DNA of 64,000 bases from Octopus vulgaris. Lineage: Eukaryota. The DNA is taken from contig OX597824.1 in assembly GCA_951406725.2 (NCBI GenBank), positions 60,202,001-60,266,000 on the forward strand, written 5' to 3'. The translations under genes were made by a program, and so were the position numbers. A model generated the notes under the pieces. It had not been told where the DNA came from and did no database searches. It was given only the letters and a program-made list of their open reading frames with translations. Positions within the stretch are counted from its first letter, which is position 1. Each line of letters begins with the position of its first letter. This document shows, in pieces, positions 1 through 64,000 of this stretch.

Positions 1-127
1 TAAAAAATGGAAGGACACACTGCATAAAATAGTCGTAAATGTCTGAAAATAAAATATATCTCCAAAGCTGAAATACCTTTGATCATTAGTGTGCTTTGCT
101 TGATTAGAGCTGAGCTGTAGTTTAAAC

Positions 128-455
128 ATCAACAATAACAAGCAATATCATTAATAGCAACAACAACATTCATCATTATCATCATCATCAATAACAACAA
201 CAACAATAACATCAACAATAACAATAACAATCAACATCATCATCATCAATAACAACAATAACAACAACACCGACATAGACCAACATCGTCATCAACAACA
301 CTGACATCATCAACAATAATAACGATCTACTACATGAACATCAGTATCATCATCATCAATATCAACAACATCAACATCAACATCATCGCCGTCGTCATCA
401 TCATCAGTAGCAGCAGCTGCAGCAATAACAACAACAACAGCAACAACTACAACAA
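128..455 (+). repeat. Low-complexity (CAA/CAT/TAA)n tract
   Basis: Directly visible. Confidence 0.95.
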
Positions 456-1794
456 TGGCCTATACTAGTTCCCCACTGTGTGCTTTTTTATATATTTTAG
501 AAAGTAAAAGTGATCACATTGAACTGCCATCTGTCAGAAGTGCTTGAAATTCTAAGATAAAGGATGTTGATGATAGATATAAAATTATTGATCAGTAGAA
601 ATAGCTCTTTGTTGTTCACTGTTGTTGTGAGAAATACAATTGATCCATTATTGCTGTTTCTATGTGCCTCACAATACATGGACATCATTGTCTCAGGAAT
701 AAACCTATAGTGTAGAACTTAATTCACTTACTGCTTGTCTGTCTCCCCAACCTCTCCCTTTCTCTCTGTGCATGTGTATCTTTGTCTGCATTTACATATA
801 AATTTATATATATATATATAAATTGTATAATAGGAGCAGCTTTACATTCATTCTTGTTATAATTAAAAACATGGCTATGATCAATCTGAACTATTTCATT
901 AAGGATTTCTCTGTATATTTCCTTATTAGTCCTTTATGTCTAGTTTGGAACAATGATGTTTTTAAATTCATTATTCTGACAAAGACAATGAGCTGGCAGA
1001 ATTGTTAGCCTGCTGGACACAAGGCATTGCAGCATTTTTTCCAGCTTTGTATTCCGAGTTCAAATTTCACCGAGGTTGACTTTGTCTTTCATTCTCTTGG
1101 GATTGATAAAATAAGTATCAGTTGAACTCTGTGGTTGATGTAATTAACTTGCCCCCTCCTCAGAAAATCCCAGGCCTTGTGTCTGTAGTAGAAAGAAATT
1201 CATTAGCCTGACATTTCTAAACTTTCACAATCACATTTTCAAATTAAATTGTTGTAACAGCATGTACTCAGTACATTTTGTGGAAAATCTCATGGGACCT
1301 TGACAATAATTTTATATCTGATACAATCCTCATCATTATCCCTTCCTGTCCACTTTCCATGCTATTCTTGGGTTGGATGGTTTGATAAGTTCCTACTCCA
1401 GTGTCACAATTTTTGCATGGTTTCTACAGCCAGATAGATGCCCTTCATAACATCAGTCACTTTATAGAGTGTACTGGGTGCTTCTTTCTTTATGGTGTCA
1501 ATACTAGTTAGATTGCTATGTAACTCACAAGACTCAAGAGCCCCCCTTAAAAGAGTAAGAGTATAGTAAGTGAGGGCAGTAATCTTATACTAGGAATTAA
1601 GAGGTTAAAGCATGATAGAAGATACAGGAACAAATTTGTTTGTGTAGAGATACATGACTCTAGGAGAAGGAACTTAAATCATAAAATGATACATCCTAGG
1701 AGATTTCATGATGTCATGATTCTTTTATTTTACATGTGATATATGTGTGTGTATAGTTTAGGTTTGAATTTTGCTATTAGCATATATATATATA

Positions 1795-2339
1795 TTGGGT
1801 TGTCCGTAAAGTTCGCGCTGATTTTTAAAGGAAAGAAAAAGGTCAATAAATACTTGCCATTACATTTTTAATCAACCAAATATGAACCATTTGTTGCACA
1901 ATGCATCTCCATCTTCCCTTTAACTTGAAAATACCCTCTTCCCAGAATTGACGTGGTTTCATGGCAAAGAATTCATCAAGGTATCTTTTTACATCATCCA
2001 ATGAATTGAAATTTTTACCATTAAGACTATTCTGCAGAGACCTGAATAAGTGGAAATCCGAAGGAGCAATATCTGGTGAATATGGAGCCGAGCTGCAGCA
2101 ATTTTTGTCTGATTCCCAAAGCATCAAGTGCTGAAAATGAACTTTCTTATCTTCCATTTTAAAGGGTTACAGAATTAACACAGGTTATAGGAACATAAAG
2201 CTTCTTCCACGAAAAGTTAGCTTAAACTGTGCTCTAAATGGAGGTGTAGTCAAATCCTATTTTATGGACTCAACCATGTTCTAAAATAAATTAAAAGATA
2301 AGCTACTATAAATCGGCATGAACTTTCCAGACAACCAAA
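1795..2339 (-). mobile_element. Internally deleted mariner element
   Basis: TIRs ttgggttgtccgtaaagttc / gaactttccagacaaccaaa in TA context. The ORF fuses the N-terminus MEDKKVHF to the C-terminal PYSPDIAPSDFHLF motif. Confidence 0.9.
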
Positions 2340-4257
2340 TATATATATGTGTGTATGTGTGTGTGTGTGTGTGTATGTATGTATACATACATACATACCT
2401 ACCTACCTACATACATACCTACATACATACATACATTATTCCTTTTGGTATTAAAACTGCTTCTGTTACTTGAATTATTTTTTGATAAGCCCATTGGCTT
2501 TTAGTGGCACCAGTGCCTGACTAGGTTCTGTGTTTCTATAAATATTGTTGGCAGAACAGTTACTGCTATTTCTAGCAGCCACGTATCTACCATTAACAAG
2601 GCCAAAAAAGGCTGAAATCACATTATCTGGTAGTCCTGGCAGCAAAAGTGGTAGTGATTGTCCGTCAATTGCAATGTACCACAAAAGGGTTTTACTCATG
2701 GTATATATTGCAGAATCATATGTTCTAATGCAACATCCACTTTTAAGTGGTGATGAATTTTTGGTATTGCTTCTGTTGCTTTGATTATTATGTATATAAT
2801 AGAGAGACCTGTGCATATTTCATGGAATTAACAGTAAATTTATTGGGTTATTTCTGAAAACTTTATCCAAGAATCCTGAAAGTGTAGCCTGTATTGTGTC
2901 TGTATGGAAAGATAGTCACTCATCTCTGCTACTCATTGAAAAGTGGAAGAAATTGGAATATGATGATTACTTAATGCACTTAAAGATACACTTTATGTAC
3001 TTTATGCACAATTTTATTGATTTAATAGAAAGCACTCATAAAATAAACATTCACTCTTATTTTTATATTTTTCCCATAAAGAAAAAAATCACTGTACATA
3101 TGGTATAACCTTTAGTTAAACTGCATATATTTGCCACATAAACAAGCGTGAATATTTCACGGAAATGCACTTATGCACATGCATTTAGTGCTAGGTGACA
3201 TAAAAAAATACACTTTTCAATATCCACTCACCACCACCACCACCACCATCACCATCATAATCACCTCTCCCTCCCCGTCTCTCTGCTTTTCTTTAGCCTC
3301 ACTATCAGAACATCACCCCTCTGCTTAAACTATATTTCTCTCTTTTTTTATATCACTATCTTCAACTAACTTTTTAACAACGTAATAAATATTACATTCC
3401 CCCTACCACACATCATGGATGCTTCTCTCTCTTGCTTTTTCTCTCTCCCTCTCCCTCTTTCTGTCTCACTCTTCACCTTATCTTCTTGTCATCTCTCCTT
3501 TTTCTTCCTTCCTCTTGTTCTGTCTTTCCCTTCAACTAATCATGTGAAAGCATTACAATTATGTTCCCTCTGCCTCACATCGTGGATGCTTCTCTCTCCC
3601 TTATTTTCTCTCACCCTCTTTTCTTTCTCTCGCTTTTTCTCTCACTCTCCACCTTTCCTTTCAACTAATCATGTGAAAGCATTATGAATGGGCTAAGTAA
3701 TGAAGTGACAAGCAGAATTATTATCAGATTGTGAAGATGTGTGGCTTAGAGTTCATGAGTTCAATTCCTGGTGGTGCAATTCCTGGTGGTGCATTGTGTC
3801 CTTGAACAAGTCATTTTATGTCAACTTAGCTGACAAAAAGGAGATTACATGTATTTCAAATGGTCAGCCTTGTCACATTCTGTCACACTGAATCATCATC
3901 ATCATCATCATCATTTAGCGTCCGTTCTCCATGCTAGCATGGGTTGGACGGTTTGAATCTTCCTGAGAATTATGTTAGGGATACACATATCTGTAAAGTG
4001 TTCAACCACTTGCACTTTCATTTCACAAACAGGATGTTTTGTTGATTGGATTGACTAGAACCCTCATCATCATAACCAATGGAGTGCTAGTCATATATAT
4101 ACATATATATATATATATATGAATGCTCAAAATGAGGAGTAGATAGAAAACTGATGAAAGGTCCTTTCTCTGTTAATTTGTCTCGTTTTCCATTTTTTTC
4201 TCGTTTATGTATTTTATGTTATTTGCACCATTGGTGTTGTTCTGTACCCATATATTC

Positions 4258-4349
<92 letters not shown>

Positions 4350-4353
4350 TATT

Positions 4354-4387
<34 letters not shown>

Positions 4388-4921
4388 CACACACATCATC
4401 ATCATTGTTTAATGTTTGCTTTCCATGCTGGTATGGGTTGGACAGTTTGACAGAAACTGGCCAGGCAGAAGACTGCACCAGGCTTCACCATCTGTTTTGG
4501 CAGAATTTTTATGGCTGGATGCTCTTCCTAACACCAACCAACCTGCAGAGTGAACTAAGTGCTTTTTATGTGGCATGAGCACAGGCAAGGTCAGTTTTGT
4601 CATGGTTTTTACAGCTGAATGCCCTTCCAAATGCCAACCATTTTACAGTGTGGACTGGATACTTTTTATGTGGCACCAACACTGTCAGGGTCACCAAGTA
4701 ACATGTAAGACAAAGATCCTTTGAGAAGCATTGAGATGTATTGAAAGATACAGGAATAAATTTTTTTGTTCTCAAACACGTGATAATGCTAATAAAATAG
4801 CAGGATCAGGATAAATTATCCATCACATTGCAGAAAAATATGTTACAGTATCCTACTTACATATATTCATGCATATGTATGTGTGTGTATCTATCTGTCT
4901 ATCTGTCTGTCTGTTTGTCTG

Positions 4922-4982
<61 letters not shown>

Positions 4983-5705
4983 ATATATATATATATATCT
5001 TCTCCCACTATTCTATTCTTTTACTCTTTCTTTTCTCTCTTCCTTTCTCTTATTCTTTTATCTCCCCTTCTCCCTCTTTTTTTCTCTCTTATCCTATCTC
5101 CAAATCTTTTCCTCTCCCCTTCACAGTTCTCTGTCTGTCACTCTCTCTCCCTCACTCTTCCTCCTTTGCTTACGTGGCTCCCATGTGACCATTGGCCATT
5201 TTTCTTTTTCTTTCTTTCTTCTCCTAACTTGTGTTTCATTCTTTTTTCTGTTGCAGCTGGACAAGGAAGACATATTCTTGTCTGTCTCCTGTCCAAGCTT
5301 GTTCCTTCGCATTTGCCACCACAACCTTGTTTAGGCTTAGCAGCCCTTACTGTTTGTTTTCACTGTCCTGTTTTTGTCACCAATTTTAACCCTCCACAAA
5401 ATCCTGAATTTTATTTAATTTGCTTTGTGGGAGCAACTGTTTTATCAAAGGTGTATCTTGTCCTGAATTACACGATATTCTGATTAGAAAACAGCCAGCA
5501 ACTGATGAAGGGTCGTTCTTTGTGATGTTCATCTGGTTTTCCATTTGTTTCTTTCATTGTTCGCAAAAAAAGTTCATATTCCATGTCCTCATACTTCGTA
5601 TTTTTTGTTGTTTACATTTTGTGACATCCTGTGCCCACATATGCATATGTATATATGTATACATATATATGCATATATATAATATTTATATTATTATATA
5701 TATAA

Positions 5706-7492
5706 TCTCTATATATAAAACTGAAATGCGTTTTTACCGCTTGGATCGCTTTCAATGCCACTTCATCCCGTCCGATTCGCTCCAAAATTTACAGGGACAT
5801 ATAGAATGAGGTGACGATGCTCGTGGGCTACCTTAGAAATCCCTATCTTAAAAGGTGTGGTTGCTAGGGGCCATCTTCCTCACTCTCGCTATTTCCTCTC
5901 TTTTTCACTGACTCTGTTTCCTACCTTCCCATCACTTTTGCGGCGTTCTTTTAAGTATCTTGCGTTCATTTATATGTGTGTGTGTGTTCTATATATAAAT
6001 ATGTATATATAATGTATGTGTGTGTGTGTGTGTGTGTGTTCTATATATAAATATGTATATATACAAAGTGTATATATCTGTATTTATGTATATTAAACTT
6101 TTTCATACTTTTTCATAGTTATATATATTTTTAAACAAATTATAAATATAATTTAATAATTTTTATTTTCAATTTAAATAATTAAAATTTTTTAATTTTA
6201 TATATTTTCTATATATTTTTTTTAATGTTTTTGTTTTTTGTTTTTCACTTTTTGATTTGCCTATTAGTGGTTTTATCTCTAATTTAATTTATACAGATAT
6301 ATATCTCATTTGTATACATTTGTATATATAATGCATGCACACACACACACACACATGTATATACATATATATATATATATAATGTGTGCATTACGTAGTC
6401 GGTCGATTCAGCTGAAAATATGCACACCTATGTTAAAAGTGCTGGCAAGTTTGCATGACAACTATTTTTTTCCTCAAATGAAAGGCATCACCTCTAGGAC
6501 AAAATTCCTCATCTTATAAAATGTGGCCCCAGTAGACCCGAATGAAATCGGGTTATATTAACCAAAATGTGAAAAGGGGTCTAAATGGGGCTGGAAGGGG
6601 ATTAAAATTTCAAGGAGTGGGTGTTTAGGAATTCTCTTTTACCTCAAGCTAAAAAATTTGCGCCAGCCTTTTAATCGTCAACGTGTTGCCGTCCATGATA
6701 AAGAAGTTTTGAATGCTTGCCATGGTGAGTCTACTGTCGTGAGAAAGAATCACTTCAAAACTTGGTGTTTACGAATTTTCTTTTACATCAAGTTCAAAAT
6801 TTTACGCCAGCCGTTAAACTGTCAATATGTTGCTGTCCGTCGTTGAGAAATGCCAGCCATGGTGACTCTACTATCCTCAGATTCTTTCCCTTCAAACTTT
6901 GGTTTCCAATATTTTATTATTTTTATCCAGCTTGCAAGTTCGTCTGTCCCTTTTAAATGTTAGTGTTTTGCTGTCTGCCTTAAAGCAGACCTTTCTGTTG
7001 CCACTGCCTGATATTTATGATTGATCTTTCTAAATATTTTATTTCTCAACTTACTCAAGATCTTTTGTTGTTTATAAATGGGAGAGAGATAGATAAAGAT
7101 AGAGAGTAAGAGAAAGCGAGGGAGAGTCCGAGAGAAAAGAAAAGTAAGAGAGTGGGAAAGTGAGAGAGAAAGGAGAGAGAAACAAAGACGGAGAATCATC
7201 ATCATCATCATCGTTTAACGTCCGTTTTCCGTCCTAGCACGGGTTAGACAGTTTGACCGGGGTCTGGAAAGCCAGGAGGCTGCACCAGGCTCCAGTCTGA
7301 TCTGGCAGTGTTTCTACAGGTGGATGACCTTCCTAACGCCAACCACTCTGTGAGTGTAGTGAGTGCTTTTTTCGTGCCGCCAGCACAGGTGCCAGGGGGG
7401 CTCGCAGCGGCAACGATCGGTTGGTGATTTTTACGTGCCACCGGCACAGAAGCCAGTCAAGGCGGCGCTGCAAGGCGGGTCACCTTCAGCTA

Positions 7493-7494
<2 letters not shown>
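5706..7494 (+). mobile_element. Non-autonomous Helitron-like element with nested RTE tail
   Basis: Starts a|TCTCTATATATAAAA and ends cgggtcaccttcagCTAG|t in an AT context. Has internal microsatellites and a ~130-bp duplication (6660-6900). An RTE 3' tail is inserted at ~7195-7470. Confidence 0.55.
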
Positions 7495-7531
<37 letters not shown>

Positions 7532-7920
7532 TAAGAAGCTTGCTTCCCAACCACATGGTTCTGGGTTCAGTCCCACTGTTGCACCTTTGGCCTTTGGCAA
7601 GTGTCTTCTACTATAGCCTCATATCGATCAAAGCTTTGTGAGTGAATTTGGCTGATAGAAACTGAAAGAAACATGTTGTATATGTATGTGTATGTGAGTG
7701 CATGTGTCTTTGTGTCTTTGTTTGCTCCCCCCACCATGATTTCACAGCTAGTGTTGGTGTGTTTATGTCTCTGTGACTTAGCAGTTTGAGACTGATAAAA
7801 TAAGTACCAGGGTCGTGTATTGGGGTCAATTCATTTGATTAAGAATTCATTAAGATGGTGCTCCAGCATCGTCACAGTCTAATGACTGAAACAAGTAAAA
7901 GATAAAAGAAAAGATATAAA

Positions 7921-7980
<60 letters not shown>

Positions 7981-8428
7981 TGTGTGTGTGTATCTGTCTC
8001 TCTCCTCATACACTTCTCTTGAAATGATTCTTTAATTCATACTCATACCTTGAGAGTGAATAAAGTTCTTATCAAGTCCTCATCATTAATGCTTTTCTCT
8101 TTCCTTCTTTTATCTCAAGGTTGTCCTGATACGACACATACCATACCATCCAAAACAACCACTTCATGCCAGTTGAGAAAATCAGCAAATTTGTGAGTTC
8201 AGTTTTGGCCATGTACTTTTAGACATTCAGTTAATTTGTTACTTATCTTTCTATCTACCTTCTTCTTGTTTATTTATCTGTCTACCTACCTGTTTATCTG
8301 TCTGTCAGTCTATCTGTCTGTGCATGTATGTGTGTATATATCTATAGATTTATCTATCTGCCTGTTTGTAGCTCTGTCAGTTTCTCTGTCTGTGTCTATC
8401 CACACACACACACATGTATATGTATACA

Positions 8429-8468
<40 letters not shown>

Positions 8469-8503
8469 CACACACACATACACACACGTATATACACACA
8501 TAC

Positions 8504-8554
<51 letters not shown>

Positions 8555-8556
<2 letters not shown>

Positions 8557-10577
8557 AAAGAGATCATGAAGTCCTGAGCAGAACATTTTTCAAATGTTCT
8601 GAATATAAACTCAATTGTTGATGAAGAACTGATCAACAACCTATCACAGAGGACTGTCCTTCAAAAACTGGCAGTTGCTCCATCAAATACTGAAATAAAA
8701 ATGGCTATAAAACAGCCCATGAATGGAAAGTTGTCTGGGAATGATGGCATACCAGCCTAGATATATAAATATGATAGCAATCTCCTTCTGAACAAATTAT
8801 GTGAACTCTTTGCCCTGATCTGGGAATCAGGATCAGTCCCACAGAAGTTTAAAGATTCTTTTATTGTCCATTTTTATAAGCATAAAGTCAACAAATGTGA
8901 ATATGACAACCATAGAGGTATCTCCCTTTTGTGTGTTGCCAGGAGGATCCCTTGAAGGGTTATCTTGAACAGACTAAATGATGCCCTCACCAACTTAGTG
9001 TTGTCTGAATCTCAATGTGGCTTTCAAGCAGGTAGAGGTACAGTGGATATGATTTTCAGTCTGAGGCAAGTGCAGGAAAAGCCTTATGAGCACAATTTAA
9101 ACCTCTTTGTCACTTTTGTAAATCCAACTAAAGCTTTTGATACCGTATCTGAGATGCTCTTTGGGTTGTCTGTAGAAAGCTAGGTGTTCTCAAAAAGATA
9201 CTTAATGTTATCATTTCTTTCCCTCAAGGAATAATGACCTCTATTTGATCTGGCAGGGAAGTGTCTGATTCATTCACTGTCTCAAATGGGACAAAATAAG
9301 GTTGTGTTCTTGTACTGCTCTTATTTGTTTTGCATTTCTCTGTCATGTTGGAAACAGCATTAGAAGGTGTAAAGAAGGAGTAAAGTTTTAAATACAGGAC
9401 TGGTGGTAGTTAGTTCAACCAACAATACTTCAAAGCACAAACTAAGACTTTTTAGTCGGAGTCCATTTATAGTGCCACCAATTTAGTGAGTGTAGTCACT
9501 AATTTATAGTGTGAAAGTTGGTAAAAGGTAAAATATCAGAAGACAGTTTTTATACAAATAAATTTTTAATTAACAAGAGCTGACAAGTAGTAAGAGTATA
9601 GCCTGGGTGTATGCATGAGTCAGGGAAAATATTATAACTTATGTTTGAAAAATAGATTCAGTTGGAACTCATTGTAAGCTAATAAGAACAGAACTAGTGT
9701 AAACAAAAATATATTGCTCATAACATGACAGGAGTAGTGATCTGAGGTCATCCAGAATTTTTCAGAGCTAAGTGGGCATAAATGAAATAGGCTGTTCGTG
9801 ATGTGATCAGAGTTTGAGGGCAGGTATAATTCAGAGCGAGCAGCATGAAGTTGGTGTGAAAAACAAAGAGGCTGTTCCATGATGAAGAAGTGATGTTGCT
9901 CGTCCACTGTCTTTCCACTAACTGATTAAAACTCCCACTTCACTTCATGGGCAGAGAACTGCCTTTGGTATTCATATGTGCCCAGCCCTGATTGGCTGGA
10001 GAATGCCATAGCACAACTGTTATGATGCAACAATTAAAATAGCTTTTCTGACATTCTACAACTTTGGTGCAAACAGTTCGAGATTTGCTCCTCACAGACA
10101 ATTGTGCACTTGTAGCACACACTCTTAAGAACATGCAATTGATTCTAGATAACTTCTCATGTGCATCGAAGGCTTTTGTTCTGATCGTCAGCATCAAGAA
10201 AACTGGGCTTCTTCATCAGCCCATTCAAGACCATCCTCCTGCTGTATATGTTGATGGGAAAGCATTAAAAACTGTTTCCTCCTTCACTGGTCTTGGTTCT
10301 GTTGTGTCAAATGATACTAGGAGGGATAAAGAAATTGAGTCCAGAATCAGGAAGGCTAGTTCCACTTTGGAAGAGCCATGATGTATCATTGAAGGTGAAA
10401 ATTGATGTATACAAGTTGGTGGTTTTGACATTATTGCTTTATGGTGCTGAATCATGGACCATGTACCGAAAGCACATCAACCAACTTGATGCTGTTCATA
10501 TGCGATGCTTGCATATTATTCCCAGCATAAAGCCAATTGACCATATTCATAGAAGTGAGGTGCTTGTCCTGTTGTAG
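8555..10577 (+). mobile_element. Degenerate RTE-clade LINE, split by an insertion
   Basis: LSESQCGFQAGRGTVDMIFSLRQVQEK..KAFDTV; RDLLLTDNCAL (FADD-like); LLYGAESWT; multiple stops and frameshifts. Confidence 0.85.
9491..10060 (-). mobile_element. Probable solo LTR (Gypsy-like) inserted in the RTE
   Basis: Interrupts the RTE frame between KAQTKT and VQTVRDLL. The 570-bp segment is bounded by TGTAG..CTACA, followed on the minus strand by a PBS-like aattggtggca. Confidence 0.45.
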
Positions 10578-11177
10578 TGGGTGGTTCTTCTTGAGCACAG
10601 CAATGTGCCACATATCTTAGTCCTCTGCCATCTCCTTTCTAAGGCTCAGTACTTTGTCCCATGCCTTCCTGAGTTTCTCTCTTCCACAACTTCCTTCCTC
10701 CTACTTTAAGTGAGATGTGTGTCCGTATGTAAGCATTAATGTATGTTTTTATGTTAAGCCACATATATGGAAGCAGGATATAAAATTGAAGGAATACTTT
10801 TTGAAGAGTACACATTCATTGACATATGCAAGGAAAAGGTTGACAGTGGCTTCAGAGTTTCAGCTTACTCACTTTCAACAGACTGATACACTAGGATAGT
10901 GTCTTCTATAGCCCTGGGTTGACCAAACCCTTGTGAGTGAATTTGGTTGATGGAAACTGAATAATGCTGCATGGATACATTTAACCTGATTGAAATTTTA
11001 ATGCAACTGAATAAACAGGATGCAAACAGACACCACATCGTAGGATAACTATGCAGCAGAAACACATTGGACAGAAGTTTAAAGTGAATATACAACATAA
11101 AAGACTGTAATAAAAAAAATGTATAGGTGTATAATTCTTCTGCTTTATCTTTATATATATACATACATACATATATT

Positions 11178-11242
<65 letters not shown>

Positions 11243-11245
<3 letters not shown>

Positions 11246-12503
11246 TAAATTAGAGATAAAACCACTATTAGGCAAATCAAACAATGAAAAACATAAGCCA
11301 ATACATAAAATTAATTAATTTATATTATTTTAAATATATATCAAAAGTATTAAAAGTTTAATAAAAGATAAAGAGTAAAACACTACGATCGTTTCATGGC
11401 TGTACAATTCGTAATAATTCGAGTTATGGTTACAGTCAATCTTCAGGTTAATTGAAATATCTAAAATATAATCAGAAATATTTAAACAATATTTTTAAGA
11501 TATAAATAATATAATAATTTTACTTATAATAAACTCTATTATCAAACTAGAAACATAAAACTTAACAATTATGATTATATCAAAATCGACTATAATGTTA
11601 AATATTGATTTTAATTTATAAGGTAGGAAACCCACCAATAATCTAATATCAGTATTAGTCTATATCTAATTACATAAATATTTAAAAATGACTAATATAT
11701 ATAAATTATCAATGAAAATATATAAATGTATATAAATATTATAATTAAGATCTAAAATAATCTCTATAAATAAATATATATGCACATATAATAAAAACCT
11801 AATAAATTAATTTTTCATATTTAAAGATGAAATAGCTAATTTCAAAATACAAATAAACAAACTTAAACAAACTTTCGGAAATCTTATGTAAAATACTTAT
11901 AGAAATAATCAATTCGTAGTAATATAGTATCGAATAAATACTATAAATACTATAAATATAATTATCAATGGGAATAACTAGCGAATATCAATTTAAAGAA
12001 ATAGCTAAGTTATGCTATTAAATTAGACATGGCCTGGACCAATCTTTAGTCGAAACATATCTAAGTTTATCAAAGTTTATCTAATTTAATTATAAATTTA
12101 AAACTACAATTAATACTATTAAAACATGTATATACAAAAGCCTAACTTAATACACCTCGTATGCTTGCTATCAAATAACAAAACTATCGCTAAGTAGTAT
12201 CTTACAAATAAACTTAAATTTAATATCTAATAATATAGAAAATTACAATAATTAGATCATTACATAAACAACGATATTTACATAAGGAAAATATTATTAC
12301 ACCAAAGACTTATACAATATTAAAATTTATAATTTGAAGATCTTAAATATAAATACATATTTATCTTAGCGAGGTTTAGCAATGAACTTTCATCTCTAAT
12401 TTAATATAATATAATATAATATATATTTTACTATAAAATTAGATTTAATCCTAAATCTGATTTTTCCCTGTAAGTTTGGATTTATTCCCTAATATTTTAT
12501 TAT
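11243..12503 (-). mobile_element. Very AT-rich non-coding element carrying a hammerhead near its 3' end (putative non-autonomous Penelope-like element)
   Basis: Bounded by (TA)n tracts, with no convincing ORF, and contains the 11378-11452 hammerhead. Confidence 0.45.
11378..11452 (-). ncRNA. Type I hammerhead ribozyme motif (Penelope-type)
   Basis: Minus strand reads aac-CTGAAGA-t-tgactgta..(26 nt)..tacagcca-t-GAAA-cgatcg-TA-gtg. Core is intact, stem II pairs 7/8, stem III is a palindrome, stem I is weak. Confidence 0.65.
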
Positions 12504-12538
<35 letters not shown>

Positions 12539-13552
12539 ATGATGGACTCTCCCATTGAAAATGATGTATGAACATTCAGTCTTTGCTGAATGACCTGAAC
12601 AAATGATCATGTAGATCCTCCTAATTATCAATGGAGGTCAAATACCATTGCAATGGAATGAAAGTAGTGGACAAGCTACCTTATCATTCAGAAATCAAGA
12701 TATGTTCATCAAAGAAAAACCACCATTTGTCTAGGGAATGTATCTCAGTGTTCATCCAGGTTGGCAATGATACCAAAATCAATCTTATCTCAGAGTTTGT
12801 ATTTAAACCATTCAAACAAGTCATCTCTCATGCCTGATACTTTTGTTTTACGACCTCCTCCAGTGACTCTGAAATGCTTCTTTGGATTTTTTTTTCAGCA
12901 TTGTCAAGTTTACCTTTCAGATATTTTTCATATTTTTCTTTGATGAACATATCTTGATTTCTGAATGATGGCAAGTGCTTGTTTTTCTTCTATAGAATAA
13001 TTTCCATATGTCACACCACAAAATACTCTTTTCTCTACCATAGAAAAAGTTCAAAGAGAAATTACTTGAATTGTGTTGATATTGTTAAATCTTATTCCAT
13101 AAAACGTTTGTCCTGTAAGGATAAACAGTTTGTTGTTTTATACTAGTTACGGGAGTCAGTTTAATTGACTTTCTCCTCTCTTTTAAATTGCTGGCCTTGT
13201 GCTTAAGTATTGGGCAACGTGCCTTGCAGAATAGAGTTATAGCCAAATACGTTCTGAGTTCAATCCTGCTGAGGCTAGCTTTACATTCTGAGTTCAATCT
13301 TAGCTTTATGTTCTGAGATCTATCTCACTGAGGGGTCGATAAAATAAAGCACCGCCAATGTACTGGGTTGCTTTAATCCACTTGTCCCTCCCCACAAATT
13401 GTTGGCCTTGTATCTAAATGAGAAATCCTTTTTTTTTAATTTTCTAGGCTGTCACCCTTGATTTTTTTCTAAAACCAGAATTAGTTATTTAGTTTATATA
13501 TCCTATTTAATTTATAATATATGGTATTTCTTAAAATGTTCTTTTTTTTTTG

Positions 13553-13585
<33 letters not shown>

Positions 13586-13906
13586 GTTTTTAACGTAAAA
13601 TAAAATTATTATTAGATTTTCCAGCTGTTGTATCAATATGAATAGCTTACAATAAAATTTCACCAGAGATAGATTAGCAAAATTTAATAAGGGAGGAGGG
13701 TTGGAATAAAAGTGTGTGTGTGTGTGGGGGGGGGGGGGGTTCTTAAAAATTAATAAATGGCTGGGGTTGGACAAAAAATCTGAAAAATTAATAAGCGTGG
13801 AGGTTGGAATAAACGTAGTGGGTATGGAAAAATCTGAAAAATTAATAAGGGGGTGGGGCGATTATTCAAGACCCCAGAGTAAATTTGTGGTTGCATTAGC
13901 TAAGTG

Positions 13907-14311
13907 CTAATGTGAAAATTATAAAATAATTAAGATGAAGGCAGCTATGCACAATATAAAACCAAAAAAGAAAAAATTAATTATCACTAATTGTGACTGG
14001 GGGTGCCAAGTAGCACTTATGTTGCTAGAAAGAAGAGTTAAAAACCCTTAGACCTGCAAGAAAGCACATTTTCATGTACTGACATGGGAAACAAGTCTAG
14101 TGTAGTAATCTAGCTTCAATTATGGGATGGTTATCACCCCTGACAGTATATGAAAATGTACTTTCTTATGGCTCTAAGGGTTTTAACTCTTATTTCTAGT
14201 AATATGAGTGCTACCTGGTACCCTTAGTCACAATTAATGACAATTGAATTTTTCCTTTTTGGTTTTATATTGTGTATAGTTGCCCTTGTTATTTTATAAT
14301 TTTTACATTAG
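13907..14311. repeat. Inverted-repeat element (~180-bp arms) with a truncated hammerhead at its centre; third copy at 16198-16438
   Basis: Left arm is the reverse complement of the right arm (gtgccaagtagcac vs gtgctacctggtac). The right arm aligns to 16225-16438. Confidence 0.85.
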
Positions 14312-14478
14312 AATTTTGCTAGATTAGCCATAATAGATTCATATGGTAAATACTGGATCATCCCATAAATAATGCAGTTTTTTTAATAATTCTTTTAATT
14401 TTCAAAATTAAGATAAAAAAGTTCTTTTTTAATCTAAAATATACTCCTTCATTTTCTACAATGCTTTTCCATCTGTGT

Positions 14479-15004
14479 CAGGGTTGGGATAACTTTTTAG
14501 TGTGGCAGGCAAAAATTTCCTAAGAAAAAGGTGTGCAGGCTGGTCACAAGTTCTAACTCTTATATCTGTGTAAATCTTGTATATATATCAATTATATATA
14601 TCTATGTATATATATCTTGTATATATATCTATTCGATATACATTAGTAAAGATAAGTTTAACACATAAAATTAACACATAGCATCTTCATTAACACCACC
14701 AATGAATTTTGGACATTTATATTTTATATTTTTCAGCTAGTGTAGTTGGGTCTCAAGTAGGTGTTACTAACATAGCAACATGTTTTATTGTGATAAAAAA
14801 ATTTCCATTCAAATGGCAATTACCAGACGATTTCTATTCAAATGTGACCCTTTTAAGTCATAGTGGAAATGTGACCTGTATCGCAAAAAGGCATACAACT
14901 ATTGTATAAATTTTGTAATTGAAAAATTGACTACATTTTGTACAAATAAGTATATCAGCCTGCAGGCGCAACTGTGCCTGCAGGTGAGGTTTTACCCACC
15001 CTTG
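14479..15004. mobile_element. hAT-type MITE
   Basis: Ends cagggttgggataac / tttacccacccttg, with subterminal gcctgcagg repeats. Confidence 0.55.
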
Positions 15005-15039
15005 AGCTATCTGTTAGACTTGCAAGGCCCATCTTCCAA

Positions 15040-16161
15040 AATTCACTTGTCTGTGATGAAAAATACTCCTCCAGTGCTGTTCTGACCTAATCTACAAAAT
15101 TCATATTTTTTCCGTCCAAATGGTTTTAAATTCTGCGGAATAAATGATAATCAGATGGGGCAATGTCCAGCGAATATGGTGGGTGAGGCATTGTTTCCCA
15201 TTCAGTCTGCTCCAGCCTTTGGAATGTCATCTTCGCTATATGTAACTGAGCATTACCCTGATAGAAGAACGCCTTCTGTCTTAATGGCTGTTTTTCTTCT
15301 AACGCTGACTTAAGTCACTCAAGTTGCTTGCAGTAGATCTCCTTTGTTATTGCTTGGTTTGGGTTTAAAAGTTCAAAATGGACTAAACCTTTCACATCCC
15401 ACCAAACAGATAACAACACCTTACATGGGTGAAGACCTTCTTTAAACTGGAGTGCCGATATTTCTCCTTTACCTACCCACTGTCTTCGGCTCTTGACATT
15501 TTTATAGAGAACCCATTTCTTGTCAGTAGTCACTATTTGGTCCCCAAACCGTTTCTTAGTGAGATGTGACAGCAAAGAAGAGCACACATTCACTCTCTGC
15601 ATGCGATCAGACTCGGAAAGTTCATGAGGATCCCATTTACCTAATTTACTGATTTTTCTGATGGCACACACGTGTCGATGAATGGTTGAATGACCAAACC
15701 CAAGCTTCTCTTTTAGTTCCTCAACAGTTATGAAGAGATTTTGTTCCATCAGGTTTTGCAGGATGTCCTCGTCAAGCTCTACAGATCCCAGGACAAGGCT
15801 CATTTTCCAGCCTGTAGTTTCCAGCTCAGAATTTCTGAAACCACTGTTGACACTTGCCTACGCTTAATGTCCGGTCTCCATATACTGCATTAACATTCAT
15901 CACACTTTCCGTTGCATTGTTGCCTTTATTGAACTCATAAAGCAAAATATGCCGAATATGTTCTTTTGTCACTTCTATTATAGCTTTGAAAAAATAACTG
16001 TTAAAATTGAACTGCACTCTTCAAAACTTGCACTAAGAATAGGGACATGGTAAAATTACTACCTGCTTTTATGCATGTTGATGCAGGTAGTTTATCCTGT
16101 CCCCTTCCAACTTAAAATTCATGCATTTGAGAAAAAATGCATTATTTATGGGATGACCCAA
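15040..16161 (-). mobile_element. Degenerate mariner transposon (second family)
   Basis: HIRHILLYEFNKG, WDPHELS (WVPHEL motif), IVTTDKKWVLY, and a PYSLDIAPSDYHLF-like segment near 15135-15185. End ttatttatgggatgacccaa-ta. Confidence 0.9.
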
Positions 16162-16197
16162 TATATATACTGATAAACCATTCAGCAATGCAGTAGT

Positions 16198-16243
16198 CAT
16201 TACTGATGAGCTTTTAATTTTTAGGCAAAACTAGTCAAGTATA
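16198..16243 (+). ncRNA. Degenerate type I hammerhead ribozyme motif
   Basis: catta-CTGATGA-gctt..aggc-aAAA-ctag-TC-aagta. The sister copy near 14088 reads GAAA-caag-TC-tagtg, which restores GAAA and the stem I pairing catta/tagtg. Confidence 0.55.
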
Positions 16244-16536
16244 GCGATCTAGCTTCACTTATGGGGCAGTTATCTTCCCTGTCAATATAGGAAAAATGTG
16301 CTTTCTTGCAGCTATAAGCATTTTAACTCTTATTTCTAGCAATTTAGGTGCTACCTGGCACCCTTGGACACAATGAGTGACAATTTAATTTATATCCTTT
16401 TTGGTTTTTTTATTGTATATAGCTGCTTTCGTTATTGTATATATATATATATATATATCCTTGTGTGTGTGTGTGTGAGTGTGTGTGTGTGTGTGTGTAT
16501 GTGAATGAGTCTTTTTGTGTGTGTTTGTCCTCTACT

Positions 16537-17174
16537 ATCTGCATATTCCACATCTAAGAACTAGAAGACCTTCGACATCTCCTTATTAATGTTATTTTTC
16601 CCGGACATTTTCCTGTGGATATTCCTCCTACTAAAAAGAAGAAATATTTCAACAAGACAATGAAAAATTTGTGCAAAGAAATGAGACAGTAGCAGAATAA
16701 AAATTCATAAACACTGTCAATATTTGTACCCAATCTATAATGTTCCCCTATGTGTAACACCATGTTTCCAAAATTACCATACCAAATAAATAATGCCTGT
16801 TTATTGCAAATAAAGTATGTTTATCTTCGTGTTCTTTTTTACTCCTTTTTCTTTCTTATAATTATAATCAGAATATATGTGTATTAAGAAAAAAATGCGA
16901 TGTTTCATGATTGCGTCAACAGGTTTTTATTGTGTATCATCTAATAACATATGATATTAAATAGCAGAATGTTTTCAGCAATAACAAACATCAGAAAGTA
17001 TTCATTCTAAGTAAAAAAAAAAAGAATACGATTCAAAGTAAAACACATACTGAGAAATAATTAATCTGGGAAGGGGTTAAAGCTAGCCCAGATATCTTCA
17101 AAGGAACAGGTTTTCAATGAAAACTCTGTACACTGCAATGAAGCCCTTAGAAAATACAGTTTTAACATGAAGTA
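16537..17174 (+). mobile_element. piggyBac 3' fragment plus ~95 bp of flank
   Basis: GHFPVDIPPTKKKK..NVPLCVTPCFQNYHTK* (piggyBac Cys-rich C-terminus, frameshifted); terminus gggaagggg|TTAA at 17077-17080. Confidence 0.75.
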
Positions 17175-17366
17175 CCATGGGTTGACAAATGGTGTTGGTT
17201 TGCTTACATCCCAGTAACTTAGCAGTTTGTGTAGAAGAGACCAGTAGAATAAGTACCATGCTTAAAATTAAATACTGGGGTTGATTCATTTGACTAAATC
17301 CATTAAGGTGATATCCAAGCATGCTTGTAGTCTTGTGACTGAAACAATTAAAAGCTAAAAGATATA

Positions 17367-19690
17367 TCATCATCGTCGTTTAACGTCCGTTTTCCATGCT
17401 AGCATGGGTTGGACGGTTCAACTGGGGTCTGGGAAGCCAGAAGGCTGCGCCTTGCCCAGTCTGATCTGGCAGTGTTTCTACAGCTGGATGCCCTTCCTAA
17501 CGCCAACTACTCCATGAGTGTAGTGGGTGCTTTTTACATGCCACCTGCACAGGTGCCAGACAAGGCTGGCAATGGCCACGATCGGATGGTGCATCTTTCG
17601 TGCCACCAGCACGGAGGCCAGTCGGGGCAGCGCTGGCAACGGCCACGTTCGGATGGTTCTCTTATGTGCCATTGGCACTGGTATCACGGCTACAATTTCC
17701 ATTGATGTTGATCGATTTCGATTTTGATTTTCATTTTCGTTTTCACTTGCCTCAACAGGTCTTCATAAGTAGGGTTTGTGTCACAAGAAGGAAAGGTATA
17801 CATAAGTGAGCTGGCTACGTCCCAGGTAGAGGCCATGGGTTATGGTCTCACTTGTCCTGCCGGGTCTTCCCACGCACAGCATACTTCCAAAGGTCTCGGT
17901 CTCTGGTCATTTCCTCGGTGAGACCTAATGTTCAAAGGTCGTGCTTCACCACCTCATCCCAGGTTTTCCTGGGTCTACCTCTTCCACAGGTTCCCTCAAC
18001 CGCTAGGGATTGGCACTTTTTCACACAACTATCTTCATCCATTCTCACTACAACCATACCAGCGCAAACGTCTCTCTTGCACACCACAACTGATGCTTCT
18101 TAGGTCCAACTTTTCTCTCAAGGTACTTACACTCTGTCGAATATGAATACTGACATTACACATCCATCGGAGTATACTGGCTTCATTTCTTGCGAGCTTA
18201 CGCATGTCCTCAGCAGTCACAGCCCAAGTTTCACTGCCATGTAGCATGGCTGTTCATACACATACGTCATACAGTCTGCCTTTTATTCTGAGCGAGAGGT
18301 CTTTTGTTGCCAGCAGAGGTAAGAGCTCTCTGAACTTTGCCCAAGCTATTCTTACTCTAGCAGTTACACTTTCAGCACACCTGCCCCAGCTACTGACTTG
18401 GTCACCTAGGTAACGGAAGCTATCAACAATTTCTAGTTTTTCTCCCTGGAATATGGCGGAAGTTGGTCTCTGAGCATTTTCAGTGTTTATTGCTCCTGAG
18501 CATCTGCCACGTACAAAAACTATCTTCCTAGTTAGCCTTCCTTTGACATTGCTGTACCTCTTATGTGTCCATAGCTTACACTTGGTACATCTTATAGAGT
18601 TTTTACCTACGCCTTTTCTACAGATCGAGCAGGGCCATCTACCTGAAGGCGTTTGTGATTTGTCTACCTTCCTACTGATTACGACTTTGGTTTTAGCTAG
18701 ATTGACTCTGAGGCCCTTCGATTCTAATCCTTGTTTCCACACCTGAAACTTCTCCTCCAGTTCTGATAGTGACTCAGCAATTAGAGCAAGGTCATCAGCA
18801 TATAGGAACTCCCAGGGGCATCCTGTCTTGAATTCCTCCGTTATTGCCTGGAGGACTATGATAAATAGGAGGGGGCTGAGTACTGAGCCTTGGTGGACCC
18901 CTACCTCTACCTGGAATTCTTCACTGTACTCGTTTCCAACCCTCACCCTACTAGCAGCGTCCCTATACATGGCCCGCACAGCTCTCACTAACCATTCACC
19001 TATCCCTAGTTTCCTCATTGCCCACCAGATAAGGGATTGGGGGACCCTGTTGAAGGCTTTCTCCATGTCAACAAAAGCCAGGTACAGGGGCTTATCTTTG
19101 GCTAGGTATTTCTCCTGCAGCTGCCTTACCAGGAATATAGCATCAGTAGTACTTTTCCCTGGCACAAACCCAAACTGCATCTCATCTAAACTAACTCTCT
19201 CTCTAATTAGTTGGGCTATGACCCTCTCCGTAACCTTCATCACCTGATCCAACAGCTTGATACCTCTGTAGTTATTTGTATCTAGGGCGTCACCTTTACC
19301 TTTGTAGCAGTTGACTATTATGCTGCTACACCAGTCATTGGGTATGACTCCTTTGTGTATCACCTGATTAACTATACAGGTGACTAGGCTATAGCCGACA
19401 CTACCAGACATTTTGAGCATCTCTGCAGTGATTCCTGATGGGCCTGGGGCTTTCCCTGTCTTCATGCTTCTAATTGCCTTAGCTACCACGGAACTATCAA
19501 CTCGAATAGCTGGTCCCTCTGTTGGGTCAACATTCGGCAGACTCTCTTTATCCCATTCACTTTCTTTATTCAGCAACCTTTCATAGTGGCATCTCCAAAC
19601 CTCTCTCTTTGCAACCTCATTTAGCGCAAGTGAACCATCTTCCATGCGAACACACTTCTCTCCTACCACATCACGATTCTCTCTCACACA
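17367..19690 (-). mobile_element. 5'-truncated RTE-clade LINE with a long open RT frame (18254-19690), 3' UTR and (GAT)n tail
   Basis: KAPGPSG, NYRGIKLL, QFGFVPGKSTTDAIF, FVDMEKAF, GVHQGSVLSP, LYADD, FRYLG; continues after a frameshift as MLHGSETW..LRWYG. Confidence 0.95.
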
Positions 19691-19922
19691 TATATAAAAC
19701 TTAATCATCACTAAGCGATGAGCATTAGAAGAGCATTAGTGTATATATTAGTATGAACTGTTCAAGCAGTCACCACTGACAATGTCTACAGTATAAATGA
19801 AACAAGGCCCAGATGAATATGGTACTTAATTTGAGGCTCTAGAATTTAGTATGGTATTATCCATACAATTTCAAAGTAAGGTGATTAAAATCAAAATAAG
19901 CAACAAGGATATCCAGAGGTAA

Positions 19923-20007
19923 TGCATATGATAGTTTCATGCAACTCCATTTAATTGAACAAGGCAAGCATTACATCAAATTAAAATGTAGAGCAATCTT
20001 CAGCTGC
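19923..20007 (-). ncRNA. Decayed inverted copy of the 20214 hammerhead
   Basis: Minus strand reads tgcag-CTGAAGA-ttgctc..gttgcat-GAAA-ctatca-TA-tgca. Confidence 0.55.
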
Positions 20008-20213
20008 ACAAAGACAGAATTTAATTAAATTAGAACTGACCCCATAAAGACAAGAAAATCAGTGGCATCCAGAGTCTTCTTGCTAATTTTAGCATCCTCT
20101 ATGTTGAAGTAGAGACAACATGTTCTTTGTCTATCTCCTTAACTTCTTGGAGATTTTAGGTATAATTATACTAATGTGTCCATCTGTTCTAATTTAATTA
20201 AATTCTGTGTTTG

Positions 20214-20300
20214 TGCAGCTGAAGATTGCTCTACATTTTAAATTGATGTAATGATTGTATTGTTCAATTAAATGGAGTTGCATGAAATGATCGTACTGCA
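20214..20300 (+). ncRNA. Type I hammerhead ribozyme motif with extended stem II
   Basis: tgcag-CTGAAGA-ttgctc..ggagttgcat-GAAA-tgatcg-TA-ctgca. Perfect 5-bp stem I, intact core, near-palindromic stem III. Confidence 0.75.
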
Positions 20301-22237
20301 TTACCTCTGGATATCCTTGTTGCTTATGTTGATATATATATATATATATATCTTATGTCATAATAATAATAATATTAGGGAGTATATATATTCAATTCTT
20401 TGTCTCTCTGCCTGTTACCTATGTATTCTCAAACGGCTCCACGAAATCAAATCAAATTTTACAAGGTGTCAACATGGAATTTATATTTTCATTTGGATTG
20501 AAACAATATAACATTTTCTTGAAAGTTAGCTTTCTATAGTCAACTATAGTAACGGACATTTTATACGACGACGATGTCACATTTTGTATATGAGCGTATG
20601 AATCTGTGTGTGTTCATGTGTTCATTATGTATGAGATAGTAAAGGACATTTTATATGATGACGATGACAACGACAACACGTCTCTATCATTCTCTCTTCA
20701 TTCTGTCACCCAGTCTGTCTGGTGTTGGGTACCAAAAAAATTATTACAGCTACTTTCATTATTTACAATCTTCTGTACTGGTGTATTTGTGTATCAGTAA
20801 ATAACCATGGGTAAATATTTCGTAAAGGACCCATTTGTACCTCGGTGTGAAATAATTTTTGGTAATTGTTCAGTTTGGGGATATCAAAAAAGTAAATAAA
20901 AATTAAGGGGGAGATAACCTGTAAAGGAACATAAATAAGTCAACTTACTGTTAACATGAATACTGTAGCGAGATAACATGGCGAATTACAATTTTTGCAC
21001 GTGTATAAATTCATAATTAGTTGACGCTATGCCAACCACTGAAGAATCTTGTCATGATTTGGCTAATTGGGTGATATTTCAAGATTCCTCTAAGATTGAT
21101 TCACAGTTGAGGATTTCAGTTTTAGGAACAATGAATTGCAATCCCACTGGTCTTCCACTTGTCATTCTGATCACTTTCAACAAGAAGTTGACTTATGTCT
21201 CTTTATGAGTTATCTCCCCCTTAATTTTTATTTACTTTTTAATATCCCTAAACTGAACAATGACCTAATTTTTTCCACAAATTCTTTTGAGACACTTTTT
21301 CCAGAAAAGAAAGTGGGAGAAGTGGTTAGAAATTTATTTCTAAGTGAAATATTGGCAGGTTCTTTATCACAAATAGCTGTTACATGGTAGTAGGGTGTGC
21401 TGGAAATAGTAGCCAAATCTTTCCTTTTCTGGGGTGGGGGAGGAACTGTTTATGAGTGATTTCGATGTCACATTCATTGAAAGTATGCAAAATAACCTGG
21501 AAAAGTAAAACATAAACCCGTGAAACAAAACTCCATTGGTAGGGAGACTGAGAGGTCCCCACCAACCCTCCTTACTTTTCTGGAAAAAAGTGGCTTGTGG
21601 CAGGTTTGGAGGTCAGATATGTTAAATGCACTTGAAAAACTCATGGAAAAAAATTATTTCACACCAAGATACAAGCAGGTCCTTTACAAAATATTTACGA
21701 AGCCCCTTGTATATATCATCATCATCATCATCATTTAACATCTGTTCTATATGCTGGCATGGGTTGTTTGGTTTGACCAGGGCTGGTAAGCTGAGGTGCT
21801 GCATCAGACTTCATCTGATTTGGCATGGTTTCTTTGGCTGGATGCCTTTCCTAATGCTAACCCTTCCAAGAGTGTAATGGGTGCATTTACATGTCACCAG
21901 CGTGGGTGCCTGTTGTATCACACTAGTATCAGCTACAACTATGATTTTACTTGGCTTGATGGGTCTTCTCAAGCACGGCACATTGCCAATGGTCTCAGTC
22001 GTTTGTCATGCCTCTGTGAGACCCAGTACTTGAAAAGTGCTGTTTACATACCACCATGGCCATGCTGAGGAACTGCTTTAAAGAAGTTTTAGTCAAATTT
22101 GTCAACCCCAATACTTATTTTCTTTTTAAGCCTGGTACTTATATTATTGGTCACTTTGCTGATCCTCAAAATTACAAGGACATAAACACACCTGCACCAG
22201 TTGTCAAGTAGTGGTAGTCAGACAAACATAGATACAA

Positions 22238-22277
<40 letters not shown>

Positions 22278-22469
22278 GTATATGTTTGATGGGCTTCTTT
22301 CAGTTTCCACTTACCAAATCCACTCACAAGGCAATAGTAAAAGACATTTGCCCAAGGTGCCATATAATGGGACTGAACCTGAAACCATGTGGTTGGGAAG
22401 GAAGCTTCTTAACCGCACAGTCATGTGTTGTACACATTCTCAGTTAACTGAATTATTTTTAAACTCACT

Positions 22470-22865
22470 GTAGAATGTATAAGTATCTTCTAAGGGCCAG
22501 GTATTTAATGAGAGTGAAGTTGCTGTTTTTTTCTCTTGGAATTAGAAAACACATTTGATTACAGACTAAATCTTTATTTAACTGTTAAGCTTATGTATAC
22601 AGAGGAAAAATTGGTATTAACCAATTTTCTACCTTAGAATGGATATAGATTGGTGTTTATACAGTTATAGTTGAGTGAGTTTTGTTGGATCAGCTGAATT
22701 TTGTAATTTTGAGTCTCCTGTGGTAATTTATTTAGAGAATATTGTAGGTTTTAGTGTAAAAGATTTTTGTGTATTTTTTATTCTTTAGTTTATATTTGTA
22801 GTTGGTTGGCAAATGTTTGTCTAATAGTCTAAAAAGGTATTTAGCTGTGAGTGTAATATGTAAAT
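22470..22865 (-). mobile_element. Penelope-like element relic (linker plus GIY-YIG endonuclease)
   Basis: KYLFRLLDKHLPTNYKY (compare FL.LIDKHFP), then a decayed YNC..YP, VYISLT (YIG-like), and ATSLS..W. Confidence 0.55.
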
Positions 22866-23379
22866 TCAAGGGCCTTGTTTCAGGCGTGTACCAGGGAACA
22901 GGTTCTCTCCTTGACACTTTTTCAGGAATAGGGAACAAACCATCTTTTGTCCCCACTACTTTTTCCCAATTAAAAAACAAAGTACCTCTGTCAATATAGG
23001 TGGCATGTAGCATAGTGTCAAACCGGTGCAGGAGGAGCTAAAAAATCTACACAGTGAAGAAAAATTCCAGTTCAATACAGCAGAAAAAAAATTATTTATC
23101 AACTCAATATTTCTCCTTTGGTGCTACCAAGGCAATGAAAACTTCCCAAAAGACACCAAGAAGGAAATGCATTAAAATATCAACACTGCACTGTTTTGGA
23201 TCATTACAGAGTGCAGTATTTGCAGGTAATAGATGCTGCAATCAGTGGCTCAGGAATTAAATTTGCTTAGTGGGTGCAAACTCAGGTTCAAACTTTTTAC
23301 AAAGATGGCCGATTTTTTTTCAATAAAACAAATGCAAGTATAATAATATTTTGCATTATCATATATGGAAAAGTAATGC

Positions 23380-24200
23380 TTCAAATCATTCCCCCAATTT
23401 TTCTATACTAGTTTGTTTAGGCGATGAAGTTTTCCAAGAGAAGGTCAAAGCGTTTTCCTTGCACAAGTTTGATGTACATGCATTATAGCACAGTGTATCA
23501 GATGATGTCGCATCATTGTGGTATGGAGTCAAGTCTTCAAACAGCGAAGTGTGCTGAATATTTTCTCATTTGATGCAACAGACACAGGCTTGCAACATGA
23601 TGGACATTCTCATCACAAAGGCTTGTCCATAGCGCTTTCAGAAGAATGGTGTTCTAGCAACAAAGTTCAATGCCTCAGTGACCAGGTCACCTGTAGATCC
23701 AACTTCTTGGAGGACAAAGTTCAGAAAGTGGTTTCTGCAGTATATAAAATGCATACCTGGTAACATGCCTTTTAATCTCTTTTGTATGCCTGAAATATTT
23801 CCACTCATGGTACATGCACCACTGAGGGTGAAAGCAGCATAATTTTGAGCCCAGAGAAATGTTTAGACAACAAAAAACATCCATAATAACCTTAGTCAGT
23901 GTCTCTGAAGTGTAGTCAGGAGGGTTATAAAAGCTAAGAACATCTCCATGGATATCCAAGTCTTCACAAACATAACGGACAATGATTGATTCTTATTCCA
24001 TGCCAGAACAATCACATATAACATCAATAATCATAGAATTTTCAATTATTTTTCTCATCTGATGTAGGGTGTTATGTGCATTAGCCTTTAGAATTTCATT
24101 ATGTATAGTATCAGATAGAAAATTAACTCGTTCAAACTGCTGACTTATTTCTGCACCACATTTCTTTGGAAAGTTCTTTTATGTGATTTACGAAGTTTCC
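23380..24200 (-). mobile_element. hAT (ZMYM1-like) transposase relic, N-terminal/central part
   Basis: DIHGDVLSFYNPPDYTSETLTKVIMDVFCCLNISL, followed by decayed DG..MSG and HC..H.LNL motifs. Confidence 0.65.
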
Positions 24201-24827
24201 AATGGTATGTGTTAACTTTCTCTTCAAAACTGGAACTCGTAACTTCTATCTTTTACTAAGGATATTCCTTGATCCTTCTACAATAGAACTACGAAATGCT
24301 ATTATCTTTTACTGAGGATTTTCTTAATTCTCTGATCATGAAAGTGCTAACCACTATTATTTTTCACTAAGTATGTTCTTTACTTCATTGATGAACTGGT
24401 AACTAATAATGTCCTTTATTAAAGATGTTCCTTAATTATTTCTCTCTGAAAATGAAATAGTTGGCTTACATGGAAAGCTTTGCTCAATGATATATGATCC
24501 ACATGTTCAGCTAACACCTTATTTACTATAACTACTCTGCAATTATGTTTGAATTATAGATTACATGCTCTAAAGTAATACCACATGTTTTACTTGTTCA
24601 TCTCCATTTCTAATATATATCTACCAGTTCAATGATGAACCATTTATAGCCATCTTTGATGAGCAGCTTCAAAAACACCTTTGTTTCAGCTGCTGCTCAA
24701 GCCAAAGTTTTAGTGGTAAACCAACCTGAGTACTTAGAATACAAATGTATCACATTATGTCATTAGATGAAATTTTTAAAATATGTATACATGTATATTT
24801 ATATATATACATATATACATACATGTA

Positions 24828-24879
<52 letters not shown>

Positions 24880-25194
24880 GACATATATGATGTACACACA
24901 CACACTCATGCATGTGCATGTGTATGTGTGTGTGTATACTACAACCTTCATTTCCGTTTACCAAATCCACTAAGAAGGCTTTGGTCAACCCAAGGCTATA
25001 CTAGAAGACACTTGCCCAAGGCGTCATGCAATGGGACTGAACTTGGAACCATGTAGTTGGGAGATTTCAGTTGTTGTAGGGCTGCAGCCATGGTGGAGCA
25101 CCACTTTTGTTTATTTTCTATCAGCTTTGTTGCCACTTTTATAACTGGAAGTATGGCTGATTGGTCCGATATTTTTGTTAGGAGTTTATCCAAT

Positions 25195-26060
25195 GTTTTC
25201 TTTCTCTTTTGTTTAATGTTTCAGTAGAGATTCCTTTGATATTTCTGGTTACTTTAGGCAGGCAGTTGAACAGCTGAGAACCTCTAAATATCAGACTCGT
25301 ACAGTAAAGTGATTTTGCTTGTGATTCCAAAGGTGGTATATTTGGAAGCTGACAATATCTAACAATTTGTGCATTAAAATTCTCTCTAATGCTGAAGTTT
25401 GGAACAGCATTCAATATAGTAGAGATGCAACACTTTCAAATATTCCTAGTAAAGGCTTTTAACTAAGATATTTTACTGATGAATGTTCTTCATAAACCTT
25501 CAGTTTCTTCTATGAGACCAAAGTTCTGAGCAGTAATCTAACTTGCTCAGAACTGAGGTTTTCCATAGTTTTCCATGGTTCTCTTGTCATGAAGGTTTGT
25601 AGAACCCATCCTATAAGATGTCTGCATTTAGAAGCTAGTTTGGTGATGTGGCTAATGAAAGATACATCATTTGACATGATTACACCTAAGTCCTGTATGT
25701 CATTAGTGCTCTGAATCATTGTGATTTGTATGTATTCCATCTGTCATGAAGAACCTGAAATTTTGTTGCATTAAATTTCATATTCTTTTAATCTACTCAT
25801 TGATAAATGATGTATATCTCATTTTGGAGTGTAACAGTATCATCTGGAGTTTGGATAGCCATTGATATTTTTGCATCATTGGCGTAACTCATTAGTTTGG
25901 ATGCATGCACTTCTGATAGGTTGATAATAAATAATAATAGTCCTAGAACCATTCCCTGAGGAATACCACTTATTACAGGTGACTTTGCAGACAGAAAACC
26001 ATTTCCAGCAACAGATTGTCTCCTACCATGTAGGAGGTCAAACAGCCATTTTCTGAGTTT
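25195..26060 (-). mobile_element. CR1/L2-group LINE RT fragment
   Basis: SGIPQGMVLG, SYANDAKI (YADD-like), DLGVIMSND, RGSQLFNCLPK. Confidence 0.8.
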
Positions 26061-26269
26061 TTATTTTATTTATTTTTATATTAGTTTTTATTTTGTGAAG
26101 AAACCTAACTTCAACTTTTTACAGATCAATACACTGTTTTCTAAGCCTGAGAATGGTATGTAGAGGGTGCAATATTGAATTTTGCACTCCCCACAAAATT
26201 TTAGGGGGTGCAATTGACCCCCACACACACACCCACACTGCACCCCCTGTTCCCATGACTGCCATAGCA

Positions 26270-26990
26270 AAGTTGAAAGATTATTTTTTTATCACAGAAT
26301 TTAGAGCAGATTATGGAAGACTGAGCAATATCTTACTCAATGAAAATTTTTGCGCTGAAGTGATCATGCAGTATCCAGAGCTTGGTGAATTTTCTTTAAA
26401 GAATGAAATACGTTTTTATAGAAATCATCATAGTGGATCATCGTAAAATATTCAGTGAAATGCAATGAGAAGTCCATCGCATGTTTCCAAATGTTGAGCA
26501 ATTGCTCAGATTACTTTTAGTTTCTATCCAGTTCCTGTGAAGCTAAAAGATCTTTTAGCACTCTGCGGACACTCAAAACTTGAGTGCAATCGACCATGAC
26601 TCAGCAAAGGTTGAATCATACTCTACTATGCCACATTCTTAGAGATGTTTTGGAAAAGATTAGTTGTGAGGAAGTTGCTAAATTATTCATTGATAGCTAT
26701 GATGTGAGATATGATACATTTGGAAAGTTCTAACAGATAATAAATTTACTTAATATTTTTTATTCAAACATCTGTTTAATTTTTTTGTTTATTTAATATG
26801 ATAAATTCTTTTGAAGCTTATTATTTTTATATCTGAACTTCATTTGAGTATATAAAATTTAATTAGCATAACATTTTACTTATGTGACAGAGTCCGGGAA
26901 AGGCACCATAAGCAATATTAACATGCTCCTTTAAAAATCAACAAATGTTGGTTTGTCCCCCTCACATTTTTAAGGCAATTGTGGCCCCTG
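26270..26990 (+). mobile_element. hAT transposase C-terminal dimerisation domain relic and right end
   Basis: MFPNVEQLLRLLLV..SSCEAKRSFSTLRTLKT*VQSTMTQQRLNH..FGKF*; terminus tgtggcccctg. Confidence 0.8.
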
Positions 26991-27084
26991 TGTAAATTGA
27001 AAGGTGAAGTGTACCAGAGATGTGTTCTTTTTTGTTTTTACTTCTTTTCAAGGGACTGGTTTAATTAGGAATATATTTTACTTC

Positions 27085-27721
27085 TTCCATATTAAAACTG
27101 CTTCTTCTAAGGACTTCATTGCAGTGTACAGAGATTTCATTGAAAACTGTTCTTTTGAAGATATTGGGATAGCTTTAACCCCTTCCCAAATTAATTATTT
27201 CCCAGCATGTGTTTTATTTTGAATTGAATTCTTTTTTTTTTTACTTAGAATGAATACTTTTTGTTGTTTATTATTGCTGAAAACATTCTGCTATTTAATA
27301 TCATATGTTATTAGATGATACACAATAAAAACCTGTTGACGCAATCATGAAACATCGCATTTTTTTTTACATACATATTTTCTGATTATAATTATAAGAA
27401 AGCAGAAAAAAGGAGTAAAAAATAAGAGGGTAAACATACTTTATTTGCAATAAACAGGCATTATTTATTTGGTATGGTAACATGTATGGAAACATGGTAT
27501 TACACATAAGCAAACATTACAGGTTAGATACATATATTTAAAGGCGTTTATGAATTTTTATTCTGCTACTGTCTCATTTCATTGCACAAATTTTGCATTG
27601 TCTTGTTGAAATATTTCTTCTTTTTAGTAGGAGGAATATCCACAGGAAAATATTGAGGAAAAAATAAATAGGATAGGGAAATGTCAAAGGTCTTCAACTT
27701 TTGGATATGAAATATACAGAT
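27085..27721 (-). mobile_element. Inverted second copy of the piggyBac 3' fragment plus the same flank
   Basis: Reverse complement of 16537-17174; TTAA|ccccttccc at 27175. Confidence 0.8.
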
Positions 27722-28043
27722 GATATTTTGTGATAGTTTGTTCAATGAATTGCAGAATTAATAACAACTGTCGTGAGTGAGCTGTATATCCATGCATGCT
27801 GTCTCTGAGTATTGAGCAGAATCTAACAAAAAAAGTTCTGTCAGTGCTTATCACATCTGGCTAACAGGCTTAGAAAGTTCATAAGGCAATTTATGTGTGT
27901 GAGAATGGTCCAGAAAGGTTGGAAGACTATGGAATTACATCATGTTACTAGTCCATTATATATTTTTAGGTAATATTTTTGTGCCTTTCACAAAGAATAA
28001 CAATATCAAACTTTGAGATATCTTGAGATAAACTAGGAAGAGA

Positions 28044-28271
28044 TTAATCCTTTAGCATTCAGTTAACCTTGTCATATGTTATGCTTATTTATTCACACTG
28101 TTTTAAATTTATCATTCATCATCTTATAGCTTCAAGATTTTAGTTGTGTGATTGTTTATTTTTAGAATGTCATTGTAGAGTATTTGTGAGAAGCCAGATC
28201 TGCCTGCTCTGAATATAAAACAGGGAGAATATTTAGGCTGGCTATGGCTGGTTTAAATGCTAACAGGTTAA
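28044..28271. mobile_element. TTAA-flanked (piggyBac-type) MITE; related copy at ~43925-44100
   Basis: ttaatcctttagcatt .. aatgctaacaggttaa. Confidence 0.7.
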
Positions 28272-29994
28272 ACAAGTATTTTTAACTAAACTGTTAATAA
28301 TTCTTTTTTGGGTGATTGAAGGATTTCTGGATGTAATGTAGCTTTTTATTCTTTTAATTTTGCAAGTCAGTATATGTAAAATAATTTAACCCTAGAGTAA
28401 TGTCTAAGAAATTAACAAAATCTAGACAGGCCTCTACTGTAAATATAGACTCAGAGTCTCTTAAAAAATTGATATTACAAACTGAGGAATTAAGTGAAAC
28501 TATGTGTCAACATACATGAGTATTGATACTTATACACACACACACACGCATATATATGCATGTGTATATCCGAGCATACACCCATACATCAGCCTTTCAA
28601 ATGTACATGTACTTTTTATGTGTGAAAATTTACATAGATTAGTCAATCTTTCAAGTTGCATTATTGTTAATTTATATTAATAAAACTTTCTGAGAATGTA
28701 AATTCTTTTAAATTTAGTAAAAGTACAATATATTGTCATGAGATTCCATGTCATTAATTATTTATAAACACACATAAGCACACACATGCATGCATGTGCA
28801 CACACACACATACATACACACATGCACAGATAATCCCACTCGTGGACGCAACCTCAGGTATAAAGACACACAGACAGACAGACAGACAGACATACACACA
28901 TGCATGCTCTCACATAGAGACACACTCATACATACCCTCATGTGCATACACAAGCATTCACACACATGCATACATACATACACACTCACATATGCATGCA
29001 CATTTGTACACATACTCACATACACTTACACACACACATAACCCCCATACTCAAACACATACCCACCCACTCACACATATACCCCCTCCCCACGCACATA
29101 CACACAACCACACTCACTTTCTCACACACACAGACTTGAATAGGGAGTCAGAGGTCAGTAATTATCACAGAAGGTATTTATTATCTCTCAGCTGCTGATA
29201 ACATCATGATTGAATGTAATTTTTGACCACACTCCACCTTCCTTAACACCTGACTAATAATCACACCTTCTCTAATGAACACATTAACACTATTACAAAC
29301 AACTAAGTGCTACAGCATGCTGTGACAGACTCTCTTCAAAAACAGTTCTTGTGTCTCTATCCAAGGCTGCGATACTATCAAAGTCCACCTTGGTCCAGTC
29401 AGTACACCTGCCTCATTCTTCTATTCCCATGACTATGACGTGTCACCCCTCAATACTCCTACTTATACAATGTTCCCAATCTAGGTAACTGACGTCAATA
29501 ATTAACTGTTTGTAGCAGGATCTAAAACTGGAGTTTAAATCTCAGTGTTTATAATAGTACAAGTAATGAGAAATGAAGGCAGATGGGCTGAATGCCTGTG
29601 TATCCACATTTGAGTTGTTTTTAGATGTTTGGGGATTTGTAGAGAGAACTGATTTTGGTAAAAAAAAAAAAAATTAAGGAACAATTGAAAGTAAAGTTGG
29701 CATATATATGTTTGGTAGTTTAAATTTCAATATTGACCAACCCATATCAACTATATATGTGTGTGTGTATATATATATATACACACACACATATATAGTT
29801 GATATGGGTTGGTCAAGTGGTTGGCATTAGGAAGGGCATCCAGCTGTAGAAATTCTGCCAGATCAGATTGGATCCTGGCACAGCCATCTGGTTCGCCAGT
29901 CCTCAGTCAAATCATCCAACCCATGCTAGCATGGAAAGCGGACATTAAATGATGATGATGATGATGAAAGTTATATGTGTGTGTGTGTGTGTGT

Positions 29995-30304
29995 GGAGGT
30001 GCAATGGCCCAGTGGTTAGGGCAGTGGACTCGCGCTCGTAGGATCGCGGTTTCGATTCCCAGACCAGGTGTTGTGAGTGTTTATCGAGCGAAAACACCTA
30101 AAGCTTCATGAGGCCCCGGCAGGGGCGGTGGCAATCCCTGCTGTACTCTTTTGCCACAACTTTCTCTCACTCTTTCTTCTGTTGGCCTGCTTGCTTAGCC
30201 AGCAGGGTGGCGTCATTCGAAGGCTAAAACAATGTGAAGCGCATTGTGACCAGTGATGTGTAGCAACATATGATAGCCTGGTCAGTCACGGTAACCACGG
30301 TGAT
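29995..30304 (+). mobile_element. tRNA-derived SINE (family B)
   Basis: A box tggcccagtgg, B box ggtttcgattcc, ~300-bp body ending in cacggtga repeats. Confidence 0.75.
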
Positions 30305-30366
30305 ATATATATATATATATACACCCACACAGATGCAAATACATTTAAATTTAACACTCACAGACG

Positions 30367-30413
<47 letters not shown>

Positions 30414-30891
30414 ACATGTCATACAGCTGCTATCAGGGGAAGATAAACTTTAATTGTTGTTGTTGTTGATGATGATGATACATACATACATGCATGCATA
30501 CATACATATGTATGTTGTATACATATACGTGTGTGTATATATATACAAAAATATGTAATATAATATATAACATAATATATATAATGTAATATATATTTAA
30601 ATATATATATATTCTTTTATTCTTTTACTTGTCTCAGTCATTTGACTGTAGCCATGCTGGATCACTGCCTTTAGTTGAACAAATCAACCCCAGGACTTAT
30701 CCTTTGTAAGCCTTTTACTTATTCTATCAGTCTCTTTTGCTGAACCGCTAAGTTACAGGGACATAAACACACCAACATTAGTTGTCAAACGATGGTGGGG
30801 GACAAAGATAGACACACAAATACACACACACACACACATACATACACACACACACACACTCACACACAAACAAACACACACACACACACAT

Positions 30892-30920
<29 letters not shown>

Positions 30921-30922
<2 letters not shown>

Positions 30923-31511
30923 AGGAATACCAAAAATGGGACAAGAACACAAAACATCCAGACAGATGATACAAAAAACAAGGATGGGTCATTCGGAGTT
31001 TTCTTTCTTCAATTGAGTTCCAGATTATCTTTGCAATTTCGGCTTGTTATACTCAAGATTGCGCCAATCTGGTCAGCCTCAAGGAAAAACTAAGCTAAGA
31101 GCACTAGATTCCTTGAAAGAAAGCAGTGAATGTATATGAATACAAGGACAGAAAAAAATGGAGAAATGATACACAAATATAGATGTAAATAAGTACATTA
31201 ACAACAGGTGTCTTTCGACTAAGGACGAATTAAATTAAGCTGGCATGTGTGGAAGCAGGGACACATTTGCTGCTTCTTCCAAGGAATCTAGTGCTTATAG
31301 CTTAGTTTTCCTTGAGGCTGGCCAGATTGGAGCAATCTCAAGTATAACCAGCCGAAATTGCAAAGATAATCTGGAACTTAACTGAAGAAAGAAAACTCTG
31401 AATGACCCATCCTTGTTTTTTTGTATTGTCTGTCTGGATATTTTGTTGTCCCTTTTTGTATCCTCTAATTGTCTGGATGTTTTGCATTCTTGTCCCATTT
31501 TTAGTATTCCT
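30921..31511. repeat. Head-to-head inverted repeat (~210-240-bp arms) in (TA)n context
   Basis: aggaataccaaaaatgggacaagaa.. versus ..ttcttgtcccatttttagtattcct. Confidence 0.9.
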
Positions 31512-31551
31512 TTTTATATAAATATAGCAGCGTACGTACACTTTGGTTTCT

Positions 31552-31597
<46 letters not shown>

Positions 31598-32074
31598 ATG
31601 GGCTTCTTTCAGTTTCCATCTACTAAATTCACTTAGAAGGCTTTGGTCAGCTCAAGGTATGCAGTGGGACTGAACCTTGAACCATGCGGTTGGGAAGCAA
31701 GCTTCTTATCACACAGCCACTCCTGCACCTATATGTATAAGATAAATAATATAATACAGTATGATATAATATATTTATATATATAAAATATATAATATGT
31801 GTGTGTGTGTGATCATCATCATCATCATCACCATCATCATTCAATGTCTTTATTCCATGCTGGCATGAGTTGGACAGTGGTGCATGACAGTCCAAAGTGT
31901 AGGTATAAACTCCATATGCTGTATGCCATGTAAGCTATGGACATGCAAGAGATGTAGTGCAATCACAAGCAAACTAATAGAGAACATAAGCTTATGTTCT
32001 CTGCTAGTTTGCTTGTGATTCCACTACATCTCTTGCATTGGGTACAGTATATGGAGTTTATACCTACTCTTTTC

Positions 32075-32574
32075 TATATATTGAGTAAAGTCATTTCCCT
32101 GAAGGTACCAAGGTCCTGCCTCCTTTTCTACCTACTAAAATCTTTGTCTTTATTTAAGTTTACCTTAAGGCCTTTCAAATATAATCTTAGCATCCATACT
32201 CAGAATTTCCTGTGTAATTCTTCTACAGATCCAGTTATAAGAACTAGCTCATCAATATACAGGAGTTCCCATGGACTTCTAGTCTTAAACTTCTCTGTGA
32301 TGGACTGTTGATCTATGATGACTTACAGGGAACTGAAAGCTGTGCCTCAACCTTCACACAAAGTTTATCACTGAAATCATTGTTGATACTCACTTTACTG
32401 CATCTTTGTACATGGCTTATACAGCTCTCACAAGCCATTCATCGATGCCTTGTTTTCTTAATGCGGTACTCTGTCAGATGCTTTCTCCAGGTCAATGAAA
32501 GCCATAAATAATGGTTTGCTCTTAGCCAAGTATTTCTCCTGCAGAAGCCTCACTAGGAAGATTGCATCTGTTTC

Positions 32575-32575
<1 letters not shown>
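32075..32575 (-). mobile_element. Degenerate RTE RT fragment
   Basis: Homologous to 18650-19150 (DAIFLVRLLQEKYLAK, FIDLEKA). Confidence 0.8.
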
Positions 32576-32623
<48 letters not shown>

Positions 32624-32802
32624 CACATCTACACACACATATATACATACATATATACATATATCTACACATGCAGACATATATCATCATCATCATCATC
32701 ATCATCTAGAATTCCATGTTCGATGGTTGTCAAATTGTCTAAGCCATGTCAACATGGAACATGAACATTATATGATGTTGATGATTTATATATTTATGTA
32801 TT

Positions 32803-32842
<40 letters not shown>

Positions 32843-32867
32843 TGTAAAAATGGAATTTTCATTTCAG

Positions 32868-33002
32868 GATGAAAATAGAAAATCAGAATTCAAAAGAATG
32901 TGTAAGCAACAAAAGTCATAAACATTTGAAGAAGGAAATTCAAGACAAAGTCCGCAGCTACCACAGAAATCCAGTTGCAGAGAATAAAATTCCATCTTAC
33001 AT
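32868..33002 (+). CDS. Internal coding exon of FAM161A-like gene (135 nt, phase 2-2)
   Basis: Acceptor ttttcatttcag and donor gtgagt. Reads (x)MKIENQNSKECVSNKSHKHLKKEIQDKVRSYHRNPVAENKIPSY(I) with no stop and joins the 40186 exon in frame. Basic/charged composition fits; homology is weaker than for the next two exons. Confidence 0.7.
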
Positions 33003-33543
33003 GTGAGTTACTTCTTAGTATCCATTGTAGTTGCTGATTTTAGCCCAAGGCAGCATCGATTATGCTGACTTATGATCTAAGGTACTCCATTCACACCCAT
33101 TCTGTCTCTTGCAGGTTAGGATATCTAGAACTTCATCACTATCCAACATATCCCTCCTTTTTTAAAAACAGTAGTGTATGACAGGAGGGAAATTTGGTTT
33201 CTATTTCTATCACGTGAAATGGCTACAAAGAGGTTCTCTTGATTTGCAGTTATTTGCTTTTGTTTTTGTTGTTTGCTACTGTCTTTGTTATTGTTGTTTA
33301 CTGTTAGGTCAGTCAGCTCTCATCAAACAGTCATGAGCTGCCTTTAATTCAAACATAATAGTCTACCTAGGATTACTTATGCAACTTGTTCTCTCTTTAT
33401 TTTTGTGAAATGACTTGAGTGGGATTCAGTTGCTGTTTCTAACAACGAGTTGTAACTCCTTTGTCAACCCAGTTTGTTGTTATGATCTTGAACACAATAA
33501 TACTATGTGTGTGCATGCATGTGTATATATATATATATATATC

Positions 33544-33799
33544 GAAGTGTACAGTATCATATATTCATTATGGCAATCTTGCCAATTGGTTTTGCGCTAG
33601 GGATTCAACAGAGTGTTAGGTAGCAGTCAAATTATGTAACCTTGTGTTCATCAGTGGTAGCCGTTATGGAATGAAATACGGCTACCTCTGATGAGTGCAG
33701 GGTTACATAATCAGACTGTTACCTAACACTACATTGAATCCTTAGCCTGAAACTGATTGGTAAGATTGGCTATAACGGATATATAATACTGTCCACTTC
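33544..33799. repeat. Head-to-head inverted repeat (~120-bp arms, ~12-nt loop) with a hammerhead in each arm
   Basis: gaagtgtacagtatcatatat.. versus ..atatataatactgtccacttc. Confidence 0.9.
33681..33770 (+). ncRNA. Type I hammerhead ribozyme motif with extended stem II
   Basis: gctacct-CTGATGA-gtgcaggg..tccttagcct-GAAA-ctgattgg-TA-agattggc. The inverted sister arm has CTGATGA..cctagcgc-aAAA-ccaattgg, giving a palindromic stem III consensus. Stem I is imperfect. Confidence 0.6.
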
Positions 33800-34574
33800 A
33801 ACTAATATACCCACCCTACTGACAGAGATATGAGTGCATTTTTTCCTGACTCTTAGATGATTTACACACACACACACATATGTTCATCAAAATATAATTT
33901 CTTCGATCCATTGCCATCAATCTTATCAATTTGTTTCACACTGGATATTAAGTGGCCAAACGATTATTCAAAAACTATGTTCATTGAAGGTGATATGAGA
34001 AAATAGTGACTGCTCTCTCTTTTTATCCCAACTCACCATGCTAACTTACAGTTAATGAAAGAGAAAAAGAGAGAGAGTACCAAATGTATAGGTCCAATGA
34101 ATTTTGTTTAGGATAATAACATGCAGTTATAGTTGCTATGTCTGTTTATTAGCTAAATTAGAGACATCTGCTGCAAATTGTGCTTTTTCCAGCTAGATTG
34201 ATCATGATTATAATGGTTAATCATTTAACCATTATACATCTGTCACCTATTTCAAACAGCACTGCTTTATCACCTTATTAATCCTCCTGCTTGATTTAAA
34301 AACAGCTTTGAAAAACAATAGGAAAATATCTATGAAAACTATGTTGACAGTTGCAGAAGAAATTTAACAGTGGCCTGTCTGTGTTAGCAGTATAGGGGAA
34401 TGATACCTCTATGCAAGTGTAGAGGCTTCATGTGTTGTGGAATGGTCTTCACTGACATTATCTTATTATAATGTTGTAAGCTTATACAGTTTTATATCAA
34501 GTTGTCCTGTATGCAATTAGAGGTTGCTATGGTTGCTGTCTCATGATTGTAATGAAGGATGAGAATTTATTTGC

Positions 34575-34797
34575 TAGCTGAAGATGAAGAAGAGGAGATG
34601 AGGACAGGATAGGTAAAGGAAAAGACAAGGGAAGTAAAAGGAGGTGGGAGGAAGAGAGAAGAAGAAAGAAAGAGGAGGGGAAGGACAGGGAAGGAAGAGG
34701 CTGAGGGAAATGAAAGAAGAGGTGGGAGGAAGACAGAAGAAGAGGGAAAAGGGGACAGGAAGGAAAGGGAATGAAGGGGAGGAGGGGAGGAGGAGCT
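34575..34797 (+). repeat. Polypurine (GA-rich) tract
   Basis: About 220 nt of almost pure A/G. Confidence 0.9.
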
Positions 34798-36035
34798 GAC
34801 CAGCGTTTATAGATTGTTGTTGTTATTTACAACAATACTCTGATTCATTAAACTGACCAATGATCAAAGACAGTCTTGTGGTGACCATCTTATTTTTTCC
34901 TTTCTTCAGGCACAGCATTATCTCTGATTGCATTATCTAATGAGTTTTTCTTGTGCTTTTTTTTTTGAAGATAGCAAAGAAGAGTCTGAGGGGTATTTGA
35001 TGTCCTTTTTGGTTAGTGTATATTTATAGGATATGTTGTAGAACAGACATGGGACGTGGGGTAACATAATAAAGTTGGTAGGGTTAAGATCTTAAATGGT
35101 TACAGGTCATTGGTTGATATGGATGGATTTATGTTGGAAAGGATTATTGTTTTATTTTATTTTCTCTTCTAAGTCTGATATTTATTCTATCAGTTACTTT
35201 TGCTAAATCACTTTAAAGGAGTTCACCATGTTGGTTATCAGGTCAGATATCTAGTTTGAAGCTAACATCCTTTTTTCTTCCCCACTGTCTCAGGTACCTT
35301 GGAGGAAATAGAGGATCGGGGTGCTGCCATTTCTTTCATGACTGAATGGTAAAGATAAATAAATTACTCAATTAACAAATAAGCAAGCAGGCAATTATGA
35401 GCCACTGAGGGTTGCCTCAACATGGTTGCTCAATGAGCTGGAAATAGCATCAAAATTTCCCTTAAACAATACCCCGCTCTCTTCAAAAAGGAGTAAAACA
35501 CATTGAATAATGTAATCCTGAAAAAAAAAAGTAAAAACGGATGGTCATGGATGGAATGCTTTTGATCATAGATTTGCTTAACCAGTATTGGCTTAGTGCT
35601 AAACAACAACCATATAAATGACTAACAATTTGACTTTTACAGCTAGGAAACCAAATCTCCTTTCCATGTTAAATGACTACTTTATAACATAATTAGAGAT
35701 GTATTTGTGTGTCCCGCATTTTGACCTCTGAAAACTATTTCAAACAACCCCTATCCATATACACACAAGAGTTCAGAAAACAGAATTAGTCAGCTTTCCC
35801 TACTACTTTCTCCTTTCAAATGCATCTCTGAGCTTGTGACAATCTTATTTGCAAATTTTTGGTACTCCTCCTGCAGAGAAAGGTTTTATTTATTTATTTG
35901 GTAATTTATAGGTTTGTTTGCTTACTTGTTTGTTTATATATTTTGGCACTAATTCCAAATTGGTAAAACAATTCTTGAAAGTTGAATGACTTATGTGGAA
36001 TTTCAAAATGACCTAATTTACATATATGTAATATT

Positions 36036-36212
36036 GTATGTATGTATGTATGTATGTATGTATGTATGTATGTATGTATGTATGTATGTATGTATGTATG
36101 TATGTATGTATGTATGTATGTATGTATGTATGTGTGTGTGTATGTGTGTATGTATGTATGTATGTATGTATGTATGTATGTGTGTATGTATGTATGTATG
36201 TACGTATGTATG
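36036..36212 (+). repeat. (TATG)n microsatellite
   Basis: Directly visible. Confidence 0.95.
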
Positions 36213-36431
36213 CATGCAAGCAGGCATGGTTTGTGTAGTTAAGACGATGATGTAATAACCTAGTTATGTTGTATGTTGCATGTTATTCTCTGTATCTAGT
36301 TATGGTATTTATCATATACATCCTTTCTTCAACTAAAATTCTGTTGTAGTGTAAATTCATCAATATCTATAAAATTAATATCTCGTATATATATATATGT
36401 AAACAACAAACACACATACAATTATTGTAGC

Positions 36432-36499
<68 letters not shown>

Positions 36500-36512
36500 T
36501 ATACATGCATAT

Positions 36513-37350
36513 ATCATCATCCTTTAACGTTTGCTTTTCATGCTGGTATGGGTTGGATAATTTGACAGGAGCTGGTCAACTGGAGAGCTGCTTGGGCTCC
36601 ATATCTGTTTCCGCATGGTTTCTACAGCTGGATGCCCTTCCTAATGCCAATCACTTTACAGAGTGTACTTGGTGCCCTTATGCAGCACCAGCACAGGTGT
36701 TGTCACGTGGCACGGGCACAGTTGCTTTTTATGTAGCACTGGCATCCATGAGCCTGAAACATTATGAATGCTTAGCTGAAGAGGGGGATGCTGGAGACAT
36801 GCCTGTATACAAGGATGACCAAAAATATATTTAGCTTGACATGTCTTCTCTAGCACAACAAACTGCCAGAAGTCTCAGTCCTCTAAGATCCTTTCTCACT
36901 ACTCTGTCCCATGTCTTCTTGAGTCTATTCCTTCTTGATGCAACTGTCTCCATTCATATGCATCACATGACTGTACCATCACAGTCTTCTCTCTTGCACA
37001 CTACATCTGATGCCCTCTATATCCAGTTTTTCTCTCTAATCACTTACACTCTGTTGCATATGCACAACAACATTATCCTTCCAGCAGAGCATACTGGCTT
37101 CATTTCTTTCAAGCAATCATATGTCCTCTGCAGTTACTGCCCATGTTTCACTTCCATGTAGCATAGCTGTTTGTACAGAAGCATCATACAATCTGACTTT
37201 CACTCTGAGGGAGAGGTCCTTTGTTACTAATAGAGGTAGTAGCTCTCTGAACTTTACTCAGTCTATTCTCATTCTAGCAGCTATGCTTTCGGAACAACCT
37301 CCACCATTGTTAACTTGCTCTCATAAATAACAGAAACTGTCTTCTGTATC
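36513..37350 (-). mobile_element. Degenerate RTE 3' fragment
   Basis: Homologous to 17370-18420 (MLHGSETWAVTAED and 3' UTR). Confidence 0.85.
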
Positions 37351-37884
37351 TAAGGATCCTAACTGACATTTGAGGAAATATGTATAAATATATATATATA
37401 TATATATATGTAATCACCATCATCCTTTTTATGTGCACTTTTCCATGCTTGCATTGGTCAGACAGAATTTGTCGATATGGACTTTCTATGACCAGATGCC
37501 CTTCCATGTCCCCAGTACTTGCCTGTTTCCAAGTAAAAGGTAATATTTCCCCATTGCCAGGCATCTTTTCATGGAAGAATGGAAATGAAGGTCACTGCTT
37601 GGATGAAAGTGACAACTCTTACAACTATTATGCAGTGTCAAGCCAGAGACTGTAACAAACACATACACACTTACATATATACATATACCATCTACCAAAT
37701 ACACTCACTGGCTTTAGTCAGCCGAGGGCTATAGTAGAAGACTTAATTTAAGATGCCATCTAGAGGAACTGAAATTGTAACCATGTGGTTGGGAAGTAAA
37801 CTTTTTAATAACGCAGACAAACCTGCATCTACACACACACACACACACACAGTCACATGCCCACAAACATGCACACATGCACAC

Positions 37885-37924
<40 letters not shown>

Positions 37925-38363
37925 GGAAAGTTTACGAAAATAAACAAAAGACGAAGACAGGTGGTGTACAAAACAAACAAATGTATTAGTATAGCGCTAT
38001 ATATATTTATATATTTATATATATATATATGTCAGTGAATATATGTAAAAGTATAATACTTGTCAAAATTATGGTATTTATTTCTGTTTTCTGTTTAATA
38101 ATTCTTAATTTTTTTTGCTTCAAGCCTTGTTCCATTTTCTTCATGTATTATGTCTTGCTTTCATTCACTTATTTCTATTCTTTTAACTTTTGTATTCCTC
38201 TTGGGCAATCACTCTCTCTTTTCCTCTCTCTCAAGATATGTGTGTGTGCGTGTGTGTATCTGTGTGTGTGTGCGTGTATGTGTGTGTATGCCCCTCCTGG
38301 CTATTTTGTCTCAATCAAAATCTGCCTCTCATTTCTCTTCATTTCTCAGTGACATACACGCGT

Positions 38364-38427
<64 letters not shown>

Positions 38428-38429
38428 AT

Positions 38430-38460
<31 letters not shown>

Positions 38461-40185
38461 CATGGACATTCCCTTGTTGCAGAAACCCTGATATCATAAT
38501 CAATTCTATGTCTATCTTTTATTTTATCATACTACCTCTCTAATTACCCCTCTGGATTGTGTAGTTCTATTTTCTTTCCACTGTTTTTCTCTTTATCTTT
38601 TCCCCATGTCACTCATTTCACTTCCCTACTCTATATTTCACTGTTTGCTCATATGATTGCCTGTCTCACAATCTGGTAAGTACTTCTTTCTCTGCCTCTC
38701 CTATCCTGTTAATTTTCTACCTATTTATCTATCTAATTTATCTGCCATTATTATACTTCCCCCTTCTCTTTCTTTCTCCTCTCTCAGCTCAGTCATTGCT
38801 TTCTCCTAGTTTTACAAAAAGAGGAACCACTATAAACTACTATCAATCTTCTACATACCAATTTATCTATCCAATTTATCTTTGTTTCTTTCTCATCTTT
38901 CTCCTCTCTTTGTGCAATCATTGCTTTTTTCAGTTTCACAGAAAGAAGGAATACAATAAGCAAACAATAAAATTGACATGTGACCCAGTATTTTATATAT
39001 TAAGATATAATGTATATGAGTAAATAATACAAGCAAATGTAAGAAATTGACACCAAGCTGAATGTCTACAAGACTAGAAATTCCAGCATTGTTATATTGA
39101 ATCCAGCCTTGAAAATATATTTCATTTTGACAAATTTATACAAAATGCTTCTTGTACTGTCTGTAGTGCCTCATGGAATGATTGTATTAGAATCAGTACT
39201 ATAATTATCTTATGTCAATTGAATGGAATCCAAAATGTTGTAATCAAAACAGACCAGATGAGTTAGCCAAAAAGTCCACTGCCTAGAAAAACAGGTCATG
39301 TGTATTGAAATACAAGATTTATCATAAAGGGTTGGTTGGTTGGTAGGTCCTGGGTAAAATGAAAAGACACATAAATGCAAATATTGATGAAATAGAGATT
39401 TGCTTGCTATTTCTAGCAGATCAAGCAACCACATGGAGGCTTTCTCTTTGACTCAAATATTTCTATGTTTTTGTTTCTACTAAATGTTGTACTGTAGCCC
39501 ATATCATTGCTCTTATGATTTATTGTACAACATCTTTTATCTTTTGTTTGTCTTAGACTGCAGGCATGCTGCAGCACTGCCTTGAAGGGTTTAGCCAAAC
39601 AAATCAACTTCAGTACTTAATAGTTTTAAAACCTGATACTTATTTTATCACTCTCTTTTGCCAAACTGTTAAATTACAGGGATGTAATGAAACCAACACT
39701 GGCTGTCAATAGGTGGTGGTAGGGAACATATAAATGGACACACACATGGACATATATGTATACATACATATACACATATATACATATACGATAGGCTTCT
39801 TTCAGATTCTGTTTTTCAAATCCACTCACAAGGCTTTAGTTGGCCTGGAACTATAGTAGAAGACACTTGCCATGTAGTGGGACTGAATCCAGAACCATGT
39901 TGCTGAGAAGCAAACTTTTTATTACTCAGCCACACCTGCCCCTATATTCATGAATATTTTACATTTTATCAAATATTAGAACATGGTCATTAGATGATGA
40001 TGATTTGAACACCAAAAGAATTTTGTTTTGTGACTGTATTGGAATTATATCCTGAGCTCTTGATTGGGAGCTGCAGCACTATAACAATAATTTAGTTTCA
40101 TTGCGGGGTCAGTTGAGGACAGCTTGTTTAGAATGCAGAATAACAATGCAAATTGTTCTAATGTTTTACCATTATAATTGTGTAG

Positions 40186-40273
40186 AAAACAGCAACAGGA
40201 TTACTTGAAGGAGCTTCAAGATATTTACCATCGTTTGAAGAATCGACCTCTACTGTTTGAACAAGTTGAAACA
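40186..40273 (+). CDS. FAM161A: Internal coding exon of FAM161A-like gene (88 nt)
   Basis: Acceptor ttgtgtag and donor gtaagt. Encodes KQQQDYLKELQDIYHRLKNRPLLFEQVET, matching the recalled FAM161/UPF0564 motif 'Y.RELEE..EKLKKRPLLFERV.Q'. A versus B paralog cannot be resolved. Confidence 0.85.
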
Positions 40274-40966
40274 GTAAGTACCAACATTATCCTGATCATC
40301 ATCATTGATGTCATCAGAGTAATCATCAGCTTTGACATTGCCATCATGTACTTATTGTTATTGACATCATCATTGTTGTCATCACTGCTATTATCATTAT
40401 TATAGTATAATTAGGTGTTATTTTTAGTGCTAATTATTTTGGTCAGGAAGTGGGACTCCAGCTAAAGAAAGAGAGAGAGAGAGAGGACTACACCAGTACT
40501 TGCCTGGTGCTCACTACAGCTGGAAAGACTGGAAAAGCATGATCAAAAACACAATGCATTTTCCTGTCTAGGAACCAACCCTGAAGCTTTATGATAATGA
40601 GTTTTACATCCTCACCACTACATTATGTACCTTCACTAGTCATATGTATAGCTGATTAAAATGTTAAAAAAAAAGCTATCATTAAGTGTTAATGATTGAG
40701 CTCTTTATTTTTGACCATATTACTGGCATCTGTGTTATGCTTTTTCATTAAAGTCTACTTCTACTTCAACTCTCTTGAATTCAGTAGAAAAATCAATTCC
40801 TCTAGTGGCATAGAAACATATTTGAGACTGTTTGCCATATCAATAACTGTATCGAGATGTTAACAATATTTATATCTATTTTTCAATTTTAGACAATAGT
40901 GTAAAAATATAGGTTTTGAACACATCAACTTCAATAATAACAGTATTAATAATGATGATGATGATT

Positions 40967-40998
<32 letters not shown>

Positions 40999-41054
40999 GG
41001 TGGTTGTTTTTGTTGTTGTTGTTCTCGTATATTGCCATTGGCAATATTGTGAAT

Positions 41055-41372
41055 GTATGTGACTTAGTGGTTAGGGCATTTGGTTCACAATCATAAGGTC
41101 ATGTGTTTGATTCCCGGTGGTGCATCGTGTCCTTGAGCAAGACATGTTAATTCATGTTGCTCCAATCAGCTCAGCTGGCAAGAATGAGTAGTACTAATAA
41201 TTCAAAGAACCAGCCTTGTCACATTCTGTGTCACTTTGAATCTCCTTGACAACAATGTTAAGTGTACATGTGTCTGTGGAGTGCTCAGCCCTTGCACATT
41301 AATTTCACCAGTAGGCCATTCGATTGATTGGATCGGCTGGAACATTTGTTGTCATAACTGATGGTGTGCCAG
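41055..41372 (+). mobile_element. tRNA-derived SINE (family C); relatives at ~3740-4090 and ~44576-44760
   Basis: gtgacttagtgg A box, tgtttgattcc B box, ccttgagcaag core-like motif. Confidence 0.65.
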
Positions 41373-41406
41373 AGAATATGGCCATATGGGTGACGCATGA
41401 GAAGAC

Positions 41407-41447
<41 letters not shown>

Positions 41448-41448
<1 letters not shown>

Positions 41449-41990
41449 TGGCTTCTGATCTTAACTGATTGGAAGTGTTATCATGTACATTGTTTTGTCT
41501 TGGTATAAAAAGATGGGCTACAGCAAATATTCTGCTCAATACCACAGATTTGCTTGTCAGTTGTTTGACCTTAACCAGTTGAGCATGTCCCTTAGTGGCT
41601 GACGATGTGTGCATCGCTGATCACGAGCAGAAGTAGTGGGAGAGCATCATAGCCATGTGTTGACAGGGATTCTTTGGGGTTTGAATAATTCACCTCTGGA
41701 AACATGGGTGTTTTGTTCAAAATCCTTAAACAACCCTTATTCAGGGACCTTTCGAGTGGGATGGGTTACTTGATCTGAAGAAAATTCTAACTGGGCCCCA
41801 CCTGCAAGGTCATGTACTGTTTATTTTGATATGAGATCACCATGTCGCGCACATATGGTTGTGATGCATGTGCCTAGTGTACCCTTATCAGACGGGTAGT
41901 CATGATGGGTATACTGGGCTTCGTATATTTTACCCCAGTGTCACTTTGATGGCATGCACTGCTCTCTCACTCAATAATAATAATAATAAT
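41448..41990 (+). mobile_element. 5'-truncated retroposon 3' end in an (AAT)n tract
   Basis: Higher-GC non-coding block that starts abruptly after (AAT)n and ends gctctctcactc-(AAT)n. Confidence 0.55.
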
Positions 41991-42004
41991 AATTTATTAT
42001 AATA

Positions 42005-42575
42005 ATAATTCTTTCTATTATAGATACAAGGCCTGAAATTTTTGAGGAGGGGTATAGTCAATTACATTGACCCCCAAGTACTTGACTGGTACTTATTTTA
42101 TTGACCCCAAAAGGATGAAGGGCAAAGTTGGCCTCAACCATTATAATAATAATTTTTTCAAATTTTGGTACAAGGCCAGTAATTTTAGGAGAGGGAAGTT
42201 GTTGATTACATTAACCCCAGTGCTTGGCTGGTATTTATCTTATATAGCATGGAAGAATGAAAGGCAAAGCTAACCTCTGCGGAATTTGAACTTAGTACAT
42301 AAAAGCCAGAAGGAACACCATTTTGTCCAGTGTGCTAATGATTCTACCAGCTTATCATAATAAAAATAATGATAATGATACTTTCGACCATAGGTACAAT
42401 GCCTGAAATTTTGGAGGATAAGTATAGTTGATTACATTGACCCCAGTATTCAACTGGTGCTTATTTATCGACCCCAAAAGGATGAAAGGTAAAGATGACC
42501 TCAGCATACAGATGGATGAAATGCCACTAAGCAATTTTTCCAGTATGCTAACGATTCTGCCAGCTTGCTGCCTTA
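42005..42575 (-). mobile_element. Cluster of ~220-bp tRNA-derived SINEs (family D) with (ATT)n tails
   Basis: Minus-strand consensus ggcgagctggcagaatcgttagca..gagttcaaattcc..tttcatcctttcggggtcgataaa..taagtaccag. Other copies at ~990-1200 (+), 13150-13420, 44985-45850, 48810-49517 and 50830-51040. Confidence 0.8.
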
Positions 42576-43526
42576 ATAATAATAATGATAGTGATAATAA
42601 TAAGAATAACAACAACAAAACGATGATAATAATAATATTAATAATAATGATTTCTTTTATCCTTTTATCTAATTAGAATTTTTCTTTAAACATAATGGTA
42701 ATAAAATTATTGTTAATGATAATAATACTACTAATATTGAAAATCTATTTTATTGGAACAATACTACTAAATATAATATTAATACATATGTAAATGAGAT
42801 TAATATTTTTGTTTCTTTTCTCTCATCCCACCTCCTAATTCAAACTATTTCAATATTGATTTATCATTGCTCACATGCTGTAGCCTAATCAATGGCCGTT
42901 AGCGCATGCATGGGTGGATGGGCTGGTGTGGTGTGTGGAGGGGCAAAAAAATCTAAAGAAATTTGTTTTAACTGAAATCAGTAGGAAGATGAATATCGAT
43001 GACATTAGAGGGGAGTTGAATGTGGTGGTGGTGGTGATGTGGGGGAGGTAATCTGTAAAAAATAAATAAATAAATTTTGGAGAGAAATTAAATTTTGTGT
43101 TAGAATTAGGTCTGTATACTTCAACTGAATGAATAAATAATATGTATTAGATTTCTCTGAACTGTAGATGGCCACCCAAGCAGAAACCACAGCTGTTAAA
43201 CAAACTAGAACTTAGATTTTTCTTTTTATCTTTTGTTTCTTTTTTTCTTTGTTTCTTTTTATACTTTTATTCATTTTGTTACAAAGTTCTGGTTTTCAAG
43301 AGGTTCAAAAAAATGTTTTGCAGCAGACAACTTCACCGAGTTGTTGCTTTTGTTATTGTTCCTGTTTTTGTTATTAGTGTTATTATCATTGTTGTTGTTC
43401 CTGTTGTGGTAACTATTTTTGTTGTTGTCATTGTTGCTGCTGCTGTTACTTAACTCTAACTTTGTTTGGATTTAACTAACCTCTGACAAACAATGTTCCA
43501 ACAATGACTCTCCAGTCCTTTTGTAA

Positions 43527-43918
43527 CCCTTTAAAATGGAAGATAAGAAAGTTCATTTTCGGCACTTGATGTTTTGGGAACCAGACAAAAATTACTGCAG
43601 CTCGACTGGGATGTGTTACCCCACCCTCCATATTCACTAGATATTGCTCCTTCGGATTTCCACTTATTCAGGTCTCTGCAGAATAGTCTTAATGGTAAAA
43701 ATTTTAATTCTTTGGATGACATAAAAAGATTCCTTGATGAATTCTTTGCCATGAATCACCTCAATTCTGGCAAGAGGGTTTTTTCAAGTTAAAGGAAAGA
43801 TGGACATTCATTGTGCAACAAAATGGTTCATATTTGGTTGATTAAAAATGTAATGGCAAGTATTTATTGACCTTTTCTTTCCTTTAAAAATTGGCACAAA
43901 CTTTCTGGACAACCCAAT
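43527..43918 (+). mobile_element. Deleted mariner, same family as 1795-2339
   Basis: HPPYSLDIAPSDFHLFRSLQNSL; right TIR aactttctggacaacccaa-ta; a different internal deletion from the 1795 copy. Confidence 0.9.
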
Positions 43919-44234
43919 ACTTGTTTAATGCTCAAATTGGCCAAATCTGGTCTCTCACACATACCCTACAATGTCATATTAAAAGTAAACAATCACATCA
44001 ATGAAATCTCAAGGCTATGAGATAATGCATAATTAATTCAAAGCAACATGAATAAATAAGTATTACATTTGACAAAATAATCTGTATGCTAAGGGGTTAA
44101 AATAGTAGGCTGTGACTTGAGGGGAATTTAGTTGCTATTTTTAAAAGGTAGAGCACTAACAGAAGACAACCTCAGCTCATGAATGAGGTACCATAGACAG
44201 GTGACTGTTTTTAGCCTCCATTCATGGCCTGGTT

Positions 44235-44575
44235 CAGTGGCTCTCAACCAGAGTCCATTTGACCTCTTGAAGTCCATATAAGAGTTTTGGGTGTCCATGC
44301 TAAGCAAAATGATAAATTGGGGATCCACAGTAGTATTTTAGGGGTCCATATAGACATTTTGCTTTAGATGTATTTATTGCAAGAAACAGCTAAATTTCTT
44401 TCTCTAGCGCTTTACATACTTCAACCTACATAAGTGAATGTGTGAAAAGCAAAATAAGAATTTTGAAAGAAGTATCTATAAAACTAGTTTTTACACATCA
44501 AATGGCTATGAGGCTCCACCAGAGTAAAATAGTAGTCAAAGAGGTCCATAAGTAGAAAATGGTTGAGAACCTCTG
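44235..44575. mobile_element. hAT-type MITE with 8-bp TSD
   Basis: TIRs cagtggctctcaacc / ggttgagaacctctg; TSD gcctggtt / gcctagtt. Confidence 0.9.
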
Positions 44576-45849
44576 GCCTAGTTGGGCTCACAATCATAAG
44601 GCTGTGGTTTTGATTCCCAGTCTGGGTGGTGTGTTCTGTTCTGGAGTAAAACTTTTTATTTCATGTAGTTCATCTCCATTCAGCTGGAAATGTGTACCAG
44701 CAACAGCTTGGGATTTGGGTGGAGATTAACCCTATGATGAACTGGTATCCCATTTAGTGGGTGGGTATTGAATATGCCATAGAAATTGGGACAATTTCTC
44801 GTCTAAGTCCTATTTACAGCTGGGTAGACTGGGCAGAGACAGTTACAATTGATTTCTCAAGCCAATAAGGGAGTCTCTATATGGTCCCTTAAACTGCTAG
44901 AAATAGCATCCAAATTTCCTTCAGATCACATCTTAAAAAAACAACAAACACATTAAATGATTGTGGTCATGGCTAGAATGATACTGATTTCAAATTTTGG
45001 CACAGGGCCAGAAATTTTGGGGAAGTGGGTATGTCATTTACAACTGGTACTTATTTTATCGACCTCAAAAGGATGAAAGCAAAGTCAACCATGTTGGAAT
45101 TTGAAATGAGAATGTTAAGACAGACGAAATACTGTTAAGCATTTTGCCTAGCATGCTAACAATTCTATCTGCTTGCCACCTTATGGCTAAAATCATATTA
45201 ATTGTAGGTTTGTTATGTTGCTCTTTGAAAATTAGTGAAGAACATGGTTTTCTGTATACACCATTATGTAGGGTGCATTAATTTGATTTGTAGTATGTTA
45301 GTTATTTAGGGAGCTTGGTGAAAAACTGCAGTGTTTCGTAGGGAATCCTGTGGCTTTAGGCAATATGGCAACCACTTCTCCTCCTCCTCCTCTACTAAGC
45401 ACTTTGTCCAGTGTGTTGACGATTCTGCCAGCTGAGGCACAAGGCCTGAAATTTTGGTGGAAGTGAGTAGTCAATTAGATTGACTCTAGCACACTGCTGG
45501 TACTTATTTCATTGACCCTGAAAGGATGAAAGGCAAATTTGAACTCAGAATGTAAAGATGGATGAAAGGCTTCTAAGCATTTAGTCCAGCATGCAAGTGA
45601 TTCTGCCAGCTTGCCATTTTAGTAGTAGTAGTAGTAGTAAGTAATAGTAGTAATAATTTCAAATTTTGGCACAAAGCCAGCAATTTCAGGAAATGGTTAA
45701 GTTGGTTATATGCAGTGCTCAATTTATTTTATCAACCCTGAAGGATGTAAAGCAATGTTGACCTTGGCGGAATTTGAATTCAAATATAAAGATGGATCAA
45801 AAGCTGCTATGCATTTTGTCCAACATTTTAATGATTCTATCAGCTCACC

Positions 45850-46200
45850 ACTTAGAAGACCTGATTTTGTAGTAGTAGATAAAAAAAATAGAAAGTACCA
45901 GATAATTGATTTTATAGTCCCAAATGATGAGAAAGTCAATATGAGAGGTAGAGAGAAAATAGTTCCAGGACCTAGATATTGAATTACAGAGGCTATGGAA
46001 AGTGTGGGTAAAATGTATCCTTGTAGCTATAGGTGCATTAGGAACTATCCCTAAAGATGTGAACAGACGGAGAGAGGAAATGGACATAAAATTTAGTATA
46101 ATGCACCTCCAGAAAACAGAATTACTAGGGACTGCTAGAATACTTAGGAAGATTCTTGGCATCTAAGGTTACTTGTTGTATCCCAATGTTAGGAATTCTT
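45850..46200 (+). mobile_element. 3' fragment of an RLE-type (R4/Dong-like) LINE
   Basis: RRPDFVVVDKKNRKYQIIDFIVP (PD-D/E-K nuclease), then GALGTIPK..LQKTELLGTARILRK. Confidence 0.8.
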
Positions 46201-46283
46201 CTTTGTCGTTGTGCAAATATAAAATAACAATAACAATTTTCAATGTAACTTATGAATTTTGCTATTTTCTTCTCCCTTTTCAG

Positions 46284-46700
46284 AAAAATGCTAAGAATAA
46301 AGCTGAAGAGAAGTTTTACAAGACATTAAAAGAGTATGGTATAGATAAGAATGACATTGATGTGGATCGGAAAAGGAGAACCAAGTACAGGACATTATCA
46401 CCTGACTTAGAAGACAAAGGTTTCCGTTCTGAAGGGGACACAACAAAATATAGCAGATGTCCTGCACATGGTAATTCTGTTGCACAATATGAAGACTTCC
46501 TGAAGCATCACTGTGAACATGACAATGCGAATAGATATTTGGAAGATGGACATCATAGTGATTGTTGTCACCGACATCTATCTGATTCCAGTTCTCAAGG
46601 TACTGTTTCAAAAAAGAACAATGAGAGAGCATGTAGGTGGTCAAATGATATGCTAGAAACAGCACCTAAATCTTTATCAAATCACACCGTATCATCCTAA
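46284..46700 (+). CDS. FAM161A: Probable terminal coding exon of FAM161A-like gene
   Basis: Strong polypyrimidine acceptor ttttcttctcccttttcag. Begins KNAKNKAEEKFYKTLKEYGID, matching the recalled FAM161A 'KNARMAAEKHYSNTLKALGIS', in phase 0 after the 40273 donor. Open to TAA at 46700. The 3' end is less certain because of possible donors near 46600 and 46633. Confidence 0.8.
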   Translation, partial: KNAKNKAEEKFYKTLKEYGIDKNDIDVDRKRRTKYRTLSPDLEDKGFRSEGDTTKYSRCPAHGNSVAQYEDFLKHHCEHDNANRYLEDGHHSDCCHRHLSDSSSQGTVSKKNNERACRWSNDMLETAPKSLSNHTVSS

Positions 46701-47043
46701 AAAGAGGGAAGGAGACATTAGATAATGTAGTTTATCTTTTAGCTTTTAATTGTTTTTAAGCCATTGGACTACAACCATTTGGGGCACTGTCTTGAAAGGG
46801 TTTTTTGTGAAACAAATCAACACCAGTACTTATGAAGTCTGGTACTTATTCTATTGGTCTCTTTTGTTGAAACACTAAGTTATTGCGACGTAAACAATCA
46901 AGCATCAGTTGTCAAGTGATGGTGATAGACAAACTCAGACACAAAGACACAAACATACACCTACATATGCATGTATGTATGTGTATATATATGTGTGTGT
47001 GTGTGTGTATATACACACACACACACACATATGTATATATATG

Positions 47044-48088
47044 TGAGGTGTAGTCAAAAAATATCCAACCTTTAGCCAAAAAGCAAGTTATATTAAAAAA
47101 CTCACCATTTTGATTTAGTCTCTTTCAAAGTATTCACCTTGGGAGTCTACACAAATCTGCCAGTATTCCTGCCAGCGCTGGAAACATTTCTGGAAAACAC
47201 TTTTTGGGATGCAGTAGAGCTGTACCATCAAATTTTGCTTAATGTCCCCTGTTGACTCAAATCTTTTCCCTTTGAGTATTTCTTTCTGAGCTTTGGATAT
47301 AGCCAAGTCACAAGGAGCCAAGTCTGGGGAGGAGGAAGCCTAATGAACAAGTGCTATGTTTTGCTTGATGAAGAATGCTTAGATGACATGGGAGGAATGA
47401 GCGGGTGTGTTGTCATGGTGGAGTTGTCAGTTCTTTGCTGCCCACAGATCGGATTGTTTTCACCGCACAGCTTCACGAAAGTAGTATTCTTTGTTAATTA
47501 TCTGACCTTGTGGTGCATATTCATAATGCACAATATCTCTGTGGTTAAAAAAACAGGTCATTATCAGTTTATCAGCATTATCAGCAAATTCTGTAGCACC
47601 AGCTTTTGTTACCTTCAACTGTTCTTTCAGTTCATGACATGCATTCAGTCATGACTGCTTTTTTCATTTGCAATTCCTCACTCAGAATTCATTGGCAGGA
47701 GCTCCAGGATACACCAGTCATATCAACAAGTCCATCAATTGTTTAGGAATGGTCCTCCAAGATCAGTTTATGGACTTTTGCAATGATTTCATTTATCTGA
47801 GAGGTCAACAGCTTCCCTGAATGAAGTTGGTCCTCAAGCGACAAGTGACCATTTCTAAAGCATGAAAACCACTTGTAAACTTGTGTTTTGCACATGGCAG
47901 CAGCCTTGTAAGCAGTCTAATGTATGACAGCAGAAAACAGAGTTTCATGGAAGCACGCTGTTCCTTTGTTCCAGCCATTCCAAAAATTGGTGAATAGGGG
48001 AGAAACACTGCAAGACAAAGATGCACCATGTGGCAATATGACCTCACTGGACAATGCTGGTTGGCAGATTGATGGCTGAGGGCCACAT

Positions 48089-48090
<2 letters not shown>
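47044..48090 (-). mobile_element. Degenerate mariner transposon (third family)
   Basis: EQRASMKLCF N-terminus; PDLAPCD..ILKGKRF..CFQRWQ..CVDSQGEYFE C-terminus; end tgaggtgtagtcaaaaaatatcc. Confidence 0.8.
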
Positions 48091-48123
<33 letters not shown>

Positions 48124-48157
48124 GTGTATGTGTATGTGTGTGTATGTGTGTATATAC

Positions 48158-48190
<33 letters not shown>

Positions 48191-48515
48191 AATATTCCAT
48201 AATTATAAACATAATTATAATCAGGGATCAGCTAATTGCTTCGCCACACACCAAATTTAGAAATAGGAGTTTAAATGCCTTTTCTACTACCATAATTGAT
48301 TATTTAATTAATTTTACCCTTTTATTATATATATATATATATATATACAAAATGAGAAAATGGAGAAACATACCTAAATCAATCATCAACCATTAGATAA
48401 TACCCAATCAATACTTTATTAAACCATTACATAACAGCAATGACATTATACATAATATATTGCAAATATAAGCCTTGTGAGTGGATTTGGCAGACAGAAA
48501 CTGAAAGTAGCCTGT

Positions 48516-48553
<38 letters not shown>

Positions 48554-49524
48554 ACAGGCTACTTTCAGTTTCTGTCTGCCAAATCCACTCACAAGGCTTT
48601 GGTTGGACTGAGGCAATATTAGAAGAACCCAGAACCATGTGGTTGGAAAGTAAACTCCTTATCATACAACTATATATATATATATATTCATATGTAATGG
48701 ATAAGGTGATACCCATAGCTGGAATGGCTTTGACTAGTGGGCAATTAAGGACAAGTGGACTGAACAACAACTGATTTCTTAATTTAATAATAATAATGAT
48801 AATAATAATAATCCTTTCTACTTTAGGTGCAAGACCTGAAATTTTTAGAGGGGTGGGAGCTAGTTGATTACAGTGACCCCTGTACACATTTGGTACTTAT
48901 TTCATCAACCCCAAAAGAATGAAAGGCAAAGTAAACCTCAGTGGAATTTGAACTCAGAATGTAAAGACAGACAAATGCCACTAAGTATTTTGCCTGGTGT
49001 GCTAGCAATTGTGCCAGCACACTGCCTTAATAATAATGATGATGATGATGGTGGACTCTCTGAAGTGTTCAGCCTGCACAAATGATTTATTTATAGTGAT
49101 GAAATGTTTGTGCTGTACATTATCACACTCTTTCCATCAACTAAGTGTTACCTGAACAGGTGCACAGTGTACCACATGTTAGGTGTTGAAGTAATTACAG
49201 AGCAATGTGAGAAGAAGTGTTTTGTTCAAGAACACAAATCACCACTCAGTCTATGAATTGAAACCATGATCTTGCAATTGTGAGTGCAACAACCTAACTA
49301 CTTGGCCATATGTCCTCTTATAATAATCCTTTCTACTATAGGCACAATACTTGAAATTTGGTGGTAGGGGGTAGGTCAATTACATTGACCCCAGTGCTCA
49401 GCTGGTACTTATTTTATCGACACTGAAAGGTGGAATTCAAACTCAGAATGTGAAGACAGACAAAATACCACTGAACATTTTTCCTGGTGTGTTAACAATT
49501 CTGCCAGCTCACTGCTTAATAATG

Positions 49525-49567
<43 letters not shown>

Positions 49568-49570
<3 letters not shown>

Positions 49571-50755
49571 CACCCTAAGTTGTTTTCCTCTCCTTCGATA
49601 CAGTCCTGGCATCTGATCAAGCCTCTTCCACCCTTCCTTCTGGACAAGTACAGCCTATCGGTGTCACTTTCAGGGTGGAAGGCTTTTTGTACTATCAGTC
49701 CAGAAGAAAGGGTGGGAGAGGCTTGATCAGTTGCCAGGACTGTATCGAAGCAGAGGAAAACAGCTTGGGGTGGTATATACAAAATGCCGTAGAGCATTTG
49801 TTGAAAGATATGAAGAAATCTGGCATCATCAAAACTGAGAATTGGGTAATGAAAGAAAAATTTTAAGAAATGAACACAAAAAAAAGGAACTGCATGGAAA
49901 GAGGAAACAATATACAATCAGTTCGCAAGAGATGTGAATGCTAAGACAGATACAGACAACCAGTGACTATGGATGAGGAGTGACCTGAAGATAGTGACAA
50001 AAGCTCTTGTATGTGCAGCTCAAGAACAAGCATTAAGGACCAACTATGTGAGGTGTAGAATTGACAACACTACCGACAGTGACAAATGCAGAATGTATGA
50101 TGAGAGGGGTGAAATGGTATGGCACATTGTTTAGTGAATGTCCGAAATTTGCACAATGCTAATACAAAAGACACCATGACAAGGTGGCAAGAATGATCCA
50201 TTGGGAGCTCTGTGGAAATCACGGCCTACAAAGAGCAAAGATGTGGTATGAGCAAACCGCAGAAGGAGTCACTGAGAATGAGAATTGTAAAATCCTGTGG
50301 GATACAATGATTCAGTGCAATAACTCGACCAGACATCAGAAACCAGACATTATGATAGTGAATAAAAAAGAAAGAACATGCATGATAGTTGACATAGCAT
50401 GCCCCAGTGACAACAGGATCAATGAGAAAGAAGAAGAAAAAAATAAACAATTATGATGATTTGAAAATGGGAAATATGAAGGTTGTAGTCAATGAGGAGA
50501 GTGGACGTGATACCAATAGTGACTAGCACTCTTGGAAGTATCAGCACTCAACTACCAACATGGTTGAAAAAGATTGGTGCAAGTATAAAGGTAGAATACC
50601 TACAGAAATCAGCATTGCTTGGAACTGCAAGAATTCTTTGTGGGTTTCTTGAAGCATACCCAGTAAACAAATGTCACTTTAGTCTGCTGGCTGTGGACAG
50701 CTGATACTTTCCATTATACCCAGCAAAATAAGCTGTGAGTTTTCATTACATAATG

Positions 50756-50760
<5 letters not shown>
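49568..50760 (+). mobile_element. 5'-inverted, truncated R4/Dong-like LINE in (AAT)n
   Basis: RKGGRGL, AAQEQAL, CRM..E...HIV.EC zinc knuckle, RHDKVARMIHWELC, KPDI..DIACP, QKSALLGTARIL, (AAT)n tail. Confidence 0.9.
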
Positions 50761-50786
<26 letters not shown>

Positions 50787-51371
50787 TAATAATAATAATT
50801 ATAATTAATAATAATAATGATAATATTTTTTTTAATTTTGGCACAAAACCAACAATTTTCAGGGACAGATGCAAGTTGATTCTGTTGACTTCAGTACTTG
50901 TCTAATTCTTTAGTTTATCAGTCCTCAAAGATGAAAAGCAAAGTTGACGTGATCAGGATTTGAGCACAAAATGTAAGGAGCCAAAAGAAATGCTACTAAG
51001 CATTTTCTCTGATATGTTGATTCTGCCAGCTCACTGCTTTAGTAGTAGTAGTAACGACAACAATAATAATAGATACAAGGATAAAGATCCTTCCTGAGTC
51101 ATATAGACTCATAGGGCTGGTTTTCAGGTTTTGATGGTGCATATATACCTCCCTGGAGAGGATGCTGGTCCCTTGCAGGATTGCTCATTTTTGCTAGCTG
51201 AGTGGACTGAACAATGTGGAAAGAAGGTTTTTTTGCTTAAGAACAATGTATTGTCTGGTCCATGAATCAAAACTACAACCTTACTATCATGAGTCCAGCA
51301 CCCTAACCACTAAGCCACATGCCTCTACAATAATAATAATAACCAAATAACAACAACAACAACAATAATAA

Positions 51372-52585
51372 TACCAAGAAGACTAAGATTGATGTTGTGC
51401 TCAAAAATGACTGGATGGAATAAAATGCAAGCATGGGTGATAGCATCACTTTCATAAGGAGCTGGAATCATAAAATGGCAAAAGAAAGAACTGATAAACA
51501 TGGATATGAAGTGAAGAAAAATGTTGACAGTGCACAGAACCTTCTACCCTAAGAGTGACACTGATAGGCTGCACTTGGCCAGAAAAAGTGTGGGAGAGGT
51601 TTGATCAGTTACCAGGATTATATCAAAGCAGAGGAAAACAGCTTAGGGTGATATGTAAAAAATACCTTGAAACTGTTGCTGAAACATATGAAGAAGGCTG
51701 GTGTCATTAAAACTTATAATTGTGTAAAGAAAGAAAAACTTAAAGAGGAAAAGAACACATAAAAAGAAACAGCAGGGAAGGAAAAAAAGATGTATGGTCA
51801 GTTTGCAAGAGATATGAACACCAAGACAGATACAGAAGTCCAGTGGTTATGGATGAGGAGGAGTGACCTGAAGATAGAGACAGAAGCACTTATATGCACA
51901 GCACAAGAACAAGTGTTAAGGGCTAACAATGTAAAGTGCAGAATTGACAACGCTACTGACAGAGACAAATGCAGAATGTGTGGTGAAAGGGATGAAACTC
52001 TATGGCCCATTGTTAGTGAATGGTTGAAATTAACACAATGTGAATACAAAAGACAACATGACAAGGTAGCATGAATGATCCATTGGGAGCTCTGTGGAAA
52101 TCACAGCTTACAAAGAGCAAAGATGTGGTATGAGAAAACCCACAGAGAAAGAAAATTGCAAAATCTTGTGGGATGCAATGATTCAGTGCAATAACCCGAC
52201 CAGACATTGTTGCAGGGGAAAAAAAAGAAAGAACATGCATGATAATTGACATAGCATGTCCTGGTAACAACAAGATCAATGATAAAGAACAAGAAAAACT
52301 GAACAACTATGACAATTTGAATTGGTCAATGAGGAGAGCAGATGTGGACCAATAGTAACTGGCACACTTAGAAGTATCAGCATTCAACTAACAACATGGC
52401 TCAAAAAGACTGGTTCAAATGTAAAGGTAGAACATCTACAAAAATCAACATTGCTTGGAACTGCAAGAATTGTTTACAGGGTCTTGAAGCATGACCAGTA
52501 AACAAGTGTCACCTTAGTCTGCTGCCTGTGGACAGCTGACACCTTTCCATCATATCCAGCAAAATAAGCTGTGAGTTTTCATCAA

Positions 52586-52590
<5 letters not shown>
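51372..52590 (+). mobile_element. Second truncated copy of the same R4/Dong-like LINE
   Basis: MYGQFARD..ETEALICTAQEQVL..CRMCGERDET; same 3' UTR ending gctgtgagttttcat-(AAT)n. Confidence 0.9.
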
Positions 52591-52627
<37 letters not shown>

Positions 52628-52629
52628 GT

Positions 52630-53340
52630 AATGGTTTCAAATTTTGACACAAGGCCAGCAGTATCGGGGGAGGGGTTAAGTACTCAACCAGTTCTTATTC
52701 TACCGACCCCAAAAGGCTGAAAGGCAAAGTGCACCTTGGTGGAATTTGAACTCAGAATGTGAAGATGGATGAAATGCTGCTAACCATTTCACCTGGCATG
52801 CTAATGATTCTGCTAGTTTGCCACCTTATTAATAATAATAGTAATAATCCTTTCTACTATAGGCACAAGGCCTGGAATTTTGGGGGAAGGGGGATAATCA
52901 ATTACATTGACTCCAGTGTGTAACTGGTACTTATATCATCAACCCCAAAAGGATGAAAGGTATAGTCTACCTTGGCAGAATTTGAACTCAGAATGTAAAG
53001 ATAGATGAATTGCTGCAAAGCATTTTTTGGTGTGCAAACGATTCTGCCAGCTCACCGCCTTAGTAATATTAATAATAATGATAATAATAATAACAATAAC
53101 AACAACAACAACAACAACAACAACAATCCTTTCCACTAAAAGCACAAGGCCTGGAATTTTGAGGGAGGGGACTAGTTGATTACTTCAACCCCATTGTTGA
53201 ACTGGTGCTTATTTTTTTAATCCCAAAAGGATGAAAGGTAAAGTCAACCCTGGCAGAATTTGAACTCAGAATGACAAGATGGACAAAATGCTGCTAAACA
53301 TTTTGCCAGGCATGCCAACTATTCTGCCAGCAGCAAGCTG
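52630..53340 (-). mobile_element. Three tandem family-D SINEs separated by (AAT)n/(AAC)n
   Basis: Three ~200-220-bp units, each carrying ggaatttgaactcagaatg and ttctgc(c/t)ag. Confidence 0.85.
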
Positions 53341-55074
53341 GCAGAATAATACTATTAATTATTAGTATTGGTAATAATAATTAATAATATTTGTAATAAT
53401 ATTAATAATAAATAAGATAGCTGAAAGCATTGTTGTTTAGCTACAAGTCAGTAAATGTATGCTCAAAGCCATTCCAGAACATGACCATCTCATTTTTATG
53501 TATACCAGAGACTACATTGTCCAACATCAATTTTATTTATTTAAGTGAATAGGTTATGACTTGAAGGAAATTTAGCTGTTATTTCTAGAAAGGTAAGTGA
53601 CCACACAAAAGCTCTCTCATTGACTCATAGGTAATGAGTGTTTTATAATCAGTAAATTAGTGTGAACATATTTAAATAAGATACATATTTAGATAAGATG
53701 TATATTCAAATGAGATAACTAGAAATAGGCAGTGTGATAAAGAAAATATATGCAATGGATTGTTAGTTAGTATTTTACAAATTGTCTCATTACACTGAAG
53801 GTTGTTTTGCTTATGCGCTCAGATTTATACTGAAACATGTCTAGAATTATCTCCCTTATATGTTGTTTTAATTATCTCCCCTTATCTTTTACTGTTGTCA
53901 TTTGAATGATGATACCCGGGACTTATTCTTTGTAAGCCCAGTACTTATTCTATCGGTCTCTTTTGCTACAAACACACACATACATATATATTTATATATA
54001 CGACAGGCTTCTTTCAGTTTCCGTCTACCAAATCCATACAAGGCATTGTTTTGCCCAGATGCCACGCAGTGGGACTGACCCGGAACCATGAGGCTGTTTA
54101 GCAAGCTACTTACCACACAGCCACTCCTGCGCCTATCTTTTTGAGATTTCATATATTAAATATAACCCCAGTATTTCACTGGTGTTGTGTTTATTGTCCC
54201 CAAAATGTTGAAAAGCAAAGATGATGTTGGTGAGATTCAAGAGCAGAATGTAAAGAAGCATAACTAAATACTTCCTGAACTGTTGTTTGCTGGTTTATTG
54301 AATCTGCTAGTCCATTACCATATTAACGCTAACTTATCTATTGTTTTCCATCTCTGAATTATTTTATTTCTGAACAACATTACAATAAAGTTAGATTTTC
54401 TCTTCCAGGTCATAAAATACAAAACTGCTGGGCAACTGCTAACATTTTACAACTGAAGGACTTCTCACTTGCCTGCTACAGTGTACACATAAGCACAGAC
54501 ACACATACATGCATACACACATACACTATAATCAACATCAATATTCTATGACTTCTAACATACCATTAAACTGTATCCTTTTTTTCTCTTTTTCTGGGTT
54601 CCTTACACATGTTTTAATGAACTCTACCCCTTTGAAGTCACCAAAGTTATGTGAATCCCATCTAAACATGCTCAATGTTTCCTTCTATTTTGTCTTTTAC
54701 ATGGCATAAGGCCACTCACAAACACAGTCCAACCTTAGCTCCATGGACATGCTGTCTCCTGTCTCTGCTACTGAAACAACCTCTCCTTCTCTGAGCTAGC
54801 TGGTTTCATGCCACCTCCAATCAGACCCTCCATTTTTCATCAGCCATGCACTATCCACTTCTCCAGCTGCCTTTCCCCACATTAACCACAACACACAGCC
54901 CTTCCTTTTCTGAAAACTGCTTCCTTGGAACTCTCCCCTTGCTTATGTTTTTTCTGCTGGTGTTGGTTTGTAACAGTTTAAGCAAAGTGTTAGTTGCCCT
55001 AATCATATTGGTACCAGGGGGCTTGTAAAGATTCAAACCAATATGAAAAAATTACTCCTCAATCTAATCCCTTT

Positions 55075-55308
55075 AATTAACTGTTACCGTATCAGTCCAC
55101 CTGAGACCACTACTGATCCTTTGATACAAACTTCCTGTTTCAAGGTAAGATAAATTAAAACCTTTCATCAAAACTTCATGTTAAATTATATTTCCAAACG
55201 ACAGATTAATAACAACAAATTTATTTTACAAAATTCTTCTTTACTTTCATAATTAATTGAAATTAAAGGCAATGTATTTCAACAGAAATATGGTAAGAAA
55301 AGAGTTAC
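55075..55308. mobile_element. Degenerate TTAA-type MITE
   Basis: ttaactgttaccgtat .. atatggtaagaaaagagtta. Confidence 0.4.
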
Positions 55309-55639
55309 ATCCTTTCCCCCAACCTTTCATTCTACATTCACAACACTGGTTATTGTTATCTACACACCAAATTCAAACAGACACACAAACATATACACAC
55401 CTATCACTCTGGTAGATCATAAAACCATTGTGGCCACACAATGCAACTCGATTTATGATAATGAATATGAAATTTTGTTTCAGTAATTGTCTTATTGCTC
55501 AAGTATGACAAACATTCTTTGAGCCTGATGAACATCTTTGATGTATCATTTCCATATTCCACATTGGCAGTGAATGAAACTCCATGTACAGACCATGGCT
55601 ATACTCCACTCATGGTGAAGATATTCCACCATATGCTTT

Positions 55640-55784
55640 GGAGATATTACTCACACTCCACACTCAGTGAAGACATTAGTTACATTTCTCACTCAGTGGA
55701 GATATTAATCACACTTCACATGCAGTAGTGAAATTAGTCACACTTCATACTCAGTGGAGCTACTACTCACACTCTACACACAGT
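55640..55784 (+). repeat. Minisatellite, 5 x 29 bp
   Basis: Unit ggagatattactcacactccacactcagt; five contiguous, exact-length, diverged copies. Confidence 0.9.
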
Positions 55785-56389
55785 GGGTGGTTAATATCTG
55801 TGTTAACAATGTATACAGAGATTACTTCAGTGAGACATTAGAAAGTATATTGATACAATTAACTTGTTTTACTTGATAATATGCCATTAGTTGAGCATCA
55901 CTATCCTACAAGTGGGGCTGTTCATTTCCAGTCTTCTTAAAAAAAAACATGTCTAGCCATGGGGAAACAGGTGAAGGCTGGTGACATGACAGGCATCTGG
56001 TTTTAGAAAATCTGCCTCAACAAATCTCATCCTGCCCATGCAGGTATGGAAAAATTGACATTAAATGATGATGATGAAGGTGGTGGTCACAATTTGGAAC
56101 ATCTTTGATCATAAGTATGTACACAGTTGAACTGGGGTTAAATAACACATAGATCATGAGCTATACCTTCCTCTCTTTACCACCACAGCCGCTGCCACAA
56201 CAACAACAACAATAACAACAACTGGTGACATCGGCCAATCTCTGCATGACCCTATTTGGTGATGAGAACCAACTCCAAGTATCATTTCAGTGATTACACA
56301 ATCACTGTCATCGCTGTCATCATTCATTGCCTTTAATTTCTCACCATCTCACCTCAACTTCCTCGTTTAAATACAACACTTACCACCAT

Positions 56390-56453
56390 CACACGCATAC
56401 ACACACATGTATATATGTGTGCCAGTATGTATATATATATATGTGTGTGTGTG

Positions 56454-56535
<82 letters not shown>

Positions 56536-57475
56536 TATATATATATACACACATACATTTATACACACACGCATATACATTCATATATTAAACCATATGT
56601 GTTAGTGTGTGCGTATTTGGATGCCTATGTACATATGTACACACACATACAGACACAAACACATAATTATATGTATGTATATCACCATGAAATACACATT
56701 TTGTCAAAGTATTTAATTCTCACATTTTCTCCTTGGTAAATTCATAGAAGAAGAAGTGTCATTACTGTCCTTGCCATGTCATCAGGAAATGGGACCTCTA
56801 GTGTGTGTGTCTGTGTGTGTGTATGTGTGAGTGTGTGTGATATTGGTGTGTATGCATGAGAGAAAGAGAGAGTGTGTATGTCTGGATGTGTGTGTGTGTG
56901 TGTGATAGTGTGTATATCTGAGCATTTGTATGAATGTGTGTGTGTTTGTGTGTGTGTGTGTGCATCTGAGTGTGTTTATATGTGTGTGTGTGCATATGAG
57001 TGTGTTTATATGTGTGAGTGCCTGTATATGGGTTTAATATATGTATGTCTACATATGTATATCTACATATGTATGTGTTAATGTATTTACAAATACATGC
57101 AAACACACACAAATACAAGTAAATGTACGCAGAAACATCCAAATAAATACACAAATACACATATGCACACAGAAACAAACACAAAAACATACAAATACAC
57201 ACAAAAACATATATTCACACAAATAACAGTAGCATACACAAACACAGACAGAAACTTTCAACCCGCATGCAAATACACGCATGCACAAGCACATACAACT
57301 ATACACATACACACATGCATACACAAACACACACACAGAAACATACAACTGTACACACACACATACGCACACACTCTGGTACAGAAACATGTGTGAATAG
57401 ACACATATATATACATTAATACACAAGCACATAGAGCATACAAAAATACACGCACGCACACGCACACTCACTCAG
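56390..57475. repeat. Compound (TA)/(TG)/(CA) low-complexity region
   Basis: Directly visible; switches from TG-rich to CA-rich near 57080. Confidence 0.9.
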
Positions 57476-57646
57476 ATAAGCATGCATGAATACAAAAAAA
57501 TCCTATACTAAAAGCACATGAAAAGTGTGTAAATATACTCAGTCAATTCCAGCTGCCAGCGATACATCCTGTAATACTGATGATTACTAAAAGTTTACAA
57601 CTGCAAATGGGGGAGATGGAATAGGGTGGAGTAATTACTGAACTTG

Positions 57647-57681
<35 letters not shown>

Positions 57682-57772
57682 TCTAAGTGGATATTTCTAG
57701 TGTAGTGGTGGGGATAATGGGTATGGTGTCGTGGATGTGGTATCTAAAGAGGTTTACTAACAATCTACAGTA

Positions 57773-58008
57773 TAATCATCATTGTCCTCATCTTCCTCCT
57801 TTTCTTCCCCCTCTTCCCCCTCCTCCTCATCATTCTCATCATCATTGCCATCATCATCATTATTACCATCACCTCCCCCACCATCTTTGTCATCATCATT
57901 GTTACTGCCATCATCTCCATCATCATTCTTATCAACATTGTCCTCCTCCTCCTGCTCATCATCATCATCATCAGCAGCAGCAGCAGCATCCTCATCCTCA
58001 TCCTCATA
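57773..58008 (+). repeat. (CAT/CCT)n low-complexity tract
   Basis: Directly visible. Confidence 0.95.
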
Positions 58009-59091
58009 ACCAGAGCCTGATTGGGCTCTATATTTCTGTATATTGCTAGTGAAGCAGTTACTGCTATTTCCCACAGCCAGGTATCTACCATTGACAAGGC
58101 CAAAAGAGGCTGAAATCACGTGATCTGGTAGTTCTGGCAGAGGAAATAACAGTGGTCGTCTACTGCTGACACTAGATATGATGTGCATTTATGCTCTGCA
58201 AAACCATATGAGAGTTTTTTCTCTCTTGGTAAATGTTGTAGTATTTGTGTGTTCTTATGCAACATCCACTTTTAATCAGTGAGATCGTAGCCATGGTGAT
58301 GCCAGTGTTGCATAACCAACCTGTTTAAAAGTATCCTTCAATTGTCAGGCAATATGCTGTGCTTCAGAAGACCTGTTGAGTCAAGGGAAATCGTAGTCCT
58401 GGCTCGCCAGTCCTCAGTCAAATCATCCAACCCATGCTAACATGGAAAACAGACGTTAAACGATGATGATATACACATACAAATATGTTCAAGGGAAGAA
58501 GAACACTCATCTCTTTGAGGTCCAATTTGTTTCTTATTTTATTGACACCCATTAAGATCCAATTGATCTTAGACCTCTTTAACTGCAGATAGGCTAAACC
58601 CAAATTCTATACAGCATATTGTTTCACCATCTTCATAACAGTTAATATTAAAATATTTACTGGTTGCAAAAAGAAATGATTGTGACATATTTGACAGTTT
58701 TATATTTCATCCCTCCACATTTTAAGTTCAAATCCTGCTGGAGCTATCTGACCATTTAATTCTGTAGTGTCATGAAAACCACCAGTAATATACTGGTGTT
58801 CATTCACCTTGTTTGAAATGTATGTACTTAAACAGAACTTAATATTAAGCAGTCATTTTTTTTTAGTAATCAGTGAGATATCTTGCAATGTATCATGTAT
58901 ACCAAATAATGTATATACATACATGTATGTGTATCATGATATATGTATGAGATATATAATGTATATGAAATGTGTGTACTTGTAAGATATTTCCCTATTT
59001 TTCGCATGCTGCACTGCTAGAAATAATACTTTTAAAACCATATTGTAAATAAACTATCTTATAAACTTTTTTTTTTTTTTGTATATAATAT

Positions 59092-59480
59092 AGGCGTAGG
59101 AGTGGCTGTGTGGTAAGTAGCTTGTTTACCAACCACATGGTTCTGGGTTCAGTCCCACTGCGTGGCACCTTGGGCAGGTGTCTTCTACTATAGCCTCAGG
59201 CCGACCAAAGCCTTGTGAGTGGATTTGGTAGACGGAAACTGAAAGAAGCCCGTCGTATATATGTATATATATATGTATGTGTTTGTGTGTCTGTGTTTGT
59301 CCCTCTAACATTGCCTGACAATCGATGCTGGTGTGTTTATGTCCCCGTCACTTAGTGGTTCGGCTAAAGAGACCGATAGAATAAGTACTGGGCTTACAAA
59401 GAATAAGACCCGGGGTCGAGTTGCTCGATTAAAGGCGGTGCTCCAGCATGGCCGCAGTCAAATGACTGAAACAAGTAAAA
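59092..59480 (+). mobile_element. Full-length tRNA-derived SINE (family A, most abundant)
   Basis: A box tggctgtgtgg, B box ggttcagtcc, ccttgggca(a/g)g core-like motif, internal microsatellite. Copies or fragments at ~7529-7915, 22070-22420, 24940-25060, 30610-30830, 31595-31730, 37680-37830, 39545-39940, 46740-46950, 53890-54135, 60555-60732 and 61215-61620. Confidence 0.9.
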
Positions 59481-59514
59481 AAAAAATTTTTTAAACCTTG
59501 GTCTGGTTTTCTTT

Positions 59515-59550
<36 letters not shown>

Positions 59551-59890
59551 TACACTGACCTTAATTCTGCAAATGGAAAAGAAAAATGAATCATCCCTTG
59601 ACAACTAGTGTATTAATTTTTCCCCCTTTTAAACTTACGGCTGTCTTCTAGTATCCTCTCATTGGTGTGGGTGGGTAGATCTATGATCAAAAATTTCCTG
59701 TTACCATCCGTATCTTTTTTTCACTTTCAGAATTAGTATGTCTAGGATGACATTATCGAATGTCTTTCTTGTATTATGTAACTCACTTCACCCAGTCGCC
59801 ATAGTTACAAGATCTGAGAATTTCATCTGCTAGAAATAGCAACCAAATCTCAAACCACAGATAGAACATATTTGGGTAGCATGTTCCTAT

Positions 59891-60303
59891 TGTTATTATT
59901 ATTGTTCGACCGTGGTCGAGACAATGGAATTTACCATGCTACGCCAGACTTCACGGTCCATCATGGCATTACGGAGGTCCTGTTGCTGGATGCCTGTATC
60001 CCTGGAGATTACATCAGGGTAGGAGAGTGGGTGTTTGTTTGGTGTTGTTTGGTTGGGAGCTGACTCTTCTCCATCAGGTGATACCCATCTGTTAAGATTG
60101 AGGGCATCACCGTCAATGGATGCCCTTGGAGGTGCAACGTGATCAGAGACAGGACCCGGCAAAGCAGGGGCTGGACCTACATCTGCAAGTATACCATTAG
60201 GTCTGGTTTCCTGGGGAAGAGGAACCCTGGTGCAGTTAATTGTAAATTCCATGGTCTTTTCAAATGGCTAATAATGTGTGTGCGTGCGACTACTACACAC
60301 TAC
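59891..60303 (-). mobile_element. 413-bp bipartite RTE-derived mini-element with 14-bp TSD and 117-aa ORF
   Basis: TSD tagcatgttcctat at 59877-59890 and 60304-60317. The ORF ends PLSYPDVISRDTG..DLRNAMMDREVWRSMV, an RTE-like C-terminus, followed by a short (TAA)n tail. Confidence 0.75.
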
Positions 60304-60929
60304 TAGCATGTTCCTATATTTACAATGATCACAACTGGCACTTTTTTTTTATCAAGACTGATCTAGAGTTGAGCAGTAACAGGTTCTCTCAAATTCCACA
60401 TAGCTTTGACAATTTCGTAAAGTGATTCACTAGGTTCAGGTTAGTGTTATATCTAAATACAATTAGAAATGTGGGATAAATCTAGAACTGAATCAAAGAC
60501 CTTTTAATCTCACAACTCTTTCTCTCTCTCTCTCTTTCGGAGAGGCACTGAGCAGCTATACGCACACATACACACACGGCAGTAACTTCCACCTACCGAA
60601 TTCAATCACAAAGCTGCAGTCGGCTCGGGGCTGTAGTGGAAGACACCTACCCAAAGTGCCACGCAGTGGGACTGAACCCGAAACCATGTAGCTGGGAAGC
60701 AAGCTCCCTAACCACACAGCCATGCCCGCACCTACTTTATGCTTTGCAATATCTATATCACTTTCTTCTCTATCCTTCTCGTATTCGTATACATACTGAT
60801 CGATGATTTCAATGGCATATCCATAAATATTCATAGTTAGCATCTGCTGGATTAAAATAAAAGTGTATATGGTGTGTTGAATAATCTGCTTAGTTGATAA
60901 TGTCATCTTAAGGAATAAGAGTTCATATC

Positions 60930-61124
60930 CTGTGCAGGTGGCACGTAAAAAGCACCCACTACACTTGCGGAGTGGTTGGCGTTAGGAAGGGCATCCAGCC
61001 GTAGAAACTCTGCCAGATCAGACTGGAGCCTGGAGCAGCCCCTGGCTTCCCAGACCCCGGTCGAACCGTCCAACCTGTGCTAGCGCAGAAAACGGACGTT
61101 AAACGATGATGATGATGATGATGA

Positions 61125-61128
<4 letters not shown>
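60930..61128 (+). mobile_element. RTE 3'-UTR fragment with (GAT)n tail
   Basis: Matches the 3' UTR of the 17367 RTE. Other copies at ~3895-3955, 4395-4740, 7195-7470, 21715-22070, 29817-29966 and 58290-58470. Confidence 0.85.
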
Positions 61129-61174
<46 letters not shown>

Positions 61175-61704
61175 TGATGATGATGATGATGATGATAATG
61201 ATATATATATATACAGGTGCAGACATGGCTGTGTAGTAAGAAACTTGCTTCTCAACCACATAGTTCTGGGATCAGTCCCACTGTGTGGCACCTTGGGCAA
61301 GTATCTTCTACTATAGCCTCAGGCCGACCAAAATCTTGTGAGTGGTTTGGGTGGAAAGAAACTGAAAGAAGCTTATCATATATGTATATATGTATATATC
61401 TATGTGTGTGTGTCTCCATGCCTGTATTTGTCACCACTACTTGACAACCGGTGGTGATGTGTTTATATCCCCATAACTTAGTGCTTTGGCAAAAGAGACT
61501 GATAGAACAAGTACTAGACTTCAAAAAAATAAGTCCTAAGGTTGATTTGTTTGACTAAAACCCTTCAAGGCGGTGCCCCTGCATGGCCACAGTCAAATGG
61601 CTGAGACAAATAAAAGATAAAAGACACACACACACACAAACACACACACACAAACAAACAAACAAACAAACAAACAAACAAATATATATATGTATATATA
61701 ATCA

Positions 61705-63400
61705 TTCTGTAACAATGAACAGACTGCAACTTCAGAATATTTCATCGCAGGTTAAAGCACCAGACTCTGCTATAAATATACATACTTACATAATGAAATT
61801 TGGTGAGTCCAAACGTGCATTTTTAACAATAAAATGTAGAAAAGTTGTGTTTGCTCCTGAAACTCTAAAAATGAATGGCTTCACAATACACCCTCAACAG
61901 ACAGGTGACAATTATAGTTATCTTGGACAAGATGAGAATATCAAATATGATGAACCCATAAATAACGAGAGGACCAGGAATGAATACTTTCAGAGAGTAA
62001 AAATAATATGGGCATCAGAACTCTCAGCTTACAACAAGCTTATTGCACTGTCTGTCCTCATTCCTACATTTGGCCTTCTGAATTGGTTATCACAAGAACT
62101 CAATGTGATTGATGTTTGAACTTGTAAGCTGTTCAGTATTACAGGAAACTTCAATATTAATGGTGTTGTAGACAGGCTATACTTCTCACACAAGGTGGGT
62201 GATTGTGGTCTCAAATGTGTATTGATGTCATATGAAGCAGTATTGTGGCTCTGAAACAACATCTACAGCAGAAGAAAGAGACCAATAAACTATCTTGCTC
62301 AAGTTTGTGACCATGAAATGCATGAAATAAAAGCTGATACAGATCTCTCCCCAAGGAGCATTGATAAAATCTGTTTATCAGAAGAGTAAAATAAAAAAAT
62401 AGACCAGTTCACCCAGAAGATAGTACATGGGTACTTTGGCATGAAAAACACAAACTGTGCAAAGGACTGATGATGTCAAAAGCTTGGCATGGTATACTGA
62501 CAAATTTATGACATCCCTCTTCAAATTCTACTTCCATGTAATTAAGAACACAAGATCCCCACCAAGTACTACAGCATAAAATACAGAAAGCATTGCTGGA
62601 CAACTAATGTAGGCTATGCAAGACTAAAACTGAAGACATTCTCTCACAGTTGGCAATACTGTAATTGATGTCTTCAGTTTTAGTCTTGCATAGCCTACAT
62701 TAGTTGTCCAGCAATGCTTTCTGTATTTTATGCTGTAGTACTTGGTGGGGATCTTGTGTTCTTAATTACATGGAAGTGGAATTTGAAGGGGGATGTCATA
62801 AATTTGTCAGTACACCATGCCAAGCTTTTGACATCATCAGTCCTTTGCACAGTTTGTGTTTTTCATGCCAAAGTACCCATGTACTGCCAACTGTGAGAGA
62901 ATGTCTTCCTGATATTATCTTCCCATGAGACATGATGCAGTGGCCTGAACAGTCTGGAACAGGATAACCAAAAAGAAAAAAACCTACAGACAAAGTTGAT
63001 TATATTCAATCTATGGGTCAAAAGATTATTGGTGGAATCTGAAAATTCAAACAGCCACCATTAAAACACAGTCAGCCAGATATTGTTGTGTAAGACCACA
63101 AGGAAAAGATCTGTTCTGTTGTGGAAATCAGCATCCTTCTGGACGCCAATGTACTTAGAAAAAGACAAGAGAAAGAGGACATCTAGGGATCATTTATAAG
63201 GAGTTTGCAAATCCAGTATCCAAGATAAACTTTCAGCTTCATAGCTATCATAATCGGAGCAACAGGATACATATCAACCCATTTGAAGCAAAGTATGACT
63301 GAACTTGGGATCCTTAATTCATACACTACAAGTGATCTCAATATCTGAGACTATAAAAATTTACAAAACCTTCTTAATATTTAAAGGATGATGGACAACA
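61705..63400 (+). mobile_element. Degenerate RLE-type LINE (second family) with internal inverted duplication
   Basis: MKFGESK, YSYLGQDE, DRLYFSHKVG..GL, CRLCK..TED, RHDAVA, QPDIVV.D..VEIS, IIGATG. Confidence 0.8.
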
Positions 63401-64000
63401 CAAGATGCTTTCCTTTGCAACCTTGCTACGAAGTAGGTGGCCAGTCAAAATTTATTCTAAACTAGCTGAATAGCCTGTCATTGCTGAGCAATTTTTACAA
63501 TAGAATGTCTTATATAAATTTTTGTTTATTCCCTGTCAGACCATATCTTCCCCAACAGATAGGCCTCTTGATCAGGACAGATTTGTGCAGTTTTTTCACA
63601 AAAAACTTTGAGGACTTTTTCCTTTTTAAATTATTTACATATCTGTTCAACTGTTTCACACTATGCCACCACATTTCCCTCACACTAACACTCTTTGCAC
63701 CCTTCTCTTTTTATTAAATAATCACCCCCCCCCCAGGGGGCCCATTATAGACTTTTATTGAAATTCAGTTAGCTTATAATTGAACTGGATGTTAGCTTAA
63801 CATGTGAGCAAAGTTTTGTCAAGATTGGTTCACTGTGGTAGACAGTAAGATGGTAACTGACTGATCAACAGACAGAAATTGACATTTATGTATAAGATTA
63901 AAAAGAGAAAATGCACGCACGCACACATACACACACACACACACACACGCACGCACACACAGATTAACCACATATGATGACAAAATAGATAGAACTCAGT

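Follow-up and report, generated by a model that had tools for sequence, protein, structure and literature searches.

The four repeat families found in the 64-kb window of octopus DNA (the whole stretch analysed here), designated F1 to F4, are likely to be decayed, head-to-head arranged end-pieces from the 3' ends (pseudo-LTRs) of Hydra-clade Penelope-like elements (PLEs), the RNA of which is predicted to form a hammerhead ribozyme. This reading is based on the observed motif letters, the inverted geometry and the (TA)n ends, and, for F3, on the observed copy number, the majority core and the two 3' ends. Genome-wide support comes from F3 only; F1, F2 and F4 were examined within the 64-kb window. 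The first-pass annotation had proposed type-I hammerhead motifs with a self-complementary stem III, which is supported, the F3 consensus being decisive. A Penelope origin, as also proposed there, is likely, with the inverted geometry, the (TA)n ends and the optional tail of F3 as PLE signatures.

Hammerhead motifs of the four families

The coordinates proposed at first all mark real motifs, most of them damaged (seven sites). All core letters are kept at four of the seven sites (F1, both F3 sites and F4 +33688), G12>A is present at two (F2a +16203 and F4 -33654), and the CUGAnGA half is absent at one (F2b +14089). The core CUGAnGA...GAAA...UH is consequently found at four window sites and in the F3 majority sequence, and for F2 only if two copies are combined.

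The F1 element (11245..12426, minus strand) consists of about 940 nt of AT-rich upstream sequence, the hammerhead and a 3' part of about 139 nt ending in (TA)n. Its hammerhead core (11384..11446, minus strand) reads CTGAAGA, a U.U-closed stem II domain of 44 nt and GAAA-CGATCG-TA; the core letters are perfect and the cut is predicted after 11384, with a weak stem I in the window copy (two pairs, then mismatches). An inverted copy of the F1 3' end lies head-to-head at the element's 5' side (12388..12426, plus strand, 93% over 41 nt), and a second, 5'-truncated F1 3' end without hammerhead stops at the same position (6221..6287, plus strand, 87% over 67 nt). The upstream part has a GC content of 19% and holds no recognised ORF; as an observation in its own right, about 940 nt without any trace of an ORF counts against a truncated PLE.

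For F2, the copy F2a (16198..16441, plus strand) comprises the hammerhead (core 16203-16236) and a 3' part ending in (TA)n. It reads CTGATGA, a 4-bp stem II in a domain of 17 nt and AAAA instead of GAAA (the G12>A change), followed by CTAG-TC, and has the triplet GUC. Directly upstream lies an inverted F2 distal 3' piece (16111..16182, minus strand), which matches about 14333-14395. F2b (14089..14395, plus strand, 80% to F2a) is 5'-truncated at GAAA and carries a distal, one-sided extension of about 75 nt; since it starts with GAAA-CAAG-TC and thus holds the 3' half of the motif only, the F2 motif is complete only from both copies together. Comparison with the other F2 arms revealed a further truncated, inverted arm without hammerhead (F2c, 13897..14090, minus strand).

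The right arm of F3 (20060..20333, plus strand) contains a 5' extension, the core (20219-20295) and 38 nt followed by (TA)n, with high contig depth from about position 20110. The left arm (19810..20039, minus strand, 92.7% to the right arm) contains the core (20003-19927) and an 80-nt optional tail (19810-19889) present in this arm only. The F3 core has a U.U-closed stem II domain of 58 nt, the consensus GAAA-CGATCG-TA and a 6-bp stem I; both window cores are intact and both palindromes are mutated (TGATCG at +20219, CTATCA at -20003). In F4, the right arm (33678..33799, plus strand) has an intact core (33688-33762) with a G-start stem II domain of 54 nt, the triplet GUA and a 10-nt near-palindromic stem III, CTGATTGG-TA. 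The left arm (33544..33664, minus strand, core 33654-33580) ends in (TA)n and is 80% identical to the right arm, from which it differs by 18 transitions and 5 transversions; its core is damaged by G12>A and U16.1>C. The measured domains of 44, 58 and 54 nt bear out the stem II domains of 45-60 nt that had been described, for three families, as much longer than in minimal Penelope hammerheads; the long stem II is the distinctive trait.

The families had also been called unrelated. Indeed, their flanks are non-homologous, as only one of 23 between-family comparisons was marginally above the best of 100 shuffles, compared with z values of 20-32 for five pairs within families. However, CTGAAGATTG and CATGAAACGATCGTA are common to F1 and the F3 consensus; "unrelated" is therefore an overstatement.

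Generic searches recovered few of these sites. A strict hammerhead descriptor found none of the seven in the window, and a relaxed generic descriptor recovered two (+33688 and -11446), of which only +33688 was clearly above shuffles (score 12; shuffle mean 0.03, 100 shuffles). Motif-tailored patterns gave 3 matches versus 0.03 expected, 1 versus 0.00 and 1 versus 0.01, statistics that are optimistic because the patterns were made post hoc, after the motifs were known. No hammerhead was present among the 150 of 238 Rfam matches listed for the window, in the 18 rows for 33400-33900, or as a gathering hit in 9000-24000.

Genome-wide copies of F3

Contigs from public runs were aligned to F3 (8530 from run X4, 3799 from X7 and 819 from X14); as they were chosen at 80% likeness, the apparent conservation of F3 is favoured by the selection. 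The summed depth in X4 reached up to 1.4 million; the left flank had a depth of 154-205, and single contigs had 29-90. F3 is thus a very high-copy repeat with roughly 10^4 copies, bearing in mind that summed depth is not copy number. Run X21 (raw reads, labelled as the same species) contained only 11 partial F3 reads in 1934 million letters, which does not fit a high-copy F3 unless X21 stems from another genome or was filtered.

The consensus palindrome CGATCG, which had been predicted from the window, was confirmed from thousands of contigs. Two majority letters restore it, 20288 T>C (97-99%) and 19933 A>C (85-100%), giving GAAA-CGATCG-TA (97-99%), and 20258 T>C (97-99%) converts a G.U of stem II into a G-C pair. 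No variant of at least 15% affected the core letters or the U.U pair among the 40 of 51 F3 variants listed, and the variants are located at positions that hammerheads tolerate, for example the free N7 (A/G). The proposed consensus building yielded an intact F3 core. As for covariation, the pair 10.2-11.2 is U-A; two loose-end consensuses (123 and 76 contigs) carry A at 10.2, and 21-51% show U at 11.2. These changes fit pairing but were not observed in phase. A palindrome variant, CGGCCG, occurs in 7 contigs; the swap between CGATCG and CGGCCG fits pairing, with the phase not observed.

These results bear on the possibility that the motifs reflect chance similarity within AT-rich repeats, without ever having been ribozymes. 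Most single copies fail generic descriptors, Rfam matches none of them, and a loose pattern produced more than 120 unstructured chance matches in prokaryote genomes. However, the F3 majority restores exactly the palindrome and a stem pair, with variation at tolerated positions, and both core halves correspond letter for letter to the published Hydra-clade pattern (Hydra rows of File S2, PMC8557442), with a loop 2 longer than that of every listed Hydra family. We thus regard chance as very improbable for the set as a whole; it is more plausible for F2, of which no single whole copy was seen, than for the other families.

F3 has two 3' ends, one marked by (TA)n loose ends at 19889/19890 (12 and 4 contigs) and one by contig ends at 19810. 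Seven of the 15 joints listed (of 78) are head-to-head junctions from other loci. Towards the 5' side, the depth drops about 100-fold from 20120-20139 to 20080-20099. This drop, together with the long F1 upstream part without ORF, could point to non-autonomous elements or solo non-LTR retrozymes, at least in the case of F3 (about 230-310 nt) and of the non-coding F1 (about 1.2 kb). Such elements would derive from PLE pseudo-LTRs and be copied in trans by PLE proteins, and their ribozyme may release and circularise unit RNAs. A 2026 preprint derives animal retrozymes, monomers included, from PLE pLTRs (bioRxiv 10.64898/2026.07.22.740005), and the axolotl HHR_Amex2, in which a U.U sits at the base of helix II and helix III is 2 bp long, cleaves (22% as a monomer, more as a dimer; PMC7229834). 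However, no head-to-tail tandem of hammerhead units was found in the window or among the 15 of 78 contig joints listed, and truncated PLE copies would account for the variable 5' ends, the inversion and the one-sided tail. Moreover, many letter differences occur where the depth falls, as do loose ends continuing upstream (28 contigs each in X4 and X7), so the fall may reflect subfamily divergence. Taken together, we consider a retrozyme-like nature of these families unlikely. The non-autonomous short elements proposed in the first-pass annotation may not be needed, since autonomous PLEs whose 3' ends were left behind as 5'-truncated copies would give the same picture, and tandem arrays of the motifs were not seen. 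In the F3 5' extension, a 7-residue hint of an ORF end (QSLLDNF) was the only coding trace; KFLHNNL was read from a loose end with an agreement of 0.63.

Geometry, predicted folding and a possible mechanism

A head-to-head inverted arrangement was found at five of five loci, each with an inverted 5'-truncated copy at the 5' side, and a direct (TA)n end at four of five. Inversions have little diagnostic value here, since some ten further short-range inverted pairs in the window lack hammerheads; microsatellites are common in the window as well. The hammerheads lie 37-205 nt from the main 3' end, and the optional tail of F3 measures 80 nt compared with 30-40 nt in published cases. Inverted 5'-truncated copies, one-sided tails and opposite-strand hammerhead pairs are described PLE features (PMC8557442, PMC4209133, PMC11167929). 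Of the 74 tandem arrays in the window, three had a period of at least 30 (TRF), none of them at hammerhead loci.

The window also contains a frameshifted ORF relic (22470..22890, minus strand), which had been taken as GIY-YIG evidence for Penelope machinery in this genome. Compared by eye, its translation resembles the Hydra-clade thumb-linker-GIY-YIG region (FRLLDKHLP/FRLLAKHFP and TATSLSLNTW/NATELSKHIW against the published consensus, and an eroded CxCX5C in the linker), but Pfam, phmmer and word searches gave no computed match. Proteins of this clade are marked by a C-terminal GIY-YIG domain lacking CCHH, a CxCX5C linker and a DKT motif. The relic is neither adjacent to nor linked with any hammerhead motif, and the search for linkage to RT or GIY-YIG ORFs, which precede the pseudo-LTR in full-length PLE copies, was negative for all motifs within the window.

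When the core was constrained to stay unpaired, stem I and the long stem II formed in the F3 majority sequence at -17.2 kcal/mol, 2.4 above the MFE of -19.6 kcal/mol. The unconstrained MFE was not the hammerhead fold for the F3 majority or for any of six window copies; of two F4 reconciliations, one had the hammerhead as its MFE (-19.8 kcal/mol) and the other failed. Stem III is predicted to gain -10.0 kcal/mol as a self-duplex versus 0.0 within one molecule. A single irregular hairpin on a normal core is predicted for the long stem II domain, and isolated domains were no more stable than shuffles (z -1.6 to +0.9).

If the motifs are PLE 3' ends, the full-length element would be transcribed, as in published PLE biology, and the ancestral RNA would fold into a type-I hammerhead cutting after GUA/GUC mainly as a dimer. 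Stem III would not form within one molecule; two copies, present as tandem pLTRs or as two RNAs, would pair over 6-10 bp, perhaps aided by the element's own protein. Predicted cleavage of this kind often fails to occur: in one study, no cleavage was seen for 8 of 9 retrozyme dimers predicted in Xenopus. The RT-endonuclease would nick AT-rich or (TA)n DNA, and reverse transcription would begin internally, about 37 and 117 nt beyond the cut, producing the optional tail. Early termination and inversion would leave short head-to-head pieces, which would then decay, largely by transitions at CpG. Inverted pairs acting as cis-dimers were ruled out, because the two motifs of a pair lie on opposite strands. 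For the same reason the window copies are likely dead, as read-through RNA would pair sense with antisense instead of forming an active dimer.

Relation to known hammerheads and implications

The closest likeness is to Hydra-clade PLEs (Craig et al. 2021, PMC8557442; compared families include Penelope-1_HM, Hydra-1_cRog, Hydra-1_aJap, Penelope-1_SK and Hydra-1_oBim), which share type-I motifs near the 3' end, GUA/GUC triplets, (TA)n targets and inverted 5'-truncated copies. A U.U pair closes stem II (ctga.gat...tgaa) in 14 of 25 Hydra-clade families (File S2), as in F1 and F3, and Hydra-1_cRog (aac-ctgaagat-tg...ca-tgaa-ac) resembles F1; other families have G-start forms with a 10-nt palindromic stem III, as in F4. 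In contrast, stem III in this clade mostly has an odd central base, whereas even palindromes (CGATCG, CTAG) are found here, the motif of the Octopus family Hydra-1_oBim differs in sequence from F1-F4, and no ORF linkage was seen for the window motifs.

Alternatively, the motifs could come from a different PLE clade (Neptune, Poseidon, Nematis or Naiad, the last with a long AT-rich 3' UTR), again as 3' ends. A Drosophila willistoni PLE also has a U.U closure (PMC4209133), (TA)n targeting is common to Naiad (PMC8557442), the F1 upstream part is similar to the long AT-rich 3' UTRs of Octopus Naiads, and widely spaced half cores are present in some Naiads. However, the Naiad_Ovul 3' motif matches none of F1-F4, a search of the supplement for motif letters of F1-F4 showed CTGAAGATTG alongside CATGAAAC in a Hydra family and nowhere else, and most Poseidon/Neptune-type motifs close stem II by G-C and lack stem III (PMC4209133 Fig. 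S3), which makes another clade improbable.

Metazoan PLE hammerheads (Cervera and De la Pena 2014, PMC4209133) are alike in their many divergent families per genome, mostly single truncated copies, opposite-strand pairs 100-700 bp apart, palindromic stem III and predicted dimer action. U.U closure occurs in the Hydra and D. willistoni rows (Fig. S3), while the min-HHR consensus has G10.1-C11.1. The example descriptor of that study restricts stem II to 3-7 bp and loop 2 to 3-10 nt and leaves no room for an insert in stem III, so none of the four motifs would fit. Non-LTR retrozymes (Cervera and De la Pena 2020, PMC7229834; bioRxiv 10.64898/2026.07.22.740005) also are high-copy units of about 300 nt with a type-I hammerhead, but are defined by head-to-tail tandems and circular RNAs; here tandems were not seen and loop 1-loop 2 contacts not identified. 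Selaginella PLE-X hammerheads combine a long loop 2 (29-34 nt) with a type-I core (PMC8557442 File S2) and thus provide a precedent among PLEs for a long stem II domain, although they are from a plant, endonuclease-less, rDNA-targeting, flagged as non-canonical and unrelated in sequence.

From these comparisons we conclude that the kind of element is already described and unusual only in its second arm, which at 44-58 nt in F1, F3 and F4 versus at most 26 nt in the listed Hydra families is roughly double the norm. Published PLE hammerheads already show U.U closure, palindromic stem III, GUA/GUC, (TA)n targeting, opposite-strand pairs and tails; what had been called possibly undescribed therefore reduces to individual families and the long arm at most, and the motifs reveal no new ribozyme class and no new kind of mobile element. 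A long stem II would hide such motifs from standard searches, as a loop 2 limit of 10-17 nt misses whole families. More speculatively, and rather doubtfully, several Hydra-type PLE lineages may share a structured 44-58-nt stem II missed by descriptors and Rfam, with F3 as a 300-nt non-autonomous element of about 10^4 copies, its ribozyme selected across subfamilies and the long arm having a function of its own, for example as a substitute for the loop 1-loop 2 contact or as a binding site for the element's RT. If true, the number of PLE hammerheads would be systematically underestimated, and the widely spaced "half cores" of Naiads may be among those missed. In the one PLE reconstituted in vitro, insertion did not require the ribozyme, which itself depended on the element's protein (PMC11167929). 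For the role of the hammerhead in PLEs, a high-copy family of the F3 type, with its putatively paired natural variants and its oversized stem II, would lend itself well to tests of dimer- and protein-dependent cleavage.

Motif sites and the arrangement of their loci

The window has a GC content of 36% and abounds in microsatellites and interspersed repeats, next to relics of reverse transcriptases (RT) and mariner elements; near-identical sequence occurs, among the matches listed, in 20 sequencing runs from 9 studies. The first-pass annotation had proposed at least four unrelated element families with type-I hammerhead ribozymes. We indeed find seven motif sites that group into four families (F1 to F4), but all core letters are kept in four of the seven sites, and F2 is whole in no copy. 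F1 (11446, minus strand) combines a perfect core with a stem II domain of 44 nt, GAAA-CGATCG-TA and a poor stem I. The F2 motif at 16203 (plus) carries G12>A, its second copy at 14089 (plus) starts at GAAA, and a third F2 arm is without the motif. The two F3 hammerheads (20219, plus, and 20003, minus) are 92.7% alike and have kept their cores, their palindromes being mutated, while F4 has an intact core at 33688 (plus) and a damaged one at 33654 (minus; G12>A and U16.1>C), with 18 transitions and 5 transversions between its arms. Flanks without homology had also been described, which holds, only one of 23 between-family pairs lying marginally above the shuffle maximum, but F1 and the F3 consensus have both core halves in common, plus an unusual U.U pair at the base of stem II. 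The long stem II domains reported for three families were borne out, at 44-58 nt.

Each of the five motif loci has a head-to-head arrangement, its 3' ends facing outward; four of them directly end in (TA)n, and F2 and F3 have a one-sided extension. The 3' end of F1 is repeated at 6221-6287 and terminates there at the identical base. As a control, about ten further inverted pairs without hammerheads and 74 tandem arrays were recorded in the window. A reading of the inverted pairs as cis-dimers was ruled out, because their motifs lie on opposite strands.

A further head-to-head inverted pair lies at 30913-31520 (30933-31133 and 31263-31457, 88%), with (TA)n or AT-rich sequence at both ends; part of its 3' end is duplicated. 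GA-GGCTG...CAGCC-GAAA-TTGCAA, i.e. a long hairpin followed by a palindrome, occurs in each arm, and both copies alike have the 5' core TCCTTGA and no UH afterwards, which is hammerhead-like and non-canonical; the pair is possibly a fifth family of the type of Penelope-like elements (PLEs), with a divergent or dead ribozyme. The repeat copies at 4149-4201 and 5500-5552 (80% over 54 nt) start with CTGATGAA(A/G)GG, lack the downstream GAAA half and are likely another retroelement 3' end. A long palindrome at 62422-62885 (231-nt arms, 96%, spacer 28 nt) contains no recognised hammerhead. The (TA)n-centred perfect palindromes at 48470-48599 and 29733-29816, with 100% identical arms, represent recent inversions or assembly artefacts, and account for sub-threshold Rfam miRNA matches. 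To the right of F3, the nested inverted repeats at 20811-21698 (20811-20860/21649-21698 and 20858-20952/21179-21268) suggest a MITE-like or foldback insertion. The window also contains a 493-aa open frame at 18254-19735 (minus; RVT_1, E 2.9e-31), which we take to be RTE-like, a mariner-type transposase piece at 15315-15857 (minus; Transposase_1, E 1.2e-18) and, at 41986-54230, a cluster of short interspersed repeats (D13-D19) in 9-12 copies, which lie on one strand and often adjoin (AAT)n tracts.

The F3 family in public sequencing runs

Four public runs (X4, X7, X14 and X21) were compared with F3 (19760-20332) at 80% likeness, a threshold that biases the variant counts in favour of similar contigs. 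X4, X7 and X14 yielded 8530, 3799 and 819 matching contigs, respectively; X14 is presumed, by guess, to be RNA, and its contigs were not counted as transcription. The raw-read run X21 gave just 11 partial reads and was treated as uninformative. Summed depth in X4 reached up to 1.4 million over the arms versus 154-205 in the left flank, suggesting about 10^4 copies, although the depth used is no copy number according to the tool's own warning.

Majority letters restore the palindrome through 20288 T>C (97-99%) and 19933 A>C (85-100%), in agreement with the proposed consensus CGATCG, and through 20258 T>C (97-99%) also a pair in stem II. Within the best 40 of 51 rows, no variant of at least 15% affects a core position or the U.U pair; the family consensus keeps the core, as the first-pass reading had required. 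Position N7 is A or G, 10.2 is A in two consensuses of loose ends, built from 123 and 76 contigs, 11.2 is U in 21-51%, and seven contigs have the palindrome CGGCCG; judged from these sequences, the 10.2/11.2 and palindrome variants would be compatible with compensation, although the paired changes were not observed together on one contig.

The family has two 3' ends, located 37 and 117 nt past the predicted cut; some contigs enter (TA)n at 19889/19890 and others stop at 19810. Among 15 of 78 joints, seven are head-to-head from other loci and none joins F3 units head-to-tail. These observations bear on the possibility that F1 and F3 are non-autonomous elements or retrozymes. Animal retrozymes have been traced to PLE pseudo-LTRs, the end repeats of these elements, in a preprint (bioRxiv 10.64898/2026.07.22.740005). 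The tandem units that define a retrozyme are absent from the data seen, and we regard a non-autonomous or retrozyme status of F1 and F3 as unlikely.

Folding and motif searches

When folding is constrained to leave the core open, stem I and a single long, irregular stem II are predicted for the F3 majority sequence; this structure has -17.2 kcal/mol, versus a minimum free energy (MFE) of -19.6 kcal/mol. The F4 arms were reconciled in two ways, and the hammerhead is the MFE structure in one of these and not in the other. Taken by themselves, the stem II domains do not exceed shuffled sequences in stability. A single molecule cannot form stem III (0.0 kcal/mol); the self-duplex calculated for F1 and the F3 majority comprises 8 bp at -10.0 kcal/mol, and such a predicted intermolecular duplex is the textbook dimer arrangement.

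A strict hammerhead descriptor recovered none of the seven sites in the window; the sole site passing, 41599, was dismissed for its 93-nt gap and 2-bp stem II. A relaxed descriptor recovered two sites, but only 33688 (plus) exceeded 100 shuffles. Patterns tailored to the motifs outscore shuffles but were built post hoc. That the motifs themselves are due to chance is in our view extremely improbable. No hammerhead was among the matches listed by Rfam for the motif regions. Pattern scans for F1-F4 returned nothing in metagenome_contigs and viral_contigs; looser patterns returned 3, 11 and more than 120 stretches, which we take as chance, since, of 134 matches examined, only one forms at least three pairs in stem I as well as in stem II.

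Probable relation to Penelope-like elements of the Hydra clade

The endonuclease relic at 22470-22890 (minus), interrupted by stops and frameshifts, had been read as GIY-YIG. Three short stretches resemble by eye Hydra ORFs in PMC8557442, but no program matched the relic: Pfam in six frames gave no relevant family, phmmer two unrelated repeat-rich proteins, word searches no match, and a six-frame scan with PLE motifs nothing convincing. The distance between the relic and the closest motif exceeds 2 kb, with other repeats intervening. Some 145 nt before the core, the F3 5' extension translates as QSLLDNF, which resembles the Hydra-1_oBim ORF end both in its residues and in its spacing and may be a weak hint of an ORF end.

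Naiad_Ovul 'HHR_half_core' was dismissed as a source of F1, F3 or F4, because the sequence differs, and a mitochondrial insertion as the origin of the AT-rich F1 body found no support. In the upstream part of F1, a 22-nt AT-rich string (approx. 11717-11738, minus) resembles by eye the Naiad_Omin 3' UTR in the accessible part of PMC8557442, probably by chance, the sequence being 19% GC.

PMC4209133 describes many hammerhead families per genome with truncated single copies predominating, and likewise opposite-strand pairs, stem III palindromes and weak cleavage of dimers; in its Fig. S3, U.U closes stem II in motifs linked to PLEs of Hydra and D. willistoni. PMC8557442 defines the Hydra clade, for which it gives (TA)n targeting, and lists its hammerheads, the U.U form occurring in 14 of 25 families by our own count; both core halves of Hydra-1_cRog match F1. 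The U10.1-U11.1 mismatch occurs naturally (PMC3088659), and a U.U motif from the axolotl is able to cleave, the dimer being the more active form (PMC7229834). Judged by sequence, the motifs look like PLE hammerheads, F3 conforming to what such a family would be expected to show, and F1-F4 likely belong to the Hydra clade. The stem II domain, at 44-58 nt, differs from the at most 26 nt of the Hydra families listed in PMC8557442. A PLE clade other than Hydra appears improbable.

Overall, the first-pass observation is borne out in part, and its interpretation finds partial support. We conclude that the motifs are probably fossilised 3' ends of Hydra-type PLEs. A hammerhead active chiefly as a dimer or with the help of protein would have formed in the ancestral RNA; RT would have started internally just downstream of it, targeting (TA)n, and early termination together with inversion may have left short head-to-head pieces that later decayed. 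PMC11167929 ascribes the tail to two internal RT start sites and reports that the ribozyme is assisted by protein and that insertion in vitro does not require it.

Long loop 2 is confined to Selaginella PLE-X in the accessible part of PMC8557442, and the example descriptor in that of PMC4209133 allows at most 10 nt. The literature searched showed no hammerheads with a long stem II in PLEs of cephalopods or of the Hydra clade; Repbase/Dfam and preprint supplements, which lay beyond its scope, may contain such variants or the present families. The motifs are a known kind of sequence, whose variant trait is the stem II domain of 44-58 nt in three families, and these are therefore invisible to standard searches.
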